Below are positions 1 through 64,000 of a DNA stretch of 64,000 nucleotides, piece after piece; position 1 is the first letter of the stretch, and each line of letters starts with the position of its first letter. Under the pieces are notes generated by a model. The model was not told where the DNA came from. It made no database searches and saw nothing but the letters and a program-made list of their open reading frames with translations. Source of the stretch: a virus. Where the stretch lies: the IMG/VR virus record IMGVR_UViG_3300044959_000303, positions 1 through 64,000 of that record. One strand, 5' to 3'. The translations under genes and the position numbers were made by a program.

Positions 1-1597
1 AAGAAGTGATCGGTGAACCGGTTACGGATATACCGGCACCACCTGAAATGGCTACCGAAGTTACCGTACCAGCTCCAGCAACAAGACCATCCACATATCC
101 CTTTGTTGCTGCATCGGTTGCAGCCGTGGGAGTACCAAGATTGGTCAGCTTGAAACCTGCAAAACTGAAATTCGCAGTAGGTGGATCGAGATTGCTCAAA
201 CTTGCACTTGTAGCCGATGTAATTCTTCCATAAGAATCTACCGTGAATCTTGTATATGTACCAGCAGTTACACCTGTCTGTGTAAGAGAAATGTTCACCG
301 TACCGGTAGAAGTGATCGGTGAACCGGTTACGGATATACCGGCACCACCGGAAATGGCTACCGAAGTTACTGTTCCACCGAAACTATCCACGTATGCTTT
401 TGTTGCCGCATCGGTTGCAGCCGTGGGAGTACCGAGATTGGTCAACTTGAAACCGGCAAAACTGAAATTCGCCGTAGGTGGATCGAGATTGCTCAAACTT
501 GCTGTAGTACCGGAAGTCACCCTGCCATATGAGTCGACCGTAAGTCTCGTATATGTACCAGGAATTACGCCCGTTTGTGTAAGTGAAATGTTTATCGTGC
601 CAGCGGAAGTGATCGGTGAACCGGTCACGAAAATACCGGCACCACCGGAAATTCCTGCAGAGACTACTGTATCTCCCGATAAAAGAACTTTTTTCCATTG
701 AGAATTGCCAAAAAATTCATAAGCATTGTTCGTTGTATTGAATCGTATATAACCATCGGTTGGAGAAGACGGTCTCTGTGCTGTACTGCCGACGGGTATT
801 TTCAAATATGATGTCGAGTTGAATTCGGAATCGGAATGAGCAAAAAATTTACCACTGACCACCAGATTTCCGGTAATTTTCGTATTACCGGAAACATACA
901 GATTTTCGGTTGGTACCGAAACGGAATTGATTGCTACTTTGGAAATTTTTCTGAATAATGTCGTTCTCGTCGATCTGTCGAATTTTACCAATTCAGCGGA
1001 AGATGCTCCGTCCACAACCAGAGACAGATTGTGGGAAGTGTCTTTTCTCAAAGACCAATAGTCGATATTGTTCTGTTTGAATTTGATTTCTACATCATTG
1101 AAGACATTCGTACCATTCAATTCCAGTAAATTCGACGAAGAACCATTTACAGACAAACTTCCGTAAATTTTCAGATTCGTGGTATTTGTCGGAGAACCAG
1201 CTGTTATTTCGTCCGAATTGATCGAAAACACCAAATCTCCATTCGACGAAAAATTTATTTCACCATCTGCAACAGAATATATACCGGTATCCGAATCGGC
1301 ATCGAAAGCCAATCCCGGTGAAAAACTGTCCCCGGGAACAATTTTGAGCTGTCCCAACATGGTATCACCGACTCTTTGAACAAATGCACCGCCGCCAATT
1401 CCACCGCCACTTGTCACGGTCACTACACCCCAATCTGTTCCGGTATACACTTCCAACAAATTTGTTCCGACATTGTAACGTATCATGCCAATTTGTGGCG
1501 GATTCGGTCTTTCACCATCGGAACCTTTCGGCAACACTATTGCCTTGTTGCCTTCGAATACAAAAATTCCGTCGGAAGTTTTTATATATTTTGCCAT
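1..1597 (-). CDS. Tail fibre protein, partial (C-terminus runs off the left edge; absent from the ORF track)
   Basis: Manual translation from ATG at 1597: MAKYIKTSDGIFVFEGNKAIVLPKGSDGERPNPPQIGMIRYN... It continues through 'FVQRVGDTMLGQL', 'PGLAFDADSDTGIY', 'KIPVGSTAQRPSSPTDGYIRFN' and repeats with 'GTYTRLTVDSYGRVTS' and 'TDAATKAYVD', all typical fibre motifs. The same frame is open at position 2. Confidence 0.85.
   Translation of the reverse strand, partial: MAKYIKTSDGIFVFEGNKAIVLPKGSDGERPNPPQIGMIRYNVGTNLLEVYTGTDWGVVTVTSGGGIGGGAFVQRVGDTMLGQLKIVPGDSFSPGLAFDADSDTGIYSVADGEINFSSNGDLVFSINSDEITAGSPTNTTNLKIYGSLSVNGSSSNLLELNGTNVFNDVEIKFKQNNIDYWSLRKDTSHNLSLVVDGASSAELVKFDRSTRTTLFRKISKVAINSVSVPTENLYVSGNTKITGNLVVSGKFFAHSDSEFNSTSYLKIPVGSTAQRPSSPTDGYIRFNTTNNAYEFFGNSQWKKVLLSGDTVVSAGISGGAGIFVTGSPITSAGTINISLTQTGVIPGTYTRLTVDSYGRVTSGTTASLSNLDPPTANFSFAGFKLTNLGTPTAATDAATKAYVDSFGGTVTSVAISGGAGISVTGSPITSTGTVNISLTQTGVTAGTYTRFTVDSYGRITSATSASLSNLDPPTANFSFAGFKLTNLGTPTAATDAATKGYVDGLVAGAGTVTSVAISGGAGISVTGSPITS
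6..670 (-). repeat. ~300-bp tandem coding repeats (99-102 aa) in the tail fibre
   Basis: GTGATCGGTGAACCGGT recurs at 6, 312 and 609 (spacings 306 and 297 nt) with high DNA identity between units. Confidence 0.9.
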
Positions 1598-1639
1598 TTA
1601 TCGAAATCCGATTTCGAAATTTCCGAATTATTTATTTTT

Positions 1640-4600
1640 TCAGAATAATGGAAAATGAATCAGGAATTCTTCCGGATCATTCATATCGAAATATTTACGA
1701 TAAATCAATCCTCTGGTTTTTATTTTTGTTCCATATGGAAGAATGTTTTTTCTCACGTTCTTTATCTCTTCCAGAATCAGATTGTTGTTTCGATTCGGTT
1801 TCAGGTACATCAATACGAAAGACGGAACGTATCCAAGTGGTACACCATTTGCACTTGTTTGTCCCGAAATCATCCACAAAGGCAGTACTTCTCTTTCATA
1901 ACCTATATCAATTTCCAGATCTTTTCTCAAATTTTTCAAACTGGTCGGAACAATTACGGAAAAACCGGAAATCGAAGTATTGACGATTGCTTTCGCGGAA
2001 GAAGTAAATTTCCTGTTTTCGACATTTTCGTCGATAATTTCGATGTAAACGACTTCGTAACAGATTTCTCCTTTCGAATTTCTTGCTACGGCCTTTTTGA
2101 CATCTCCAAGAATGAATTCCATTTCTCTCCATACGGATTTGAATCCATTCGAAACAGTATTCGTATCGAAACCCAGTGCACTGAGAACAACATCATCGCT
2201 TGGAATTATCGTACCTCTTGCAAGCAATATTTCCTTTTTCGGCTTTATCGGAAAATTGATATCGTAATTTTTCCGAAAACGCAAATTTCGATTCAGATAC
2301 AATGGCAGACTCGAATTGATTGCAGTGAACAGCAATTCTTCCCTGTCGTTACCCTGAAAAGAAAACAACAGGGAAAATTCACTTATCGGATTGTCTACGA
2401 TGTTTTTTGCACTCAATACGAATTTTTTCTCCAGAAATATACCGGGATTGCTTTTCAGATGAACACGGGCGAAAAAAGAATAATTTGTATCAGCGGAAAT
2501 ATAATTCAGTTTTCCAATCAGATATCCGGTTTCGGAATTCAGAAAAATTCCCGGAGGAAGAACACTTCCAGATGCTATCGTATAAAATATTTCCGCTCCC
2601 TCGAAATCGAAGGCTTCGAGTTTCGACAAACAGGGATAAGTTTCATCGATCTGTCCGAGTTTTTCTTCGGACAACCAACCCAGAGTTGTCGAACTTTCGA
2701 ACAGATCACTGATTTCGACGACATTGATCTTGAAAATGTCATTGGTCACATTGTAACCATCGAAAATTTCGATTCGAAATGCATATTCTTTCGTACTTGT
2801 ATCGATATTGACAAGTCCTTGCAGAAATCCATCTCTGGTTACTGTCAGACTGCTCGGAAGACCTACCTTTACATCTGCCGACACGAAAGCCGAAACAGAA
2901 GAAACCACGACTCTGTAAATCAATTCATCGCCATCGGCATCCATGGCAGGTATGTGAAACGAAACATATTGCCCGATAGCAACATCGAGCAGATTGTCCG
3001 GATAAGACGAAACCAGAAAAATTGGCGAAGAATTGTTTGCAGATGTTCTCGTCACTACCGCAGAAAAAGAAGCATCTACATAATGAAAACCATCCGTGAC
3101 CCGAATTACGAAATCATGATTTCTCGAAACATTGCCTACCGATACGAAAAACAGGGAACTCGAAGAAATCGGAAAAGCCGACAATCTTCCTTTCAGAACT
3201 CCATTCGAACTCAAAATCAATCCAGCCGGCAAATTTCCATTTTGCAAACTGAAGGTCAAATTGTCATTTTCCGGATCCGTTACAAGATTGGCAAAAGAAA
3301 AATTCACAACATCATTGTAATTCATCGATGAAACATAAAGATTGACAAAATTGTTCGAATGATTCCAGAAAGGTGGATTGTTGTAATCGAGAACACGAAT
3401 CACGAGAGTTGTGAAAAAATCGATTCCTTGAGAACTTGCCGATATTACGACATTTCTTTCCGTATAACCGATTATATTGCCGGAAGATGAAGAAACGGAT
3501 ACATAGAAAGGATCACCGGATGTAATTTTTTCGACAACACCGACAATTGTTCCATTCGGCAGAAGATGAAGATTCGGAGGAAGTGAATTTCCGGTATTGG
3601 AAACAGAATATGTGAGATTTTGTGTTTGTGTATTTCCAAATCTCAGAAAACCTCGAAGATTGAAATTTATCGCAGAACCTTCGGAAAAATACACAATTGT
3701 TCCGGAAGTTGTCATGTTACCTGTAAAATTTTGAAATTTCGAAAAAAGAATTCTGTTGGAAGAATCACTGAATGGCAAATTTCGAATTCTTCCACGAGTC
3801 GAGAAAGTATCGAGATAAATTCGAAAATCACCTGTAGTTACCGGAAGAGAACTCGAAACACGTTCTTCGGCATACAATGCTGCAATTCCAGTTACGAAAG
3901 CTGCTGCACATGTTGTCGAAGTATTTCTTTTTACAGAATTGCCAATCCATCCGGCCAGTATGTTTTCTCCCGGTGAAAATATATCGGCATTGAAATTCGA
4001 TCCACGATTTCCTACAGGAGAAATCAAGGCATTGGAAGAAGAAATATGATCCGATTCATTGATCGATCCTACGGATATGGTACGAGTCGAATTGGAAGGA
4101 TAATAGAGATTTGCATTCTCGGAAAAATTTCCGGCAGGAGTTATGATTATACATCTGTTTGTCGAATTCAACATCTGTAATTTCGATTCTATTGCCAGAT
4201 TGAAATTTCTCGAAATCAGATTCAACAACACTATCGTGGGAGTGGTTTTGGCATTGTGCCAGTTCACAAGATCATTCAACACATTTTCGGTCAATGAAAA
4301 ATTCATTTCCTGTAAAGTCAGGTGATATATCTTGAATGAATACAATTTTGCCTTTTTTGCAACTCCGAATTCTTTTCCGGCTGCAATCGAAGAAACATGT
4401 GTACCATGTCCGATGTAATCTTTTCCAAATTGTGAAGAAGTCGGATCTATGTAAAGAGGATGTGTGAAATTCAGATATGTTCTGAAATCGGATATATGAA
4501 AAACTCTACCTCGAATATCGTCAATTTCCGAAATTCCGGAATCTACAATGGCAATATCGATATTTTCTCCTTCCAGAGAATATTTGTAAAGTCCATCCAA

Positions 4601-4669
4601 GGGCAAATCGATCTGATCTATTCTATCCAGACCCCAATTTCCGGAAAAATCTATTTTTTGTTTCTTCAT
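1640..4669 (-). CDS. Virion-associated protein: N-terminal proteinase K/aqualysin-like S8 domain (catalytic Ser replaced by Thr) plus tandem Ig/cadherin-like (He_PIG-type) domains
   Basis: S8 motifs are WGLDRIDQ, IAIVDSGI, GHGTHVSSIAAG, PAGN, DIFSPGENI and TSTTCAAAFVTGIAALY. Ig-like repeats follow: LPPNLHLLPNGTI, LPAGLILSSNGVL, DADGDELIY, LPPGIFLNSETG. Confidence 0.8.
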   Translation of the reverse strand: MKKQKIDFSGNWGLDRIDQIDLPLDGLYKYSLEGENIDIAIVDSGISEIDDIRGRVFHISDFRTYLNFTHPLYIDPTSSQFGKDYIGHGTHVSSIAAGKEFGVAKKAKLYSFKIYHLTLQEMNFSLTENVLNDLVNWHNAKTTPTIVLLNLISRNFNLAIESKLQMLNSTNRCIIITPAGNFSENANLYYPSNSTRTISVGSINESDHISSSNALISPVGNRGSNFNADIFSPGENILAGWIGNSVKRNTSTTCAAAFVTGIAALYAEERVSSSLPVTTGDFRIYLDTFSTRGRIRNLPFSDSSNRILFSKFQNFTGNMTTSGTIVYFSEGSAINFNLRGFLRFGNTQTQNLTYSVSNTGNSLPPNLHLLPNGTIVGVVEKITSGDPFYVSVSSSSGNIIGYTERNVVISASSQGIDFFTTLVIRVLDYNNPPFWNHSNNFVNLYVSSMNYNDVVNFSFANLVTDPENDNLTFSLQNGNLPAGLILSSNGVLKGRLSAFPISSSSLFFVSVGNVSRNHDFVIRVTDGFHYVDASFSAVVTRTSANNSSPIFLVSSYPDNLLDVAIGQYVSFHIPAMDADGDELIYRVVVSSVSAFVSADVKVGLPSSLTVTRDGFLQGLVNIDTSTKEYAFRIEIFDGYNVTNDIFKINVVEISDLFESSTTLGWLSEEKLGQIDETYPCLSKLEAFDFEGAEIFYTIASGSVLPPGIFLNSETGYLIGKLNYISADTNYSFFARVHLKSNPGIFLEKKFVLSAKNIVDNPISEFSLLFSFQGNDREELLFTAINSSLPLYLNRNLRFRKNYDINFPIKPKKEILLARGTIIPSDDVVLSALGFDTNTVSNGFKSVWREMEFILGDVKKAVARNSKGEICYEVVYIEIIDENVENRKFTSSAKAIVNTSISGFSVIVPTSLKNLRKDLEIDIGYEREVLPLWMISGQTSANGVPLGYVPSFVLMYLKPNRNNNLILEEIKNVRKNILPYGTKIKTRGLIYRKYFDMNDPEEFLIHFPLF

Positions 4670-4819
4670 GACATTTCGTATTTTTTCCTATTTGAAATAT
4701 TTATTACTCTTTTCCAGTTGAAATTTGAGCACAATACCCCCTTGATTCGCACATATTCAATTATTTTTTCAATTAATTCGAATTATGTTTTCTACAGATG
4801 AGTTCGAAATGAAAACCAT

Positions 4820-5005
4820 CCTTTGCGCAAGGGTTGAATTGCCTCGGAAACCTCGGCAATTCAACCCGTGGAAAAACCACGCTTCGCGACGCTAAGCTGC
4901 TTCGCTGCGCTGCGCAACGCTTAGCTGCTGCGCGTGGTTTTTCCACTTTCCCCTTTTTCTTTTCAACTCAAGAGAACCGCGGCTTCGCTTCGCTTCGCCG
5001 CGGTT
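4820..5005. repeat. Cluster of GC-rich inverted repeats
   Basis: GGGTTGAATTGCC 4831-4843 pairs with GGCAATTCAACCC 4855-4867. GTGGAAAAACCACGC 4868-4882 pairs with GCGTGGTTTTTCCAC 4932-4946. AACCGCGGC-(TTC-GC)2-TTC-GCCGCGGTT lies at 4975-5005. Confidence 0.9.
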
Positions 5006-5050
5006 TTTTTCGAAGAAATAAAGAAAATACAAAGCAGATGAAACAAAAAT

Positions 5051-5317
5051 GAACAAGACGAAATGTAAAGGAATTTGATAAAAGCGAAGCGAAGCGAAGC
5101 TGCGAAGCGAAGCGAAGCTGCGAAGCGAAGCGAAGCTCTTTGAGATACAAGGGAAACGGAGAAAAGGCGAAATGTAGCGAAGCGAAGCGAAAGCGAAGCG
5201 AAGCTACATTTCGCATCGAAGTGTAGCGAGTAAAGCGAAGCTAAGCGAGCGAAGCGAAGCTTAGCAAGCGAAACGAAGCTACACTTCGTCAAGGCGAAGC
5301 CATATTCCGTCTTGTTC
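5051..5317 (+). repeat. GCGAA pentamer array nested in perfect stems
   Basis: (GCGAA)n runs from 5084 to 5300. The outer IR is GAACAAGACG 5051-5060 / CGTCTTGTTC 5308-5317. Inner stems are 5167-5178/5203-5214 (12 bp) and 5217-5227/5278-5288 (11 bp). Confidence 0.9.
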
Positions 5318-5506
5318 GTAAATTACAGGTAAATCTGGTATAATATATCAGAATTGCATCATAATTGACTTGATATGTTGAAATTCAAATCGACTTTCAA
5401 TTTTCTCGAAAAATTTTCGAATAATTCTTGTTTCAAATTGTTTCAATATTTTTTTCTTCATCAAGGCTGTTTCCTGTCTTCAAAATAATATTTCATAATT
5501 TTCAAA

Positions 5507-6095
5507 TAACGCCATCCCCCCCCCCCGGCCGATTTTTCAGAAAAACCTTGTATGCACTTTTCTGAAAAATCGAACCGAGGAGAGAGGAAGGCGTAAATTT
5601 TAACGCCATCGCGTATTGATCTCATTGCCTGGGCGGTCCCCGAATTCCCGGCTTAATCGGTTGTACCGATATGAGATCAGCCCCCCTGACATGAAATATG
5701 TCAAGGACGGTCGCAGAGGGCCGGACGCAGCTTGTCTCTGCTCTTCGGTAGTGTCCATACGCACGAACAACTACCGTGTATTACACCTGTCTATTCGAAT
5801 TGAATAAACAGACATAATACTCCTTTTACCCCCACTGAGTGGGATCCCCTATACGAATCATGAATCTTTCACGATTCGTGGCATATCTGGTAAGAATATG
5901 CCTTTATACAGGCGGCTCGCAGAGGGTCCCTGCTGCGTGGTCACCCCTCCGGTCTTGCTCCTGTCCCCCCGGGTCTGGGGAATTTTTTCGAGTTCCTGAT
6001 AGGAAAGTTACTTTCCTAGCCCTTCCTCGTCCATCTTAGCATGGATAACTGTCTACCCCTCTTTTCGAAGAATAGAACTTGACCCGCTATGTCAC
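5507..6095 (-). ncRNA. Large structured non-coding RNA candidate (~590 nt), family unassigned
   Basis: GC-rich island with no credible ORF and about 12 consecutive helices. Several helices pair fully only on the minus strand through G-U wobbles. Ends are approximate. Confidence 0.7.
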
Positions 6096-6150
6096 GTTTC
6101 ATTTTTCAAGATTCGAAATCTTACAAGATTTTGAATCTTGAAATTTTTTT

Positions 6151-6186
6151 ATTATACTTATACAAATAATAAAAACTTTTTTTCAA
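6151..6186 (-). promoter_or_regulatory. Candidate promoter for the ncRNA
   Basis: The minus strand reads TTGAAA-N18-TATAAG-TATAAT and also contains the late-promoter-like TATAAGTA. A long hairpin at ~6104-6143 lies just downstream. Confidence 0.35.
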
Positions 6187-6301
6187 TTTTGCAAATTAAA
6201 TCAATTTTTCAATCATTCATATGTATTTTTTATTCATATATATTTCTTGCAAAAGTATATTTTGAAATTTTTGAAATTCAATTTTTTTTTTTTTGAATTT
6301 T

Positions 6302-7621
6302 TCACTGATCGTTTTCCTTGATCATGATATCTTTTCTTTCTTCGAAAGCTTTCAAAACTTCCTCGAAAGTCAACTCGTTTTCGACTGTGTCAATTCGACG
6401 GATATTTTTCTTTTCTTCGCTCAGTTTCACATCATAAATGGCACCAACTTTTTCGAAAACTTTTTCAGCTTCTTTTTCTGTAGAGGAAAATCCAAGGAAA
6501 AATTCACCAATTCTGGTAAATTTTCCTGTTTCTGAAAGTCTGTTCAACAGTTTGAAAATAATGGAATTGATCGAACTCATGTTGTCGAGAAAATGTTTTT
6601 CTGTCGTATTTTCTTCATTCTCGCTTTCTTTCATGGAATTTTCGGAAGGAAAATCGACAGATTCTTCAATCGCAACAACATATGCAGGAAAATTTTTCGA
6701 GAAAAAAGCTTCGTTGTAAGAATACAGATCATGTTTGCAATAGTGAATTTGCCAGTTTTTTCTTTCGTTGAGAAAATTCAAATTCGAAATGAAATTCATG
6801 AACATGGCAAATTTGATGTTTTCTTCTTCCTTTGCAAAAGGAGAAAAGAAAGAAGAAAACTCGACTTCGAACTTTCGAAAAGCGTTTTCCAGTTTGTTTC
6901 TTACATTTTCTTCACTCGAATTTTTCGAAGAGTTGAAAAATTTCAAATCTTCATCGAAAAGAAGATTATTGTTTTTGTCGATAAAAATTTCGATTGAAAA
7001 GTTCTCGACCAGAGACCTGTAGATCGAATCCGCGATAACATTACGAACGTAAATATCACTGATTTTCTTTCTTTTGTTCAAATTTTTGTAGATATGAACC
7101 ATATCCAGGTATGCATTTCGATCATTATTGTTCAAATTCAAATACATGTTTTCCAATTCTATAATCGAATTTTCTTTTGCCAGAACAGTATCGAAATCGG
7201 TAATCGAATGTACGATGAAACTTTTCAGAAGTTCATTCGCCTTTTTGTCATCTTCGGAAAATACAATCTCTTCGAATTCCTTGTTTTTCAGTTTCTGAAT
7301 AAAAATGTTTCTGTAAGAATCCAGTAAATTCTTTGCTTTTTCGGTCATGTTCACATCGCTGTCGATCACCATGCTTTCAAGCAAGCTTTCGAGCAAGTTC
7401 AAGTCAATTTCCACGAATTTGAAAAAATGTTTGTCACGATCGCGAAACTGAGCATAATCCCCCTCCATGAGATATGGAGTAAATGGCAATCCCAACATGA
7501 ATGCTTCGAAATCATTGATTTCTTTGAAATTGAATGTTTCTTTGACTTTTTTGATTGTTGCCGTAGAATCTGCTGCAACGATATAAGGTTTACCAGCTTT
7601 TGCAAGATAATAAACAATCAT
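6302..7621 (-). CDS. Hypothetical protein (439 aa), probable early gene
   Basis: Long ORF with an AAGGA RBS and a consensus sigma70 promoter; no recognisable motif. Confidence 0.75.
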   Translation of the reverse strand: MIVYYLAKAGKPYIVAADSTATIKKVKETFNFKEINDFEAFMLGLPFTPYLMEGDYAQFRDRDKHFFKFVEIDLNLLESLLESMVIDSDVNMTEKAKNLLDSYRNIFIQKLKNKEFEEIVFSEDDKKANELLKSFIVHSITDFDTVLAKENSIIELENMYLNLNNNDRNAYLDMVHIYKNLNKRKKISDIYVRNVIADSIYRSLVENFSIEIFIDKNNNLLFDEDLKFFNSSKNSSEENVRNKLENAFRKFEVEFSSFFSPFAKEEENIKFAMFMNFISNLNFLNERKNWQIHYCKHDLYSYNEAFFSKNFPAYVVAIEESVDFPSENSMKESENEENTTEKHFLDNMSSINSIIFKLLNRLSETGKFTRIGEFFLGFSSTEKEAEKVFEKVGAIYDVKLSEEKKNIRRIDTVENELTFEEVLKAFEERKDIMIKENDQ

Positions 7622-7651
7622 TTCGGATATCCTTGCTCTTTTTCGAAGCTC

Positions 7652-7680
7652 ATTATAGATTTCATATTCTTTTTTGTCAA
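7652..7680 (-). promoter_or_regulatory. Perfect sigma70 consensus promoter
   Basis: Minus strand TTGACA (7680-7675)-N17-TATAAT (7657-7652), 30 nt upstream of the 7621 ATG. Confidence 0.85.
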
Positions 7681-7859
7681 TTCATTTTTTTCGAGAAACT
7701 GTCCGGGATTGAAGCCTCGGGTTTTCTTGCAAAGATACAATGATGAAAAATATCGAATTTTTCGAATATCGAATTTGTTGTTTTTTCGATGATTTTTTTT
7801 TGAAATTTTTCAATATTCGAAAGAAAAAACATCGAAATTTGCAGATCGAAAAAATCGAT

Positions 7860-7867
7860 TATAAATA
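7860..7867 (+). promoter_or_regulatory. T4-type late promoter TATAAATA
   Basis: Exact T4 late consensus 22 nt upstream of ORF 7890, followed by an AAGGAG RBS. Confidence 0.6.
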
Positions 7868-7889
7868 TTCAAAGCAAGGAGTCGAATAA

Positions 7890-8141
7890 ATGGAAAATTT
7901 TCCTGATCCATATATAGATTATTCTCCAATCAGAAAAAAATCTCCGAAATACATATACGTGAACTTCGAAAATGAAAATTTGTTCAAAAAAGCAATGAAA
8001 ATTTTCGATGAGTTCTTTATTCGTTACAATCCCATATATTCGAGAAACTCATTGGAACTGCAAAAAACACCGAACGTGAACAGTTTCATAAAACTTCTCG
8101 ACAGAGAAAAAATACCTTACAAAATACTCGAATCAACATAA
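7890..8141 (+). CDS. Hypothetical protein (83 aa)
   Basis: AAGGAG RBS and TATAAATA upstream. Confidence 0.65.
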   Translation: MENFPDPYIDYSPIRKKSPKYIYVNFENENLFKKAMKIFDEFFIRYNPIYSRNSLELQKTPNVNSFIKLLDREKIPYKILEST

Positions 8142-8188
8142 AACTGATAAAAAACTTGAAATTCGAAATTTTTTTACTCGAAGTTTGA

Positions 8189-8758
8189 TCAATAAATCAA
8201 CTTTCTTTCGATTACCAATCCTTTCAATTGATATATCATGATAACGATATTTTTAACTTCTGAAAGATTTTTCACAAGATTTTCTTGACAATCGATGTTT
8301 TTCAATTTTTCGACAGAATTTGCCACACAATCCAGAAAAGCTTCGGTTTTACATAATTTATCGTAGAATTGATTTGTACTTTTGTAAACTTTTTCCAATT
8401 CTTCATTGAGAGAAGAATTATGTACATTCTGTGAAATCAAACCGATCAAAGAAGATTCTATTTTCTTGACAATTTTTCGAATATTTCTGTTTTCGTCGAC
8501 AAGATAATTTGTTTGCTCGTAAAGTTCTTTGAAAAAATTCATGGAATTCAGAAATTCATATATTTCGGTACTGAATTTTCCTTTTTCTGTGAAATCTACA
8601 ATTGATCCACATATTTGCAGTGTGTAGTTGTTTGTTACATACAATAAAATGAGATTTTCGAAATATTTTTTATTGAGTTCCAAAATATCTTGGCTTCTTT
8701 TCAGAAAAGAAGCCAAGTCTATGACTATTTTGTTGGTTTCTTTTTTTATCAAAGACAT
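8189..8758 (-). CDS. Hypothetical helical protein (189 aa)
   Basis: ORF with genome-typical composition; no motif. Confidence 0.6.
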   Translation of the reverse strand: MSLIKKETNKIVIDLASFLKRSQDILELNKKYFENLILLYVTNNYTLQICGSIVDFTEKGKFSTEIYEFLNSMNFFKELYEQTNYLVDENRNIRKIVKKIESSLIGLISQNVHNSSLNEELEKVYKSTNQFYDKLCKTEAFLDCVANSVEKLKNIDCQENLVKNLSEVKNIVIMIYQLKGLVIERKLIY

Positions 8759-8789
8759 TTCTGTTTTTTTATTTGTTGTTGTTTTTTAT

Positions 8790-8894
8790 TTATTTGCTTC
8801 TATTTATTTTTTGTCTTTTTTTCTGTCTTCTCTTTTTCGAGCCGATTTTTCTTCGACCCTTTCCGTATCTTTTCAATCCTACTCTTGCTGGCAT
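8790..8894 (-). CDS. 34-aa highly basic peptide MPARVGLKRYGKGRRKIGSKKRRQKKRQKINRSK
   Basis: Strong RBS AAAGGAGG just upstream of the ATG; fills the intergenic gap; below the ORF-track size cutoff. Confidence 0.7.
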   Translation of the reverse strand: MPARVGLKRYGKGRRKIGSKKRRQKKRQKINRSK

Positions 8895-8938
8895 TTTTTC
8901 CTCCTTTGTCGAAATTTCCACTTGATATTACAAATCGG

Positions 8939-9268
8939 TTATTTCACTTCTATCAATTTGTATTTTTCATTTTTGAGAAAATTCGTATCGATGTAATTGA
9001 AAGCTTCATCCAGATTCGAAAAATTTTCAATGTGACAGGAATTACCGTAAAAATACGAAGAAATTACGGAAAAGACAGAATTGTTGTACATCGTATCTTT
9101 TCTTCTCAAAAGAATGGTAGGATGATATTTTACATCATCATGATCTTCGATGGCATCGAATTTGTAAAAAGCATAGACATTGATTTTTTTTGCCATATCG
9201 AAAACTCCTCGATTTTTCGAAATCATAAGCGAAGTTGTGAATAATGTCAAGTGATATTTTTCGATCAT
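8939..9268 (-). CDS. Hypothetical protein (true start probably the internal MAKKINV at ~9196)
   Basis: A GAGGAG RBS precedes the internal ATG. Confidence 0.55.
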   Translation of the reverse strand: MIEKYHLTLFTTSLMISKNRGVFDMAKKINVYAFYKFDAIEDHDDVKYHPTILLRRKDTMYNNSVFSVISSYFYGNSCHIENFSNLDEAFNYIDTNFLKNEKYKLIEVK

Positions 9269-9546
9269 TCGAAATGATTTCGAAACAAATATGCATTGAT
9301 TTTTTGTTTTTTCAGTTTGTTAATCGAACTTCATTGTAATTCGAAAAGAGAGATTTTTTGAATTTTTATAAAATGTTTCGTTTTTTGAATATTTCAAATG
9401 TTTTTTTGATATGTTTTTATTTTACTCATACTATTTTCGAAAATTTTGTAAAGATAAAAAATATAAATAATCATATATGTGTTTTTCGGTAAAATTGGAA
9501 CATGGAATATCTTTTGATTTTTAAAAATGAAATATTTCGAAAATAA

Positions 9547-9554
9547 TATAAATA
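9547..9554 (+). promoter_or_regulatory. T4-type late promoter TATAAATA
   Basis: Exact consensus upstream of ORF 9587; a second copy is at 9462-9469. Confidence 0.55.
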
Positions 9555-9586
9555 GTTTAAAACAATATTAAAAAAGGATGTAAAAA

Positions 9587-10735
9587 ATGGCCGATTTTAC
9601 CATTACTCCGATTCCTTATTCTGGTGGAAGTCTTATTTGGAGTGAAAAATCTATTCATTTTACCAGATTGAATTCGAACAGGTTCATTTACGCATTTTCT
9701 CAGCAAAGTCCAGATTACAAATTTTATGGAATTGCTGATGTAAACAATGTCAATGCACCTGTTCCTGTCGTAAATATAGTGAAACAGCGTGCTTTTACTG
9801 GAAAATTTTCAGATGTAAGATTGGTTCCTTTGGATTCGACACGTTTTGTTTCTTTCGATGGTGGAGATCTTTATGTGTACAACACGAGTACAAATGATGT
9901 TGTCGAAGAATTGAAAATAGTCAATTATGGAAATCAGTATAATAATGATGTAAGAGACAGAAGTTTCGCAATCAAGGCCAATGATGGTACTTTGTTGGAA
10001 GGGGCGATTGTTCCATCGAACACACCAGGTCAATACAATGCAGTCCTGAGGAGACTTACTTATGATACCACAACAAAGCAGTTTACCATTACAACAAATA
10101 AAATTATCACTAGCGTAGGAACATCTTACAGTGATCGATTTATACATTTGAAAAGAATTCATGGTTCGAGTAATAAATTTTTGGCAATCTTAAAAAGAGT
10201 TTACGACGAGAGTAATTTCAGATATCAAGTAACTAATATTGTTATATACGATACTTCAACCGACATTATAACAGACATAACACCAGAAAGTTCGATAGTG
10301 AGTAATTATGTTTATGGTGATTTGATAGGATTTGGCGAAAATGCCATTGTATTTTTTGATTACGATAGTCAAAATGCCATAGAATACAATGGAACATCGT
10401 TTGGTTCACCGTTTATTTATACTAATGCTAATGATACATTTGCAATAGGTGATTCTGCATTTTTCAGTGGAAGTTTTGGAGTAATATTCAGAAAAAGTAC
10501 TTCTTCTTCAACAGCAAGATATTTCAGAATCGTCAACAGAACCGGACCAAATTCGATATCGACAAGTTTTCCAACAAATTTGAACAACGGTTTGTTGGTA
10601 AATTTTCCAACAAATTTTTCAGAATTTCGAAGATCTTCGATTTTGGACATTTTCGATCCAGAAACATTGTTGATACATGGTTATAATACAACAGCCAGTA
10701 GTAAACAATTTGTTGTTTTGAGATTCAAACCATAA
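9587..10735 (+). CDS. Hypothetical beta-rich protein, possibly virion-associated (propeller-like)
   Basis: 382-aa ORF with an AAGGA RBS and late promoter; T/S/N/F-rich strand pattern. Confidence 0.65.
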   Translation: MADFTITPIPYSGGSLIWSEKSIHFTRLNSNRFIYAFSQQSPDYKFYGIADVNNVNAPVPVVNIVKQRAFTGKFSDVRLVPLDSTRFVSFDGGDLYVYNTSTNDVVEELKIVNYGNQYNNDVRDRSFAIKANDGTLLEGAIVPSNTPGQYNAVLRRLTYDTTTKQFTITTNKIITSVGTSYSDRFIHLKRIHGSSNKFLAILKRVYDESNFRYQVTNIVIYDTSTDIITDITPESSIVSNYVYGDLIGFGENAIVFFDYDSQNAIEYNGTSFGSPFIYTNANDTFAIGDSAFFSGSFGVIFRKSTSSSTARYFRIVNRTGPNSISTSFPTNLNNGLLVNFPTNFSEFRRSSILDIFDPETLLIHGYNTTASSKQFVVLRFKP

Positions 10736-10847
10736 TAATATAAAAAAAAATAAATACTCTTGAAAGAATATTCGATAAAAAAGACCGATTGATAATTGGA
10801 TCTTTCTTTGTTTTGTTTCGAAAATCTATTTACAATCTTGATTATTC

Positions 10848-13800
10848 TCAAATGGACATGACTTTTATAACCAGAGAATTCGATGCTGTCTCGAATACAA
10901 CCGCAATTTTATTTTCGTTTCTTATTTTTCTAGCTCTGAATGTTCCGGCAGCAACATTTCCACTTACAAAAGTTTTCCATCCTGTTTGAGTATCCAAAGT
11001 CAAATTATCATCGTTCAAACTTATAATATTTACATATATTTTATTATCACTATTGACAAACACAGCATATACTTTCAATGATAATTCAACTGCTTCCATA
11101 TGTGTAAATGTCACAAAGGGAATAGTATTGTTTATTGTTACGGTATTTCTGTGAATTGGTGAATTGAAGTTGTCAAGATCGAATCTCGAAAATTTGAAAG
11201 CGGATCCATCTTTGTAAAATTGTATATATCCATTAGAAGATACTGCAGCAACAGCGCCAGGTCTCAAATTTGCCAGATTTCTTGTTGCTGTTACCAAGGA
11301 ACTTGCAAAAATTACATGAGTATTTTCATTATCTGTATTCAAATTTACGGCATAAGCACTAGAATTGATTTTTGCTTGAGATATGACTTTACCAGTAAAA
11401 GATATGTTTGCACTTGCTATGACACTTAGCGAAGACAATGGAATCAAAGCTTCCAATTTAACGAGAGAAACATTATTATCTATTTTTCTGTATTCTGTTA
11501 TTATATTATTTCCAATTTCAAATCCTGTAACAAAGGCCGATGTACCAAAGAAAGCAATATCGATTCCTGTATTTCCTTCTTCGATTTGACCATGAGACGA
11601 CGTATTTACGAAAGTGTATGATGGGGTGAACAAACCGCCGGATTCTTTCAAATAAGATGCAATGTAAACAGAACTGGTTGTCATTTTGAATATATATGCA
11701 GCCTTTGATTTATCAGAAGCTATTATTTTAAGATCAGGTGATAATTGTATATCGAAACCACTAACAAGAACGGTCATTGTTCTTATCGAAGAAGTGGTAG
11801 AATAAATAGCGGCTAAATAATTCGTATCATCTATGAAATCAAAATTGATTACGTTCTCGAAAACAGTTCCATCTGACAAAAGAAAAATACTGCTATCCAA
11901 AGATCCATTCCAACCTAGCCAAGGAGAAGGTGGCGATGATATGGTAAGTACTGCTATGGAAGATGCATATATTTCGATATTTCTCCATTGTGGATAATTG
12001 TCCCATTTTGCCCAAGATGATTGACCGGAAATTCCTATATCTAACAAATCTATATCGTAAATGTAATCAACTACATTAGGATGTATGTAAGAATCATATC
12101 CTATTGCTACACTGCTGGTTTGTATTGTAATTGTTGTAATTGATGCAGATGAAATAAATGTATCCATCCAATCAGAAGACAAACCCGATGCAGGCATTCT
12201 GTTGTCATTGAAAGAAAAATCAAGAATGTTGCAATCAAATAACATGATAACATAGTTTGGTTGATTGTCCCAAGCCATCCAGACATTACTGGTTGACAAT
12301 GAAACGTTTAAAAGATCTACATTTTCAAAATTGATAATATTTGTAGAAATAGCCGATGAATCATATGACGCCTGTTCGTAAGAGGTTACATTTAAATATA
12401 TGAAATTGGGATAATTGTCCCAATTGAACCACAAGGAAGAAGCAGACGGAAGGCCGTGATCAAAATCAAGTTGAGTAAAATCTATAGAATTTTGACTGGA
12501 AAATGTAATGTCAAAAAGAGCAATATTATTGATATTGTAATACAAATTATTATATAGCGGTTGATTATCCCAATTCATCCAGAGATTACTCGATGATAAT
12601 AAAGGATCGAAAAAATTAATATTTTCAAAATTGATGATGTTTGTAGAAATAGCTGATGAATCATATAATGATTGTTCAAGAGAGTCTATATTGAGAAATT
12701 TGAACAAAGGTTGATTATCCCAATTCATCCAGAGATTACTCGATGATAATAAAGGATCGAAAAAATTAATATTTTCAAAATTGATGATGTTTGTAGAAAT
12801 AGCTGATGAATCATATAATGATTGTTCAAGAGAGTCTATATTGAAAAATTTGAACAAAGGTTGATTATCCCAACTTAACCAGAGATTAACAGAAGATAAT
12901 ATATCATATAACGGATCATACAAGTTCATATTTTCGAAATTCATACTGTTCAATGAAACAAACAATGGATTAAAATCAGCATTCGTGAGTGTGTTTATTG
13001 TCAAGTTTGTAAATTCAAAATCATTTACACCAAAATTCATCCAGAAATTATTTGTTGTAGAATATATTGCATCATTTTTTGCAAATGAAATTTGTTTATA
13101 TGTTGGTTGATTATCCCATAATTCCCAAGGAGAATTTATGAAATTCAAGTTCATTTCAAGATTCAAATCTTCGAAATATATCGAATTACTGCTATGTTGT
13201 TGAGGAAGAAAAGCTGTATTTGTTATATTGAAATAAATTTCAGATGGTACAACAGCACCGGATCCAAAAGTGGACCATACCGAAAGATAAGCATCATCCC
13301 AAAAAGCCACAGTACTTATTTGTATGAAAATGGTTGTCATATCAATTGACATTGTTGTCATCCAAGGTTCGTTTGTTGTTATACCATCATCAAAATTGAA
13401 ACTATTGGAAATTTCAAAGTAAATTATATTATCTGGAGACAAATCAGATGTTTGTTCTATTCTTGTTCCGGAAACTATTACGGAACTTTCCTCCCAATTT
13501 ACCCAATTACTGGATGTATCTTTGAGTGTTGCACTGGAGGGTATATCGATCAATATTGTATCGTAATTAGAAAGTTGTGTAGAATCAGTATTTTCCCATT
13601 GTTGAGATATTTCTACGGAAATGGCGGAACTACTTATATCGAAGATAATATTTTGAAATTTTACAAGATAATCACCGAAAACGGACCATGTATGTGGTGC
13701 TATGGTTGAAATATTACCAAGTTGTAAATTTACATCCAAATTGAGTAAAGTAACAAAATTCGAATCGAATATGCTTGTCAGAAATCCTTGTTCCAAGTTC

Positions 13801-14408
13801 AGGGTTTGCGAACTCAATTCGGCAAAAACATCAATGTTGAAACTATAATTTCCTTGAAATACATTTATGGTTTGTGAAGAAAGTTGTACAGTTTGATCTG
13901 CTTCTTTTTTGTTTCCCAATATTACCAACTTGTCCAAATCTATGAAAAAATAATATATGGACCAAAATTCAACTTCAATTACCGCGGCATTTCTGAAATT
14001 GAATCTTCTGTTCGATAAATTTATTTCTCTATACCTATTGGTAAATTTTTTACTGACAACATCTGAAAATATGAGAGTACCTGTTCCCGTATCTTCCAAA
14101 TCTTTTATGTAAAATTTCATTTCAATGGAAACATTATTATCTTCTATATTGATAAAATTTCCTCTCAAACGATAAGAAAAAGTTATTTTTTCTATTGCTT
14201 CTGTTGGATCGATTGTGGTGTTGGTGACAAATCTCAATCTTTCAGTTACATAAAGATTACCGACATTGTAAGATAATGATCTGGCATAATTTCCTGTCAA
14301 TAATGATCCCTCGCCAAAGGTATCTGCTATCGTAATATTTTTCAATCCTATCCATTGTATTGGATATTTGTCTGTTTGTGTAACTGAAATAACATTAAAC
14401 GAGGTCAT
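10848..14408 (-). CDS. Large virion structural protein with 50-aa WxxWDN(Q/Y)P repeats
   Basis: 1186 aa, S/N/I/F/D-rich; directly downstream of a small structural gene. Confidence 0.7.
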   Translation of the reverse strand: MTSFNVISVTQTDKYPIQWIGLKNITIADTFGEGSLLTGNYARSLSYNVGNLYVTERLRFVTNTTIDPTEAIEKITFSYRLRGNFINIEDNNVSIEMKFYIKDLEDTGTGTLIFSDVVSKKFTNRYREINLSNRRFNFRNAAVIEVEFWSIYYFFIDLDKLVILGNKKEADQTVQLSSQTINVFQGNYSFNIDVFAELSSQTLNLEQGFLTSIFDSNFVTLLNLDVNLQLGNISTIAPHTWSVFGDYLVKFQNIIFDISSSAISVEISQQWENTDSTQLSNYDTILIDIPSSATLKDTSSNWVNWEESSVIVSGTRIEQTSDLSPDNIIYFEISNSFNFDDGITTNEPWMTTMSIDMTTIFIQISTVAFWDDAYLSVWSTFGSGAVVPSEIYFNITNTAFLPQQHSSNSIYFEDLNLEMNLNFINSPWELWDNQPTYKQISFAKNDAIYSTTNNFWMNFGVNDFEFTNLTINTLTNADFNPLFVSLNSMNFENMNLYDPLYDILSSVNLWLSWDNQPLFKFFNIDSLEQSLYDSSAISTNIINFENINFFDPLLSSSNLWMNWDNQPLFKFLNIDSLEQSLYDSSAISTNIINFENINFFDPLLSSSNLWMNWDNQPLYNNLYYNINNIALFDITFSSQNSIDFTQLDFDHGLPSASSLWFNWDNYPNFIYLNVTSYEQASYDSSAISTNIINFENVDLLNVSLSTSNVWMAWDNQPNYVIMLFDCNILDFSFNDNRMPASGLSSDWMDTFISSASITTITIQTSSVAIGYDSYIHPNVVDYIYDIDLLDIGISGQSSWAKWDNYPQWRNIEIYASSIAVLTISSPPSPWLGWNGSLDSSIFLLSDGTVFENVINFDFIDDTNYLAAIYSTTSSIRTMTVLVSGFDIQLSPDLKIIASDKSKAAYIFKMTTSSVYIASYLKESGGLFTPSYTFVNTSSHGQIEEGNTGIDIAFFGTSAFVTGFEIGNNIITEYRKIDNNVSLVKLEALIPLSSLSVIASANISFTGKVISQAKINSSAYAVNLNTDNENTHVIFASSLVTATRNLANLRPGAVAAVSSNGYIQFYKDGSAFKFSRFDLDNFNSPIHRNTVTINNTIPFVTFTHMEAVELSLKVYAVFVNSDNKIYVNIISLNDDNLTLDTQTGWKTFVSGNVAAGTFRARKIRNENKIAVVFETASNSLVIKVMSI
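12250..13130 (-). repeat. 150-bp coding tandem repeats
   Basis: GGTTGATTATCCCA at 12559, 12709 and 12859. Two units are nearly identical and the flanking units are degenerate. Confidence 0.9.
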
Positions 14409-14421
14409 TTTCTTGTTCTTT

Positions 14422-14841
14422 TTATGTAATTCTCAGAACAGCTGCTGATTGAGAAGGTGGAGGAACAACAATTGTAAAGTTACTATTGTTTACAATTTTA
14501 TCGGAACCAAAATCCCATACAGCCACAGCTTTGTTACTTTTGGAAGAATTGTAAAGCAATGCTCCTCTTGCAGTAAATGTAGCATTTGTAAATACAATGT
14601 TATCAAAATTTATTATTATTGTTCCTGACAAATTTGTTATTGTCAAATTTGTTACTGTAACTCCTCCCGGAGTGTAACCAGTTCCAGTAACTTCTCCGGT
14701 AGTAACATATGTTACGGTATTCTTGTTCAATGTAGCAGAATTTGTGTACAATGCCAGTTTGAACGTATCTGTTGTAAAATTATGTATTCCTCTGACTAAA
14801 TCTTCTTTGAAAGAATCACAAATAGCTGTCGTTATCGCCAT
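14422..14841 (-). CDS. Small phage structural protein (MAIT..C.SFK.....G.HNF....FKLALYT type)
   Basis: N-terminal pattern and GYTPGG motif resemble a widespread ~140-aa phage virion protein. Confidence 0.7.
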   Translation of the reverse strand: MAITTAICDSFKEDLVRGIHNFTTDTFKLALYTNSATLNKNTVTYVTTGEVTGTGYTPGGVTVTNLTITNLSGTIIINFDNIVFTNATFTARGALLYNSSKSNKAVAVWDFGSDKIVNNSNFTIVVPPPSQSAAVLRIT

Positions 14842-14844
14842 TTT

Positions 14845-15117
14845 CTATTCCTTTCCTTTTTTGAAAAAAATTCCATTTGCAATATTGAAATTTTTACTTG
14901 AAAAGTTTTTTACGATTTTGCATTTTGTTTTTATTTTTTGAAAAATTAAGAAAATTTTTCTCTTAATAAGAAAAATATTTTTGTGACTTTGTTTTTTTGT
15001 AATTTTGAAAACATGATTTTTATCATCATATGAAAAATTCAATCTTTTTTTCAAAAAATCGAAACTATCAATATCGAAACTTTCAAATTCGAAATTTTTC
15101 GAAAGATTACTCGACAT
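14845..15117 (-). CDS. Hypothetical protein (90 aa)
   Basis: TATAAATA on the minus strand at 15146-15139 and a GAGAG RBS-like motif upstream. Confidence 0.45.
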   Translation of the reverse strand: MSSNLSKNFEFESFDIDSFDFLKKRLNFSYDDKNHVFKITKKQSHKNIFLIKRKIFLIFQKIKTKCKIVKNFSSKNFNIANGIFFKKGKE

Positions 15118-15307
15118 GATTATCTCTCTTTTTTACTATATTTATATATTGTAGTGTAATATCGACGGTTACCAGAAAACATAATCGCACGAGAAAATTT
15201 CAATTGAAAAAATTATGGAAAAATATGAATTGTTTCTGTAAAAGTTACATCAATTCGAGAAGAAATTGAAAACATTCGATTTCATTGAAACATGATTTTT
15301 CAATTTT

Positions 15308-16141
15308 TCATATTTTCGAGGTTTTTACGAAATTATCCAGAGCAATCAATTTTTTCAGAATATCTTCGAGGCAAGACAGATAAATCATGTTTTTTCCATC
15401 AGATGGTGCATTTTCGGGATCATTGTGAACTTCCATGAAAATGCCAGCAACACCCAAAGCTACTGCTGCCTTTGCCAATGGATAGACCATTTCTCTGTCA
15501 CCACTGCTTTTTTTGCCATCTTTTCCCGGCATTTGTACACTATGAGTGGCATCGAAAATCAGAGGATATCCGAATCTTTTGACAATTTCCATTGCCTTGA
15601 AATCATTTACAAGATAATTGTAACCGAACATCGTGCCTCTCTCACAAATAATCAGTTTTTTGTTGTAATTTGTAATTTTTTCTATGATTCCTTCAACTTC
15701 ATAAGGACTTATGAATTGTCCTTTTTTTACCATTATCGTTTTGTCGGTTTTTGCGGCGGCAATCAAAAGATCTGTTTGCCTGCAGAGAAAAGCAGGTATT
15801 TGTAAAATATCCACCACTTTTGCAACTTTGTCACATTGTTCTGGTAAGTGAACATCCGTTATGATTTTTATGTCAGGATAATCTTCTTTCAATTTAGAAA
15901 ATATTTCCAAACCTTTTTCCAGACCAACTCCTCTTTTCGAATAAAGAGAAGTTCTGTTGGCTTTGTCGAAACTTGTTTTGAATATGAAATTGGCCGACAA
16001 TTTGTCACATATTTTTCTGATTTCTTCATACATGGTGAAAACATGCAATTCGCTTTCGATTTGACATGGACCTAACATGAAAATAATTGTTCGATCGTTC
16101 GATATCGATAAATTGTTCAGATAAATTGTTCTGTTTGGCAT
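15308..16141 (-). CDS. kdsA: 3-deoxy-D-manno-octulosonate 8-phosphate (KDO8P) synthase
   Basis: GPCQIES, SFDKANRTS, QIPAFLCRQTDL, KKGQF, ERGTMFGY, FDATHSVQMPG, APSDG. Confidence 0.95.
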   Translation of the reverse strand: MPNRTIYLNNLSISNDRTIIFMLGPCQIESELHVFTMYEEIRKICDKLSANFIFKTSFDKANRTSLYSKRGVGLEKGLEIFSKLKEDYPDIKIITDVHLPEQCDKVAKVVDILQIPAFLCRQTDLLIAAAKTDKTIMVKKGQFISPYEVEGIIEKITNYNKKLIICERGTMFGYNYLVNDFKAMEIVKRFGYPLIFDATHSVQMPGKDGKKSSGDREMVYPLAKAAVALGVAGIFMEVHNDPENAPSDGKNMIYLSCLEDILKKLIALDNFVKTSKI

Positions 16142-16165
16142 TTTTTGTATTTCTTTTTTACATTT

Positions 16166-17563
16166 CTAGTCGAAATATCTGAAAAATATTGTAAAACTTG
16201 GTGAAGCCAAATTGACGAAACCACTGCCATCTTTGTCTGCTGCTCTCAAAGTTCCATAAACCGCAAAACCGATTACGGAATTGTTTGCCCACGTTGTAAA
16301 GAAATCACGTGATGGACTGCTTCCTTCATCATAGTCTGTCTGATGAGCAAGAAGTATTTCATCACCTACCGAATAACTGCCATATCCCATTTTACACAAA
16401 GCATATGCATGATAAATTTTGGGAACATTTGGTAATCCATGTGCATAGGTTATGCTGCTGTTGTTTGGAATGTTGAACTCGGGACTTTGATATTTGGTCA
16501 ATGTGTTTCCTATTGCTATATCTTTCCACGCGAGACCATCGAAATATTCCAATTTTCCCGTATCTGTATTGAATCTTATCATTCCTTGTTCGGCTGGTGG
16601 TCTTTGTGCTGTTGTTCCTTTTGGAAGTTTGAAAAATCCATTACTGCTTACTTCGACATCGGATTTGATTACTGTTTTGTTGCTTTCCAGAATCATTCTG
16701 CTGGTATTTGCTATCCGAAATTCCAAGTTGTTTCCAAAAGTGTTCATAACCGCTGAACTTGTAAACGTAATATTTTTCACATTGTCGGAAAATGTCAAAC
16801 CGGATTCGATTCCTTGATGAAAATTGGGAGATAATCCCAAAGTTTCTGTAGTGTTGTCTTTTTTTACATAATTTACCGAATTGAGTGTGACCGAGTTTAC
16901 ATCGGAGTCACTGAAAGCAGCTATCAGTTTTCCGTTGACTTCTATTATGGCCAATTCGAAATTCGGAGCAGTATTTTTGTGTATTCCATATCTTGTTTTG
17001 CTTCCGGGATTGTTATTTGTTATTGTCAAAGGATACCAACCTTCTCCGATTATGTTGTTTATTCTTACATAAAGTTCTCTTTCGGTTTCATTGTACCACA
17101 ATGTTCCGGAAGGAGGAATGGGTGTAGGAACAGTTGCAGATCTTATCAGTCCTCCGACCTGTTTCCAACTTGTTCCGACTTTTATATAAAATTTTTCTTC
17201 TTTGGAAGTGTTCACGAAAAAGGATTTTCCATCTGCAAGACCGGCAGGACTCGGCAATGTTGCTCCAACGTCGATCAAAGTCAAAATATCATCCCAACCT
17301 GTTCCATTGTATATCTTTATCGTAACATCGGAACCCGGTGTAGCATCCGTGCGAGCCCAGATTTGTCCTTTTACGGGATTTGGTGGAGGATTCAAGCCTG
17401 CAAAATTTTCGAGAATATGATAAAAATTTTCGAGAATAATTTCACCATAATTTTCCTGTTTTTTGCCGACAAGTTTTATATCCAGACTTGTAGAATCTAC
17501 CGTTTTGTCCAATACGGTAATTGCCGAATTGATTCCCTGAAAACTGTTTACTGTATATGGCAT
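16166..17563 (-). CDS. Baseplate/tail-fibre connector-like structural protein, paralogue 1
   Basis: N-terminal YGE...ENFYHILENFAG..PP.NPVKGQIW and a LPKGTTAQRP...GMIRFNTDT module. Confidence 0.75.
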   Translation of the reverse strand: MPYTVNSFQGINSAITVLDKTVDSTSLDIKLVGKKQENYGEIILENFYHILENFAGLNPPPNPVKGQIWARTDATPGSDVTIKIYNGTGWDDILTLIDVGATLPSPAGLADGKSFFVNTSKEEKFYIKVGTSWKQVGGLIRSATVPTPIPPSGTLWYNETERELYVRINNIIGEGWYPLTITNNNPGSKTRYGIHKNTAPNFELAIIEVNGKLIAAFSDSDVNSVTLNSVNYVKKDNTTETLGLSPNFHQGIESGLTFSDNVKNITFTSSAVMNTFGNNLEFRIANTSRMILESNKTVIKSDVEVSSNGFFKLPKGTTAQRPPAEQGMIRFNTDTGKLEYFDGLAWKDIAIGNTLTKYQSPEFNIPNNSSITYAHGLPNVPKIYHAYALCKMGYGSYSVGDEILLAHQTDYDEGSSPSRDFFTTWANNSVIGFAVYGTLRAADKDGSGFVNLASPSFTIFFRYFD

Positions 17564-17687
17564 TTTATCATCCTTTTTGTTTTTTCATATTGAAAAATTC
17601 ATGAACTGTTTTTTACATATTTATTTCAAAAGAAAAAAGAAAACAAAAATCGATTTTCATTGATTTTCGTTTTCTTTTTGATTGAAA

Positions 17688-19196
17688 TCATGTTAAGAAT
17701 TGTATTATTACTTTGTAAGATGTCAGGTTCTCCGAAATCATGTTTGTATTTGTCATGTTGCTTGGAAGATATATTTTGGAATTTACGGTTATCGGAATCG
17801 CAGAGAATGTCGTTGTACCATTATCTACATATGTGTATTTTTCTTCGATTGAACTGTATTTCAATCTATACACATTTGATTGAATTATGGTATTTATGTT
17901 TATGATGATACTTTTCAATATGTAAGTTGTTCTATCCAAACCCGGATTGTAAGTGGCAACAAAAGAAGTGTATGTTCTGTAACTGTATGGTCCGGTAAAA
18001 TCAAATCTTGCACCAGTGGTTTTGTTTTCGAGAAATGTTTTGTAATAAGAATTGTTGATAATATTTGCAGAAGCTATTATTCCATTCGATGGAACACTTG
18101 TTATGTCGATCTCCATTTCATTGATTCGACCCGGTATTCCATTCGAACCGATACCAACAATCTTCCATGAGGATTGTGATTGTAGATAGAACTCCAATTC
18201 ATTCGATCCTGAATTGAATCTCAACATACCGTTCGATGGAGAAGTCGGTCTCTGAGCACTTGTTCCAACAGGAAGTTTGATATGAGAAACATTATTGAAA
18301 CTTACTTCTTTGAAAAATTCCGACTCGTGATTGACCACAAGTTTGGAATCGACAATTGTTATATTGTTGTTTTTATCGATAGTCAATTGATCTTTGTTGT
18401 TGATTCGAAAAACGATATTTCCTGTCGAAAAATTTTCGAATTTCAAATTGCTGTTCGTATTGAATGTCATTTGATTTGCAAGAGAGGAAAAATTCAAACC
18501 GGCTCTGAGTCCGGACGGAAATATTGTAGACAGATTTATGGAATCGAAAATTCCCAGATTTGCTGCTGATATATTCGAATATGAGAAAGCAGCAATAATA
18601 TTACCGCCAAGTTTTACAATATATATATCTTCACCGCTAATGGTCGTATGATTATCGGAATTTATTATCGTACCACCGCTTCCTCCGGTATCGTTCAGCA
18701 ATATTGGAGTTCCGTTTATGAACATGCTGAGTTGATTTGTAACAGTATTATACCATATATCTCCATCTTGAGGTGAAGATGGTGGAGTATTCGATTTTCT
18801 TATTCTGATCAGAACAATCCATGAAGTTCCATCGTGAATGTAAAATGCTTTTTCTTCTGCTGTAATCAGAAAAATCAAATCACCTTCTTTTCTGTCGGAT
18901 ACCGAAGGCAATGAACTGGATATTTCTACTTTTTCCGAAATCGAATTCCAAGAAGTTCCATCATAGATTTTCAGATTTTTATCTGTAGTATCATACCATA
19001 TTTGTCCGATAACCGGATTGTCCGGTGATGTACTTCCGGCAAAATTTTCCAGTAACCAATAGAAATTTTCATTGAACAACTTTCCCCAATTCAGAAAATT
19101 GTTTCCCGGAAATCTGAGACTTGTCGAAGAATCGAATCTTCTGTTTTCTACCGTAATGTTCGGGTTGATACCATTCTTGCTTCTTATTGTCGACAT
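17688..19196 (-). CDS. Baseplate/tail-fibre connector-like structural protein, paralogue 2
   Basis: NENFYWLLENFAGSTSPDNPVIGQIWYD; LPVGTSAQRP...GMLRFN. Confidence 0.75.
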   Translation of the reverse strand: MSTIRSKNGINPNITVENRRFDSSTSLRFPGNNFLNWGKLFNENFYWLLENFAGSTSPDNPVIGQIWYDTTDKNLKIYDGTSWNSISEKVEISSSLPSVSDRKEGDLIFLITAEEKAFYIHDGTSWIVLIRIRKSNTPPSSPQDGDIWYNTVTNQLSMFINGTPILLNDTGGSGGTIINSDNHTTISGEDIYIVKLGGNIIAAFSYSNISAANLGIFDSINLSTIFPSGLRAGLNFSSLANQMTFNTNSNLKFENFSTGNIVFRINNKDQLTIDKNNNITIVDSKLVVNHESEFFKEVSFNNVSHIKLPVGTSAQRPTSPSNGMLRFNSGSNELEFYLQSQSSWKIVGIGSNGIPGRINEMEIDITSVPSNGIIASANIINNSYYKTFLENKTTGARFDFTGPYSYRTYTSFVATYNPGLDRTTYILKSIIININTIIQSNVYRLKYSSIEEKYTYVDNGTTTFSAIPITVNSKIYLPSNMTNTNMISENLTSYKVIIQFLT

Positions 19197-19231
19197 TTTG
19201 TATTCTCTTGCCTTTTTGTTTTATCTATTTT

Positions 19232-20614
19232 TTACTTTATCCATTTGAAAATCAAATTGAAATTCGGACTCGACAAAATAAAAAACCCGGTTCCGCTTTT
19301 CAATGGTGCTCTTACAGGACCTCTTGCGCTGAAACCAAGAATGTTTCCTTGCGACCATGTCGCAAAAAAATCCCTGTTTGGTCCGGAGCTTTCATCGAAA
19401 TCTGTCTGATGAGCGAGAAGTATTTCATCTCCCACAAAATAACCACCAGCTGGTATTTTGCATATTGCAAAAGCAAAAAACAGTTTCGGCGAAGAAGAAA
19501 GCCCGGGAATGGTATAAGTGACATTGGAGTTGACCGGAATGCTGAATTCTGGAGAAACATCGACATTGATGCTGTCTGTAATTGTTCTCAGTTCTACCCA
19601 AAACGTTCCGTCGAAAAATTCCACTCTTCCAGTGTCAGTGTTGAATCTCATCATTCCAATGTTCGGGGGTGTAGGTCTTTGTGCATTGTTACCAACAGGA
19701 ATTCTGATATACGAAGTTGTATTGATATCCAGACTGTTGTTCAAAACAGTTTTTCCACTTACAGTAAATTTGGAAAAAACATTCATCGAATCTGTCGATT
19801 TGTCGATTTCGAAAATTTTCGAATTGTTCGAAACAAAACTGATTTTTCCCGTATTTCTGTTTTCTATTTTTACTTCTGTTGCGCTGTCGAAATTCAAGTT
19901 TTTGCTTTTGTTACTAAGATTCAAACCCGGCTCGATACCATTTGGAAATACACTATTGAGTGCAACACCATCGAATATGTCAAGATTGGAAGACGTTACC
20001 GTATCATTCGAAAAAATTGCCAAAATATTTGGTCCTATTTTTATTACGTAAACATCTTTACCATCCAGCGTCGTGTGATTTTCTACGGTTGGTCCAGTGC
20101 CGCCAATAATTGTACTGATTGTCTGAAAACTTCCATTGGAGTACATTTTCAATTCATTTGTAGTAGAATCGAACCAGATTGTTCCTCCTGTCGGTGATGG
20201 CGGAGGTACATTGTTTTCTACATAACGAAAAGTGGATTTCCAGTTGCTTCCATCATGCAAGTACAAAGCCTGCTCTGTCAGACTGCTTACATATACCAGA
20301 TCGCCGACATTTCCAGAAGCAGGAACAGAATCTTCTATTTTTATCGAAGAGGTTGGTTTCCATTCGGTTCCGGTAAAGAATTTCATTCTTTTTTCGTTTG
20401 TATCATACCAGAATTGACCAATGACCGGAGCGGAAGGCGATGCACTTCCGGCAAAATTTTCCAATAACCAGAACAAGTTGTTATTGACGACAATACCCCA
20501 GTTTCTGTAAAGATTGCCCGGCAGATTCAAACTGGTCGATGTCGTATCGATATTTCTATCCGATATTGTTATTTTTGGATTTACATTATTTTTGCTGCTT
20601 ACTTCTATTGCCAT
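19232..20614 (-). CDS. Baseplate/tail-fibre connector-like structural protein, paralogue 3
   Basis: NNLFWLLENFAGSASPSAPVIGQFWYD; IPVGNNAQRP...GMMRFNTDT. Confidence 0.75.
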   Translation of the reverse strand: MAIEVSSKNNVNPKITISDRNIDTTSTSLNLPGNLYRNWGIVVNNNLFWLLENFAGSASPSAPVIGQFWYDTNEKRMKFFTGTEWKPTSSIKIEDSVPASGNVGDLVYVSSLTEQALYLHDGSNWKSTFRYVENNVPPPSPTGGTIWFDSTTNELKMYSNGSFQTISTIIGGTGPTVENHTTLDGKDVYVIKIGPNILAIFSNDTVTSSNLDIFDGVALNSVFPNGIEPGLNLSNKSKNLNFDSATEVKIENRNTGKISFVSNNSKIFEIDKSTDSMNVFSKFTVSGKTVLNNSLDINTTSYIRIPVGNNAQRPTPPNIGMMRFNTDTGRVEFFDGTFWVELRTITDSINVDVSPEFSIPVNSNVTYTIPGLSSSPKLFFAFAICKIPAGGYFVGDEILLAHQTDFDESSGPNRDFFATWSQGNILGFSARGPVRAPLKSGTGFFILSSPNFNLIFKWIK

Positions 20615-20633
20615 ACATAAAAACCTTTTGTTT

Positions 20634-21323
20634 TTACTGAACGTTTATTCTTATGATATATTCTATTTTCAATTTTATGTTCAGACTTTTGGCAACCGGT
20701 GCAAAATTCACATATGTGAGTAGTTCTCCTATTCCTCCTTCCGAAGAAAAAGCTTTCAAACCGATTTCATCGAACACGAAATCTCCTTCCAGATTTGTAA
20801 TATTGTCGAAAGCAGGTTGTCCTGCAGGTTCATTGAAATCCAAGGTTGCAGTTATGATTATGTCAGTATAGGTTTCACCCAGCAAATGATTGATTTCTAT
20901 GAAATTTTCCGAAGGATTTGAATTGAATGGACTGTTTTGATTTATTATTTTGAAATACGTCGGATTGTAAAGATTCGCATCGTTTCCCGTAATGTTTGGT
21001 GGAAGATATGTTATTGTTCCGTCGCCGGTTATGGTTGTTCCTCCGTTTCCGAAATGCATTTCATGAATATGCCCTCTTATATCACCAGACAAGGCTCTGG
21101 CTATGGCCAATGTCATGTTTTCATAGTGAATTGCATTTTTTTTGTGAAGAACAACTTCTCCGTTCGAATTGGTTATTTTCAATTCACCAGTGACATCGAA
21201 TCGGTTTTTTTCATTGAAAATGCGATTTTTATTGTAAGAAACATTTCTTACGATTTTTTCTCGTTCTTCTACCGTTTTGATTTTCAGGTTATCCTGAATT
21301 TCTATTTTCGAAATATCTTTCAT
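20634..21323 (-). CDS. Baseplate-associated structural protein
   Basis: KKNAIHYENM, MHFGNGG, FDEIGL; located directly after the giant wedge gene. Confidence 0.65.
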   Translation of the reverse strand: MKDISKIEIQDNLKIKTVEEREKIVRNVSYNKNRIFNEKNRFDVTGELKITNSNGEVVLHKKNAIHYENMTLAIARALSGDIRGHIHEMHFGNGGTTITGDGTITYLPPNITGNDANLYNPTYFKIINQNSPFNSNPSENFIEINHLLGETYTDIIITATLDFNEPAGQPAFDNITNLEGDFVFDEIGLKAFSSEGGIGELLTYVNFAPVAKSLNIKLKIEYIIRINVQ

Positions 21324-21357
21324 TTCATTTTCAACCCTGTTTTATATATTTACCGAA

Positions 21358-24300
21358 TTAACTGTTGTAGTTCAGATTATCTTCAATCGGTTTTGTCAAT
21401 TGTAGAATTACAAGATCTTCTTTATCATGAGAATTGTCTTCGTTTTTCCAATTTTTTCTCGTAATGTCGATTACGATATTTGGCAAGAAAATGGCAGAAA
21501 CTTCACTTCCGCTGACCATTATATTTCTTGCTGCCGGAGGAACGAAACCAAATTCTATGTTGTTTCCGTTTACAAGATATGTGTAGTTTTCACTGGCGAG
21601 TGCACTTGTTGTGAAAACTCTTTTCAAAGGAATTTCTCCAACCGGAACTATATTGTAAGAATAATTCGGAATCAATATTGTTGTTGCACTTCCGAACAGA
21701 ATCAAACTGACATTTATATTTACCGAAGATGTGACAAGAGCAGACAAACCGGAAATTGTAAACAAACTGGCAGCACTGTTCGATGTTACGAAAATGCTGG
21801 TTTTTTCTTCGTTTATTCCGCGAGGTGTATGAGACACTCCACGATTTACATCATTCAATTTCCATATTTTGTGACCGCTTGTTTCCATGTGAACTTCTGC
21901 GTTTCGAAATTCTATTTTTTCCGTGCCGATCCAGAGAAAAGAACTGTCTCCTTCCTGTACATTTCCATTGAAAATGATATTCGAATTTCTGAAAGCAGGA
22001 TGTACATGAATGTTTTCTCTCAACAATATCGAAGTTTCTCTTGCGGAAATTGCTTCTTCCAAGGTAAAAATTGTTCTGTTTCTTATTTCCAACGTTTTCT
22101 CTTTTTCCTTGTCACTTTTTACTTTCAATAGTGATGCAGCATCACCTCTTTCAATTCCAGATATGTAGAATACACAGGTTTTTTCGATGTTTTTCTTGTA
22201 AATGATGTTTTGTGTGGATATGACTTCATCCCATTCCGAACTGTCCCAAGAAAATACATCCCACCCATCTTTACTGATGATTTTATTGTAATCTATATGA
22301 GGAGTCTTGATAATTCCATTTTCCGAAACGAATATTCCTCCAATATTTTGAACATTGAAATCGAGTGTATCGAAGTTTCTGGAACCACCATGAAATCTGT
22401 TGACTTTCAAATTCATGATTTCACTGTTGTCCCACCAGAAATATGTCAAAGTCGAACCATGAACATTCATGATTTTCATTTCTCCGCTTACATCGATTAT
22501 ATCATAATCATAGTCTCCGCTTATCAACGTCACTATTTCGATAGTATTTCCGGCAGATATCGATGCCATTGCAGAAATTGTAAACTCTACAACGTTTGCA
22601 GAGTATCCGAGACTCGATACGAACAATGATGAAACAGTATAATCATCATTCAATGTCAGAATCGAACCATTATTGTAAACTCTTATTCCATCAATGCCCG
22701 GGGAAATATCGACCGAACTCGAATATTCTTTTTTGTCAGGCGAAAAAGTGAATCTTTCGACATAAGGAGGACATAACATTTTTCCAGAAGAAAATACCAA
22801 TATCGAATTTACATATGGTCTTCGAGTAAATGCACTGAGAGGAATCGAAACATATACCGGCAAAGAACTCGAATTTATACTCAATTTTTCTCTTCTTGTT
22901 TTTGTAATATCGCTTCCATCGAATATATACAAACTCAGAATGTTTTTGGCACTCGATGTAGCACTCGAATTGAATGTCAGTGTATTTCCAATTATATCGA
23001 TTTGTGCTTCGTAACCATCGACTGTTGCATACAAATTACTTGAAACCGTAATGTTCGAAAAGATAATATCATCCAAATCGATTGTGAAATTTTCCTGATT
23101 GATGTAAAGATGTTTTTCTTTCAATAATGTAGAACCACCACCAGCTTCGAAAATTCTCAAATCGAACTGATATTCGTAATCCGGAAGATTTGCTGGAAGA
23201 AAAGTTACTTTCAGATTTTCGTAATCGAAAATGTAATGAATTCCTTCTTCCAGAAGATTTCCATTTCCAAATATTATCAACGATTCCCGATTGTGAGGAA
23301 CAGCATTCAGTTTTACAGGCAAGCCAGAAAGTTCCGATCTCGAAAAACTGAAACGAAGGCTTGTTATCGGAGGATAACCTTGTTTACCCTTGCCGTAAGC
23401 ACGAATCAATGCAGTGTCGAAAAATGTGACAGGTAAAAGTTCTTCCGGATGATCTTTCGAAATATGTGGTTGAGAGAGAAGACCACCTTCGTATATCGGG
23501 TTGAAAGGTGAACTTACGGTTTGCCATATAATTCCAGAAGTCGTTGTGGAAATTCCAGAAATTTTTACATCATACAACAAATCTATGGAATCTGCACTTA
23601 TTGCAATATCTTCATGTATGTTTGTTACGTTGCTCAATGGATATACATTGAAGCCATAATATTTGTTCCATAATTCGATGAAATTGTCTTGAGTGGAATA
23701 ACTGCTGATATAGGATTCGAGCCACGTGTTTCCTCTTGCATCCATGTAATCTTGAAATACTATTCCATCCGGAGTCATTACAGGTGCAAGATTTTCGACA
23801 AAGAAACTTTCATTCGGTAATGGATTATATATGTGAATCAGAATATTGTCTTGAGTGGCTTGAAAATATTCTGGGCTCAATTCCAATCCACCACCTTCTA
23901 CAATGATTCCCTTGAATGTACAACCAGAAATCAGATCTTCGACGTTTTTCACTGGTGGTGGTATTTCGAGTTTTCTACCGAATATGTTCGATGAAACAAC
24001 CTGATAATAAAGATCGATTCTTTCGGCAGCATTGATCCATCTTTCAATTACGATTCTTGTTCCATTTTCATATATTCGATCCAGAACGACGATGATTTCG
24101 TTCGTGGATATTATTATGTTTATTCTGTTTTTGTCCAATGTTCCATGAGTACCATTTGGTCTGAATATTGAAATTTTTCGAATGTTCGATTTCGACCACA
24201 ATTTTTCTTTACCAAAATCGAATGGATTGTAATTTTCAATAAACGGTTCTGTTGTAACTTCTGTAGTGTTGAAAAGACGAAATGTCGTACTCGAACCGTC

Positions 24301-27300
24301 TGTTTCGAACATGATTTTTTCGGGATGAAAATCTTCGTCACAAGATACTCTGTCGAAACGCAAGGTTGTTTCGAATTTTCGAAGCAGATTCAAATTTGCA
24401 GAAGTTGGAAAAGCAACATTCTGATCGAAATCGTCTATAATCAAATCGAGATTGTCGGTTGGAGGAATCAATGTTTTGGTTATTTGTCTGAATTTACTGT
24501 GATATGGTTTGATTTCTTCCAGATATTCTATGAGAGATTTCACTATATCTGGTCTTACTGTTGTTTCTCTCGTTGCATTTTCGATAATGTTTCCCAATAT
24601 CAGTGTACTCGATTTCACTATCCAAGAAGAATTGTTGTTCGATTCGGTAAGAGCATATCTCAACTGATTGAAAAATATTTCGTTTATGAAAAGTTGTCCG
24701 AGAAGATTTTCATTTCGAAAAACATTCAACAGATGTCGAAGTTCCAATCTTCCATCTCTGAAATCTATTTTTTTCTTCAACAAATCGATATTCGAATTCA
24801 AATCTTCATTTTCGAAAATTCCAAATATGAATCTGTTTTTGTAAAAAGCATCCTTCAATTGTATCGTAGAGTTCTGCTTGGCCAAAGTAATCCAAGAAGT
24901 TCCATTCCATTTTTGCCATTCCCACAAACCGAATCCATTGTCATTCAGAAGAATGACTTCGTTTTCTTCTATGAATCCATTCAACAAGGAGTTGTTTCTC
25001 TCTGAAATCGAATTGAATATTTTTACAGGTATTTTGTTTTTGTCAACTTCTTCCGAATAGAAATCCGATATCTGTATGAAATCATCTGTTCTGTATTTCT
25101 GAATATTCACAAGTTTCCATGAAATTGGATTGATCGAAATCAATTTCCATACGGACCACATGTTCGACAATGCGGGTTCGCTTCGAACAAGAACCGTTTG
25201 TCCGACATTTATCAGATTCGATGTAATCAAAGCATCTCTTTGAGTAAAATTATCGACAACAAAATTGGTATTTTGTGGCTCTTTTTCACTGATGTAGATT
25301 TTCGAAAAATCGATTTCTTCGAGAAAACGAATTTTTTCCAGTTTCCAATTCATGAAATATATCAGATTTCTTACAGCTTCTTCCCGATTTACAAACATGC
25401 TTCTTCTTGGTCTTACCGAAATACCCGTAGAATCATTCAAAGGAAGTTTTGGATCTGGAACTGGTCGATTTAGATAATCGAACCCTGTAAGGCTATCGAT
25501 CATTTTGTTCCACAGAACATTCGAAGGAAGCCAAGAAGATGTATTTTCACGAACAATATACCATTCTTTGTGTGAAATATCTTCTCTTCCCTCATCGTTC
25601 CAAGGAAGAGACAAAAATGTTTCGTTTTTGAGCGAATCATCCAGAGAAATCAACAAGGAATTGTTTCGAAGAGGAGAATACCAATTATGATTTCGGTAAG
25701 AATTTTTCAACAGAGAAGCAAGTTCTTTCGTAGACAATGTTTTCCCGAATGAAACATTCTCGGAATCTGTTACCCAGAAATAATATTTTGTAATTTCGAT
25801 ATTCTTCGTACTATCTTTTTCTTTTGTTATCACGTAAGGTGAATTTTCACCATATAATGGTACACCATCACCATTGTAAGAAGATGGTGGATTGCTCGAT
25901 TCTATCCATTCGGCAATTTCCACCTTCGATTTCGGAGCGAGTTTACCCCAATTTTCTCTGGAATATTCGTCCGATGTAGTTTTGTAATCGAGATATTTCG
26001 CCTTTCTCGTATTGAACCATATTTTTCCGACCTTGTTTTTACTCCATACTGCCGATGATTCTTCCACGACAAAAACACTTTCGTCCCCATTTGTATAAAT
26101 TGCGGGATCGTAACCAATCATGAAATCGACGTTTGTTTTTATTTCTGGAAGAATTTTGTCAGACAACGGATCGTAAACAGGAATCTTTGCAAGAATTGAT
26201 TTTGTATTTCTGTCACGAACTGTCAAACTGTCGAATTTGGACGAATCTACGAATTTGTTTTGAATTCTATGTACAGAATAGATAAATTTTCTTCCGGGAA
26301 GATTCAATGAATTGAAAGACGTTACTTTCATGATTCCATAATATTTCGGCAAGAAGAATTTTTCATTTTCATTTCGAAAATCATCGATAAACAGTAATTT
26401 GTCACTGTAACTTTGATTTTTCGAAATGTAATAGTTTGTCGAAAATTCATTTTCAGCTTCGTAAATATCTTTGAATCTGACTTCTACAAAATTCAATATT
26501 TCGAAACCGTTGATCGTCGACAGAGCACTTGCATCGATAAAATCTCTGAATTCCGGATTTGCTGTCACAATTACATCTTTCAGTCCCTCCATTCTTTTTA
26601 TTTCATATATTCCTTCGAATTCGACGGTGTTTTCTGCTTTTATTACAATAATATCTCCTTCTTTCAATGTTCTGTTTGCCGATGTTCCCAAATTCGTGAC
26701 AAAAGAAATTTTCATTTCATTATCGCCAGAAGAATTGGCAATAAAGGTAAACGACGATACCGCGTTGGTTATTTTCATGCATTCGAAAACAGACCAATCT
26801 TTGTATTTCGAATTTTTCACATCGAATACTTCGTAAATCCACACCCTGTCGCCCAGTTCGAATTCAGAAGGAATTGCTGAAACAAACAATTCTCTTTTAT
26901 CGAAAAACTGATGTTTCACTTCGTTCTTCTGCAAATGACCAGCAAACGAAACAACGAAGTCCGTGTTTCCATGATGTACATTCCACAACCAATGATTTTT
27001 GTTGTAATTTCTATCGAAATCCGAAGGTTTTTCCAGAATTTCATCATCGGCAAACACGATGTTTTCACCAAATGTTCCTATTCGATAGGTAATTGTATTG
27101 TCACTTGGTGAATCGACAAAAATATTGTCAATGACTTCTTTCCAACTGTACAGAACAGAAAAATTACCATTGTTTTTCTTGTACAGAATTCCGGAAGATA
27201 TATCGTAGAAGTAATTTTCCGACAAACTCGAAGGAAATACAGTACCACCGGAAACAATACTTTCAGTTTCTACCAATTTGAATTCGATGATTTGCGGATT

Positions 27301-30300
27301 TTGGCGAAATTCTTTCGAATTCAAGGAAAACACAATTTTTCTATTGTCGTCGACATTTCCATATTCCGAAGCAAACAACATCCATTCTTCCAACATTTCG
27401 ATGTTTGTTATGTTTGTTATGAACTGGCTGCGAAGTATTTTTTCCAGACTTTGTTTCGTACCTTTGGTTTTTATCAATCCTTGATAGAAATTGACCTGTG
27501 ATTTGTCACTTATGAGAAGATTCGAAAGATATGATCTTTTCTGATATCCTATGTTGTGAAAAGCATAATCTTTCCATTGTGATTCCGTGTTCGATGTATC
27601 GTTTATATCGAACAATGATATGAATTGATCGGCCAATTTATCGTAATTTGGCAGAATGATCTTGTCCGGAGTTATTATGAATCCTGCAATTTCGTATCTT
27701 CCGTTCCAGTTTTTCGTAGATATCGTACTTATTCTCAATCTTGGAAGAAATACGCCGAGAATTCCGTTGTTGATCACGTTTCCAAATATCGTATTGTTAT
27801 TGAAAACCAATGCATGTTCTATTGTTTCGATCGAAAGTCTTGCAAAATACAGAAGAGAATTTTCATCTTCTTCGTTTACAGGAATAATTCTGACAATATT
27901 GTCATCTCTCATGATTGCAACATTTTTCGGAGGAATTTTGTTACCAAAACGATTCAATACAGAGTAGAATCCCTTCTGTATCGTTTCCACGGGAGAAACA
28001 AATCCGAAATCTGTGAAAAACTTTATTTCTCTACTCGAAGGACTCAAAGATATCACATCACCTCTCTCGATTCCTGAAATGCACCACAACATGAATTCTC
28101 TTGCCGATTTTACAAAATCGATCAACTCGTTGTTGACTTCATCGTATCTATCGAACACAAAACCTACACTTTTCAGATAATCCTGATACGAAACCAGAAA
28201 ATTCACTACTTCTTCGATTCTTCGAAACTTTGTTCCATAAGGAATTTCTTCTACAATTCCTGTAGTATCCTGAAAAATGGTCGCTGTAATTCTGTATCTT
28301 TTTGGAATTTCACGTATCGAAATCCATTTTGTTGCATCGAAGAAATTATCACTTATGTGAGTTTCTTTTGCTTTGTAAAGTTTTCCCGAGTTTTCGAGAA
28401 CAACTATATCGCCAACAAAATATTGAGTATTTTCAACCCACTTTCGAACATTTTCGTTTTGTTGACCGACACCTATTGTTTTCTTTTTTCCATTTTTGTT
28501 TCTTTGCAATATTTTGAATGTTTTTGCAAAGAAATCATAACCGTTGACAGTATAACCATCTTCAACTTTTTCAATTATGACACCTGAATATACTACTTCT
28601 CGAAAATGCTTCTGATTGTAGAATGTAACTTTTACATTTTCTTTGGGAATCAATCCGAAACTGTCGCTATCGACCCTCAAATTGTTGGTATCCACGAATC
28701 TTCCACAACGATAGGAAAGGTTGGAAACAATATTTCTTGTCTTTTTTCCGAAATTTTCGGTAATATCCTTGAGATCCTTTTCGAGATAGTTGGTAATCCA
28801 TTGTTGCAAACCATAATTCATGATCAAACCGTTGTTCACATTCATTGTATTTTTTACAACAGAGGATATATCAATTTCTTCGATTATCGAAGAAGACTCG
28901 TTGTGTACAACGAGATTTCTGTTTTCTGGTCTGTGTCGATAATTTTCGAGAATGATTTGAACATTTGTTGCATCTGTTCTGTTCTTGAACAACTCTACAA
29001 TATTTTCTGTGTCCCAATTTGTCGATACGAATTTTGCCGGTTTGCAAAGAAACAAAATCAAGGAAAGATCGAAGCTGAAATTTTCACTTTTGTACCAAGC
29101 CGTCTCGATCGTACCAACATCTCCGAATTCGAAAGGTTGGACTGCATCTTGAGGAATTGGATATTGTGAAACTATACCTATCGAAATCGGATCCAGTAAT
29201 TCGCCGGTTGTAGAAACGGGTATGTATTTTTCCAGATCCGGTCTCGAAAATCTCGTATCGATTCCCTGTCTTGGTCCCTGTCTTATACGACCATCTCGAA
29301 GATCTTCCCATAACTTCGCATTTCCAGAAGTATATGGTGGCGGACCATATTCGGAATTCCACCAACTTGGTTTTATCGAAAAACCGAGCATTTCCCAAGG
29401 AAACAGATCAGGACGATCGGTATCGTAATACCAGAGATAAATTCCTCTCCAGTTTCCGGGAATGATTTCTCCATCCTGATCTTTCACTGTGCGATAATTT
29501 ATCGAAAAATTATCGTTTCCTGATGGAATATCTTCGAAAGATATTCCGTTTTCCGATAACCATCGATGAAATATGTTTTTCGATATTTGCAGAAATTCTT
29601 TTCTGCTGTATTCGGTATTTCTCCATTTTCCTTGTCTTATATCATATATCGAATATAGTGGAATATAATCATTTTTGAATTTACTTGGAGCACTTTCGTA
29701 TATTCTTTCTTCGAGGCGAAAAAGAATATTGTCCCGAAAATCTCCAAATGTCGATATTACACTTCCATCGTGTTGTCTCAACAACAGATTCGAGCTTATT
29801 TTGTCATCATTGTAAAATTGTGGTTTGTACAAAGGAGTAATACCGAGAAATGCAGGAGATGCAGGAATATATTTCGGTAACGAATTCGACGCTGTCAAAT
29901 CCACACCAGTGTTCCGGAATGGAAAATCGAAGTTTTTTCCAAAGTTTATTTCACTCAATATGGCATCTATCCAATCATCGGGATTTGTGGAATTGATCAA
30001 ATTCTTTTCCCAGAACTCATTGGTTTTTCTCAAAAATCTGTTTTTGAATCTTATGAATTCTCTTTCTACATATCTCAATGAATCGACAAAAGATGTATCT
30101 TCCTTTGTAAGAAGCATGAGCTTGAGAATTGGCTCGGTATGCTGCAATATTCTTTCACCTTTCCATCTTTCTGCCAAAGTATCCTTGTAATTGTTGATTC
30201 CAAATTCACTTCCCTGAAAACCAATCTGTTTCCTCATGCATTCCATGAAATGAAGAAAAACATCGTCGTAACTTACTTTTTCGACATCGCGATTTTCGGC

Positions 30301-32289
30301 ATTTTTGACCAGAGAAATTGGATTTTCGAAGATCAGATCTTTCTTTTCGACAATTCCACCCGGAAGAATTCGAATATCGACAAAATCCTGTCGATTCAAC
30401 GAACTTGTAAATATTATTCTGTTGTTCGGTGAATCATATGTCCAATCGATTGCATGCTCCTTTTTCACACCATTGACTTTTACTATCAAACTTTCATTGT
30501 AGAATCTTGTGAAGTCTGTCAAAGGTAACAGTGGTTCGACCGGAAGATCGATAACTGTTGTTTCTTTTTCAATGACAATTTTTTCGACAACATATTGTTT
30601 CGATTTTTCTCTTGAAAAATTCCAATTGTTTCCATACTCGGAAAGAAATTCATGAGGACTGTTGATATGCCAGAAATAGTAATAAGGAATTTCCAAAGTT
30701 TCTGTTGTTACGGAATCGATGTAGGTCCATCTTTCCGTATACAGATAATTTTCGAACACGAATTTACCGTTTTCATTGAATACAGGACGTATTCCCAATT
30801 CTCTGTCTCTGGGAGTTGTATTCGTATCATCTATTGCGTAACCGAAAATTCTGCTTCCTGAAAAATTCGAAGAATTGTAGATGGAAATATCGTCGAGTCT
30901 GTTGAGATCCTTGTCGTACAATTGAAATAATGGTGGTTGATTTACTCTCTGTTTGGATTGCCCTCTTTTCCATTCGTTTCCATCGAAAAAGAAGACGTAT
31001 TCGAATCCCAGAGGATCGGTAAATGTGACATAATCGCCTTCATTTGGATAAGGTGTCAGTGGTTCGAGTTGAATGATCTGATTTTCTTCGCTTATTCCAG
31101 TAACTCGATATATTCTGTTGTTTGCTCCCGGCGAAGATGAATTTGCAAAAAGAATGATCATGTTATTGGAAACCTGAAAACTGTTTCCAAAAACATCTTT
31201 TATGATGACATTGCTTATTCCTCTTCCTGCATCCGGCCAGGTTTCGCTGTACAGAATATCACTGACTTCACAAGGAAGATCCACACCACCGTATGGAGGA
31301 ATACCGTATGTGGGAGAAAGATTGTTCAAAATTGAAAACATTTGTGGACAAAATGTCACAACATTTACTTCCATGAGAAAATTGGTTCCATGATTCCACA
31401 ATTCCAGATCTCTTTCGAACATGATAATCGGTCTTTTGGCCTGAATTTTGACCAAATTCGGATCGTTGAAATTTTTGATTACACTTTTGTGAAACCAGCG
31501 ATTTTTTCGACTCCAAGCATTTTTGTCTTTTGCGCCTCTTTCCATTACAAAATAATCGGGAATATTACTTATCTGCAAACTGTTGTCCCACAAATCTTCA
31601 TCCCACGACAAAATATCCCAACCGGCAATTCCAACTTCATCTTCTACGAGAACTATTGCTTTTCCTACGCCTTCAACTATGAAAATTCTGTTGTTGTTTG
31701 CTGGATTGACATCGTTTTTCGGTTGAATCAGCATATGTGATTCGAGTTCCAAAGGTTCGCCGTTTACTGTTATTGTTGCATACGGCAATCCAACAATGGA
31801 ATCCAAATCTGTCAAATCATCGATAACTATAGGTTCTGGCGAAGAAGGTAACCAATAGTAATTTCTGTAATTTACAAATGCATCGAGATTTATTGGTGGT
31901 GACCAACTGTAGAAATTTTCAGAAAAAAGTCTGTTCTGGTCGGTAATTATCGAACCATGATATTCGAGATAATTGAGCAGATCATTGTAATATTGAAGAA
32001 ATTCTACACTATTGGCACTTGTAAATGCGGCAGCATGTGTCAACTGGTGAATTTGTCTTTCCGAATTTCTTTCGTTGATATAAAAATCGGTTTCTTTTCG
32101 ATGATAACTTGGTATGTCTCCTATGTATCCGACAACTTCTTCTGTATCTTGTGGTTGATATAACTGATTTATGGTAGCGTGAAAGAATGACTTCAAAACC
32201 GGAGTTTGAAGCAGAGAAGGAAGAAATTCTACGAGATTTCTTTTTTTCTCGAAGTTTTTCTTGTCCGGATTTATCGGTGTTTCTGCCAT
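21358..32289 (-). CDS. Giant (3643 aa) baseplate wedge-like virion protein
   Basis: Uninterrupted 10.9-kb ORF between gp6-like and connector genes; PPINLDAFVNYRNYYWLP N-terminal motif. Confidence 0.75.
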   Translation of the reverse strand: MAETPINPDKKNFEKKRNLVEFLPSLLQTPVLKSFFHATINQLYQPQDTEEVVGYIGDIPSYHRKETDFYINERNSERQIHQLTHAAAFTSANSVEFLQYYNDLLNYLEYHGSIITDQNRLFSENFYSWSPPINLDAFVNYRNYYWLPSSPEPIVIDDLTDLDSIVGLPYATITVNGEPLELESHMLIQPKNDVNPANNNRIFIVEGVGKAIVLVEDEVGIAGWDILSWDEDLWDNSLQISNIPDYFVMERGAKDKNAWSRKNRWFHKSVIKNFNDPNLVKIQAKRPIIMFERDLELWNHGTNFLMEVNVVTFCPQMFSILNNLSPTYGIPPYGGVDLPCEVSDILYSETWPDAGRGISNVIIKDVFGNSFQVSNNMIILFANSSSPGANNRIYRVTGISEENQIIQLEPLTPYPNEGDYVTFTDPLGFEYVFFFDGNEWKRGQSKQRVNQPPLFQLYDKDLNRLDDISIYNSSNFSGSRIFGYAIDDTNTTPRDRELGIRPVFNENGKFVFENYLYTERWTYIDSVTTETLEIPYYYFWHINSPHEFLSEYGNNWNFSREKSKQYVVEKIVIEKETTVIDLPVEPLLPLTDFTRFYNESLIVKVNGVKKEHAIDWTYDSPNNRIIFTSSLNRQDFVDIRILPGGIVEKKDLIFENPISLVKNAENRDVEKVSYDDVFLHFMECMRKQIGFQGSEFGINNYKDTLAERWKGERILQHTEPILKLMLLTKEDTSFVDSLRYVEREFIRFKNRFLRKTNEFWEKNLINSTNPDDWIDAILSEINFGKNFDFPFRNTGVDLTASNSLPKYIPASPAFLGITPLYKPQFYNDDKISSNLLLRQHDGSVISTFGDFRDNILFRLEERIYESAPSKFKNDYIPLYSIYDIRQGKWRNTEYSRKEFLQISKNIFHRWLSENGISFEDIPSGNDNFSINYRTVKDQDGEIIPGNWRGIYLWYYDTDRPDLFPWEMLGFSIKPSWWNSEYGPPPYTSGNAKLWEDLRDGRIRQGPRQGIDTRFSRPDLEKYIPVSTTGELLDPISIGIVSQYPIPQDAVQPFEFGDVGTIETAWYKSENFSFDLSLILFLCKPAKFVSTNWDTENIVELFKNRTDATNVQIILENYRHRPENRNLVVHNESSSIIEEIDISSVVKNTMNVNNGLIMNYGLQQWITNYLEKDLKDITENFGKKTRNIVSNLSYRCGRFVDTNNLRVDSDSFGLIPKENVKVTFYNQKHFREVVYSGVIIEKVEDGYTVNGYDFFAKTFKILQRNKNGKKKTIGVGQQNENVRKWVENTQYFVGDIVVLENSGKLYKAKETHISDNFFDATKWISIREIPKRYRITATIFQDTTGIVEEIPYGTKFRRIEEVVNFLVSYQDYLKSVGFVFDRYDEVNNELIDFVKSAREFMLWCISGIERGDVISLSPSSREIKFFTDFGFVSPVETIQKGFYSVLNRFGNKIPPKNVAIMRDDNIVRIIPVNEEDENSLLYFARLSIETIEHALVFNNNTIFGNVINNGILGVFLPRLRISTISTKNWNGRYEIAGFIITPDKIILPNYDKLADQFISLFDINDTSNTESQWKDYAFHNIGYQKRSYLSNLLISDKSQVNFYQGLIKTKGTKQSLEKILRSQFITNITNIEMLEEWMLFASEYGNVDDNRKIVFSLNSKEFRQNPQIIEFKLVETESIVSGGTVFPSSLSENYFYDISSGILYKKNNGNFSVLYSWKEVIDNIFVDSPSDNTITYRIGTFGENIVFADDEILEKPSDFDRNYNKNHWLWNVHHGNTDFVVSFAGHLQKNEVKHQFFDKRELFVSAIPSEFELGDRVWIYEVFDVKNSKYKDWSVFECMKITNAVSSFTFIANSSGDNEMKISFVTNLGTSANRTLKEGDIIVIKAENTVEFEGIYEIKRMEGLKDVIVTANPEFRDFIDASALSTINGFEILNFVEVRFKDIYEAENEFSTNYYISKNQSYSDKLLFIDDFRNENEKFFLPKYYGIMKVTSFNSLNLPGRKFIYSVHRIQNKFVDSSKFDSLTVRDRNTKSILAKIPVYDPLSDKILPEIKTNVDFMIGYDPAIYTNGDESVFVVEESSAVWSKNKVGKIWFNTRKAKYLDYKTTSDEYSRENWGKLAPKSKVEIAEWIESSNPPSSYNGDGVPLYGENSPYVITKEKDSTKNIEITKYYFWVTDSENVSFGKTLSTKELASLLKNSYRNHNWYSPLRNNSLLISLDDSLKNETFLSLPWNDEGREDISHKEWYIVRENTSSWLPSNVLWNKMIDSLTGFDYLNRPVPDPKLPLNDSTGISVRPRRSMFVNREEAVRNLIYFMNWKLEKIRFLEEIDFSKIYISEKEPQNTNFVVDNFTQRDALITSNLINVGQTVLVRSEPALSNMWSVWKLISINPISWKLVNIQKYRTDDFIQISDFYSEEVDKNKIPVKIFNSISERNNSLLNGFIEENEVILLNDNGFGLWEWQKWNGTSWITLAKQNSTIQLKDAFYKNRFIFGIFENEDLNSNIDLLKKKIDFRDGRLELRHLLNVFRNENLLGQLFINEIFFNQLRYALTESNNNSSWIVKSSTLILGNIIENATRETTVRPDIVKSLIEYLEEIKPYHSKFRQITKTLIPPTDNLDLIIDDFDQNVAFPTSANLNLLRKFETTLRFDRVSCDEDFHPEKIMFETDGSSTTFRLFNTTEVTTEPFIENYNPFDFGKEKLWSKSNIRKISIFRPNGTHGTLDKNRINIIISTNEIIVVLDRIYENGTRIVIERWINAAERIDLYYQVVSSNIFGRKLEIPPPVKNVEDLISGCTFKGIIVEGGGLELSPEYFQATQDNILIHIYNPLPNESFFVENLAPVMTPDGIVFQDYMDARGNTWLESYISSYSTQDNFIELWNKYYGFNVYPLSNVTNIHEDIAISADSIDLLYDVKISGISTTTSGIIWQTVSSPFNPIYEGGLLSQPHISKDHPEELLPVTFFDTALIRAYGKGKQGYPPITSLRFSFSRSELSGLPVKLNAVPHNRESLIIFGNGNLLEEGIHYIFDYENLKVTFLPANLPDYEYQFDLRIFEAGGGSTLLKEKHLYINQENFTIDLDDIIFSNITVSSNLYATVDGYEAQIDIIGNTLTFNSSATSSAKNILSLYIFDGSDITKTRREKLSINSSSLPVYVSIPLSAFTRRPYVNSILVFSSGKMLCPPYVERFTFSPDKKEYSSSVDISPGIDGIRVYNNGSILTLNDDYTVSSLFVSSLGYSANVVEFTISAMASISAGNTIEIVTLISGDYDYDIIDVSGEMKIMNVHGSTLTYFWWDNSEIMNLKVNRFHGGSRNFDTLDFNVQNIGGIFVSENGIIKTPHIDYNKIISKDGWDVFSWDSSEWDEVISTQNIIYKKNIEKTCVFYISGIERGDAASLLKVKSDKEKEKTLEIRNRTIFTLEEAISARETSILLRENIHVHPAFRNSNIIFNGNVQEGDSSFLWIGTEKIEFRNAEVHMETSGHKIWKLNDVNRGVSHTPRGINEEKTSIFVTSNSAASLFTISGLSALVTSSVNINVSLILFGSATTILIPNYSYNIVPVGEIPLKRVFTTSALASENYTYLVNGNNIEFGFVPPAARNIMVSGSEVSAIFLPNIVIDITRKNWKNEDNSHDKEDLVILQLTKPIEDNLNYNS

Positions 32290-32304
32290 CTTTTTTTTTC
32301 TTTA

Positions 32305-35300
32305 TCAGCCTCTTATTCTCAGTGAACTTCTGCTGTTGGTCTCTATAATATCTATGTTTTTTCGAGTGACATGAGGCAAAAACAATTGATTTGGTTTCGA
32401 TCTTATTTCGAAAAGATTACCGAAAACAGATTCCGCGTTTTTCGGAACAATGACAATCGAAGCAATTTCCGAAACAAGGTTTTGATGTATGAAAGCAGCA
32501 AGTTCAGTGAAATAGAATGTTTCACCAAAATCCCAATTTTCGATATCGAAAAATCGATTGATCAAATCTATGATTCTCGTTTTTATTTCACCATCCGACA
32601 AAGATGCGTTCGGGGTTTTGATTACTTTGAAAGTTGCCTGTAATTCTTCCAAAGCTTTGTCTCCGAACAGAATTACATATTCTACCGGATTCCATATGAT
32701 TTCATCACTTATCATTTTCAATTTTTCCAATTCCGAATATGTTATTTTCATTTCTGCTTGTGTAGGTGGCAAAGGTTGTGGTTCGTCTGTTTCTTCCTGT
32801 ATCCATTGTCGAACAAGATCATCATAATTTTTATCCAGAACAAATATATCTATTATATTCGAAATCGATGGATCTGAAACATTCGAGAAAGGTGTTACAT
32901 GCTCCCATAGAAATGTCAGATTTTTTCTTCCTCTTCTGATAAGAAAATTGTTTTTGTCCAGAATTTTCTGTGCCGAAGGCACTTTTGCCAAACCTACATT
33001 CAAACCTCCCGGTATTATATCACCAGTCAGATATACATTGTCGATTTCGAAAAGAAAAAATTCATATTGTTTGTCAGATGTACCTTCACAATAAACTATT
33101 TCTTTGTCAACCCATAAAGTTCTGGTATCCGTGTTGATGTAATATTGATCCATTTTCGTTATGGCAGAAACAAGAGTGTTTTCTATGAAGATTTTTTGAA
33201 TTTCGATTGGTTCGAAATGTTCGAGTCCATCTATATCTACAAATTTTCTCCAGAAAAGTCTCGGCGGCGGTTGAGTCGAATTTTCGATCAGTATTCTGTC
33301 GAAAGTGTCCGGATCATCGATAAAAGTATCCAGATTCGAATCACAATATGTAACGATGACTTTTCTTGGTTCTTCATATCCGTCTGGATATCTGAAAGTA
33401 TCACTGATGCAAAATGTACTGTCTTTTTCCAAACCCGGACATATCGATAACCATTCCGTATTGTTGAAATAACTCGAAGTCGTGGCACTGACTACTGCTT
33501 TGTAAATTGTGTTGTCGAAAATTACCAGACTGTTCATTGTATATGAAATTCCGGAAACCCATGCTGTAGGATTTTCATTTACAACAGAAGGGCTTGTATT
33601 GCTTCTATTGACTGTTATTATATCCTGTTTCACATTTCCTTCATTGTCGACAATTGGAGTTTTCTGTGTAAAGAAAAATCTGACATCTTTTTTGCTTTCG
33701 AAAACATGACGTAAACCTCTGAAAGTAACTGTCATTGTGCTTGGACTGTTGAAAGTTACAAGCACCATCCATTTTCTGGCGTTGTTGTCATACGTAAAAT
33801 CCGAATTCAAGTCGAATCCGGTAATATTTGGTGGTTCGATAATTTTCCAAGCATCGGTTGTAAAATCGTAATACAAACCAAAGGTATTTCTTTCTGACAA
33901 TCTGGAGATTATCGATGATGTTTCGAAACTGTTCAGTTCAGTTCTTATTTTGGGAAGAATTTTTTCTACTATATCTCCTTCCTTTACACTTCTGCTCAAA
34001 AATATTTTTCCTGTGCCTGCATCCAGAAAACCTTCGGAGACTCCTTTTCCATTGTCTATTACATTGACAACTCCTGTCCATCCAGCTTCTTTGAATTTTA
34101 TCATCGATCCGCTTTTGACAAGATCCAAACTGTTTCCTGCCGGAAATGAAAGATTTACGGCAAGTGCATTGACTGTTTGTGGTATTGGAAGAGAAGAAAC
34201 CAAAGCCGAATCTACAAATCTGCCAGTTGAACTGACATTGTCACCAGAAATTCTGTCCCACATGATCTGACCAAGTACTCCAAAAGCCGGTGGAACTTCG
34301 AATAACGAGGAATACATTGGTAATTTTGCGGCATTGTTTTTCAAGGCATCAATGATGAAATCTCTTAGTTCAATATTGGAAAACAAAGGAAAGATATGAT
34401 TGAAAAATATTTCCTCATTTGTAAGATCAACGAAATTTTCGATTACAATTTCAGTATTTTCCTTCTCTTTGAAAAGTATGCCATCATTTCCAAGAACTTT
34501 GACAGAGTTGTGTGATCCAGTAGGATCTTTTATGTCTATGAATCTCGAATGTCCAGCATATGTTCGATTGATTGCTTTGAGTTTTCGAATGTTCTGGTGC
34601 GACAAAGGCAGAGAATTGTAATCCTCTGCATTTACCATTCGATTTTGTGAATAGTAAACCTGAGGAGCATTTTTTCTTATTTCTTCCACACTTTCAGCAG
34701 GAGCAGAATTGGTCACCGGTTCTTCCAGACTCAGATAAAGTGTCAATGTTTTGTTTTTTTCTGCTGAATTTACATAATTTATCGAAACACCGACATTTGA
34801 AATATCTCTTGGACGAATTACCAGTTTGTCACCATAGCTTGTTCTGTAATAAACTCTTATACGTCCAAAAGGAACCGCTCCAAATCTTCCATCGCCAAAT
34901 CTTATCGTAATTTGATCGTTGTCTCTTGTTTCTACGGAAAATATATTTCTTACGGTAATCGGAATATCGTTGAATATGATATTTTGAATCACACTGTCTG
35001 GAACTTTGGTCCAGACAGTGTTTATCGTACCATCTTCATCGAGAGTTTGAACAAAAACATCTTCATTGTTGATATTTTCCTTGTTTATATCGAGAGTTCT
35101 GTTTTCCAAAGGAATGGTAATGTTGAAATCCGAGAACAGCAAAGATCCTTGTTTGAAAAATGTGAAAAATCCAGTCGAACTGCTATTGTTACCTCGTCCA
35201 TCCTTTTTATAGAGAATATGAAATTTCGAAAAGAAATCCGGCGATCTTTCCTTGTATCCTTCCAGTTCGGAAAAACTTACATTCACATTTTCGAACTGTA

Positions 35301-35934
35301 AACTTTCACCATCGATATTGGCATTGAAAGAGTAAACTCCTGGATTTTCACCATCGACCGTATTCAGTTGATAAACTTCGACTCTGACATTGCTTGTATC
35401 TGTTCCTCTTTGAACTGGATGACCAAATTTCGATCCATTCGAAAAAGCATTGTTCAATACAAGTATGAATTGTTCGAACCAATCCGGGTTGTTCGGATCA
35501 TTCCAATCGATTCTTATACCATTCAGATTTGTTCCATTGCTATCGAATATATCATCGTTGGTTTGAACACCTACAATCTTCAGAAAACCTTTTGCTGCAA
35601 GATTTCTTTTTGGTTTGTAAGACAGAAATCTTGCCAATCTCAAAATCGACTGTCTTCTTTCCGCAGTGTCGAAGAAATTTTCCCTTACATTCAAATCGAC
35701 CCTGAAAGCCAAGGATTCTCCCAACCATGCCAGAAGATCTACTATGGCTATGAATTCTGACGATTCGATGTAATCATTGAAATCTTCCGGATAATTCAAA
35801 CGCAAATATTCTATCAGTGATCTTCTTATTGTTTCGAAATCATACGAAACAAAGTTCACGTTGGTGAAAGCCTTGTAAATTTTTCTCCAATCCTCGGCTG
35901 CGAAAAGATTGTTTTGTCTTATACTCTGTGACAT
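32305..35934 (-). CDS. Baseplate wedge subunit (T4 gp6-like)
   Basis: YDFETIR..LI.YLR..YPEDFNDYIESSE, ENFFDTAERR.SILRLA, IRFGDGRFG, SQNRMVNAEDY. Confidence 0.85.
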   Translation of the reverse strand: MSQSIRQNNLFAAEDWRKIYKAFTNVNFVSYDFETIRRSLIEYLRLNYPEDFNDYIESSEFIAIVDLLAWLGESLAFRVDLNVRENFFDTAERRQSILRLARFLSYKPKRNLAAKGFLKIVGVQTNDDIFDSNGTNLNGIRIDWNDPNNPDWFEQFILVLNNAFSNGSKFGHPVQRGTDTSNVRVEVYQLNTVDGENPGVYSFNANIDGESLQFENVNVSFSELEGYKERSPDFFSKFHILYKKDGRGNNSSSTGFFTFFKQGSLLFSDFNITIPLENRTLDINKENINNEDVFVQTLDEDGTINTVWTKVPDSVIQNIIFNDIPITVRNIFSVETRDNDQITIRFGDGRFGAVPFGRIRVYYRTSYGDKLVIRPRDISNVGVSINYVNSAEKNKTLTLYLSLEEPVTNSAPAESVEEIRKNAPQVYYSQNRMVNAEDYNSLPLSHQNIRKLKAINRTYAGHSRFIDIKDPTGSHNSVKVLGNDGILFKEKENTEIVIENFVDLTNEEIFFNHIFPLFSNIELRDFIIDALKNNAAKLPMYSSLFEVPPAFGVLGQIMWDRISGDNVSSTGRFVDSALVSSLPIPQTVNALAVNLSFPAGNSLDLVKSGSMIKFKEAGWTGVVNVIDNGKGVSEGFLDAGTGKIFLSRSVKEGDIVEKILPKIRTELNSFETSSIISRLSERNTFGLYYDFTTDAWKIIEPPNITGFDLNSDFTYDNNARKWMVLVTFNSPSTMTVTFRGLRHVFESKKDVRFFFTQKTPIVDNEGNVKQDIITVNRSNTSPSVVNENPTAWVSGISYTMNSLVIFDNTIYKAVVSATTSSYFNNTEWLSICPGLEKDSTFCISDTFRYPDGYEEPRKVIVTYCDSNLDTFIDDPDTFDRILIENSTQPPPRLFWRKFVDIDGLEHFEPIEIQKIFIENTLVSAITKMDQYYINTDTRTLWVDKEIVYCEGTSDKQYEFFLFEIDNVYLTGDIIPGGLNVGLAKVPSAQKILDKNNFLIRRGRKNLTFLWEHVTPFSNVSDPSISNIIDIFVLDKNYDDLVRQWIQEETDEPQPLPPTQAEMKITYSELEKLKMISDEIIWNPVEYVILFGDKALEELQATFKVIKTPNASLSDGEIKTRIIDLINRFFDIENWDFGETFYFTELAAFIHQNLVSEIASIVIVPKNAESVFGNLFEIRSKPNQLFLPHVTRKNIDIIETNSRSSLRIRG

Positions 35935-35961
35935 TTTTCACGCCTTGTACTCATGAATCGA

Positions 35962-36378
35962 TTATCTCGTATTATCTATTTTATTTTCAATATTTCGAAT
36001 AAATCGCGCAAACAATGAACCAACTTCGTTGAATGGCAGAAATTTCAGATTCAAATTCACCGTTATTCCATATTCTTCTTCGTTTACATCGATGCTGACA
36101 ATTTCGACGCGAGGATCGAACTCTGCAATGTTTTTTATATCATTTACAATTCGGTCTCGTACACTTTGTGTAAATGGTTCGAAAAGAAGATCGTGTATTA
36201 TGGAACCAAATTCGGGATTCATGATTCTTTCACCTTTTTTCGTGAAAAGGTGATTCAATATATCTCTTTTTACCAATTCGATATCGTACAAACGTGTTCG
36301 AGGAATATTTCGCTCGACTGTAGAAAAACCAACATAGATTTTTTCTTTTTTTATATTGAAATTCTTTTTTATGGTCAT
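35962..36378 (-). CDS. Baseplate wedge subunit (gp25-like)
   Basis: DILNHLFTKKGERIMNPEFGSII.DLLFEP, FDPRV. Confidence 0.9.
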   Translation of the reverse strand: MTIKKNFNIKKEKIYVGFSTVERNIPRTRLYDIELVKRDILNHLFTKKGERIMNPEFGSIIHDLLFEPFTQSVRDRIVNDIKNIAEFDPRVEIVSIDVNEEEYGITVNLNLKFLPFNEVGSLFARFIRNIENKIDNTR

Positions 36379-36503
36379 GAAACTGTTTCTGTTTCTGGAA
36401 AAATTTGTCGAAAATATTTATTTTGAAAAATAAAAATCATACTATTTGAAATTATTCGAAAAAATGAAATTGAACGAAAGAAATTGAAAAAAAAATTTTT
36501 TTT

Positions 36504-38675
36504 TCAGTTTTCTTTACAAGGAAGATTTCCACTCTGTTCCATTGAAAGTAAAACCAATGCTTTGTTCGGTTCTTTTATTGCTCTTTTTTTCAATCCCTTG
36601 TCCCAACCACGACGAACAAGTTCCGGTGATCGAAAATATTTCAATCCGGTGGGACTTGTCGGGTCCTTTGCAAATCTTTCATTGTATATTGCTTTGATGA
36701 TTTCTTCATCGGTAAGAGTATTCGGGTCTTTTCCACTCAACGCTCGATTTACTATGTTTCTGGCTCCGGTCGGACCATGTTGAACCGATGTACTGTAAAG
36801 CACACTTCTGAGAGTCAAACTTCTGGTATTCGGATCGAAATCATAATTTTTCCTGAGTTCGGAATAAACTGGATTCAAATGAGTATTTGCTATGAAAGAA
36901 TGTTGTTTCTGTCTGAATTCGCTCGGATTTCTTCTTGCTATTTCTTTCCATTTGTCCTGAAATTTTTTGTCTCCTGCAATGGCAGCAGAAGAACCACCAG
37001 CTTCTTCGAGCTCATCTGCTATTGGATCATTATTGATTTTCAACCATTTCAAAAACGAACTCATTGTTCCTACACCAGAAGCAATCTGATAGGAACCATA
37101 ACTCCATCCTCCGGGTCCGGGATCGTAAGCTATGGTAGAGGGATCGCCGCCTGCACTTTCGAACTCGGCACTTACAATATCTATACATGATGTAGAAATC
37201 AGATCTTGTGAATTTATTGTTTCACTTTTTTCAACTTGTGGTACATCTCCTTCGAAAGGAGTTTCGTTCAATATGACATTTCCGTTGGAACGTATTGAAT
37301 TGAGTATTGCATCATTTTCCGGTGGCGGTGGTCTTACTGCAATTATATGATTTGTATATGGTTCGTGTGTAACGAGAATATTGACTATCGATTCCGTATG
37401 AGTAATTCGAAGATCTTTTGTTACGTCTCTGTGTCGAATTTTCTTGAAAGTTTTCGCGTTTCTTGCTTCTGGAACATCGAAACTGTTGAGATGTATCTGA
37501 TCTCCTTGAGCGGCAATCATGTTCGATGCTTTCAGAAACATGCTTCTTCCTGCCGTTATCAATGTTTCTTTTCCGGATTTTACATTCAGATTTCTTTCCG
37601 ATTCAATGACGAGACTTGTGGAAAGAATATCGAAATTGTTTTCGGATCTCATCGAAATATTGTTTTCACTGTGCAATCCTATGTTACCTTTGGCATGTAT
37701 GTTCAGATTTCCATCCGTATGAATGTTCAATCCTCTCTGTGCTCTTATGGAAAATTCTCCGTAAGTGAATATATCTATTCCTTTGTCGGAAAGTTCGAGC
37801 CATGTGTTGCCTTCTTTCGTATTCATGTAAATATAACCGGTAGTATCATTCAATAATATCTGTGTTCCGGTTCGTGTTCGAATTCTTATGAATTCATTGG
37901 TGTCTTTCTTTCTTTTTATGGTATTGTGAAAAAATACCGGTTTTCCTTCATTGTCGAATTCAATTTCTCCATCGTCGATATAAATTGTATGTCCTCTTGG
38001 TGTCAAGATACCAAAAACCTGTGAGGGACTTTCTCTTCTTGCACTGCTGTTCGATGGACCACGAACAGGATCTGCATACAAACCTTGTTTGTAAAGAGAA
38101 TCATGCAAAGGATCGAATCTCGGTCTTGTCGGATTGTAATAATTCAAAGGGTTGTCTGTTCTTTTGTTGTATTCCGCTACCGGTGGATCGATTTCTTTTT
38201 CATCGACAAAAACACCACTTTTATCGAAACTTTTATTCGAAGCAATTCCGGGAACCATATGATTCATGAATTGTTGATACACACAACCGAACCATATTCC
38301 CTTCGAAGGATCTCCATTGATGAAACCAACAACAACAATATTTTCCAAATCTGGCGGAATTGCCCAGAAACCATAACTCAATTGTGTTTCTGTGTATTTT
38401 GTCGAATCTTTTTTGGAAAGAAGAAAACTTGTCGATCCGGCAAACGGACTGCAATAGGAAACCGTTATCCAGTTCGATTCATCGGAAGGATTTCCACCAA
38501 ATTCAGGAATGTATACTTTCAGTCTTCCCATTTTCTGAATATCACGATTATCTTTGACAATTCCAAAATACAATCTGTCAAGTTGTATGGAATTATCGCT
38601 TTCCGATTTGAAAGCCTTGATTGGTTTGGTATGACGATGTAAATCCTGTATTGTATTTTTGTTCTTGATATTCAT
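36504..38675 (-). CDS. Baseplate hub/spike (gp5-like) with C-terminal peptidoglycan hydrolase domain
   Basis: OB-fold motif D..KMGRLKVYIP, a beta-helix region, and C-terminal SAEFES.GG...GGWSYGSYQIAS..GTM..FL and STSVQHG. Confidence 0.8.
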   Translation of the reverse strand: MNIKNKNTIQDLHRHTKPIKAFKSESDNSIQLDRLYFGIVKDNRDIQKMGRLKVYIPEFGGNPSDESNWITVSYCSPFAGSTSFLLSKKDSTKYTETQLSYGFWAIPPDLENIVVVGFINGDPSKGIWFGCVYQQFMNHMVPGIASNKSFDKSGVFVDEKEIDPPVAEYNKRTDNPLNYYNPTRPRFDPLHDSLYKQGLYADPVRGPSNSSARRESPSQVFGILTPRGHTIYIDDGEIEFDNEGKPVFFHNTIKRKKDTNEFIRIRTRTGTQILLNDTTGYIYMNTKEGNTWLELSDKGIDIFTYGEFSIRAQRGLNIHTDGNLNIHAKGNIGLHSENNISMRSENNFDILSTSLVIESERNLNVKSGKETLITAGRSMFLKASNMIAAQGDQIHLNSFDVPEARNAKTFKKIRHRDVTKDLRITHTESIVNILVTHEPYTNHIIAVRPPPPENDAILNSIRSNGNVILNETPFEGDVPQVEKSETINSQDLISTSCIDIVSAEFESAGGDPSTIAYDPGPGGWSYGSYQIASGVGTMSSFLKWLKINNDPIADELEEAGGSSAAIAGDKKFQDKWKEIARRNPSEFRQKQHSFIANTHLNPVYSELRKNYDFDPNTRSLTLRSVLYSTSVQHGPTGARNIVNRALSGKDPNTLTDEEIIKAIYNERFAKDPTSPTGLKYFRSPELVRRGWDKGLKKRAIKEPNKALVLLSMEQSGNLPCKEN

Positions 38676-38701
38676 CGCAGAAAAAACCTTTCTATATCAT
38701 A

Positions 38702-40870
38702 TCAAGCAAAATCTCTCTGTGGAAAAATATATTTTTTATCCAAAAGTCCCTGCATGTATTCTTCGTCTTCTTTTTTTGTTTCATCGATTTCTCCAAGCAA
38801 AAGATTTACATCTATGAATGGATTTCTTCTGCAGGAAAGAGTCTGGGTGAAATTTCCACCGGAAAAAGAATGTTTGACTTGAACAACAGCATATACTCCA
38901 TTGAAAACATTTTTGGATTTGAGAACGACATTTCCATTTTCATCGATTTCCGAGGGTACCTTGAATGTAATCAGCAAATTTTCAATTCCTGTCGAATATA
39001 TGGCAAGACTTTTGTTTTCTTCGGGATTCGTGTTCAACCATTCTTCGAACCCATTTATTGGTGGAATATCTCTCGGTGTTCCCAACCAATAAGGATCACC
39101 TCGAATCGTCAAATTGATTTCGATAAGATTCTGACCATATATCTGTTCGAGAAGTGCAACGGAAAAGGATTTGCCTCTCGGATTGATTGTTTCCACGAGT
39201 CTTTCGTTTTCTGTTGGATCGAATCTTTTGCTTGTATCTACATTTATTGGAATATCGGCGTCGAGACTTTCGATGTTGGCAAGCGAAATGTCTTCTATCG
39301 ATATTTTTTTCACCTTTCGAACTCTTCCTTCTTCCTGTTTTTGAAAATTTTGCATATCGACATTTGTTCTTCTTTCGGTTCTTCTTTCGAAATCTGTTGT
39401 ATTCAAACCGAAAATACTTCGATTGTTGGGATCTTTCATCAAAGAATCCAATTCTCTTTCAACTCTTCTTCCCAATTCCACGTTTCCGAACAATTTTCCC
39501 AATTCGGAGTTTGTCATGATATTGTCTTTTTGTTCGATGACAGTTGTTGTTGCAAGATTTGTCGTCTGATTGCCAGCATAGAGAGGAAGAGCAGCTTTGT
39601 AGAGAGCATCGAAGCGAAGATCGAAATCCAGAATTTCCGTATTCAATCCGGTGAAAATATAGTTGTATCTTTTTCTCAATCTTCCAGATTCGAGAACTTC
39701 CAGAAGATTTTCTATCATTTTGTCTTTCTGTTTCTTTATTACAGGTTCGAGTTGTTTCGTGGTTCCAATACCAAACTGATTGGTTTGTGGAACAACAATA
39801 TATTCGATTTCCCGATTGTAATCTCCTCTTTCGATATCATATGGATTGTCTTCTCTTATCGATACTTTTGTTTCCAACCAGAAATATGCAGTATCGAATT
39901 TGTTGTCCGAAGCCGTCGAACTGGAAGAAGAATTTCTCAGAAGAATTTTCTGTCCTTCTTCTGTATTGACAAACAATTCTTTCAAAAGAGTTTCCAATGT
40001 TTCTCCCTTGGGAACCGTTATGTTTTTCACCACTGTTTCTGTCGGTTCCTCTTTTCTTATCTGATCTTTGTAAGGATCACTCGTGATTTTCCATTTTCTT
40101 GGATTCAAATTTTCATTTCCTATTATATCACCGAATTTTTCGGGAAAACTCAAAACTTTTATACGATAGAGATTTCTTGGTTTGCCGTTTTGAATTTCCT
40201 GTTTTTCCAATTCTTTCACAAATTGATCCAGAATTTCTCCAATCGTACTTCCTTTCAAGGTGACACTATTGGACAAAGATTGATAATTGTCTGCAAAAGC
40301 CAATTCATTGTATGTAACTGCTGTTATTTCGTAAACAGAACCGCCTGCATCGAGTTTTACCTTGATATCTTGCAAAACCAGACGAAAAATCCAACGTGTA
40401 TGTGTCATGTTGTTTTCGATGATTCTCGAAGGATTTCCATTTTCATCATATCCTTTGAATTCTATTACCAGAAAATAAGGAATACGTATCCAGTTTCTCA
40501 ATCCCAGTTCTTTTGCTGCCAAAATAATTCTGTCGATAAGGGACAAACCTCCTTGTTCTTTTATGGTAAAACTGAAATTTGTCGCGGTACTGAAACCTGT
40601 AACCGGATTCGGAGAAACGAGACCGGTAATTTCCAGATTGTCGAGATTGAAAGCTGTTGTCGCTGTTTCGGCAATTGTAAAAATATTGGCATCATTACGA
40701 AGAAAAGCTTTGTAACCTTCTCGCAGATAATTTGCCTGAGTTGTCATGTCAGTCATGAAAAATTTTATGTAATAATTGTAATTGTTCATCATTGACAGAA
40801 CATTTTCCTGCCAGTTCGTTCTGCCTCTGAGTTTCGAAATTCTTCTCAGCTTGCTCTTTTCGTTGATCAT
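38702..40870 (-). CDS. Baseplate hub protein (gp27-like by position)
   Basis: YNYIFTGLNTEILDFD, LTIRGDPYWLG, GVY.VVQVKHSFSGGNFTQTL. Confidence 0.65.
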   Translation of the reverse strand: MINEKSKLRRISKLRGRTNWQENVLSMMNNYNYYIKFFMTDMTTQANYLREGYKAFLRNDANIFTIAETATTAFNLDNLEITGLVSPNPVTGFSTATNFSFTIKEQGGLSLIDRIILAAKELGLRNWIRIPYFLVIEFKGYDENGNPSRIIENNMTHTRWIFRLVLQDIKVKLDAGGSVYEITAVTYNELAFADNYQSLSNSVTLKGSTIGEILDQFVKELEKQEIQNGKPRNLYRIKVLSFPEKFGDIIGNENLNPRKWKITSDPYKDQIRKEEPTETVVKNITVPKGETLETLLKELFVNTEEGQKILLRNSSSSSTASDNKFDTAYFWLETKVSIREDNPYDIERGDYNREIEYIVVPQTNQFGIGTTKQLEPVIKKQKDKMIENLLEVLESGRLRKRYNYIFTGLNTEILDFDLRFDALYKAALPLYAGNQTTNLATTTVIEQKDNIMTNSELGKLFGNVELGRRVERELDSLMKDPNNRSIFGLNTTDFERRTERRTNVDMQNFQKQEEGRVRKVKKISIEDISLANIESLDADIPINVDTSKRFDPTENERLVETINPRGKSFSVALLEQIYGQNLIEINLTIRGDPYWLGTPRDIPPINGFEEWLNTNPEENKSLAIYSTGIENLLITFKVPSEIDENGNVVLKSKNVFNGVYAVVQVKHSFSGGNFTQTLSCRRNPFIDVNLLLGEIDETKKEDEEYMQGLLDKKYIFPQRDFA

Positions 40871-40881
40871 AATTTTTCTTT

Positions 40882-41175
40882 TCAGATATTGGATAATGAA
40901 TTTTTGCTTGGAACAATAATTTCCGTTCCTGCGGTAAAATCGAAAATTGGATCTATCAGTATATCCTTGTTTCTCAATGCAAAAACATACCAGAGTTTTT
41001 CATTTCCGTAGAAATTGTACGCTGCCAGATCCGGTCGATGATGATATTTTCCTGTTATCGTCCAGACTTTGTCATCTGTAGAACTTGGAATCTCTTTTGG
41101 AACCCATATATCCAGATAAAATGTTCGAATTGGAGTTTCCGAATATATACTCGAATTGTCGTATCTTTTCGTCAT
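40882..41175 (-). CDS. Baseplate wedge subunit (gp53/LysM-like)
   Basis: RPDLAAYNFYGNEKLWYVFALRN...DPIFDF.AG..I.VP. Confidence 0.8.
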   Translation of the reverse strand: MTKRYDNSSIYSETPIRTFYLDIWVPKEIPSSTDDKVWTITGKYHHRPDLAAYNFYGNEKLWYVFALRNKDILIDPIFDFTAGTEIIVPSKNSLSNI

Positions 41176-41229
41176 GAATTGATTCCTTTCTCGTAAATTG
41201 TTTTTTCGTAATGAATTTTCATATAACTT

Positions 41230-41970
41230 TTATGTGAAACCTTTCTTGGAACCGAGCAGTCTTCCTTCTATGAAATCCTGAAGATCGAATTCTCTTTTAA
41301 GTTTGACAAGCGACTGTTGAACGACAATATTTACCGAAATATCTGTGACAGAAGGAACATAGGCGACACCCTGTTTCGAATTCGTAATTATTTCTGGTAA
41401 ATTTGTCGAACTGATTTCTTTGCTAGGAGCGTTGGCAATTACTTCGACTGGAACTTTGACATAATCGACATCCGAAGGAAAATTCATGTTCCAGCTTTTT
41501 ATGATAACTGGAAGAGAATTGAACATGAAATCACCGTATGCATCGAAAAGTATGGTCGGTGGAGGTAATCCTCGAATTTCTTCCGGAGTTCTTTCACCAA
41601 ACTGAATTTTCGAATAACTTCGAAAGAAATGAAATACGGCATAGAGATAAGCGGCTTCGAATTTTGTTTGTGCCGTGAAAGTTCCGCTTATCGTAAGAGT
41701 CGGGCTGTTGTTTCCACCAAAATAATACCAGTCCTGTATCGAATGCGTCAAATTTTGATTTGCCCATATTCCGTCATGAGAAAAACTCAATGTTGGTGTA
41801 TAAGGAAATATTATACCGTTTGTAATATGCAATATCCACATGGGAGAACTGAAAGCTGCTCCTTTTTTTCCATACAAACGTTCTTCCTGTCCCGGTCTTG
41901 CCCTGAGACGAACTCTTTTGTCTACTTCTATATTGTTTTCACTTGAAAAATTTGCCGAATTTGTTGTCAT
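41230..41970 (-). CDS. Baseplate/tail-tube initiator-like protein
   Basis: GIIFPYTP, GLPPP.ILFDAYG.FMF..LPV, VDY; baseplate operon position. Confidence 0.6.
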   Translation of the reverse strand: MTTNSANFSSENNIEVDKRVRLRARPGQEERLYGKKGAAFSSPMWILHITNGIIFPYTPTLSFSHDGIWANQNLTHSIQDWYYFGGNNSPTLTISGTFTAQTKFEAAYLYAVFHFFRSYSKIQFGERTPEEIRGLPPPTILFDAYGDFMFNSLPVIIKSWNMNFPSDVDYVKVPVEVIANAPSKEISSTNLPEIITNSKQGVAYVPSVTDISVNIVVQQSLVKLKREFDLQDFIEGRLLGSKKGFT

Positions 41971-42597
41971 TTATTTTTTATTTTTTATTTTTTCTATTCT
42001 GCTCTTCATGAAATTATATATTTCTTTGTCGAAATGTCCGTATATTTTTTTCAATTCCTCGATTTTTTCCTTGTCACTTTTATTCGAATCGAAAAAAATT
42101 TCTCGAATTTTTGTCGAACTGATATTTTCGGAAAGAACCGGCAATATGATGTAATAAGTTTTTTCGGTATATGGTTCGGCTATTTTCCTGAATCTTTCGA
42201 CAGGCATTGGATTTCCGGTAAAATCTATCGGATAAGGTTCGAAGTTCTTGACATTTGCATAACGAACTGCATCTTTTGCAGATGTTACGGTAACATGAGC
42301 CGTTTTTTCCGAATCGTATTTCGATAATATTTCTTCTGGACGAAAAATGGGATTTTTCGAAAAAACGATTCTGTTCGAAGGAACATCGAACAATTTTGTC
42401 CATAAAAATTTCTTTTCTTCGAAATTGAATGGACTTGGTGTAGTTTTGTTTTTCAAGTCCACCTTGTCACTTGTAGAAATATAGACATTGTTTTCACCAA
42501 AAAATTGAACCAATTTTCTGTAAAGATTATAATGTCCGGGGTGTGGTGGTTGAAATCTTCCACCATAAACAACTATGACATTTTCTACTCTGGACAT
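41971..42597 (-). CDS. HxGH-family nucleotidyl(cytidylyl)transferase-like protein
   Basis: VVYGGRFQPPHPGH, SPFNFEEK, ISSTKIR. Confidence 0.8.
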   Translation of the reverse strand: MSRVENVIVVYGGRFQPPHPGHYNLYRKLVQFFGENNVYISTSDKVDLKNKTTPSPFNFEEKKFLWTKLFDVPSNRIVFSKNPIFRPEEILSKYDSEKTAHVTVTSAKDAVRYANVKNFEPYPIDFTGNPMPVERFRKIAEPYTEKTYYIILPVLSENISSTKIREIFFDSNKSDKEKIEELKKIYGHFDKEIYNFMKSRIEKIKNKK

Positions 42598-42685
42598 TTC
42601 AAAATTTTCCTTTTGTTTTTTTGCGAAATATTGATTTCAAATTAATCATTTATTATTATTTATTCGAAAACAACGGAGATTTTTC

Positions 42686-43132
42686 ATGAAAAAAATCGAT
42701 ATAATTGTAGAAAAACTCGAAAATGCAAAAGATATATATTTACCGGAATATCAAACTGAAGGTGCTTCGGGAGCAGATGTGAGAGCTGCAGAAGACACGA
42801 TATTGGAACCAAATGAAGTCAAAGCGATTTCAACCGGTCTTCGTCTGGAAATTCCATATGGTTATGAAATTCAGGTAAGACCAAGAAGTGGTCTGGCTTT
42901 GAAACACAAGGTTACGGTTTTGAATGCTCCCGGTACGATCGACAGTGATTATCGTGGAGAATTGAAAATACTTCTTGTCAATTTCGGAAAAGAAAACTTT
43001 TTCATCAAACGTGGCGAGAGAATTGCTCAACTGGTCGTATCTCCAGTAACAAAAGCAAATTTTATCGAAGGAAAAGTAAATTTCGATACAAAAAGAAATT
43101 CCGGTGGATTTGGTTCTACAGGAACTTCATGA
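42686..43132 (+). CDS. dut: Trimeric dUTPase
   Basis: ASGADV, QVRPRSGLA, APGTIDSDYRGE, GERIAQL, RNSGGFGSTG. Confidence 0.95.
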   Translation: MKKIDIIVEKLENAKDIYLPEYQTEGASGADVRAAEDTILEPNEVKAISTGLRLEIPYGYEIQVRPRSGLALKHKVTVLNAPGTIDSDYRGELKILLVNFGKENFFIKRGERIAQLVVSPVTKANFIEGKVNFDTKRNSGGFGSTGTS

Positions 43133-43194
43133 ATTTTTTTTTTCGATTATCGAAAAATTTTTTTTTTCAAAATAACGACAAAAAAGGTCGGAAA

Positions 43195-43965
43195 ATGGAT
43201 AGAAAAAATGACAATTTTCGAAACAGGAGAAAAAGAAAAACAAGAAATTATCTCAACAACAACGATCTGCTCGAAGAAATTTCCAAAAGCAAATACACTT
43301 TTTGTTCCGTGAAAAATGACAATGAAAATTACAAAAAATATGATATTGTTCTCGAAAAAAAGGAACAACTTTGTTCGGCAATTTTTTTCGAGGTTCTGGA
43401 AGAAAAAGAAAAACTTCATGGAAAAAAATTTCAAAGAAGTTCCATAGTCATAAGAGTCATGACCGATGAACATATTCCCGAAGAATATTCTTTCGAACAT
43501 CGAGGAAGAAAAAACAAAGAAAAAAAATTGAATTTCGATCCATTCAAACATTACATCCTGAATGATGAAGGAGAAATAGAAGAAGTATTGAGATCACATT
43601 GGAAGGGTACAATAGAAGATGGTGAATTCAGTATGACACATGGATACATTACGGAAAATCTCGGAAAAATGATAATTCTTCTCGTGGACAGATTTGCACA
43701 GAAATCCTCTTTTCGAGGATATTCTTGGGTAGAAGACATAAAAGGAAAAGCAACATTGCATCTTCTGGAATCTGTTTTGAAATTTCGGGAAGTGAAATCG
43801 GAAAATCCCTTTGCCTATTTTACTACAATAATAACAAATTCGTTTCGTCATACATTGAATCAGGAACATAGAAACATAGAAATCAAGACAAAGTTGTCAC
43901 AACAACAGAACCCGGCATTTCAAACATACGAACAACAAGCCAAGCAAGATGTCAGTGGAAATTGA
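43195..43965 (+). CDS. Late-transcription sigma factor (T4 gp55-like)
   Basis: NYLNNNDLLEEI, FRGYSW.ED, SENPFAYFTTII; adjacent to gp47/gp46. Start moved from 43129 to the ATG at 43195. Confidence 0.75.
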   Translation: MDRKNDNFRNRRKRKTRNYLNNNDLLEEISKSKYTFCSVKNDNENYKKYDIVLEKKEQLCSAIFFEVLEEKEKLHGKKFQRSSIVIRVMTDEHIPEEYSFEHRGRKNKEKKLNFDPFKHYILNDEGEIEEVLRSHWKGTIEDGEFSMTHGYITENLGKMIILLVDRFAQKSSFRGYSWVEDIKGKATLHLLESVLKFREVKSENPFAYFTTIITNSFRHTLNQEHRNIEIKTKLSQQQNPAFQTYEQQAKQDVSGN

Positions 43966-43968
43966 CAA

Positions 43969-45015
43969 ATGAAAAGATTATTCGATAGAGCAATTGTTTT
44001 CGGAGATATACACTTCGGTAACAAGAACAACAGTTCCATATTCAATGATGATTGTGAAGAATATATCGATTGGCTTCTGAAAGTAAAAGACAAGGTAAAA
44101 GCAGACACGTGCATATTTTTGGGAGATTGGTTTCACAACAGAAGATTCGTAAACGTACAGACGCTCGATTACAGTATGAGAAATCTCGAAAAATTGAATT
44201 CCGCTTTCGATCAGATTTTCATGTTGATGGGAAATCACGATCTGTATTACAAGGAAAGAAGAGATATAAGTTCTCTCAATCTTGCAAAAAATTATTCGAA
44301 TGTTGTATTGTTCGACGAAATTCGGGAAATTGGTGATTGTCTTTTTGTTCCTTGGCTGATAAACGACGAATGGAAGAAAATCAAGGAATATTCCAAAAAA
44401 TATGTTTTCGGACATTTCGAGATTCCAAGATTTCTGATGAATTCCTATGTCGAAATGCCAGATAAGAATGAACTCAACGAAGAGCATTTTTCCCGAAACG
44501 AATTCGTTTTTTCCGGACATTTTCACAAAAGGCAAAGAAGAGGAAACATTCTATACATCGGAAATTGTTTTCCGCACAATTATTCGGACATGGATGATAC
44601 GGAAAGAGGATTGGTAATTCTGGAGTGGAACAAGGAACCAAAATTCGTAAATTGGAAAAACATGCCATTTTATACCAAAATCAATCTGTCGGAAGCATTG
44701 AACAAAGAATTCGCAAATATTGTCAGAAAAAAGACTTATATGAAACTTCTGATAGATATCGATCTGTCTTTCGAAGAATCTCTGTATCTGAAAGAAAAAT
44801 TGATGGAAGATTACAAATGCAGAGAGGTTCAGTTGATACCAATGAATTTGAAAACAGATGAATTGAATTTCGAAAATTTCGAAGTGAAAACGGTAGATCA
44901 GGTTGTAATCGAAGGATTGAAAAATCTGAAAAACGTCGAATCGAATTACAATGTGGATTTTCTGATAGAAATATATGAAGAATTGAATATAGATGATGAA
45001 AGAAAAAATGTATAG
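43969..45015 (+). CDS. Recombination nuclease subunit (gp47/Mre11/SbcD-like)
   Basis: GDIHFG, FLGDWFH, GNHD, GHFE, SGHFH metallophosphoesterase motifs. Confidence 0.9.
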   Translation: MKRLFDRAIVFGDIHFGNKNNSSIFNDDCEEYIDWLLKVKDKVKADTCIFLGDWFHNRRFVNVQTLDYSMRNLEKLNSAFDQIFMLMGNHDLYYKERRDISSLNLAKNYSNVVLFDEIREIGDCLFVPWLINDEWKKIKEYSKKYVFGHFEIPRFLMNSYVEMPDKNELNEEHFSRNEFVFSGHFHKRQRRGNILYIGNCFPHNYSDMDDTERGLVILEWNKEPKFVNWKNMPFYTKINLSEALNKEFANIVRKKTYMKLLIDIDLSFEESLYLKEKLMEDYKCREVQLIPMNLKTDELNFENFEVKTVDQVVIEGLKNLKNVESNYNVDFLIEIYEELNIDDERKNV

Positions 45016-45060
45016 AATTCATCGAAGAACATATTCGAAAAAAATATGGATGAATAAATT

Positions 45061-46869
45061 ATGATAAAATTCAAGAAAATGACTCTGAAAAATTTTCTGA
45101 GTATAGGTAACAGAGAACAGGTCGTTTTTCTGGATAACAATTCCTTGACCTTGATTTTGGGAGAAAATGCCGATATTGGTTCGGGTATTGGATCAGGTGC
45201 TAGAAACGGAGTTGGAAAATCTGCAATAATTCAAGCATTGTGTTATGCAATATACGGAATTCCACTTACTCAGATAAAAAGAGACAATCTGATAAACAAG
45301 ATCAACAGAAAAAATATGGTGGTAACATTGGAATTCGAAAAAAATGGAGTCGAATATTTCATAGAAAGAGGAAGAAAACCGAACTTTCTGAATTTCTATA
45401 TCGACAAAAGAAAAATAAACAATGTACCTGAAACCGAAGATGATGAAAATTTCAATTCGAATTCTTCGGAAGAAACCGAAGGTGATTTTCGCTGGACTCA
45501 AAAAGAAATTCAGAAAGTTATCGGTATAAGTATCAATCTGTTTCGTCATTTGATTGCTCTCAATACTTTCACCACGCCTTTTCTATCCATGCCGGTATCT
45601 CAACAAAGACAGATTGTGGAAGAACTGTTCGGAATTACCCGATTGTCGGAAAAAGCAGAACTTCTGAAATTGAAAATCAAGGAAACAAAAGATCGAATAA
45701 GAGAAGAGGAAATAAAAATCGAGTCGATAAAGACAAGTAACGAAAGAATTCGAAAATCGATAATGGAATTGGAAAACAGATCGAGAATCTGGCAGAAAAA
45801 TCTGAGTGAAACGTTGAAAAATCTCGAAAAAGAAATTTCTCTGATGGAAAATTTGAATATAGAAGAAGAAATACGAATTCACGAAGAAAAGCAGAAGTAT
45901 TTGAAAAATCGGGAATTGTTGGAAAAAACAAAAAGCAATTTGAATCATGTCGAAAAAAATATTCTCGAAAATGAAAAAAGATTGAAAAAATCGGAAAATT
46001 ACAGAAACAGAATTTGTGAAGAAAAATGTCCCATGTGTGGTCAGAAACTTCACAACAAGGATACCTTGCTCGAAAATCTGGATAGGGAAATTTTCGAACT
46101 GAAGAAAAATCTCGAAGAAAATTACAGCAAAAAAAGAAAATATGAAAAAGAAATCGAGCAATTGTTCATGGATGAAAATATTCTCAATGAAAAAACATTC
46201 TACAAGGAAATTTCCGATGCATACAATCACAGAATAATATTGCAGAAATTGAAAGAAAGTATGAAAGAAAAAATGAATCAGAAAAATCCTTACGAAGAAC
46301 AGATAAAAAGTCTCGAAGAAACAGGAATACAGGAAATCGATTTCACGACTTTGAACAATTTGACATATCGAAAAAATCATCAGGAACTTCTGTTGAAACT
46401 TCTGATGAACAAAGATTCTTTCATAAGAAAGAAAATAATGGATCAAAGCCTGAATTATCTGAATTCGAGATTGAAATATTACACAGAATCACTTCAACTT
46501 CCGCATCAGGTCAAATTTCTCAATGATTTGAGTGTGGAAATCAACGAGCTTGGAGTAGACTTCGATTTCGACAATTTGAGTCGTGGTGAAAAAACCCGTT
46601 TGATACTTGCTTTGAGTTGGGCATTTCGTGATGTTTACGAAAGTATGAATGACAATATCAACATCATGTTTATCGACGAATTGATAGACAATGGTCTCGA
46701 TCAGTTGGGAGTCGAGTCTGCTGTTCTTCAACTCAAGAAAATATCGACAGAAAACAGAAAAAATATTTTTCTGATTTCGCATCGTGAAGATCTGACAAAT
46801 CAGGTCGAAAACATATTGTATGTGATCAAGGAAAATGGATTTACGAATATCTTGACGGAAGAAACATGA
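45061..46869 (+). CDS. Recombination ATPase subunit (gp46/Rad50/SbcC-like)
   Basis: Walker A RNGVGKS, zinc hook CPMCGQ, LSRGE signature, FIDE Walker B, ISH. Confidence 0.92.
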   Translation: MIKFKKMTLKNFLSIGNREQVVFLDNNSLTLILGENADIGSGIGSGARNGVGKSAIIQALCYAIYGIPLTQIKRDNLINKINRKNMVVTLEFEKNGVEYFIERGRKPNFLNFYIDKRKINNVPETEDDENFNSNSSEETEGDFRWTQKEIQKVIGISINLFRHLIALNTFTTPFLSMPVSQQRQIVEELFGITRLSEKAELLKLKIKETKDRIREEEIKIESIKTSNERIRKSIMELENRSRIWQKNLSETLKNLEKEISLMENLNIEEEIRIHEEKQKYLKNRELLEKTKSNLNHVEKNILENEKRLKKSENYRNRICEEKCPMCGQKLHNKDTLLENLDREIFELKKNLEENYSKKRKYEKEIEQLFMDENILNEKTFYKEISDAYNHRIILQKLKESMKEKMNQKNPYEEQIKSLEETGIQEIDFTTLNNLTYRKNHQELLLKLLMNKDSFIRKKIMDQSLNYLNSRLKYYTESLQLPHQVKFLNDLSVEINELGVDFDFDNLSRGEKTRLILALSWAFRDVYESMNDNINIMFIDELIDNGLDQLGVESAVLQLKKISTENRKNIFLISHREDLTNQVENILYVIKENGFTNILTEET

Positions 46870-46930
46870 GTAGAGAAAATTTCAATCGAAAATCGAAAGG
46901 TAAAAAATACAGAAAAAGGAAAAACATGAA

Positions 46931-47224
46931 ATGACAGACATAACATTTCTGGAAATACAAAGAAACGAACCTTTTCACAAAATTTACAATTACAAGATTT
47001 ATACGAATGTAAAAGTATATTGGACTCCAGAATACGAAAACTGGCATAGCGAAGAAGACAGAAAATGGATGAAAAAAATCGAGTGTCATCTCAAGGCCAA
47101 ATTTGGAAACAATATCAAATTTCAAGGTGCAGTAATTTACTGTAAAGATCTTGACGAAGCTTTTCTCGCAAGACTTCTGTGTGGCGAAAAAATTGTCAAA
47201 GTGGAAAAGGCAATCATGATATAG
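46931..47224 (+). CDS. Hypothetical protein (97 aa)
   Basis: ORF downstream of gp46 with an upstream AAGGA. Confidence 0.5.
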   Translation: MTDITFLEIQRNEPFHKIYNYKIYTNVKVYWTPEYENWHSEEDRKWMKKIECHLKAKFGNNIKFQGAVIYCKDLDEAFLARLLCGEKIVKVEKAIMI

Positions 47225-47738
47225 ATGAAAGTTTCTGTTCTATGATTTTTCTGTGTGTTTCGAGAAAAGAAGAGAGAGAAACAATGATGTATTTTTCCTG
47301 ATTGTATTTGTAAATCATGTAATTTCCAGAAAAAATTTCGAAAGAAAAAAATTTTTCCGGAACTATCGAAAACCAACCCCGATTTGTTATCTTGAAACAT
47401 ATGAACCAGACATTTTTTTCATGTACGATATCGAGACATTGTCGAATCCATGAATCGATCGTGGAATTGTTGCCATTGAAAATTTTGAGAAAATTGATGT
47501 TTTTGTAATTTTTGCATTCTATGAGAAGATTTTCGAATTTATCGGGAGGAATGATATCTCCCTTGAGAACAACTTTCTGTGAATCGTCGATTTTCTTTTC
47601 TCTTTTGATGTTTTTTCCACCGAGAAAAGATCCGCTGTTCGGAACTCGAAGAAAAGGTTTTTCGAAAAAATTCGTCAAAAGAGAACAAAGTTCTCTTTCT
47701 CCTCTTTTTCCTTTTTCTTTACTTTTTCTTCCAGTCAT
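47214..47738 (-). CDS. Holliday junction resolvase-like PD-(D/E)XK nuclease
   Basis: SKEKGKRGERE, RVPNSG, GDII, IECK. Confidence 0.75.
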   Translation of the reverse strand: MTGRKSKEKGKRGERELCSLLTNFFEKPFLRVPNSGSFLGGKNIKREKKIDDSQKVVLKGDIIPPDKFENLLIECKNYKNINFLKIFNGNNSTIDSWIRQCLDIVHEKNVWFICFKITNRGWFSIVPEKFFSFEIFSGNYMIYKYNQEKYIIVSLSSFLETHRKIIEQKLSSIS

Positions 47739-47765
47739 TTTTCGATCTTCTGTCTTTTTTTTTTT

Positions 47766-47996
47766 TCATATGAGAGGCATTCCTGTTTTCTTTACCAATT
47801 CTATGTGTTCTTTTATGTGTTTTCTTATATTTTTCAATGTCGAGTATGATAAATTCAATGCTTCATTGTAAGAAATCGAACCTCTCATGAACCAGCATAT
47901 TTCTATAATCTGTTTTTCGATTTTATCAACTTCGTTTCTCATCGAATTGACAAGTTCGACAATGGTTTCGGAATTGGAATTCAGGATTTTGTGTCG
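47766..47996 (-). CDS. -1 frame extension of the upstream tail/baseplate assembly chaperone
   Basis: Open frame entered by a -1 shift at T TTT TTC (48002-47996); contains CWFMRGSISY.EA..LS. Confidence 0.6.
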   Translation of the reverse strand, partial: RHKILNSNSETIVELVNSMRNEVDKIEKQIIEICWFMRGSISYNEALNLSYSTLKNIRKHIKEHIELVKKTGMPLI

Positions 47997-49093
47997 AAAA
48001 AATTTGCGGGATCGTATTGCACCTCCACGTCGTATTTTTTGTCGCATTTGTTACATGTTGCTTCCCATTTCGTGGGAACACCAATTTGTAGAACATTTTC
48101 GAATTCTTTTTGCACCTTCCTGAATATCGATGTCGGACAATTCACGAGAAATTCATAAATGAAATCCTTGTCGAAAACTCTCTCTTTTTCCGGTGTAATT
48201 ATTTCCTTGATTCCTTGTGTCAGAAGATATATGTTCATATCGGCAATTTTTGTCACTGTTTCCTGTATGATTTTCTTTTTTTCTTCATCATTCATTTTTT
48301 CATTGTTCAATACCTGTAGAACTTTGGCTTCTTCGAACATGAGAAGTTCGAAATAAACCATATTTTCATAAGTGATGGGTTCGAATATCAATGTCAGAGA
48401 ATCGATTTGTGCACAAGGTATGTCTTCGAAAAATGTCATATTGCTCAAAATTATGTCCAGATCTATGACAAAATTGTTCATCGTTCCACAATGTGGACAT
48501 GTCGAGGTCATTTTCATTTGTGATCCATAGCTGCAATTTCTTATCGCTACAAGAATTGCATTTACATCGTTGATTACGATTTTTCTCAAATCTTTTATCG
48601 ACGGACAACAGCTTTTGAATACTTCTTCCAAAGCTTTTCCATTCAGTAATGCATCCGGATTTCTCAACCAGATTTCGTCTCTGGCAGTCAATGGAAAAAT
48701 CTGAACTTCTCCATTGATCGAAAAATCGACCATATCAGGCTCGTAGAAAATTCCCATTGTCGGAAGTTTTATGGAGATACCGGGTTTTCGAAAGTATTTT
48801 TGCAAAGGATTGGAATTTTTCTTTTCTTCGAAAGAATCGTTTCGAGGAAAAAATTTTGTCGGTGGCATTCGAAAATTTTCGATTTTCTTTTTCGGTTCTA
48901 TGAATGACAAATCTTCTGCGTGTGTATTTTCAGCATTTTCATCGAAATTTTCAGAATTTTCAATATCATCGAGAGAAATATCTTTTCTTTCGATTTGCCC
49001 GACTTTTTTATTCAATGAATTTTTTCCAATTCTTTCTGCCTGTTCTTGCAAAAATCTCTTCAGATTTTCCGCCGTTTCTCTTTCTCTGTCCAT
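47981..49093 (-). CDS. Baseplate hub assembly / tail assembly chaperone (gp26/gp51-like)
   Basis: NPLQKYFRKP...LPT.G..Y, PLTARDE....NPDALLNG, AIRNCSYG, CPHC and CNKC zinc motifs, ending ANFF. Confidence 0.75.
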   Translation of the reverse strand: MDRERETAENLKRFLQEQAERIGKNSLNKKVGQIERKDISLDDIENSENFDENAENTHAEDLSFIEPKKKIENFRMPPTKFFPRNDSFEEKKNSNPLQKYFRKPGISIKLPTMGIFYEPDMVDFSINGEVQIFPLTARDEIWLRNPDALLNGKALEEVFKSCCPSIKDLRKIVINDVNAILVAIRNCSYGSQMKMTSTCPHCGTMNNFVIDLDIILSNMTFFEDIPCAQIDSLTLIFEPITYENMVYFELLMFEEAKVLQVLNNEKMNDEEKKKIIQETVTKIADMNIYLLTQGIKEIITPEKERVFDKDFIYEFLVNCPTSIFRKVQKEFENVLQIGVPTKWEATCNKCDKKYDVEVQYDPANFFDTKS

Positions 49094-49226
49094 ATTTGCT
49101 CCTTTATGTGATTTTTCACGAATCGTAAAATGATGAAATCATTTTTCATAAAATGATATTATTATGTTTCGGCATTAAATATATATTGAATTATTTGAAA
49201 AAAATTTACAAAAAAGAAAAAAACCA

Positions 49227-51341
49227 ATGTCGGATCAGAATCTGGACAGAATCATAGATATTCTGGAAAAATTGAAAGAAATTCCTCGTATCAAGGAAGA
49301 ACAGAAAAAATTGCTCGAAGATATAAAAAAATCTCTGGTTTCCGAAAGTCAGGACATTCATGAAAATTTCGAAAATGCAAATCGTTCCGTAGAGGAAACT
49401 CGAAAAAATCTGAACTCTTTGTTGAGAATCAGTTTTTCTTTTGTAAACGTGATTCGAAATGTCATTCGAAAATTCACCAATCTCAAAGAAAGTTTGGATC
49501 AATTTTCGAGATCGGTAGCAAGATATTCGGAAAAAACACAAAGTTTGGTAGAAAGTCCGTTCGAAAATTTCAAATCATTTACGGAAAGTTTGCCGATCAT
49601 AGGAGGATTTTCGATTGCATTTTTCAAAATTTACGAAATGTTCGACGATCTTGCGAACGCTTATTCGAATGCGGCAAAAAGCGGTGTGATTTTTTCCAAA
49701 ACCATTGAACAGATTTATGCCGATTCGAGAGATTTGGTAATGACTCTACCAGAATTTGCAAATTTTCTGGCGAAATATGCGAACATAGTCAATCGAGGTA
49801 ACAGAGAATTCATCAATTATCTCGATATTTCGATGAAAACATCGGACAGATTGTTGAGTTTTGGTTACGATCTGGAAACTCTGAGAGAAAGTGCAGCACA
49901 ATTTCTGGTCATTCAGAGAAATCTTGGATTTTTGAGAAGAATCAATGCCGAAGAACAATCGAAACTTTTTTCGACAACAATCGAAAATTTTTATTCTGCA
50001 TCGAAACGACTTGGCATAGCGGCTACTGAAATTCTGCAAAGTCTGGAAAAACTTTCAGAAGATCCGGAAGCAAGAGTTGCTTTGCGAAAATTGGGACAGA
50101 GAGGACAGGAAATATTGGCGGTACTGGAAAAAGAAGCTCCCAATTTGCAAAAACTTCTGACTCAAGCCATAGTGAGAGGTGGTTTGGAAAGAGCGGATGA
50201 TTATGCTCTTTTTGCCACTACAGAAATATCCCCCATGATAGCTGAAATATATTCGATGATATTGTCCAATCGAGGATCCTTGAATTCACTTCTGGACCTG
50301 ATAAGAAGCAATTCCGATGTTCTCAGTAGAAATATGCAATTGTTCGCATTGATGGGACAGGATCATATCGTGAACATTTTGAACGAACTCGATATTTTTT
50401 CGAAAAAGACTCTCGATACAATTGAATCTTCCGAAGAAAACATGGGCGAAGAATTTGCAAAACAGGTTGTTCTGGCAAGAAATCGTGTTCGGGCAACAAT
50501 CGCAGATGTAAGTTCCGAAATCATAAGAAGACTTTCGGAAATAGGAAATGTTTCCGAACTGATTTCGAATTATCTCATAAAAATTACAAAAATTACGACA
50601 GATATGGCGAAAAGTACTTTGTGGCTGGATTTGTTGGAAGGTTTTTCACAGGCTGCAACGAAACTCGTTTCTGCAATAGTGAATCTTTCAGATAAAATTG
50701 CCGGAATTTTCGGTTTGAACGGTACCATATATCAAGCCATAGTCGCGGGAATTCTTCTGTTTCTGCCAAAAGGACTGAACAGAATTTTTCAATCTCTTGG
50801 TGGTGCTTTTCTGGCAAATTATTCTTCTTCTTTCGGTTCTGCAATTTTGAGACCTATCATGAATTTAATGAATTATATTCTGTCGAGTACGAAAAGAACT
50901 TTTCTCGCTCTTGTCACTGGCATGTTTGCAGCATCGGGTTTGAGTAATCTTTTTGGCAATCTTTTTCCGGAAGAAAATTCGGAGCAAGCAACCGAAACGA
51001 AATCATTGTCACAAAACATTCCGTCAACTTCGACGGAACCGACCACAATTCCGAATATCTCGAATCCGTCTGTAGCCGGTTCTCCTGTCACTGGTGCCGA
51101 AATTGCAAAAACTCCATTGATCACACCATCTGTAACAAAAACTCTGGAATCCGAAAGCAGTGTAAATCCCGAGGCTTCTTTGGCAAAAAGCATGGAAGAG
51201 CTTTCGAACATAATGAAACAGATCAATTCGATGCACGAAAGAATCAAGGAAGCCAATGAAAGAAAGCTCCAGTTGTTGCAGAAAATGACAAAAACACAAG
51301 AATCTGTGAACGAAAGTATTTCCAATATGATTTCACCGTAG
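49227..51341 (+). CDS. Tape-measure-like protein 1
   Basis: 704-aa helical protein with hydrophobic Gly-rich segments; between the chaperone and the portal. Confidence 0.55.
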   Translation: MSDQNLDRIIDILEKLKEIPRIKEEQKKLLEDIKKSLVSESQDIHENFENANRSVEETRKNLNSLLRISFSFVNVIRNVIRKFTNLKESLDQFSRSVARYSEKTQSLVESPFENFKSFTESLPIIGGFSIAFFKIYEMFDDLANAYSNAAKSGVIFSKTIEQIYADSRDLVMTLPEFANFLAKYANIVNRGNREFINYLDISMKTSDRLLSFGYDLETLRESAAQFLVIQRNLGFLRRINAEEQSKLFSTTIENFYSASKRLGIAATEILQSLEKLSEDPEARVALRKLGQRGQEILAVLEKEAPNLQKLLTQAIVRGGLERADDYALFATTEISPMIAEIYSMILSNRGSLNSLLDLIRSNSDVLSRNMQLFALMGQDHIVNILNELDIFSKKTLDTIESSEENMGEEFAKQVVLARNRVRATIADVSSEIIRRLSEIGNVSELISNYLIKITKITTDMAKSTLWLDLLEGFSQAATKLVSAIVNLSDKIAGIFGLNGTIYQAIVAGILLFLPKGLNRIFQSLGGAFLANYSSSFGSAILRPIMNLMNYILSSTKRTFLALVTGMFAASGLSNLFGNLFPEENSEQATETKSLSQNIPSTSTEPTTIPNISNPSVAGSPVTGAEIAKTPLITPSVTKTLESESSVNPEASLAKSMEELSNIMKQINSMHERIKEANERKLQLLQKMTKTQESVNESISNMISP

Positions 51342-51356
51342 AAATGTGAGTGGAAA

Positions 51357-53750
51357 ATGTTAAATCTTTCTCAACTGGACAGAATCAAAAAAGAATTGGA
51401 AAAATATCCAGAACTCGAAAAAGAATTTCTGGATATTCTCAAGGACTTGAGAAATTCGATTTCGAAAGATCGAAAAAATATGAGAAAAATTTCCGAAAAC
51501 ATGGAATTGTTCCTGAGAAATCAAGGCGAATTTTCTTCCGATATGAAAAAAACCATTGAAGATATAACATATCACATTCACAATGCTTTCATTTTTTCTC
51601 TGGATTATGCCGGTATGATAAACACCTACGAAAAATTGAGAAAAAACATTCTGCAACTTTCCGAAAGTATCAATGAAAATTACAAATTGTTCAGAAACAT
51701 CACGAAAGGTTTCGTTGGTGTAATTTCGAGAAATTCGAAATATTTCGCGGCTTTCATTGGTGCTGTCGATGGCATGGCAAAAGTCTATTCGAGATTTTTT
51801 CAGATCGGTTTCAGTTTTTCGAAATCTGTCGAAGATTTTGTTCTGTTGAGTTCCCGTTTGAGCATGACATTTTCTGAAATTATCGATGTTTTGCAGGAAA
51901 ATTTCACGGTTACCAAAGGAATTGGCATAAACGAACTGGCAAATTTCATTACGAATATTCGAAAATCACAAGACAATCTTGCAGTTTATGGTATCAATGC
52001 CGAAACTCTTTCCAGATTTGTCATAAGATATTTTCAAACATTGGAATTGTTGAATACCGAAAACATGAAAATTACAGATGTCAGTGAAAAAAGAATTGTC
52101 GAACTTGTTCGACAAATGTCGAAATTCAGTACAATGACAAACGTCGATATGGAAGATTTGTTGTATTCCATTCGAAAAAGAATCGAAGATCCATTTGTGA
52201 GAATCGCCTATCGCATGATTCCGGAAGAATCGGCGAGAAATCTCGATTTTCTGAGTACGAGATTTCCAGAGGTTGCAAATGCGATCATGGAATCTCTCTA
52301 TCGAGGAAATCTGGCTTTTTCTCAGGAATTCGATTTGTTGTTGAGAGCAAATCTTCTCGAAGTTGTACAGCAAGCGACAAATCAGGTCAGGGAAGGAACC
52401 TTCGAATCGACGAAATTCATTCGAATATTGAGTTCGAAAGTGAATGAAATCGAAAATATCTCCGAAGATTTGATAAAAAGAGGAGAAATCGATCTGGGCA
52501 AAAGATTGTCGGATCTGGCGCTTCGTTTGAGAACCGTAAATTCGACAGTAGGAAATGTCACACAAACCACGAAAGGTGTCATTCCCGAAATGATCAAGAT
52601 CATGGATTCTACGAAAGCTGAAATTATCGGAAATGCAGCCGAAACTTTCAAAAGCATGTTGGAACTTGTACAAAAAGAAGATTTGAATCGAAAAGCCGCG
52701 AACATTATCGAAAATTTCAATGAAATGACAAAAATCGTGACGAATTTTTCTCCTTCGGTAATCGAAAATGCTGCAAAAACTTCTTTTTTCATTGTAAGCG
52801 AAGCGGCTGAAACAATATATTCGATAATAAAGAAAATCGATGTTATCGATGCTCTGATTTCATCCGGTGTTGTTGCGGGGTCGATTTTTGCTATCAGAAA
52901 ATTTGGAATTTCGAGTTTTCTCGAAATTGGTGCAACTTTGTTGCGTAATATCGAAAACATTGCCATCAAATTCATGAGCAGCATAAAAGTTCCACAGAGA
53001 CTTATCGAATCTTCGGTAATGAACAATCTGTTTTCCGTTTTGAAAAGTACTTTTTCCATAATACAAACAATGACAAGATACGCAATTTCATCTTCATTGC
53101 TTTTATCGAAATATGTAATACCTTCGTTTATCGGAAAATCTGCAAGAATTGCAGGTGCGGGAATTCAATCCACGGCAAAAGCAGCAAAAGCAGCAGGAAG
53201 CACGGCTTTTTCAGCATCCAAAAGATTTCTGACAAAAACTCTTGGTGCACCTTTGGCAATTTTTCTCGAATCCATAGGAGCATCGGTAGAAATTTACGAC
53301 TTGTACAATCGTTATCAGAATGGAGAAATTTCAGAAGAAGAACTCAAAAAAAGAATTTCGATTGTCATAGGATCTTCCATTGGTGGAATTGGTGGTGCAA
53401 CGGCAGGAGCAACAGCCGGTTCTCTCGTGTTTCCGGGAATTGGAACATTGGCAGGTGCCGGCATGGGATATTTTGCCGGAAGCTCGATTGGAGAAATAAT
53501 TTCGGAAAAAATATATGAAAGTATTGCAACAGAAAGCATAAAGGAAGAAATTTCGAAACAGGCTTTACCTTCGAATGAAATGTCGGATCATGTTCAGAGT
53601 ATTCTGAAAGAAGCAGAGCAGATGAAAAAAATCGTTTCTTCTGAACTGGAAAACATGCAAAAGGAATTGAGTCAGACCGAAAGACTTCTGCTCGAAAAAT
53701 TGAAAACCATAAATTCTTCGGAAACTGCAAGATCCTTGATGCCGGATTGA
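51357..53750 (+). CDS. Tape-measure-like protein 2
   Basis: 797 aa, paralogous to the previous gene; GGIGGATAGATAGSLVFPGIGTLAG glycine-zipper typical of tape measures. Confidence 0.6.
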   Translation: MLNLSQLDRIKKELEKYPELEKEFLDILKDLRNSISKDRKNMRKISENMELFLRNQGEFSSDMKKTIEDITYHIHNAFIFSLDYAGMINTYEKLRKNILQLSESINENYKLFRNITKGFVGVISRNSKYFAAFIGAVDGMAKVYSRFFQIGFSFSKSVEDFVLLSSRLSMTFSEIIDVLQENFTVTKGIGINELANFITNIRKSQDNLAVYGINAETLSRFVIRYFQTLELLNTENMKITDVSEKRIVELVRQMSKFSTMTNVDMEDLLYSIRKRIEDPFVRIAYRMIPEESARNLDFLSTRFPEVANAIMESLYRGNLAFSQEFDLLLRANLLEVVQQATNQVREGTFESTKFIRILSSKVNEIENISEDLIKRGEIDLGKRLSDLALRLRTVNSTVGNVTQTTKGVIPEMIKIMDSTKAEIIGNAAETFKSMLELVQKEDLNRKAANIIENFNEMTKIVTNFSPSVIENAAKTSFFIVSEAAETIYSIIKKIDVIDALISSGVVAGSIFAIRKFGISSFLEIGATLLRNIENIAIKFMSSIKVPQRLIESSVMNNLFSVLKSTFSIIQTMTRYAISSSLLLSKYVIPSFIGKSARIAGAGIQSTAKAAKAAGSTAFSASKRFLTKTLGAPLAIFLESIGASVEIYDLYNRYQNGEISEEELKKRISIVIGSSIGGIGGATAGATAGSLVFPGIGTLAGAGMGYFAGSSIGEIISEKIYESIATESIKEEISKQALPSNEMSDHVQSILKEAEQMKKIVSSELENMQKELSQTERLLLEKLKTINSSETARSLMPD

Positions 53751-53851
53751 AATTGACAATTTTCGTGCAAATTCGAATTATTCGAAAAAAAAGTTCGAAA
53801 ACTGTCGAAAGTCGAAAATAAATATTTTTCGATAACAGGAAAAAAGGTTCC

Positions 53852-55543
53852 ATGGTAAAATACAGAAAAAAAATTCAAGGAAATTACATTCAACAGGCAA
53901 AAAATTTTTCACGGACAAATTTTTTGAATGCAAGCAATGATCTTGGTTTCAAATGGCAGAGTTATCTGCCTCTCATATATGCCGGACAACCTAAAAGAAG
54001 AGAAAGATACAATCAATACGATATAATGGATGCCGATCCGGAAATCAATGCTTCTCTCGATATCATTGCCGAATTCTGTACACAAACAGATCAACCGAAC
54101 AATTTGCCATTTCGTATAAACACTTTCGAGTCCATGTCGGACACCGAAATGGAAATTATCAGAAGAAATTTGATAAAATGGACCAGAATCAACGAATTCG
54201 AAAGAAGATTGTTCAATATTTTTCGAAATACCATAAAATATGGCGACCAGATATTCATAAAACATCCGAAAACCAAAAAATGGTTATGGATAGATCCGGC
54301 AAGAGTAGCATCGATAATTGTCAATTCGGCAAAAGGAAAAAAGCCCGAGTTTTATGTTGTCGAAGGGCTCGATGTAAATCTCGAAACTCTTGTAGCAACA
54401 ACTCCTCCGCCTGCATATCAGCAGACGACCGGCCTGGTGGCAAGATCTCCCGGTCCGGTAACTTACTCTTATCCCAGAATGGATTCGACATTGGGAAGAT
54501 ATACTGCACAAGCTACGCAACCAGCATTTATTGCAGCAGAAAACATCGTTCATATTTCATTGTCGGATGGCATGGACAACAATTGGCCTTTTGGCAATTC
54601 CATTCTCGAATCAGTGTACAAAGTTTTCAAACAGAAGGAACTTCTGGAAGACTCGATAATAATATATCGTGTACAAAGAGCACCGGAAAGAAGAGTTTTC
54701 TATATCGATGTCGGTGATATGTCACCGGCAATGGCAAATCAATATATCAATCGAATCAAAAATCAGATACATCAGAGAAGAATTCCTACCTTCAATGGTG
54801 GTGGTGAAAGTGTAATGTCAACGGCTTACAATCCATTGTCGATACTCGAAGATTACTTTTTCGCACAAAGTGCAGACGGTAGAGGATCCAAGGTCGAAGT
54901 TCTTCCGGGCGGAGATCAACTTGGACAAATCGACGATCTGATCTATTTCGACAGAAAATTGAGAAGAGGATTGAGAATTCCAAACGCCTATCTTCCCGGA
55001 TCGACAGAAGAAGGCGGATCTTATAGTGATGGCAAAGTCGGAACAGCATTCATACAGGAATTTCGTTTCAACAAATACTGTATGAGATTACAACAGGCAA
55101 TAATTCAAAAATTCGATGAGGAATTCAAAAACTATATGAAAAGTTCCGGTGTAGAATTGAATTTCGATTCTTTTGAAATTCAATTTCACGAACCACAGAA
55201 TTTCTCTCGTTATCGTCAAATTGAAATCGATAGTGCACAAGCTTCCGTGTTTACGTCACTTGCAGATATTCCGTATTTGAGCAAGAGATTTCTTATGAAA
55301 AGATTTCTGAATCTTTCCGATGAAGAAATTTTCGAAAACGAGAGACTTTGGGAAGAAGAAAATGAAATCAAGGATGAAGATGATATCGACGATTTGAATG
55401 TGAATTTGCCGGACGTAGGTATACATTCGACAGATATGAATTATTCTGACAATCTGGAAACAGAAGAACCGGAAGAAGACGTAGAAGAAGTTCCCGAAGA
55501 AGAAAAAGTCGAAGAAGAAATAAAAAGTTCTTTTGAAAAATGA
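53852..55543 (+). CDS. Portal protein (T4 gp20-like)
   Basis: LLEDSIIIYRVQRAPERRVFYIDVG, EDYFF, GSKVEVLPGG. Confidence 0.95.
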   Translation: MVKYRKKIQGNYIQQAKNFSRTNFLNASNDLGFKWQSYLPLIYAGQPKRRERYNQYDIMDADPEINASLDIIAEFCTQTDQPNNLPFRINTFESMSDTEMEIIRRNLIKWTRINEFERRLFNIFRNTIKYGDQIFIKHPKTKKWLWIDPARVASIIVNSAKGKKPEFYVVEGLDVNLETLVATTPPPAYQQTTGLVARSPGPVTYSYPRMDSTLGRYTAQATQPAFIAAENIVHISLSDGMDNNWPFGNSILESVYKVFKQKELLEDSIIIYRVQRAPERRVFYIDVGDMSPAMANQYINRIKNQIHQRRIPTFNGGGESVMSTAYNPLSILEDYFFAQSADGRGSKVEVLPGGDQLGQIDDLIYFDRKLRRGLRIPNAYLPGSTEEGGSYSDGKVGTAFIQEFRFNKYCMRLQQAIIQKFDEEFKNYMKSSGVELNFDSFEIQFHEPQNFSRYRQIEIDSAQASVFTSLADIPYLSKRFLMKRFLNLSDEEIFENERLWEEENEIKDEDDIDDLNVNLPDVGIHSTDMNYSDNLETEEPEEDVEEVPEEEKVEEEIKSSFEK

Positions 55544-55737
55544 ACATGACAAAAAAACATTTCAATTGAATTCGACGAGTTCATGATTCGATTCGAAAAA
55601 CAATAATTTTGTCATTTACGAAAATGTCTGTAATGTAATTTCTTTCGTAATTCGATCTGAAAAGTTTTCTCATGACAAATTCGGCAAAAAACAGAGACGA
55701 TAAATAATAATACAATGATTTCAAAGGATTTTTTTCA

Positions 55738-55935
55738 ATGAAAAACAAAAAGAATCTGAATGAATCTTTTTTCGATTTCAATATCGACATAAACTCGTCG
55801 AAATATTATTCGAATTTGACTTTGAGAAAAATAAACCGTTTGAGAAAAATTTCAATACTCAAAAAAGTCGAATTCAAGAAAAGAAGTAAACTTTTGAGAA
55901 AAATGTACGGCAAAGAGAGCGAAAATGCCTTATGA
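55738..55935 (+). CDS. Small basic protein downstream of the portal
   Basis: LTLRKINRLRK...MYG pattern; TAAATA at 55701-55706. Confidence 0.55.
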   Translation: MKNKKNLNESFFDFNIDINSSKYYSNLTLRKINRLRKISILKKVEFKKRSKLLRKMYGKESENAL

Positions 55936-56791
55936 TACACTTGAAATTTCGAACAACAACATATCGATACTCAATTATGATCTGATTTACATATGTTCTG
56001 CTTTATGTCTTCTTTCGTACAAAGAAAAGAAGAACATGGAAGAAATAGAAGAAAAATTGAAAGAATTCGACGTGAAATTGTTGAAAATAATCGATAGAAA
56101 ATCTTCGGAAGCATTCATTTTCGAAAACAAAGATTATTATTTTCTGATTTTCACCGGAACAGAACTGAATGAAATCAATGACATATTGGCAGATTTGAAA
56201 TTCGATTTCGTGAAAACGAAAGAAGGAAGAATTCATCGAGGAATTTACAAATACTATTCTTTATTGTCTTTTTCGATTTTGAAATATATGTTGAAACTAC
56301 TGAAAGAAAACAGAAAACCGGTTGTGATTGGTGGTCATAGTCTGGGGGGAGCCATGGCAGTTCTTGCTGCCATCGAAATTTCGAAAATTGCAGATTGTTA
56401 TGTTGTCACTTTCGGGCAACCAAAACTTGGAGATTTGAGATTTGCCGAATATTATGAACAGAAATTGAATTATATCAGAATAGTAATAGATCGGGACATG
56501 ATTCCAAAATTGCCTCCTTCTCTTTTTGGTTATTGTCATTTCGGTTTCAAGATGATTCTCGACACGAGAGAAGATTTGATGAATAAACATTTTCACAACT
56601 GTGTTGTCAATCTGAAAAATGATTTTTTGAATTTGATGATGTTTTTTTTATTCAATCTGAAATATTTCATGAAAAATTTGTTTTTCGACAAATTTCTTTT
56701 TCTGAAAAATCACAAAATGTCTTCTTATCATTATTTCATCAAAAAGATGCAAAATCTTTTTCTGGTAATAAGAAAAAGTGATCTGGAGTAA
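55925..56791 (+). CDS. Class 3 lipase (alpha/beta hydrolase)
   Basis: FTGT, IHRG, GHSLGGA nucleophile elbow, TFGQPKLG, DMIPKLP, H..SSY. Confidence 0.85.
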   Translation: MPYDTLEISNNNISILNYDLIYICSALCLLSYKEKKNMEEIEEKLKEFDVKLLKIIDRKSSEAFIFENKDYYFLIFTGTELNEINDILADLKFDFVKTKEGRIHRGIYKYYSLLSFSILKYMLKLLKENRKPVVIGGHSLGGAMAVLAAIEISKIADCYVVTFGQPKLGDLRFAEYYEQKLNYIRIVIDRDMIPKLPPSLFGYCHFGFKMILDTREDLMNKHFHNCVVNLKNDFLNLMMFFLFNLKYFMKNLFFDKFLFLKNHKMSSYHYFIKKMQNLFLVIRKSDLE

Positions 56792-56905
56792 AATAAAAGT
56801 ACAAGAACATTATTATTTTTGAAAAAATAAGTAAAAAATATACTTTTTTTGACGAAAAACATTAAATATAAATGTATAAAACCATATTCACTAGCGGAGT
56901 AAAAA

Positions 56906-57988
56906 ATGAGTAAAAGCAAATTAGAAACAATCATGAATCTTTTAGCTGAAGGCAGGGAAGACGAAGCATCCACCATACTACACGAGTGGATAGTTGAAAA
57001 AAGCAGGGAAATTCACAAAAAATTGATCGAAGAAGACGAATCGATGGAAGAACATGATTATGATGATATCGATGAAAAAATCGAAAATCTCAGAGCTGAG
57101 ATGCACGATGAAATAGAAAAATTGAAAGATGAGTTGGAAGATATTCTTGCAAAAGATCATGATGAAGAAATGAATTCCGAAGAAGGAGAAGAAGTTGAAG
57201 GCGAAGAAGTTGAAGGCGAAGAAGATTATTCTGATGTCGACGATATTGCAGACAAAATGACTTCCGATGATGAAGAAATGAATTCCGAAGAAGGCGAAGA
57301 AGGCGAAGAAGGCGAAGAAGTTGAAGACGAAGAAGATTATTCTGATGTCGACGATATTGCAGACAAAATGACTTCCGATGATGAAGGAATGGATTCCGAA
57401 GAAGATGAACGTGAAGAAGATGAACGTGAAGAAGATAAAGAAGATGAAAAACGTAATATGGTGGAACGTGTTCACAAACATGAAAAAGAAATGAAAAATA
57501 TCGAAGAAACAACAAAAAAACCTGAAGAAGACGAAATCGACGAACTTTTGAAAACGATAGAAAAAGAATTGAATGAAAAAGATGACGATGAAAGTGAAGT
57601 CGATACTTCATCTCTTACTCCGGAAGAAATGGAAAAATTCCTGAAAGAATTGAATATTTCCGAACTGGAGGAAGCTTATGAAATGTTGAATGTAAATTTT
57701 CATCCAACCGAGGGTGAAGTTGGAAGCGGAAAAAAGAATGCCGTTGGAAATACACAAAGTCCTCTTCCTCATATGAGTGCCGATGAAAGATTGAATGTAT
57801 CGAATCGTGGAATTCGGTACAAACAATCTTCTCACGTTGGTTTCAACAGAGAACCTGCACCAAAAGCAGAGATTTTCAGTCAGGCGAAGAAATCGAAAAG
57901 TGTAGTCAAAAGTGCCTCTGAATTTTACAGTCCGACAAAAGGCAATTCAGATGCCATTTTGACAAAAGATTATTCTGACGAAAAATAA
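56906..57988 (+). CDS. Acidic prohead core / scaffold-like protein
   Basis: HEWIVEKSREIH N-terminus, extremely D/E-rich; between portal and protease. Confidence 0.65.
   Translation: MSKSKLETIMNLLAEGREDEASTILHEWIVEKSREIHKKLIEEDESMEEHDYDDIDEKIENLRAEMHDEIEKLKDELEDILAKDHDEEMNSEEGEEVEGEEVEGEEDYSDVDDIADKMTSDDEEMNSEEGEEGEEGEEVEDEEDYSDVDDIADKMTSDDEGMDSEEDEREEDEREEDKEDEKRNMVERVHKHEKEMKNIEETTKKPEEDEIDELLKTIEKELNEKDDDESEVDTSSLTPEEMEKFLKELNISELEEAYEMLNVNFHPTEGEVGSGKKNAVGNTQSPLPHMSADERLNVSNRGIRYKQSSHVGFNREPAPKAEIFSQAKKSKSVVKSASEFYSPTKGNSDAILTKDYSDEK
57161..57400 (+). repeat. ~108-111-bp acidic coding duplication
   Basis: DEEMNSEEG...EEDYSDVDDIADKMTSD occurs twice plus a partial third copy. Confidence 0.85.
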
Positions 57989-58008
57989 TAAAGTAAAAAA
58001 TAACAAAA

Positions 58009-58036
58009 GAGTGTCGGGGAAATTTCCCCGACACTC
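58009..58036 (+). terminator. Strong hairpin between the core and protease genes
   Basis: GAGTGTCGGGGAAATTTCCCCGACACTC is a perfect palindrome; no + strand U-tract. Confidence 0.5.
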
Positions 58037-58064
58037 GGCCCTGAAAAGGGAAAGGAGTTGAATT

Positions 58065-58715
58065 ATGAACAATATGATACTTACAGAAAGAATCAATTGG
58101 AACGATGCCAGAATACAAATTGAAAACACAGATGAAAATGGTAAGAAAAATCTTTTTCTGAAAGGAATTTGCATACAGGGAGATGTCAAAAATCACAATG
58201 GCAGAATATATCCTTCCGAAGAAATAAGAAAAGCAGTCAAACAGATCAACGATCTGGTTTCTCGTGGTGAATCGGTTTTCGGAGAAGCAGATCATCCTGA
58301 CACATTGAATATAAATCTCGACAGAATTTCACATATGGTTGTCGAAATGTGGATGGATGGTTCCAACGGTTGCGGAAAACTGAAAATTATCGATACACCT
58401 ATGGGAAATATAGTGAAAGCAATAATAAGTAGCGGTGGAAAACTTGGTGTTTCCTCACGAGGAAGTGGCAACGTCGATTCATATACCGGAAGAGTAAGCG
58501 ATTTCGAGATAGTCACGATAGATATCGTTGCCAGACCAAGTGCTCCAGATGCTTTTCCGACCCCTGTATATGAAAGAAGAATCATAGATTTGTTGAATTC
58601 CAGAAGAGGAAATATCATCGAAGATTTGTCTTTCAACTACGAGAAAGATAAAAGAGCCAAAGAATTATTGAAAAAAGAGATAAAAAATTGGTTATCGAAA
58701 ATTATCGATAAATAA
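58065..58715 (+). CDS. Prohead protease (T4 gp21-like)
   Basis: GICIQGDVKNHNGRIYP, GEADHP, LGVSSRGSG, DIVARPSAPDA. Confidence 0.95.
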   Translation: MNNMILTERINWNDARIQIENTDENGKKNLFLKGICIQGDVKNHNGRIYPSEEIRKAVKQINDLVSRGESVFGEADHPDTLNINLDRISHMVVEMWMDGSNGCGKLKIIDTPMGNIVKAIISSGGKLGVSSRGSGNVDSYTGRVSDFEIVTIDIVARPSAPDAFPTPVYERRIIDLLNSRRGNIIEDLSFNYEKDKRAKELLKKEIKNWLSKIIDK

Positions 58716-58795
58716 AGGTAAAGCAAAGGTAAAGCAAAGGTAATGCAAAGGCAAAGTAAATGCGGTATCAAAAATGAATACAAGGAGATAATAAT

Positions 58796-60142
58796 ATGAG
58801 TGATTTGAAATCATTATTAGAAAATACCGCGCTGAAGGGTATAGACAAAAATCTTCAAGATGCCCTGTTAGAAGCGTGGGAAGAAACAAAAAGAGAAGCA
58901 GAAGAAAAAGTAAGAAAGGAACTTGTCGAAAGATACGAGCACGATAAAGCACAACTCATAGAAACAATGGACAAGTTCTTTTCACAAGCTCTTGAGAAAG
59001 AAGTAGCAACTTTCGAAAATACAAAGAAACAATTGAAAGAAGATTACAAGAATACAATTTTGGAACTTTCGAGAAAAGTCGACGAAGCAAAATCATTTGT
59101 TCGGGAAACTCTTCGAAAAGAGATCGACGAACTGAAAAAAGAAAAAGAAAATCTTGCCAAAGAGAGAGTTCTTCTGCAAAAGAAAATAATGAATGCAAAG
59201 AAAGAAGTAAGGGAACAGTTCGACAGAAATGTCGAAACATTGGAAAATTTTGTCAAAGAAAAACTTGCCAGGGAAATTGAAGAATTTGTCGAAGACAAGA
59301 AGAAATTGAAAGAACAATACGAAAACCTGAAAAGAAAAATGTATGAAAAAGAGAAGAAATTGAAAGAAGATCATTTCAGAAGAATTTCCACACTGGAGAA
59401 ATTTGTAGTTGAAAATCTCGAAAAAGAACTGAAAGAGTTTCAACGGGACAAAAAACTTCTCGAAAGAAGAAGAGTTGAACTCGAAGCTCATGCTGCCAGA
59501 AAACTTCATGAAACAAGAAAAATGTTCATTGCCAAGGCAGCATCGGCTGTCGATAGAGTTGTGTCGGAACATGTCGAAAATGAATTGAGACAATTGAAAG
59601 AAGATTTGAAAGTTGCAAGAGAAAACAATTTTGGTAGAAAAATCTTCGAAGCTTTCGCTCATGAGTATATGGCTTCCTATCTTTCGGAAGGAAGCAAAGT
59701 CAAAGAATTGACGAAAAATCTCGAAGAAATGAACCGAAAGCTCGCCGAGGCTTACAATTCATTGAAAGAAAAAGAAAAGAAATCGAACATTCTTGAACAT
59801 AAATTACAGAAACTTGAAGAATCTCTGAAAAGAGAGAAAACAATCAATCGATTGATTGCACCACTTTCTGTAAAACAGAAGAAAATCATGAGAAATCTTC
59901 TCGAAGAAGTCGAAACTTCGAGACTCGAAGAAGCTTTTTCGAGATATCTCGATACTGTTTTACAGGAAACTTCCGACAAAGATGAGAAAATTACCAGCAA
60001 AGCATTGTTCGAAAATTCTTTCGATGAAAGAAAGAATTTGATCACCGGTGACAAGGAAACATCTTTGTTGGAAGGAAACGAAACCAACGATTCGAATATA
60101 ATCGAGGTAATTACACTCAAAAAACTAGCAGGTATCAACTGA
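58796..60142 (+). CDS. Prohead scaffold protein (gp22-like)
   Basis: Coiled coil; ARENNFGRKIFEAFA.E; ends LKKLAGI; directly before the MCP. Confidence 0.85.
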   Translation: MSDLKSLLENTALKGIDKNLQDALLEAWEETKREAEEKVRKELVERYEHDKAQLIETMDKFFSQALEKEVATFENTKKQLKEDYKNTILELSRKVDEAKSFVRETLRKEIDELKKEKENLAKERVLLQKKIMNAKKEVREQFDRNVETLENFVKEKLAREIEEFVEDKKKLKEQYENLKRKMYEKEKKLKEDHFRRISTLEKFVVENLEKELKEFQRDKKLLERRRVELEAHAARKLHETRKMFIAKAASAVDRVVSEHVENELRQLKEDLKVARENNFGRKIFEAFAHEYMASYLSEGSKVKELTKNLEEMNRKLAEAYNSLKEKEKKSNILEHKLQKLEESLKREKTINRLIAPLSVKQKKIMRNLLEEVETSRLEEAFSRYLDTVLQETSDKDEKITSKALFENSFDERKNLITGDKETSLLEGNETNDSNIIEVITLKKLAGIN

Positions 60143-60175
60143 TTTCAGTTGAAAAAAAAGAAGGAGAACAATTAA

Positions 60176-61396
60176 ATGCGAGAACTATTATCTGAATCGA
60201 AATGGAAAGCCACGAAAGAAGCACTTCTCGATGGCTTGACCGGAAACAGAAGAAAAGTTATGGACGTCTGCCTTGAAAATACAAGAAAAGATATGATTTC
60301 TCGGGCAGCTCTTTATGGTGCTGGTGTTCCTCTTATGGAAACAGCAACTGCTGGTGCAACAGCATCGGGCAATATCGCAACATTGAACAAGGTCATTCTA
60401 CCAGTCATTCGACGCGTCATGCCTACGGTCATTGCCAATGAAATCATTGGTGTTCAACCAATGACCGGACCTGTTGCCCAGATTCACACACTCAGAGTTC
60501 GTTATGCCGATACCGTTCCAGCAGCTGGTGGTGGTGTAACGGCAGGTACCGAAGCTCTTGGACCATTCGACATAGCACGTTACTACTCGGGTAACGAAAA
60601 TCCCGCAAGTCCAAAAGCTGCACCAACATCTACACTTGAAGGTACACCCGGCAATCGTCTGAGCATTCAGATTCTGAAAGAAACCGTCGAAGCCAGAAGC
60701 CGTCGTCTTTCTGCTCGTTGGACTTTCGAAGCAGCACAAGATGCCATGGCACAGCAGGGTATCGACATAGAGGCTGAGATCATGGCAGCCCTTGCTCAGG
60801 AAATTACGGCAGAAATCGATCAGGAAATTCTGACTTCGCTTCGTGCTCTTCCAACCACGGCATTGACCTATGATCAGGGTCTGGTCAGTGGTACAGCAAC
60901 ATTCGTTGGTGACGAACATGCTGCTTTAGCAGTTCTCATCAACAGACAGGCCAACCTGATTGCAGCCCGTACCCGTAGAGGTGCTGGTAACTGGGTAATT
61001 GTCAGCCCGACAGCTCTCACGATACTGCAGAGCGCAACAACTTCGACATTCGCACGTACAACCGAAGGTGTTTTCGAAGCACCAACAAACACCAAGTTCG
61101 TAGGTGTTTTGAACAGCAGCATGAGAGTCTATGTCGACCAATATGCTTCGGACAATACTCCAGTTCTGGTTGGTTATAAAGGTCCCGGTGAAGTAGATGC
61201 GGCTGCCTACTACTGCCCATACATTCCTCTGACAAGCAGCGGTATCGTACCAGATCCAAGAACCTTCGAGCTCGTTGTATCCTTCCTTACACGTTATGGA
61301 TACATCGAACTCAAAAACACTGCATCATCGCTCGGTAATGCAGCTGACTATCTTGGATTGATCAATATCAATACCGCAAATCTGAAGTTCTTGTAA
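60176..61396 (+). CDS. Major capsid protein (T4 gp23-like)
   Basis: VIRRVMPTVIANEIIGVQPMTGP, RRLSARWTFEAAQD, ITAEIDQEI, YYCPYIPL, TRYG; GAAGGAG RBS. Confidence 0.97.
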   Translation: MRELLSESKWKATKEALLDGLTGNRRKVMDVCLENTRKDMISRAALYGAGVPLMETATAGATASGNIATLNKVILPVIRRVMPTVIANEIIGVQPMTGPVAQIHTLRVRYADTVPAAGGGVTAGTEALGPFDIARYYSGNENPASPKAAPTSTLEGTPGNRLSIQILKETVEARSRRLSARWTFEAAQDAMAQQGIDIEAEIMAALAQEITAEIDQEILTSLRALPTTALTYDQGLVSGTATFVGDEHAALAVLINRQANLIAARTRRGAGNWVIVSPTALTILQSATTSTFARTTEGVFEAPTNTKFVGVLNSSMRVYVDQYASDNTPVLVGYKGPGEVDAAAYYCPYIPLTSSGIVPDPRTFELVVSFLTRYGYIELKNTASSLGNAADYLGLININTANLKFL

Positions 61397-61425
61397 CAAA
61401 GTTCCAGAACTCTTCTTCACACACA

Positions 61426-61465
61426 GAAAGCCCGGAAATTTTCCGGGCTTTCTTTTTTGCTTTTT
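61426..61465 (+). terminator. Rho-independent terminator after the MCP
   Basis: AGAAAGCCCGG-AAATTTT-CCGGGCTTTCT followed by a T-tract. Confidence 0.85.
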
Positions 61466-61479
61466 CTGTTTGTATTTTT

Positions 61480-62757
61480 TCACTTTTTTACCCATAATTC
61501 GTATCCTGCATCGAAAATGACATCTTTGCAATTCCCGAACTTTCTTCTTTTTCTCGTTACATAATCCGTATACCATTTTTTCGGGGGAATTTCGGCAAGT
61601 TTCACAAAATCATTTTGCCGAAGAAATTCATCCCCGGGATGAAATCGGTTATCGATGAGAAGTTTTTCCGATTTCATGTTCAGGAAGAAAAAATTTCGAT
61701 CCAGAAATCCTCGAATTGTTTTTTTCATTCGTTTTTTCGAAAAATTCCATTCGTCTTCGAATATTTGCAGAAGAAGAATGTTTCGATTTTTTGCCTCGAT
61801 ATATTTTTTGTAATGGTACAATTCGTCTTTCTGATTACAGCAGGAATGCCAGTACAAACCATGAAATTCGATTCCGATACCATATTCCGGAATCAGTATG
61901 TCTATTTCGTGTTTTTCGAGAATGTTTCTTTTTCTCGATTCTGTTTTCAGATTTCTTTCGGAAAGAAATTTACGAATTTCCACTTCGTACGAAGAAAAAT
62001 ATTTTTTTCTGAGATTGTATTCGACGGCTCTTCTTTGAACGGAACATATGTTGACATTGAAATATTTCGAAATTTCTCTTTCATTTCCATGAAATTTTTC
62101 ATATATTTCCGGAAAGAAATTTTCCCAATCATCGAGGTTCGAAATGTGTTTTTTTGCCGTATTGTATACACCATATTTTTTCAGATTTGTCGATTTTATT
62201 CTGTTTTTTATTTTTTCACTTTTTGTCGGATTGTCCACTCCATATTTTTCCAGAATTTTTTTTCTTGCCCGATTTCTTATTTCCTCGCTTTTCATTGGAT
62301 TGTCGATACCATATCGTTTCAACCATGTTTTTTTCTTTTTGTCATGAACATTTCTGTTTTGTGATGGATTTTCGACACCATATTTCTTCATCAATGTTTC
62401 TTTTATTCTGCTTTTTACAATATCCGAAGAAAAAGGATTGGCAACTCCGTATTTTTTCAAATTCGTGTTCTTTATTTTTTCTTTTATGATCTGTTTGCAT
62501 TCTTCACAGTTGTTCACGTTTTCCGAATGGTAACCTTTCGGCAAACTCAGGAATTTTCTTTTGTAACCATGCGAACAGTAGGGATTTTCTTCGAAAAGAT
62601 AGTAGTGAATTTTTTCGACGAAATCGACGTGTTCTGGAAATTTCCAGAAATCTTGAATATCTTTTCTGTACTCTTCCATATTTTTCATTTTTGTCACAAA
62701 AACATTGACTCGATATTTCGAATAAAATTCATGTATTTCCCGATAATATTTTTTCAT
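61480..62757 (-). CDS. Free-standing homing-type endonuclease (KYGV.NP repeats plus Vsr/PD-(D/E)XK-like domain)
   Basis: Repeated T.LKKYGV.NP; EIDILIPEYGIGIEFHGLYWHS; LLQIFEDEW. Confidence 0.75.
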   Translation of the reverse strand: MKKYYREIHEFYSKYRVNVFVTKMKNMEEYRKDIQDFWKFPEHVDFVEKIHYYLFEENPYCSHGYKRKFLSLPKGYHSENVNNCEECKQIIKEKIKNTNLKKYGVANPFSSDIVKSRIKETLMKKYGVENPSQNRNVHDKKKKTWLKRYGIDNPMKSEEIRNRARKKILEKYGVDNPTKSEKIKNRIKSTNLKKYGVYNTAKKHISNLDDWENFFPEIYEKFHGNEREISKYFNVNICSVQRRAVEYNLRKKYFSSYEVEIRKFLSERNLKTESRKRNILEKHEIDILIPEYGIGIEFHGLYWHSCCNQKDELYHYKKYIEAKNRNILLLQIFEDEWNFSKKRMKKTIRGFLDRNFFFLNMKSEKLLIDNRFHPGDEFLRQNDFVKLAEIPPKKWYTDYVTRKRRKFGNCKDVIFDAGYELWVKK

Positions 62758-62832
62758 GTTTCTTCGATTTTTTTTCGATTCATTGTAAAAACAATTCGAA
62801 AAAACAACAATTTTTTCGAATTGTTTTTTTTT

Positions 62833-64000
62833 TCAGAATTTTCGAATCCACAATTCGTATCCTGCATCGAAAATCACATCTTTGCAATTCCCGAACTTTC
62901 TTCTTTTTCTCGTTACATAATCCGTATACCATTTTTTCGGGGGAATTTCGGCAAGTTTCACAAAATCATTTTGCCGAAGAAATTCATCCCCGGGATGAAA
63001 TCGGTTATCGATGAGAAGTTTTTTCGAGGTTGTATCGATCGTATCGATGAAGAAGAAATTTCGATAGAGAAACGCTTTCAATATTTCCCGAATTTTTTCC
63101 CGAGAAAAATTCCATTCGTCTTCGAATATTTGCAGAAGAACAATATTTCGATTTTTTGCTTCCATATATTTCCTGTAATGATAGAATTTGTCTTTTTTGT
63201 TGTTGAAAGAATGCCAGTACAATCCGTGAAACTCGATTCCGATACCATATTCCGGAATCAGTATGTCTATTTCGCTTCCATTCAGAATATTCCGGTTTCG
63301 AAATTCGAAACTTATTTCGTTTTCAGCGAGAAATTCACCAATTTCTTTTTCATAGGAAGAAAACGAAACAAATTTTTCCCTGAGACCACATTTCAAAGCT
63401 CTTTTGCGAATCGTGGAAATATCGACAGAGAAATATTTCGAAATTTCTCTTTCGTTACCATGAAATTTCTCGTAAATTTCCGAAAAAGAATTTTCCCAAT
63501 CATCGAGATTCGAAATGTGTTTTTTCACGTGATTGTCAGTTCCGTATTTCTGCAACCATGTTTTTTTTCTTTTTTCGAGAATTTCGATACAAGAAAAAGG
63601 ATGTTCCGTTCCGTATTTTTTCAACCATGTTTCTTTTCTTTTCTTTCGAAAGAATTCGAAACACGAAGGATTTTCGACTCCATATCTTTCTTTTGTCGTT
63701 TTCGTTTTCCTGTTTTTCACAGTGTCCAGAAGAGAAGGATTTTCGACTCCATATTTTTTTTGTAATGTTTCTCTTATTCTTTTTTTCACGATTTCCGAAG
63801 AAAATGGATTTTTACAACCGTATTTTCGAATATTCGTTTTTTCTTTTCTGTTTTTCACTTCCTGTGAAGAAGCCGGATTTTTGCAACCATATTTTTTCAA
63901 ATTTGTCCTTTCTCTTTTTTCTTCGATGATTTTCTTGCATTTTTCACATTTTTTGACCTGTTCCGACAGATAACCTTTTTTCAAACCATGAAAGGTTCTT
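62833..64000 (-). CDS. Paralogous homing-type endonuclease, partial (5' end beyond the window)
   Basis: Same motifs; the frame stays open upstream of 63984 (…RTFHGLKKGY). Confidence 0.75.
   Translation of the reverse strand, partial: RTFHGLKKGYLSEQVKKCEKCKKIIEEKRERTNLKKYGCKNPASSQEVKNRKEKTNIRKYGCKNPFSSEIVKKRIRETLQKKYGVENPSLLDTVKNRKTKTTKERYGVENPSCFEFFRKKRKETWLKKYGTEHPFSCIEILEKRKKTWLQKYGTDNHVKKHISNLDDWENSFSEIYEKFHGNEREISKYFSVDISTIRKRALKCGLREKFVSFSSYEKEIGEFLAENEISFEFRNRNILNGSEIDILIPEYGIGIEFHGLYWHSFNNKKDKFYHYRKYMEAKNRNIVLLQIFEDEWNFSREKIREILKAFLYRNFFFIDTIDTTSKKLLIDNRFHPGDEFLRQNDFVKLAEIPPKKWYTDYVTRKRRKFGNCKDVIFDAGYELWIRKF

Follow-up and report, generated by a model that had tools for sequence, protein, structure and literature searches.

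A nested cluster of GCGAA hairpins, both real and odd, occupies the largest non-coding (ORF-free) gap in the record of a T4-like jumbo phage of the Rak2/GAP32 type, and our best guess, which we offer tentatively, is that its hairpins form a dyad pair and act as convergent terminators or insulators. The record is a fragment of 107,128 bp, about 28% of the complete genome, and the window, that is the whole stretch of DNA analysed, comprises its first 64,000 nucleotides. The block (Table 1) is flanked on one side by a strongly folded minus-strand RNA candidate and on the other by the late promoter that serves a subtilase-like gene. Taken on its own, the sequence leaves as candidates a two-way terminator, a site acting as ssDNA, such as an origin, and drifting repeats.

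Table 1. Features of the hairpin block and its context, in window positions.
Feature	Start	End	Strand	Remarks
Late-type promoter box ATAAATA	4698	4704	-	Serves subtilase-like gene with ATG at 4669; bounds the context on the left
Hairpin A	4828	4870		Perfect 13-bp stem 4831-4843 / 4855-4867, 11-nt loop, no GCGAA units
Hairpin B, two-tier	4868	4946	-	15-bp outer stem 4868-4882 / 4932-4946
Hairpin C	4975	5010	+	9-bp GC-rich stem 4975-4983 / 4997-5005, then T run to 5010
TTCGAA	5008	5013		Sharp flip of purine/pyrimidine asymmetry; dyad centre from the purine profile
Spacer	5011	5083	+	74% A+T, 78% purine; holds AATAAAGA at 5017-5024
Inverted repeat (10 bp), left arm GAACAAGACG	5051	5060		Partner 5308-5317
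Tandem array, 3 x GCGAAGCGAAGCGAAGCT (18 bp)	5084	5137	+	Copies 100% identical
Hairpin E	5167	5214	+	Perfect 12-bp stem 5167-5178 / 5203-5214
Hairpin F, two-tier	5217	5288	+	11-bp outer stem 5217-5227 / 5278-5288
Mini-hairpin GGCGAAGCC	5293	5301	+	Last unit of the block
Inverted repeat (10 bp), right arm CGTCTTGTTC	5308	5317		Partner 5051-5060
Perfect extended -10 box TGGTATAAT	5336	5344	+	Points away from the block; context only
Large structured RNA candidate	5507	6095	-	Block lies downstream on the minus strand

Five perfect stems of 9–15 bp (A, B, C, E and F) organise the block, all of them purely Watson-Crick, with at most one peripheral G-U pair per predicted fold. Two hairpin pairs are paralogues, one of them with a compensatory change: the outer stems of E and F are related, and the pair A5172-T5209 of E is replaced in F by G5221-C5284. 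B and F have a common two-tier design, with the same inner stem (GCTAAGC 4891-4897 / GCTTAGC 4919-4925 in B; GCTAAGC 5240-5246 / GCTTAGC 5259-5265 in F) inside unrelated outer arms. The loop of C is TTCGCTTCGCTTC, which reads (GCTTC)3 on the plus strand and (GCGAA)3 on the minus strand; the loops of B, read on the minus strand, are purine-rich and of the GCG(A/C)A type, and the purine loops of F carry GCGAAGC. The original prediction that the repeats are more than a microsatellite, and sit symmetrically inside perfect stems, holds: the loop of E is exactly GAAGCGAAGCGAAAGCGAAGCGAA, that is GAA-GC-GAA-GC-GAAA-GC-GAA-GC-GAA, with GCGAAAGC at its apex, and uninterrupted GCGAA runs have no more than three units, lie mostly at hairpin tips, and are either set apart by GCT or flanked by the arms of a perfect stem. 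These short runs and the higher-order stem structure rule out a simple pentanucleotide microsatellite. The tandem array by itself is predicted to be unstructured, folding worse than its shuffles (z +1.4 to +4.0), and shows complementarity to the C and B loops.

For C, E and F, ViennaRNA gives a nested fold of GC pairs and 3x3 loops on both strands, with RNA as well as with DNA parameters, so the proposed alternation of GC pairs with GAA/GAA internal loops is what both kinds of model predict. For the five hairpins, each folded as plus and as minus strand, the z-scores range between -2.6 and -6.8. As RNA, the predicted energies (kcal/mol) are -24.8 (+) and -26.1 (-) for A (z -4.6 and -6.0), -42.8 (+) and -47.3 (-) for B, and -34.6 (+) and -29.4 (-) for F; C folds at -18.8 with a GC pair nested inside its loop, and E at -27.1 on the plus strand, where this fold makes up 97% of the ensemble, against -21.6 on the minus strand (as DNA, -14.7 and -12.5). 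Purine-strand folds are consistently more stable than pyrimidine-strand folds under both parameter sets, in nearest-neighbour models that omit the extra stability, exceptional towards heat and nucleases, measured for GCGAAGC-type mini-hairpins. The nested GC pairs would shrink loops of 13, 24, 49 and 50 nt to apical loops of 3–4 nt, the triloops being closed by just two GC pairs within larger loops, and about 22 mini-hairpin units would be stacked as GC pairs between GAA/GAA loops.

Mini-hairpin words of the GCGNAGC / GCGNNAGC class are concentrated here and, as the original prediction had it, switch strand: 17 of the 18 plus-strand copies of GCGAAGC in the 107,128-bp record fall in 5084-5300, and GCTTCGC, its minus-strand form, has five of its six copies in 4881-4998. 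In parallel, the purine fraction of the plus strand rises from 0.37 in 4868-5010 to 0.69 in 5011-5317 (69–80% in the right half), and the purine strand, read 5' to 3', leads away from the centre on both sides. The T-rich tails of the hairpins are partly confounded with this general strand asymmetry. GC and GCG words, abundant in the block, are avoided in the rest of the genome. The 10-bp inverted repeat that the original prediction saw as enclosing the block is present, but by itself it is not beyond chance, because one or more such repeats at a spacing of 100–400 nt occur in 67 of 100 one-kb segments of this genome.

ATAAATA lies within 100 nt upstream of genes, in sense orientation, in 22 of its 38 genome copies, as does AATAAATA in 11 of 17, and the copy ending at 4704 is 28 nt ahead of the ATG of the subtilase-like gene. 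On the other side, the extended -10 box may be a chance occurrence; it is missing from the promoter scan because that scan requires a -35 box. The RNA candidate folds at -255.4 kcal/mol (z -15.6) on the minus strand and at -202.3 kcal/mol (z -7.3) on the plus strand, with 12% G-U pairs in the predicted fold; an Rfam search gave no match for it, a tRNA search found none, and even with permissive E-values alongside the gathering thresholds Rfam offered nothing credible for block or neighbour. Iteron origins combine several direct repeats of 17–22 bp with an A+T-rich stretch and an initiator gene; here the ORFs flanking the block have no family match, and no initiator gene was recognised nearby. 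Minus-strand ORFs over the repeats would, by eye, read as ASLRF repeats without a ribosome-binding site, and a coding role was rejected. So were a retron or DGR, as the record contains no reverse transcriptase, and a MITE, since both a second copy and a target duplication are absent.

We tentatively infer that transcription reaches these hairpins and terminates there. A polymerase heading for the centre would on each side make RNA of the pyrimidine strand, which would meet long perfect hairpins (B and C on the plus strand, F and E on the minus strand) and then U-rich tails; such transcripts, C-rich, G-poor and poorly structured, would also resemble a Rho loading site. The block would stop transcription arriving from either side and so shield the late subtilase-like gene, with its promoter at 4704, and the minus-strand RNA unit upstream from each other. 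As a structure-forming dyad cassette it would go back to a single type of hairpin that was duplicated both in tandem and in inverted orientation, the GCGAA/GCUUC pentamer loops probably deriving from slippage, and the mini-hairpin potential of the purine strand would be a by-product.

Several observations favour this convergent-terminator reading: (i) The 9-bp GC-rich stem of C is followed directly by a T run, with an A-rich plus strand beyond, and on the plus strand C is shaped like an intrinsic terminator. (ii) Each of the three free tails that face the centre, namely the one after C, TTTCCCCTTTTTCTTTTC after B on the plus strand and CTTTTCTC after E on the minus strand, is rich in T when read on the pyrimidine strand, which holds for no tail that faces outwards. 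These tails point to a role as terminator at the RNA level, which the original prediction had not considered. (iii) Minus-strand RNA running from 5166 to 5011 would have 28% C, 13% G and 48% U with 28 YC dinucleotides, and plus-strand RNA over 4947-5010 a C/G ratio of 1.8. (iv) Because 5507-6095 folds far better on the minus strand, minus-strand transcription is expected to run towards the block; the next minus-strand gene past the block has its own late promoter. (v) An unrelated phage family (L101/L143/L137) has, on the gene-sense pyrimidine strand, a hairpin whose loop is the identical (GCTTC)3, whose stems covary and which carries a T6 run. (vi) Stem-loops beside promoters in plastic regions of T4-like genomes, the PeSLs, are a known class (PMC4122927).

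Against this, the ordinary terminator-like hairpins of the phage have loops of 0–5 nt, whereas those of the block have 13–50 nt, outside the 3–8 nt of intrinsic terminators; the terminator scan omits these hairpins, C among them, because only loops of 3–8 nt were accepted. The promoter scan found none that would send plus-strand transcripts into B and C. Termination also leaves unexplained both the complementarity of the loops to the most stable known purine mini-hairpin motifs and the perfect 3 x 18-bp array in the middle. Finally, the comparison with relatives gave no evidence of conservation.

The outward polarity of the purine strand on both sides is at the same time the geometry of a lagging-strand template around a central origin, and would suit a signal in ssDNA, a reading that we consider rather unlikely and whose most attractive form is a bidirectional origin of replication or a site of priming. 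The A+T-rich centre (5011-5083) would open, and the purine strand on each side, as lagging-strand template or displaced strand of an R-loop, would fold into SSB-resistant stems capped by GC/GAA rods, marking sites of primase or helicase loading, with the three 18-bp repeats as iterons. The 74% A+T spacer, a 73-bp element at the centre, does adjoin three perfect direct repeats, and purine-strand folds are the more stable ones. All-Watson-Crick stems, compared with the 12% G-U pairs of the neighbouring RNA, fit a constraint at the DNA level or on both strands. GCGNAGC hairpins are found at the primase origins of G4, St-1 and alpha3 and at RSF1010 ssiA, and bind SSB poorly (PMC13037366), and T4 origins pair a promoter with an A+T-rich unwinding element, oriE having direct repeats (PMC3016281). 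Stem-capped (GCGAA)3 loops also lie on the coding strand, and therefore on the packaged strand, of three complete microviruses. Yet neither a promoter nor a MotA-type box was found at the centre: there was no sigma-70-like site in 4700-5330 and, by eye, no convincing Mot box, with consensus sequences that may not be of this phage's early or middle type. The locus also lies away from the window's main switch of gene orientation and skew near 42–43 kb, has no adjacent replication gene, occurs once in a fragment that is 28% of the genome and is absent from the relatives compared, and its 13–50-nt loops make cruciform extrusion from duplex DNA unlikely. The more specific version, a bidirectional origin or a primosome-loading site of a T4-like jumbo phage whose rods exclude SSB, is in our judgement unlikely; in it the centre would be opened by an R-loop or an iteron-binding protein, and the purine strand exposed on each side would form rods in which GC pairs and sheared GAA/GAA loops are topped by mini-hairpins, GCGAAGC or GCGAAAGC, and which mark where loading takes place. 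The nested architecture, the strand switch and the background of the original prediction stand; the function that it inferred, a cruciform or ssDNA signal, is one candidate among several, and the ssDNA role gains some support from the all-Watson-Crick stems and from the loop motif in common with the packaged strand of microviruses.

The four large relatives that are nearest by capsid protein (G001-G004) lack both the arrays and the genes that flank them here, which counts only weakly against a functional array because these relatives are distant (MCP identity 74–84%, with DNA unlike that of the gap). For G001 the comparison covered all 543 kb: nothing in it resembles the gap at the DNA level, and none of its 39 gaps of at least 600 bp contains a 5-nt-periodic array. 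Blastn of the whole gap against GenBank phages gave no match, an exact 25-mer spanning an 18-mer junction had none in IMG/VR, and a search of IMG/VR for relatives of the flanking proteins returned none; one homologue of the 439-aa flanking protein (P0002, 86% identity) was found on a 3,925-nt JGI contig, and two metagenome scans for DNA encoding it were negative. The 69 IMG/VR loci with (GCGAA)3GC include none related to the source phage (tblastx), and our search of the literature turned up no account of phage (GCGAA)n arrays.

Such a pattern, with a locus unique in the record, absent from relatives and flanked by unconserved genes, would also be expected of functionless, fast-evolving repeats, a reading to which we give a fairly low probability. 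A slippage-prone hairpin with pentamer loops would have been duplicated in tandem and inverted orientation, its arms kept perfect by template switching in quasi-palindromes and not by selection. The 18-mers are 100% identical and the stems of E and F nearly so, which indicates very recent events. Among 68 unrelated (GCGAA)3 arrays, 30 are enclosed by at least 10 pairs in MFE folds, modestly above the 23 +/- 3 of shuffled flanks, and their orientations are mixed, with no general link to gene orientation; perfect stems abutting the array are enriched (7 observed, 1.4 expected). Drift is harder to reconcile with five separate perfect stems, with a two-tier design common to B and F whose outer arms are unrelated, with the compensatory change between E and F, with the sharp dyad organisation, with the position in the only large non-coding island of high GC content, beside a structured RNA, or with the wealth of GC and GCG words, which are avoided elsewhere in the genome.

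The sense strands of this phage are purine-rich, as is the right half of the block on the plus strand, and outbound purine-strand transcripts could instead be the product: their GAAGC repeats, single-stranded and in GNRA/GNA-type loops, would act as a protein-binding platform or sponge. Alternatively, the plus-strand RNA of the left half (A, B, the CU-rich linker and terminator C) would be an sRNA, pairing through its GCUUC loops with GAAGC repeats in an RNA of the right half. The layout of 4826-5011 is sRNA-like: two hairpins are followed by a CU-rich linker, left unpaired, and then by a terminator. The apex of E is C-GAAA-G, and on the purine strand the fold of E dominates the RNA ensemble; the loop of C is complementary to that of E (100% over 15 nt) and to the array (92% over 24 nt, 4978-5001 with 5099-5122), and the 10-bp inverted repeat could close an RNA of roughly 270 nt. 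We nevertheless think this improbable: no promoter was found for either RNA, the AATAAAGA box, close to a late promoter in a by-eye comparison, being without the conserved T of the late motif; no terminator follows F; the inverted repeat is not significant; Rfam scores were far below threshold (RsaE 24 bits against 79, ylbH 25 against 50); and the scarcity of G-U pairs speaks against a constraint at the level of RNA alone.

The three perfect direct repeats of 18 bp and the many GCGAA units of 5 bp, which lie between diverging promoter-like boxes, could also be read as double-stranded iterons bound by a phage regulator between outward promoters (4704 on the minus strand, TGGTATAAT at 5336 on the plus strand). 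At the locus L155, 5-nt-periodic AGCGN arrays run directly into AATAAATAG boxes, twice. We regard this as very improbable, as periods of 18 or 5 bp are out of step with helical phasing, long stems are unnecessary for binding sites, the arrays at the 69 loci are unlinked to ATAAATA late-type boxes, and no candidate regulator gene was identified.

To our knowledge, next to nothing has been mapped of the origins and the non-coding control regions in jumbo phages of the Rak2/GAP32 type. The locus would offer a compact natural case for testing if a dsDNA virus makes use of purine mini-hairpins and GAA/GAA internal loops in vivo, either as DNA (in priming or fork handling) or as RNA (in termination). 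If the origin reading were true, a type of signal described for ssDNA phages and plasmids would extend to a large dsDNA virus; if the block is merely a two-way terminator or drifting repeats, its value is modest, an annotation note and a warning that GCGAAGC clusters alone do not mark origins. The same 17-nt loop at hairpin tips of unrelated phages, including three microviruses, suggests a reusable structural module.

How, then, does the block compare with known systems? The original prediction had invoked N4, whose promoter hairpins carry GGA/GAA loops (PMC13037366, which also confirms the mini-hairpin background), and the block does contain C-GNA-G triloops. However, N4 promoters have a 5–7-bp stem with one 3-nt loop and need the N4 vRNAP, whereas the stems here are 9–15 bp; the phage is T4-like, not N4-like; its 3,643-aa virion protein matches a structural family (phrog_10938), with no polymerase family and no Pfam hit; and a T7/N4-type RNA polymerase (PF00940) was not found in the 107 kb that represent 28% of the genome, in a search whose control was also negative. 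The link to N4 promoters is unsupported.

With intrinsic terminators and the PeSLs (PMC2839356, PMC4122927) the block has in common GC-rich perfect stems followed by T runs and, with the PeSLs of T4-like phages, an intergenic position in a plastic genome region close to a promoter. In contrast, their loops of 3–8 nt are replaced here by 13–50 nt of pentamer repeats and by two-tier stems, and PeSLs are a dispersed family with a sigma-70-like early promoter, whereas the block is a single locus in 107 kb without a -35/-10 pair. The T4 origins resemble it in a different way. There, oriF and oriG combine a promoter with an A+T-rich unwinding element, an R-loop and an exposed non-template strand, and oriE has 12-nt direct repeats (PMC3016281); here, too, an A+T-rich element lies by direct repeats at a local switch of strand composition, in a phage of T4-like replisome lineage. 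The block differs in having no identified middle or early promoter and in lying off the global transcription switch, and the T4 origins as described include no hairpins (PMC3016281).

Closest in their words are the primase origins and ssi sites. Exact mini-hairpins of the GCGNAGC and GCGNNAGC types occur at the G4 primase origin and at RSF1010 ssiA (PMC13037366), and the G4, St-1, alpha3 and ssiA sites resemble the block in exact GCGAAGC/GCGAAAGC words that tip longer stems and in strand-specific purine loops. Those belong to truly single-stranded genomes or intermediates with one mini-hairpin each, unlike the roughly 22 units in this dsDNA phage, and no conservation of the kind expected of such sites was found in the four relatives, all distant. 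In RSF1010, ssiA and ssiB lie on opposite strands of oriV. The block likewise has two sets on opposite strands around an A+T-rich centre. The gut microviruses (L117, L136 and L144) are ssDNA phages with one hairpin per genome and have no sequence or gene relation to the jumbo phage, yet they carry a 17-nt loop, (GCGAA)3GC, closed by a longer stem, with the purine version on the functional (packaged or coding) strand, as in the block.

The GCGAA hairpin cluster at about 4868-5317, here called the block, lies in an ORF-free gap (4670-6301) that at 1,632 bp is the record's largest and at 40% G+C its most GC-rich; the genes on both sides are on the minus strand. The motif is confined to this locus (17 of the record's 18 copies of GCGAAGC and 5 of 6 of GCTTCGC), and all the features described in the original prediction are found, with five perfect stems and with the loop of hairpin E exactly GAA-GC-GAA-GC-GAAA-GC-GAA-GC-GAA. 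The two-tier hairpins B and F have the inner stem GCTAAGC/GCTTAGC in common. The proposed strand switch is abrupt: on the plus strand, purines make up a fraction of 0.37 to the left and 0.69 to the right of the dyad centre, TTCGAA at 5008-5013. The 10-bp inverted repeat (5051/5317) said to enclose the block is present, but such lengths are common in this word-biased genome. The block is compositionally foreign, rich in GC and GCGC, words that the genome avoids.

Across the whole record, dinucleotide odds are 1.45 for CG, 0.67 for GC and 0.44 for TA; TTCGAA has 470 sites, 13 times more than base composition predicts, and TCGA accounts for 34% of all CpG. This extreme word bias suggests pressure from modification, restriction or mutation. 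Positions 1-6000, comprising a tail-fibre-like ORF, the subtilase-like ORF and the gap, have 39-42% G+C vs 29-37% in most of the window, and may have been acquired more recently as a module; G+C also reaches 43% at 60-62 kb.

Features of the block, its neighbours and a large virion gene
Feature	Position	Strand	Remarks
Subtilase and Ig-like domain protein, 1,009 aa	1640-4669	-	left flank of gap
Late-promoter box	4704-4698	-	28 nt before ATG of subtilase-like gene
Hairpin A	4828-4870		13-bp perfect stem
Hairpin B			15-bp perfect stem, two-tier
Hairpin C			9-bp perfect stem; loop (GCTTC)3 on +, (GCGAA)3 on -
Three perfect 18-mers GCGAAGCGAAGCGAAGCT	5084-5137		tandem array
Hairpin E			12-bp perfect stem
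Hairpin F			11-bp perfect stem, two-tier
Perfect extended -10 box TGGTATAAT	5336-5344	+	antisense to minus-strand RNA candidate
Two terminator-like hairpins	5964-5990, 6104-6150	+	antisense to minus-strand RNA candidate
439-aa protein	6302-7621	-	right flank of gap; no family match
3,643-aa virion protein ORF	21358-32289	-	phrog_10938 match (virion structural protein), no Pfam domain

The window comprises the opening 64 kb of a single record of 107,128 bp (CheckV completeness about 28%), which encodes a T4-type portal, a Gp23 capsid protein and baseplate proteins. The capsid protein is nearest the Rak2/GAP32/CBB group of jumbo phages, its top matches being Sinorhizobium phage Phosso in GenBank (76%) and a 543-kb contig in IMG/VR (84%). 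To judge from these genes and this affinity, the record therefore comes from a T4-like jumbo phage and not from an N4-like one. The large virion ORF adjoins a baseplate wedge gene and a VgrG-like spike gene. The suggested likeness to the promoter hairpins of the N4 virion RNA polymerase fails, because those promoters differ from the block's hairpins in both stem and loop geometry. The membership of the 3,643-aa protein in a structural family also counts against the analogy; no T7/N4-type polymerase was detected in the record, a fragment holding only 28% of the genome and in which the search control was silent too.

Searches of GenBank phages with blastn gave no match to the locus. The four closest large relatives have neither the arrays nor homologues of the flanking genes, and in the 543-kb relative, fully fetched, neither similarity nor any analogous array of 5-nt period was found. 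One closer relative was found, encoding a protein (P0002) with 86% identity to the 439-aa protein. In IMG/VR, (GCGAA)3GC occurs at 69 loci, all of them unrelated to this phage; they comprise coding repeats, microvirus hairpins, giant-virus arrays and several non-coding GCGNA-type arrays with a 5-nt period. Perfect stems abutting the array are enriched (7 vs 1.4 expected by permutation), enclosure by minimum-free-energy folding is in small excess over shuffled flanks, and orientation relative to genes is mixed. From these comparisons the array thus appears to be a recurrent structural module, but of no single family. Among these loci, L117, L136 and L144 (complete microviruses of 4.3-4.6 kb) each have a single stem-capped (GCGAA)3GC loop, which is on the same strand as the capsid gene. 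L116, a viral contig of 60% GC, has very long strand-asymmetric arrays of strict 5-nt period (11277-11400 and 12585-12980; GCNNC dozens of times). L155, a tailed-phage contig, has a 1.5-kb non-coding start with 5-nt-periodic AGCGN arrays (80-480; GCGAAGC, GCGTAGC, GCGGAGC), AT-rich stems capped by GCGAAGC, and a direct repeat of ~115 nt, both copies ending in AATAAATAG.

All five hairpins are predicted to fold well below their shuffles on either strand; with both RNA and DNA parameters C, E and F form rods in which 2-bp GC helices alternate with 3x3 loops. The tandem array by itself is predicted to be less structured than its shuffles. That the block consists of duplex iterons is highly improbable. 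As to which strand is read, the evidence is divided. In favour of the pyrimidine strand, as RNA: (i) a T run directly follows the stem of C, after which the plus strand is A-rich; (ii) B on the plus strand is followed by TTTCCCCTTTTTCTTTTC and E on the minus strand by CTTTTCTC, the tails of B, C and E all pointing towards the centre; (iii) transcripts in that direction would be C-rich, G-poor and weakly structured, resembling Rho loading sites; (iv) a conserved hairpin with the same (GCTTC)3 loop, followed on the gene-sense strand by a T6 run, occurs in an unrelated phage family (L101, 12040-12170; L143, 1000-1135; L137, 390-520), dsDNA-phage contigs in which (GCTTC)3GC is invariant while the stems covary (CCCTTCGCTTATT/AATAATCGAAGGG vs CCGTTGAATATT/AATATCCAACGG). 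For the purine strand: (i) every loop is composed of words that are known to give the most stable of DNA mini-hairpins (PMC13037366); (ii) purine-strand folds are always predicted to be the more stable; (iii) loops in the block measure 13-50 nt, vs 0-5 nt in the ordinary terminator-like hairpins of this phage; (iv) three complete microviruses have the same 17-nt loop at the tip of a stem on the coding strand, which is hence the packaged one. That the block yields purine-strand RNAs is improbable.

That the hairpins matter as hairpins is suggested by their stems. Those of E and F are paralogous outside, their sole difference being one compensated pair (A5172-T5209 in E, G5221-C5284 in F). B and F, read on the minus and the plus strand respectively, share the two-tier plan, with unrelated but equally perfect outer arms. 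Either selection or template switching within quasi-palindromes could have produced these patterns; both require that the strands fold in vivo. The block is unlikely to be neutral repeat DNA. The main stems are purely Watson-Crick, with G-U pairs only peripheral, vs 12% in the neighbouring RNA, a pattern more in keeping with a constraint at the DNA level or on both strands, or with youth, than with one acting on the RNA of a single strand.

That RNA, at 5507-6095 on the minus strand, is a candidate for a large structured RNA: the region of about 5500-6100 folds at -255 kcal/mol (z -15.6), vs -202 kcal/mol (z -7.3) on the plus strand. Rfam, searched up to E<=10, gave no match to it. In the hairpin at the RNA's 3' end (5594-5507), a G11 run is paired with UCCUCUCUCCU. 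On the minus strand the block sits downstream of this RNA. The plus-strand -10 box and terminator-like hairpins may mark an antisense transcript, or be chance. The late-promoter box was derived from the genome: of 38 copies of ATAAATA, 22 are in sense and within 100 nt of the start of a gene, on its upstream side, as are 11 of 17 copies of AATAAATA. The box takes the form (A)ATAAATA, often with TTCGA before it; further examples are at 53818 (+) and 42663 (-). The copy before the subtilase-like gene gives that gene its own late promoter, with the block upstream.

Tentatively, we read the block as a dyad pair of convergent hairpins acting as terminators or insulators, which would screen the late gene off from the minus-strand RNA unit upstream, and vice versa; the pentamer loops would have been born of slippage. 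This accounts for the stems, tails, composition and position, and leaves the loops and central array unexplained. Its main rival is the single-stranded-DNA signal originally proposed, most attractively a bidirectional origin: were the A+T-rich centre, flanked by the three direct repeats, to open, the purine strand on each side would serve as lagging-strand template or be the strand displaced. T4 origins offer a parallel, being promoter and unwinding-element sites with an exposed non-template strand, with direct repeats in oriE (PMC3016281). However, no promoter was found at the locus, which has no replication gene nearby, no global skew switch and no conservation among the relatives compared, and we consider an origin or similar signal unlikely. 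Terminator or not, the block is a real, unusual, lineage-specific structure island, and its kind is that of known hairpin signals, mini-hairpin-tipped stems and terminators, in a new form.

Follow-up and report, generated by a model that had tools for sequence, protein, structure and literature searches.

A probable lineage-specific large structured RNA in an uncultivated T4-like jumbo phage

The locus described here belongs to an IMG/VR virus record of 107,128 bp, the first 64 kb of which constitute the window, that is, the whole stretch of 64,000 nucleotides that was analysed. The record has an overall GC content of 36.4% and a CheckV completeness of 28%, which implies a genome of about 380 kb. 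The source is an uncultivated T4-like jumbo phage, probably infecting a Gram-negative host. In addition to a T4-type portal, the window encodes a gp5/VgrG-like baseplate hub, a gp46/SbcC-like nuclease and several tail-fibre-like proteins. According to portal identity, the nearest cultured phages are jumbo myoviruses throughout, namely Atu_ph07 and Phosso (51%), PA5oct (48%) and the RaK2/121Q/CBB-like phages (45-47%). All genes between positions 1 and 8758 lie on the minus strand, and the RNA proposed below has the same orientation as the genes that flank it. The main features are the following:

5507 to 6095, minus strand: predicted structured RNA core of about 590 nt, 49-53% GC (hereafter the island)
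6104 to 6143, minus strand: AU-rich hairpin of 18 bp, located after the candidate promoter and before the GC-rich core
6166 to 6194, minus strand: candidate sigma-70-type promoter TTGCAA-17-TATTAT, 9 of 12 consensus positions matched, predicted start at about 6159
6302 to 7621, minus strand: 439-aa gene with an acidic product, upstream of the RNA and ending at its own stop at 6302
7652 to 7682, minus strand: perfect consensus sigma-70 promoter AATTGACA-17-TATAAT, before the 439-aa gene
5348 to 5464, minus strand: possible 37/38-aa ORF (MKKKILKQFETRII...) with a Shine-Dalgarno-like AGGAAA, directly downstream of the terminal hairpin
53852 to 55543: T4-type portal (Pfam Portal_T4, E 9e-102)

The island sits inside a 1.6-kb non-coding tract rich in repeats and hairpins, and it is the only ORF-free GC-rich island of the 107-kb record. 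Its GC content compares with 25% in the upstream flank (about 6000-6450) and about 35% in the downstream flank (5250-5550), and a 200-nt AT-rich spacer separates it from the stop of the 439-aa gene. An earlier note, made from the sequence alone, had described a GC-rich island in a genome of about 30% GC; the island stands, and the genome figure was a little low. The same note had called the element non-coding, which agrees with its coding capacity. Indeed, the ORFs of the island are all short (25-66 aa), starting with TTG/GTG or encoding R/S/P-rich products, and the two longest have no Pfam match. All six frames contain TAA, TAG and TGA alike, so that reassigning any one stop codon would not open a reading frame.

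The minus strand between 5500 and 6110 folds (RNAfold) with a minimum free energy (MFE) of -255.9 kcal/mol, corresponding to z-scores of -11.8 against 20 dinucleotide shuffles and -11.5 against a separate set of 30 dinucleotide-preserving shuffles. With the same two shuffle sets, the plus strand (MFE -206.5 kcal/mol) gives z-scores of -5.7 and -6.2. Three windows taken as controls from the same genome, which had looked extreme under a cruder shuffle and include GC-richer coding ones, range from -2.2 to -5.0 with the dinucleotide shuffle. A high z-score obtained at 106 kb with mononucleotide shuffles was gone with dinucleotide shuffles. The minus-strand fold comprises 209 predicted pairs, among which 24 are G-U and are spread over the helices; because such pairs become A-C mismatches on the opposite strand, the two strands differ by 49 kcal/mol, and the G-U pairs fix the strand as minus. 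The earlier description of a highly structured element of about 590 nt, with its strand set by G-U pairing, is therefore borne out by a fold far beyond chance on that strand. In sequence and thermodynamic terms the feature is confirmed as real, and the strand assignment is firm, keeping in mind that thermodynamic z-scores alone do not establish function.

From 5' to 3' on the minus strand, the predicted RNA is composed of the following elements (P, pairing probability):

5989 to 6076, minus strand: 5' domain of three hairpins (6076-6052, 6045-6030 and 6029-5989, the last with an inner 8-bp stem), P 0.95-0.98
6076 to 6052, minus strand: helix UCUAUUCUUC/GAGGGGUAGA, 3 G-U pairs
5981 to 5964, minus strand: weak C4/G4 hairpin, P 0.32
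5714 to 5951, minus strand: central multi-branch domain, closing helices P 0.90-0.99
5879 to 5853, minus strand: helix ACGAAUCGUGAA/UUCAUGAUUCGU, 1 G-U pair
5820 to 5778, minus strand: 19-bp hairpin containing CUGUUUAUUC/GAAUAGACAG, one branch of the central domain, 4 G-U pairs
5683 to 5707, minus strand: 10-bp hairpin UCCUUGACAU/AUGUCAGGGG following the motif GCGACCGUCC, P 0.91, 2 G-U pairs
5617 to 5679, minus strand: three-way junction with a 9-bp closing stem UGAUCUCAU/AUGAGAUCA, P 0.88-0.98
5509 to 5594, minus strand: terminal hairpin of about 40 bp, P 0.96, 5 G-U pairs in its base

Each helix named in the earlier note is found in the minus-strand MFE fold, mostly with pairing probabilities of 0.88-0.99, and this holds for its three-way junction and for its terminal stem with a G11 run. 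A single-stranded CAGGAGCAAGAC links the weak C4/G4 hairpin to the central domain, which is closed by three long-range helices totalling 20 bp (CGGAGGG/CCCUCUG, ACGCAGC/GCUGCGU and CUCUGC/GCAGAG) and sends off four branches, one of which forks into two hairpins. The 10-nt word CCCUCUGCGA occurs twice, at 5923-5914 and 5720-5711, in strands of two of the closing helices, so that alternative pairings are conceivable. The three-way junction carries a 6-bp hairpin and an asymmetric hairpin, the latter made of an outer stem GCCGGG/CCCAGGC, a 5' bulge AAUU, an inner stem CGG/CCG and a loop GGA. A small hairpin lies between the junction and the terminal hairpin. The latter, at the base of which the pyrimidine run UCCUCUCUCCUCGG pairs with the G11 run, is followed by UUAUUUG. 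It is a candidate 3' end or terminator of the RNA; it has a U-rich tail, yet its form is not that of a canonical terminator. A search of the unpaired segments for pseudoknots of at least five Watson-Crick pairs found none.

Two routes of transcription can be considered. The site TTGCAA-17-TATTAT at 6194-6166 is a weak match, by consensus only, and is a candidate promoter. As no minus-strand terminator-like site was found in the part that was scanned (6500-6095), read-through from the 439-aa gene could also yield the RNA. Upstream of the ORFs of this phage, the most enriched 8-mer is the T4-late-promoter-like word AATAAATA. This word is missing upstream of the island, while a shorter core, ATAAATA, lies at 4698-4704 (minus strand) before the downstream subtilase-like structural gene. 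The missing late-like word favours an early RNA made by the host polymerase, and this is the more likely prediction. The mimivirus-type promoter word AAAATTGA, initially suspected, turned out not to be enriched.

Several other elements were observed around the island. On the plus strand, antisense to the RNA, the segments 5964-5981 and 6104-6143 form terminator-like hairpins with T-runs and have no plus-strand gene upstream. Between the RNA and the subtilase-like gene, positions 4830-5320 hold a GCGAA/GCTTC pentamer array of about 40 units, together with three strong hairpins, among them CCGCGG...CCGCGG, whose tail is T-rich, and a GGGTTGAATTGCC stem of 13 bp. The product of the 439-aa gene has no Pfam or PHROG family, its structure prediction is poor (pLDDT 0.35), and a protein-atlas search gave no usable lead. 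Among 5.8 billion proteins it has a single relative, 86% identical, on a JGI contig of 3,925 nt.

The earlier note could not place the RNA in any family by eye, and the Rfam search that it suggested leads to the same result. With Rfam 15, no match was obtained at gathering score over the whole window, and at E up to 10 over 5300-6300 only sub-threshold long-hairpin (miRNA precursor) models fell on the terminal stem. ROOL, GOLLD, OLE, HEARO, raiA, group I and group II introns, RNase P, tmRNA and 6S RNA are unmatched at the sensitivity of these models. ROOL and GOLLD are large "ornate" RNAs of phages and prophages with unknown function (Weinberg et al. 2017, PMC5737381), and RNA-only homo-oligomeric assembly is reported for them from cryo-EM (preprint 10.1101/2024.12.08.627333). 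The island resembles them in its size of about 0.6 kb, its phage origin, its lack of ORFs, its GC content above that of the genome and its many helices (PMC5737381). However, ROOL and GOLLD often lie near tRNA gene clusters, whereas the 64-kb window has no tRNA gene according to ARAGORN, and ornate RNAs are rich in pseudoknots, whereas none of at least 5 bp is predicted here; the probable Gram-negative host is a further difference. With no match to either model (RF03087 for ROOL, RF01998 for GOLLD) at gathering score or at E up to 10, the island RNA appears to lie outside both families.

The collection of homologues, for which the earlier note had proposed nhmmer, returned none in the phage, IMG/VR or JGI sets searched with BLAST, nhmmer, a covariance model and pattern scans. 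More precisely, blastn with words of 11 found nothing among 50,697 phage records, and BLAST against 29 IMG/VR relatives (selected via the portal gene), EJP2, CBB, PA5oct and Atu_ph07 gave chance words only. By nhmmer, nothing was found in records G003, G001, G007, G012 and G013 (first 20 kb) or in EJP2, CBB, Atu_ph07 and PA5oct. A covariance model of the island hairpin plus three-way junction (R1; 114 positions, 36 pairs), run over 34 related records including complete genomes of 457 kb and 578 kb, EJP2, CBB, PA5oct and Atu_ph07, matched only itself. We also scanned the IMG/VR and JGI metagenomes with four patterns, (i) CCCTCTGCGANCNNCCT, (ii) CGACCGT...TTCGGNNNCCGCCC, (iii) CTCTCCTC...GGGGGGATGG and (iv) GCGACCGTCC...CGGGGACCGCCC; these gave 92, 45, 9 and 21 loci respectively, each of which was rejected by nhmmer or R1. 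Synteny through the 439-aa, 1009-aa and 1186-aa neighbours revealed no relatives in IMG/VR, and a metagenome scan with the alignment of the 439-aa protein and its relative did not return the 3,925-nt JGI contig. An apparent gap in G012 (29681-31414) is an ORF running off the contig end, not an RNA. In the databases searched, the island RNA thus appears as an orphan, with no described family and no detectable relative.

Other large RNAs or RNA-like families are present in related jumbo phages, at these positions:

EJP2 (OQ411014), RaK2 type, plus strand: 36799-37315, 90716-91230, 170506-171011, 250395-250835 and 293080-293551
CBB (KU574722), RaK2 type, plus strand: 32364-32832, 94300-94783, 174438-174966, 258180-258681 and 336371-336807
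G003 (457-kb IMG/VR record), G003 type: 125923-126582 (minus), 198849-199744 (plus), 305478-306311 (plus) and 415221-416123 (minus)
PA5oct (MK797984), ncRNA002: 21951-22401, 451 nt, z -5.7
PA5oct (MK797984), ncRNA004: 246116-246734, 619 nt, z -6.8, clearly strand-asymmetric

The RaK2-type RNA occurs in five copies each in EJP2 and CBB, all on the plus strand and 45-80 kb apart; a single copy of the island is seen in the 107-kb record, which covers about 28% of its genome. The 3' domain of the RaK2-type RNA shows compensatory changes in 13 of 27 pairs, and a TGTGATATAAT promoter is conserved upstream of most copies in EJP2. Literature searches, which were not aimed at this RNA, brought up no paper on it. 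The island shares with the RaK2 type the clade, a length of 0.45-0.6 kb, a GC-elevated ORF-free context and a promoter of its own (a candidate one in the case of the island). By eye, both have a three-way junction with an asymmetric hairpin and a G-run hairpin near the 3' end, and the words CGACCGU and UAUAA(A)GG...CUUACCA appear in the island RNA with their order kept. However, a closing 5'-3' helix (GAUGAG/CUCGUC) is present in the RaK2 type and absent from the island RNA, and the overall topology differs.

The G003-type family, which is undescribed, consists of four ORF-free RNA-like copies of about 650-900 nt, spaced about 50-110 kb apart on both strands. Covariation is seen in its three-way junction, and the family also shows the asymmetric hairpin GCUGG-UUU-CGG-GAAA-CCG-CCAGC together with a long terminal hairpin in which a pyrimidine run pairs with a G run at the base; nhmmer finds no link between it and the RaK2 type. 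It offers the most similar local motifs, that is, the asymmetric hairpin (UUCGG..ACCGCC.AG.C), which lies inside the junction as ...UUCGGGGACCGCCCAGGC in the island and ...UUUCGGGAAACCGCCAGC in G003, and the pyrimidine-run/G-run terminal hairpin.

Finally, RNA-seq has revealed four ORF-less ncRNAs in PA5oct, of which two make up about 1-5% of phage reads (PMC7318152). The two listed above, whose function the authors describe as unknown (Lood et al. 2020, PMC7318152), resemble the island in being ORF-less, predicted to be structured and carried by a related jumbo phage, but their fold statistics are less extreme than those of the island RNA and nhmmer detects no sequence similarity. A GC island of similar composition in PA5oct (37899-38512) contains small host-like ORFs, has a z-score of about -2.5 and is not an analogue. 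No Rfam match was found for two G003-type copies (L246 and L247), for EJP2 170506-171011, for CBB 174438-174966 or for the ncRNA002 region of PA5oct.

Profile searches were equally negative. A 10-sequence RaK2-type profile built from EJP2 and CBB found no match in the genome, or in the 611-nt RNA given as sole target, with nhmmer --max. A covariance model (R2; 91 positions, 16 pairs) of the RaK2-type module formed by a hairpin, ACGACCGUUG and the three-way junction gave no match at the island locus (record 4000-7610) with cmsearch filters off and E up to 10. The G003-type nhmmer profile found nothing in the 611-nt RNA as sole target, nor did R1 find anything in G003. Moreover, the branches of the island junction are in a permuted order relative to both the RaK2 type and the G003 type (opposite in G003). 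Because the profile and R2 tests are negative and the branch order is permuted, we have not filed the island RNA in either family; the related jumbo-phage RNAs are best regarded, on these comparisons, as analogous to it and not detectably homologous.

Taking thermodynamics and context together, the island is probably a real, lineage-specific large structured RNA. Our preferred reading, held with moderate confidence, is that of a large folded non-coding RNA specific to its lineage, made early by the host polymerase and acting in trans; this reading would place it, as a lineage-specific case, within the broad kind of large ornate phage RNAs. By analogy, the precedents in jumbo phages (RaK2 type, G003 type and PA5oct) lend support to the island as a large phage RNA. 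For transcription, RNA ends, action in trans and any function, we infer the following course. The minus strand of 5507-6095, with a start possibly at about 6159, would encode an ncRNA of about 590-650 nt. Host RNA polymerase would either initiate at the RNA's own weak sigma-70-like site or read through from the promoter of the 439-aa gene, and the transcript would end at the terminal hairpin. The product would adopt a compact, highly helical fold (5' hairpins, multi-branch centre, hairpin, three-way junction and 40-bp terminal hairpin) and would act in trans as a stable folded molecule, for instance as a scaffold, as a decoy for host or phage factors or as part of a ribonucleoprotein.

A broader proposal, which we put forward only tentatively, is that every jumbo phage of the RaK2/PA5oct/Atu_ph07 clade maintains at least one large folded RNA that is specific to its lineage but built with shared modules, the island founding a third family. 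The shared modules would be the asymmetric hairpin in a three-way junction and the pyrimidine-run/G-run terminal hairpin, and the RNAs would have either diverged past sequence recognition or arisen independently.

It is rather unlikely that the island is instead a very divergent member of one superfamily with the RaK2 and G003 types, with more copies in the unassembled 72% of the genome. The phages do belong to the same broad clade, the portal being 45-51% identical to those of RaK2-like phages, PA5oct and Atu_ph07; a single copy in 107 kb agrees with the density in EJP2 and CBB, where one occurs every 45-80 kb; and, by eye, the asymmetric hairpin in the junction, the terminal pyrimidine-run/G-run hairpin followed by AU and the short words in order all fit common descent. 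Against this, the nhmmer profiles of both families give no match even in a search restricted to the 611-nt RNA, R2 has no match at E up to 10, R1 has none in EJP2, CBB or G003, and the order of the junction branches is permuted relative to both families.

We consider it improbable that the island is a cis-acting part of an mRNA, whether as a long structured 3' UTR, processing or stability element belonging to the early 439-aa gene or as a leader controlling the 38-aa ORF. The consensus sigma-70 promoter upstream of the 439-aa gene, the lack of any detected minus-strand terminator-like site from its stop (6302) to the island and the small ORF with its Shine-Dalgarno-like sequence directly downstream are in line with such a role. 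However, 590 nt and 209 base pairs far exceed what stabilisation or termination needs, the AT-rich spacer of 200 nt with its promoter-like site parts the gene from the island, and analogous RNAs have a conserved promoter of their own (TGTGATATAAT before most RaK2-type copies in EJP2).

R-loops form at replication origins in the case of ColE1 RNA II and of T4 oriF/oriG, and the island could by comparison mark an origin, the G-rich 3' segment of a pre-primer RNA remaining in a persistent R-loop on the C-rich template, the AT-rich stretch serving as unwinding element and the GCGAA array as iterons. The G11 run at the RNA 3' end, the upstream stretch of 25% GC, the 40-copy pentamer array and strong hairpins 200-700 nt downstream, and the spacing of the related RNA families along their genomes (regular in EJP2 and CBB) would suit such a site. 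Like the island RNA, the ColE1 pre-primer is structured, about 550 nt long and equipped with a G-rich segment able to hybridise to a C-rich template, but no likeness in sequence or structure was noticed. The predicted fold leaves no base of the G run unpaired, no repeat arrays like that of 4830-5320 lie beside the RaK2-type or G003-type copies, and the G003 copies are on both strands, so we regard an origin as a quite improbable explanation.

A functionless relic, in which a decayed foreign GC-rich insert or the remnant of a mobile element would form helices incidentally, seems still harder to credit. The sequence is an orphan of atypical GC content within the 1.6-kb tract of repeats and hairpins, as a relic might be, but a z-score of -11.5, an asymmetry of 49 kcal/mol and 24 strand-specific G-U pairs are unlike decayed coding DNA, and the control windows, GC-richer coding ones included, reach only z-scores of -2 to -5. 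A self-splicing group I or group II intron is very improbable: the size would be compatible and T4-like phages often harbour group I introns, but no Rfam intron model matches at E up to 10 on 1 kb (group I core RF00028; group II domain V/VI RF00029, absent from both window and island) and no gene is interrupted, the upstream ORF stopping at 6302 and no exon frame continuing downstream.

Large, intricately folded non-coding RNAs are rare, and ROOL and GOLLD, the best-known ones associated with phages, are still without a known function. If the RNA predicted here is real, it would add a further, unrelated example, from an uncultivated jumbo phage. Together with the RaK2 type, the G003 type and the expressed ncRNAs of PA5oct, it suggests that big structured RNAs recur across this clade and are not confined to one genus. 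Should this tentative clade-wide proposal be true, it would point to a general RNA-based function in giant tailed phages, and it would provide several independent sequences for structural work and for questions about the role of such RNAs during infection.

Follow-up and report, generated by a model that had tools for sequence, protein, structure and literature searches.

An uncultured jumbo phage of T4-like/Rak2-like type has lost about 98% of its TTAA, CTAA, TTAG and CTAG tetranucleotides (YTAR) through silent changes, and is enriched in the mirror-image class YCGR, above all in TCGA. The pressure acts at the nucleotide level, is specific to YYRR tetranucleotides and is lineage-specific; it points to a DNA-cutting or DNA-repair activity. 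Tentatively, we suggest an undescribed YYRR-reading enzyme system, encoded by this lineage or encountered in its host: either a YTAR nuclease or a VSP-like T:G corrector centred on TCGA and CCGG, which would have rewritten TpA to CpG and so changed dipeptide usage. The window analysed here covers positions 1-64,000 of a 107-kb IMG/VR contig that ends at position 107,128 and represents 28% of a complete genome (CheckV).

The contig encodes a T4-like set of proteins (gp23 capsid, gp20 portal, gp55 sigma, gp46/47, gp25, gp15 and sheath), and the capsids closest to that of this phage belong to phages of 290-540 kb. The gp55-like sigma factor and gp47/gp46 are hallmarks of a T4-like phage with recombination-dependent replication. 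For the host, the protein atlas points no deeper than Pseudomonadota, and matches to Gmd, at 60% identity or less, are scattered across many phyla. The right-end gene of the contig, through which an extension was sought, had no relatives in IMG/VR or metagenomes; the DNA polymerase of the nearest relative, used as a query, matched only itself, and no terminase family matched in that relative. Landmarks in the window are:

1-4700, left contig end: S8 peptidase/Ig-domain structural gene and a fibre-like partial ORF; purged, with 0 YTAR
42686-43132, plus strand: dUTPase, a nucleotide-pool enzyme with no demonstrated tie to the signature
43129-46869, plus strand: gp55-like late sigma factor and gp47/gp46 (SbcCD-like) recombination nuclease
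53852-55543, plus strand: gp20-type portal protein, used in the YCGR codon test
60176-61396, plus strand: gp23-type major capsid protein, which placed the phage and also served in the YCGR codon test

Between positions 15200 and 64000, YTAR occurs 26 times (TTAA 9, CTAA 4, TTAG 8, CTAG 5), where trinucleotide composition predicts about 207 sites and dinucleotide composition about 700. Under a second-order Markov model the four words are expected 110, 42, 40 and 15 times, respectively (O/E 0.08-0.32, z -2.8 to -9.1), and under a first-order (dinucleotide) model 385, 131, 137 and 46 times (O/E 0.02-0.11, z -6.6 to -20). Synonymous-codon shuffles (n=200, 88 core genes) gave O/E values of 0.03 for TTAA, 0.04 for CTAA, 0.07 for TTAG and 0.08 for CTAG; since the depletion persists under these shuffles, codon usage and TA frequency do not explain it, and both were rejected as the cause on codon-order and synonymous shuffles and on the two Markov models. 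The sequence-only reading had claimed YTAR depletion with YCGR enrichment, and had named loss of the effect under codon-usage and TA control as the outcome that would count against it; the purge survived that control and is stronger than was claimed. Its observation by eye that TTA and CTA are nearly always followed by a pyrimidine agrees with our counts (498 vs 17 other bases after TTA, 190 vs 9 after CTA), as does its description of TTAA as present only a handful of times and TCGA as frequent (731 sites). Its figure of ~70% AT was too high, the actual value being 64%.

The depletion is present in all three reading frames, in stop-codon contexts and in intergenic DNA. Core genes end in TGA (60), TAA (20) or TAG (8), and a purine precedes 25 of the 28 TAA/TAG stops, so that no YTAR is formed. 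The TTA and CTA codons are rare (104 and 29), with TCG and CTG favoured, and where TTA is used the next base is a pyrimidine in 90 cases vs a purine in 14. The dinucleotide signature of the phage is rewritten (TA 0.42, CG 1.47, GC 0.65). Avoidance of hidden stops in the +2 frame was ruled out, as RT|GA junctions abound (AAT|GA 147, GAT|GA 116) and only YT|GA is shunned. Intrinsic (GAAAATTTTC)n-type curvature was rejected, as the spectrum shows no distinct 10-11-bp peak.

In the same 48.8 kb, TCGA reaches 15/kb, an O/E of 1.75 against dinucleotides (z +18.6); in the 88 core genes, its O/E against the 200 synonymous-codon shuffles is 1.97 (z +36). YCGR enrichment stands out clearly only when the reference is dinucleotides, codon shuffles or relatives: under the second-order model, excess is confined to the palindromes TCGA (1.11) and CCGG (1.59), with CCGA/TCGG at 0.71-0.76. 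Relative to 28 GC-matched related loci, all four YTAR words stand at an equal 0.02x, while TCGA is at 10x, CCGA/TCGG at 4x and CCGG at 3x; the argument that the pressure exceeds single MseI- or BfaI-type sites is thus upheld. From relatives to phage, the density of YTAR drops from 23.2 to 0.5 per kb and that of YCGR climbs from 5.0 to 29.3 per kb, a loss of ~23/kb that matches the gain of ~24/kb; the intermediates YTGR+YCAR hold steady at ~30-36/kb and the YYRR total is kept (60 vs 64/kb).

Silent-site choices follow the same pattern. NYT|AA occurs at most 3 times in each codon family, TTT|GA 7 times vs 330 for TTC|GA, ATT|GA 41 times vs 227 for ATC|GA, and TCA|AA 5 times vs 240 for TCG|AA; TTT|TT occurs 190 times. 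Measured against family share, NYC|GA is used at 1.6-2.2x, NYG|GA at ~1.0-1.5 and NYA|GA at 0.5-0.9, which indicates that YCGR is positively preferred rather than T merely avoided. In four-fold families, T before AA mostly gives way to G or A rather than to C, the product of a transition. The density of TCGA is the same between genes as within them (18/kb), and intergenic DNA still holds 87 TTGA+TCAA intermediates vs 122 TCGA. The enrichment is symmetric on the sense strand (CCGA 401 vs TCGG 397), and RCGY is depleted. With increasing half-site match, TA density relative to relatives falls from 1.0 to 0.55 and then to 0.02, a strong synergy, whereas for CG each half-site seems to contribute multiplicatively; the TA and CG effects could have different causes. 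Other palindromes are also low (CTCGAG 0 vs ~13.6 expected, GGCC 0.4, AGCT 0.28, GCGC 0.11).

Although the changes are almost wholly silent, the pressure skews the amino acids that follow Phe and Ile: the F-[KN]/F-[ED] ratio is 0.40 in the phage vs 0.91 in relatives, a dipeptide skew expected from a drive-like force. Per alignment column against relatives there is no K-to-E excess, nor an N-to-D excess at less constrained positions, and a Q-to-R excess (12 vs 6 per column) involves mostly AGA and not CGR codons. Modified motifs can give systematic nanopore consensus errors, and on that basis the signature might be imagined to stem from faulty sequencing or assembly, or from miscalls at modified bases; we consider this scarcely credible. 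At 20 of 26 YCGR sites in the major capsid protein the encoded residue is that of the majority of 80 relatives, and the residue predicted from a misread YTAR occurs at 1 of 26; in the portal, the residue is conserved at 28 of 50 sites and the misread prediction is matched at 2 of 50. A misreading of YTAR as YCGR is ruled out by these conserved residues and by the contig L084, which comes independently from a different metagenome and bears the same signature.

L084 is the sole other member of the lineage in collections, 97.5% identical and slightly less extreme in both features. In its overlap with the present contig (G000), L084 has 9 YTAR sites and G000 has 2, with 1 shared, and sites with TCGA in G000 and TCAA/TTGA in L084 outnumber the reverse by 19:3. 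Transitions dominate the differences between the two (336 vs 49 transversions); those with G/C in G000 are in excess (185 vs 112) and concentrate at T/C before a purine. Beyond this pair the signature was found in 0 of ~235 related loci, and a search of IMG/VR with a TTCGAA x3 pattern gave no signature among the matches listed and fetched. Word usage is normal in the nearest relatives, at 85% capsid identity, and the signature is of recent origin within this lineage. It is not a general trait of AT-rich jumbo phages on GC-rich hosts, as PA5oct (YTAR O/E 0.9-1.1), Phosso and Atu_ph07 (12.6 YTAR/kb) are normal.

The purge is not uniform along the contig:

15200-64000: main purged domain in the window, 26 YTAR in 48.8 kb, TCGA 15/kb; it runs on to the contig end at 107,128
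4773-14963: AT-rich island (GC ~31%), made up of orphan ORFs and non-coding stretches, in which the signature is weaker
56862-56945, plus strand: a cluster of four surviving YTAR that spans the intergenic leader of the 56906-57988 gene and its first codons
16166-16169, minus strand: residual CTAG, formed by a stop codon and the preceding base

The signature had been described as genome-wide from 15.2 kb onward. The purge does not begin there, since positions 1-4700 already lack YTAR, and 'genome-wide' is slightly too broad; the exception is the island (roughly 4.7-15.2 kb), where 43 of the 93 YTAR in the entire 107-kb contig are located. Relative to relatives, island YTAR is at 0.13-0.25x and TCGA still at 7x, with no enrichment of CCGG, and its large ORFs had no Pfam or PHROG matches. 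Surviving YTAR sites are over-represented in intergenic DNA (1.9/kb vs 0.4/kb in genes, a depletion ~5x stronger in genes) and at the 5' ends of genes.

The explanation we lean towards, with well under even confidence, is a VSP-like, context-specific correction of T:G to C:G that drives YTAR to YTGR/YCAR and on to YCGR. T:G mismatches in a Y-T-R-R context would be corrected to C:G in a sequence-specific and biased manner, the substrates being replication errors, deamination products and the recombination heteroduplexes of a highly recombining T4-like phage. The corrector would probably be coupled to a YCGR-recognising or YCGR-modifying enzyme, optimal on TCGA and CCGG, that would be encoded by the host or in the unseen 72% of the genome. 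Such a drive would block new YTAR and turn existing sites into YCAR/YTGR and then YCGR, moving the central step from TA through TG/CA to CG. Here we infer, rather than observe, the enzyme, its mismatch specificity and any methylation. In favour of T:G correction we count the YTAR/YCGR coupling, the mass balance, the silent-site steps, the strain co-variation, the equal intergenic density of TCGA, the reach of the pressure into protein sequence and the VSP precedent in enterobacteria. Against it count the 50-fold purge, far above the E. coli VSP effect, the replacement of T before AA by G/A and not C, the missing K-to-E excess, the abundant intergenic TTGA+TCAA, the different behaviour of the TA and CG effects, the classical avoidance of palindromes elsewhere in the genome, and the gene content of the available 28%, in which no Vsr, methyltransferase or glycosylase was found.

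PMC5337935 gives VSP repair as the accepted cause of CTAG scarcity in E. coli and Salmonella, and describes newly acquired DNA there as less purged of CTAG. Like the VSP (Dcm/Vsr) skew (Bhagwat and McClelland 1992, as cited there), the present signature combines depletion of a T-containing word with favour for its C cognate, and the less purged island recalls the less purged recent DNA; the VSP effect was also first noticed as marker effects in phage crosses. Unlike in that skew, the words here are YTAR/YCGR rather than CTWGG/CCWGG, the effect is ~10x stronger and it resides in a phage genome, with no Vsr or C5 methylase found in the available 28%.

Avoidance of a nuclease is a close rival, possible if somewhat doubtful. 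A host R-M system, or the phage's own host-DNA-degrading nuclease, would cut duplex YTAR and more weakly its one-off sites (YTGR/YCAR, RTAR/YTAY), each site carrying a small independent cost that leads to silent removal; only YCGR sits two steps from the target yet keeps the protein-imposed purine/pyrimidine pattern. The equal 0.02x for four words and the half-site synergy are what a 4-bp recognition site predicts, and the depletion in all frames, stop contexts and intergenic DNA, the avoidance of other palindromes and the under-use of F-K/N pairs (neither Phe codon escapes YTAR or YCAR) fit as well, as do the short-lived sites implied by 9 of 10 YTAR being unshared in the L084 overlap. Short self-complementary words removed far past composition by silent changes are likewise typical of restriction-site avoidance, and degenerate 4-bp cutters exist, such as CviJI (RGCY) and FaiI (YATR). 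We know, however, of no YTAR-specific restriction enzyme, and unlike ordinary site avoidance the target here is degenerate, a 3-10x YCGR gain is coupled to it, the dinucleotide signature is rewritten and the 107-kb contig has no cognate enzyme or nuclease/methylase pair that we could find. Avoidance alone also leaves unexplained the preference for NYC|GA over NYG|GA, the TCGA/CCGG excess over dinucleotides and the RCGY depletion, and ~1,000 TTGA/TCAA sites and a 10-kb island with 43 YTAR are tolerated. The IS5 transposase reads exactly 5'-YTAR-3', the class purged here (PMC5009759), which shows that a protein can have this specificity; unlike the purge, IS5 insertion is too rare to remove sites, and E. 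coli retains 7-14 YTAR/kb.

Three other explanations seem less probable. Adaptation to translation or composition in a GC-rich proteobacterial host, with few TTA/CTA tRNAs and an NNC|G codon-pair bias imprinted on an AT-rich phage, would suit the codon preferences, the use of TGA as main stop, the phage-encoded tRNA-Arg(TCT) (matching AGA, its main Arg codon), the proteobacterial look of the CsgG-type and KdsA genes and the low YTAR of GC-rich bacterial controls (Rudaea locus 2 vs 22 expected, Pseudomonas O/E 0.19-0.35). We regard it as unlikely, as the effect is set by the neighbouring base and not the codon (TTA|Y vs TTA|R; TTT|TT vs TTT|GA), survives codon-preserving shuffles, occurs in intergenic DNA and is missing from PA5oct and Atu_ph07, AT-rich jumbo relatives that infect GC-rich hosts. 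Cleavage of YUAR in mRNA by a host or phage endoribonuclease or toxin could account for the stronger depletion in genes, and counts of a self-complementary class cannot separate a sense-strand from a duplex target; it is nonetheless very unlikely, as the symmetric YCGR gain would need a second coincidence, the intergenic TCGA excess is left over and, to our knowledge, no RNase has YUAR specificity. Slightly harder still to credit is hypermutation, in which an enzyme would change A to G (A-to-I) in Y-Y-A-R contexts of the DNA, acting as mutation and not repair: one rule, YYAR to YYGR on both strands, yields the whole path, and transitions dominate between strains, but we know of no DNA adenine deaminase in nature that works in this way, K-to-E and N-to-D excesses are missing at less constrained positions, and T before AA is not preferentially changed to C. 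A path from YTAR through YTGR to YCGR, which the sequence-only reading proposed, fits the mass balance, the silent-site choices and the 19:3 strain ratio, while a pure trinucleotide-context A-to-G mutation does not: independent half-sites would predict ~0.55 squared (0.3) for YTAR and not 0.02, and T before AA in four-fold families goes mostly to G/A. Both of its alternatives, selection by a nuclease or toxin and an A-to-G process, survive with partial support, neither proved.

Candidate agents on the contig are:

47214-47738, minus strand: PDDEXK_15 phage endonuclease
61480-64000, minus strand: two tandem DUF7487 homing-endonuclease-like ORFs, 61480-62757 and 62833-64197 (the latter running past the window)
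103532-103984, beyond the window: small cytidine/dCMP-deaminase-fold protein

The 107 kb (28% of the genome) gave no methylase, Vsr or restriction (R-M) gene, no match to C5 (PF00145), N6 or N4 methyltransferases, no HhH-GPD glycosylase and no IS5-type/DDE transposase. Vsr (PF03852) scored 13-14 bits, below threshold, only inside the homing-endonuclease-like ORFs of this available portion, whose similarity to Vsr / REase_MTES_1575 is likewise sub-threshold at 13-16 bits; these ORFs were rejected as the agent because homologues occur in relatives without the signature, and ORF 61480-62757 had no PDB sequence match. The PDDEXK_15 endonuclease was rejected too, being conserved in signature-free PA5oct and Phosso. 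The deaminase-fold protein, which would favour hypermutation, most resembles dCMP deaminases and received no TadA call in NCBIfam.

When a phage avoids a word, this is usually taken as a trace of restriction enzymes that it encounters. The present case is unusual in involving a degenerate class without a known cutter, a paired mirror-image enrichment, shifted dinucleotides and biased protein sequence. If the nuclease reading is true, it would offer enzymology and phage-defence research a new nuclease specificity; if the repair reading is true, biased mismatch repair or gene conversion would be reshaping a viral genome far beyond the E. coli CTAG case. Such genomes also distort composition-based host prediction and gene finding, the latter through long false antisense ORFs, of which the window holds an example:

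38870-40795, plus strand: a long, spurious ORF of 641 aa lying antisense to the genuine gene (38702-40870)

This ORF probably arises as a side effect of how rare TTA and CTA are, which read as TAA and TAG in antisense.

Tetranucleotides of the YTAR class are nearly absent from this phage DNA, a depletion that the sequence-only reading had proposed and that the counts sharpen: from 15200 to 64000, TTAA, CTAA, TTAG, and CTAG occurred 9, 4, 8, and 5 times, versus expectations of 110, 42, 40, and 15 in second-order Markov simulations and 385, 131, 137, and 46 in first-order (dinucleotide) simulations. The same reading held that TTA and CTA are almost always followed by a pyrimidine, which was the case for 97% and 95% of occurrences, respectively. 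Nor did the depletion disappear once codon usage was controlled: in 88 genes of the strongly purged core, YTAR observed/expected (O/E) ratios were 0.03-0.08 (z -10 to -24) against synonymous-codon shuffles and 0.02-0.08 against codon-order shuffles, and all three reading frames were affected. Core genes end in TGA 60 times versus 28 times in TAA or TAG, 25 of which follow a purine, and 6.8 kb of intergenic DNA contained 13 YTAR sites versus 84 RTAR, 79 YTAY, and 123 RTAY.

The YTAR sites that survive concentrate in leaders, in the first codons of genes, and in stop codons. Two surviving TTAA sites (49175 and 56862) share the motif cATTAAATATA, found ~45-50 nt upstream of structural genes starting at 49227 and 56906; this motif may be a late-promoter-like element that retains TTAA for function. 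Many long ORFs (up to 641 aa) run antisense to real genes, including 38870-40795 (+), 19187-20197 (+), and 45583-46446 (-), likely because TTA and CTA, the antisense forms of TAA and TAG, are scarce. Such spurious ORFs are a pitfall for gene callers in genomes of this kind.

Nearly half of the contig's YTAR sites (43 of 93) fall within one AT-rich island:

4773-14963 (4.7-15.2 kb): GC ~31%; orphan ORFs of 439, 382, and 1186 aa plus non-coding DNA

The island ORFs matched no Pfam or PHROG family. Relative to related loci, the island has 0.13-0.25x the YTAR and 7x the TCGA, with no enrichment of CCGG, a partial signature consistent with the pressure having acted on it for less time or less strongly. 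In this it resembles newly acquired DNA in Salmonella, which is less purged of CTAG (PMC5337935), as the island is of YTAR.

The loss of YTAR is matched by a gain of YCGR. Core densities were compared with those of 28 related loci (34-40% GC, 0.4 Mb in total).

Density of four-base words in the core relative to related loci
TTAA, CTAA/TTAG, and CTAG: 0.02x each
CTAC/GTAG, the next lowest TA word: 0.29x
TCGA: 10.1x
CCGA/TCGG: 4.1x
CCGG: 3.0x
RCGY words: 0.11-0.39x

Per kb, the core has 22.7 fewer YTAR and 24.3 more YCGR than relatives, while the intermediates YTGR and YCAR together changed little (36 to 30). The enrichment of TCGA and TTCGAA noted by eye is real: TCGA reaches 1.97x the synonymous-shuffle expectation (z +36), 1.75x the dinucleotide expectation, and 18/kb in intergenic DNA, and the 433 core copies of TTCGAA represent 32x the density in relatives. 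TTTAAA is absent from the core, where ~118 copies would be expected at relatives' density. Symmetrised dinucleotide values differ accordingly between phage and relatives (TA 0.42 vs 0.93, CG 1.47 vs 0.82, GC 0.65 vs 1.30, GA/TC 1.45 vs 0.87, and AG/CT 0.74 vs 1.01). In 4-kb bins along the contig, TA declines from ~230 at 16-24 kb (tail-fibre genes) to ~80-110 at 92-107 kb, as CG rises from ~150 to ~280 and TCGA from ~50 to ~100. YTAR stays near zero throughout despite this gradient; the extent of the CpG enrichment is thus partly independent of that of the YTAR purge.

In core genes, the synonymous codon is chosen according to the bases that follow it. NYT codons precede AA only 0-3 times per family; before GA, TTT:TTC is 7:330, ATT:ATC 41:227, and CTT:CTC 17:115. 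Likewise, TCA versus TCG before AA is 5:240, while ahead of a pyrimidine TCA equals or outnumbers TCG. Avoidance of hidden stops was ruled out as an explanation, since RT followed by GA is common. NYC before GA is 1.6-2.2-fold over its family share, with no such enrichment of NYG or NYA before GA, which argues that YCGR is positively favoured. The nucleotide pressure extends to protein sequence: Phe precedes Lys/Asn 122 times and Glu/Asp 306 times (ratio 0.40, vs 0.91 in relatives), and Lys/Asn are preferred after residues with purine-ending codons (Met, Trp, Arg, Glu, Lys). When alignment columns were compared with relatives one by one, neither K-to-E nor CGR-type Q-to-R changes were in gross excess.

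The signature was found in none of 75 capsid-linked IMG/VR loci, none of 79 loci linked by homology to the 1209-aa protein encoded at 32305-35934, and none of 80 capsid-linked metagenome loci, the 85%-identical locus having an O/E of 1.1. YTAR O/E was 0.9-1.1 in PA5oct (33% GC, Pseudomonas host) and 0.73-0.96 in Phosso, and Atu_ph07 carries 12.6 YTAR/kb. YTAR was very low and YCGR modestly in excess in GC-rich bacterial loci recovered as by-catch, a pattern found in none of the AT-rich sequences compared. On these comparisons, the signature is lineage-specific and recent.

A second strain (L084), a separate 16.4-kb contig that comes from another metagenome, IMG 3300020567, and is 97.5% identical to 24775-41222, carries the signature as well (9 YTAR, 230 TCGA). 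Moreover, YCGR sites encode the relatives' majority residue at 20 of 26 capsid and 28 of 50 portal positions, whereas the residue predicted by a misread YTAR is the majority at only 1 capsid and 2 portal sites. Together, these observations rule out a base-calling artefact. Of the 385 differences between the strains, 336 are transitions and 49 are transversions. In the overlap, L084 has 9 YTAR sites and the phage of the window 2, and only 1 of 10 is common to both, implying fast site turnover. TCGA in the phage of the window stands opposite TCAA or TTGA in L084 at 19 positions, with the reverse at 3. Transitions with G/C in the former outnumber the reverse 185:112, an excess concentrated where a purine follows T/C (120:59, vs 65:53 elsewhere). 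YTAR loss and TCGA gain thus shift jointly between strains.

The reverse complement of any YTAR word is again a YTAR word, so the fact that CTAA and TTAG are depleted to the same degree is not in itself proof that the target is duplex. The gain of YCGR is symmetric (CCGA 401 and TCGG 397 on the sense strand); combined with the intergenic TCGA excess, it is most economically read as the work of an agent that probably acts on duplex DNA. Biased repair or conversion, in which T:G would be corrected directionally to C:G in a Y-T-R-R context (very-short-patch, or VSP, type), is our tentative first choice, slightly ahead of nuclease avoidance, since it would be expected to raise YCGR as YTAR falls, favour C ahead of GA, skew dipeptide usage, and shift both features together between strains. 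The same type of explanation applies in E. coli, where a passage in PMC5337935 gives VSP repair as the accepted explanation for CTAG. Avoidance of a YTAR-cutting nuclease, which seems slightly less probable, does not by itself predict those four features. It draws strength from synergy at TA (RTAY ~1, one half-site ~0.55, full site 0.02), which points to a protein reading four base pairs, as a nuclease would, and its prior is raised by other avoided palindromes. CTCGAG is absent from the whole contig versus ~13.6 expected (CTCGA x TCGAG / TCGA), although TCGA has 1,749 copies, and GGCC, AGCT, GCGC, ACGT, and GTAC are depleted 2-9-fold relative to relatives, which suggests classical restriction avoidance besides the YTAR effect.

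Biased repair or conversion and nuclease avoidance could possibly have acted in combination. Host-translation adaptation, an RNA target, A-to-G hypermutation, and artefact all rank below both. Of the two mechanisms in the sequence-only reading, selection by a nuclease or toxin and a context-specific process leading from YTAR through YTGR to YCGR, both stay leading candidates. Among known oligonucleotide-skew phenomena this one ranks as an unusual variant, and any enzyme behind the YTAR purge is putative.

Pfam, PHROGs, and NCBIfam scans covered most ORFs of 110 aa or longer, and the contig was searched in six frames for protein families. No C5, N6/N4, D12, or Dam methyltransferase, HhH-GPD glycosylase, or IS5-type transposase was found in the 107-kb contig, which covers ~28% of the genome, so that absence there says little. 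The Vsr model gave only 13-14-bit matches, inside tandem homing-endonuclease-like paralogues directly after the capsid gene:

61480-62757: DUF7487 ORF, sub-threshold Vsr/REase_MTES_1575 similarity
62833-64197 (past the window end): DUF7487 ORF, likewise

Relatives carry one DUF7487-type gene at the same place, e.g., the 'Hef-like' gene beside the PA5oct capsid gene. These ORFs were rejected as the agent because homologues occur in signature-free relatives, as was a PDDEXK_15 nuclease conserved in PA5oct and Phosso, both normal. The protein encoded at 103532-103984 (150 aa) has a deaminase fold and matches models of dCMP/cytidine deaminases.

The IMG/VR record is linear (107,128 bp, the window being its first 64 kb), with a CheckV completeness of 28%. 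It encodes a T4-type set (gp23-type capsid, gp20 portal, prohead protease, gp25, gp15, tail sheath, and baseplate hub), a VgrG-like spike, giant fibre proteins, a gp55-like late sigma factor, and gp46/47. The capsid is nearest to those of jumbo myoviruses, with 76% identity to Sinorhizobium phage Phosso and ~66% to GAP32, CBB, and PA5oct; identity is 84% with a 543-kb IMG/VR contig and 85% with a metagenome contig. The phage also bears envelope/polysaccharide genes and tRNAs, listed here with L081 and L082 denoting sections of the contig past the window:

15308-16141: KdsA
L081:3784-8440 (contig 67.8-72.4 kb): CsgG-family lipoprotein and GDP-mannose 4,6-dehydratase, amid tail genes
L082:1216-1291 (contig ~85.2 kb): tRNA-Lys(CTT)
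L082:18838-18914 (contig ~102.8 kb): tRNA-Arg(TCT)

A phage-encoded PAS-GGDEF-EAL protein (c-di-GMP enzyme; L082:10079-11914, contig 94079-95914) is likewise TCGA-rich. AGA is the main Arg codon (865 uses), which, along with tRNA-Arg(TCT), may indicate that AGA is a rare codon in the host. Since this tRNA sits within the mechanically called ORF at 101228-103087, that ORF is doubtful.
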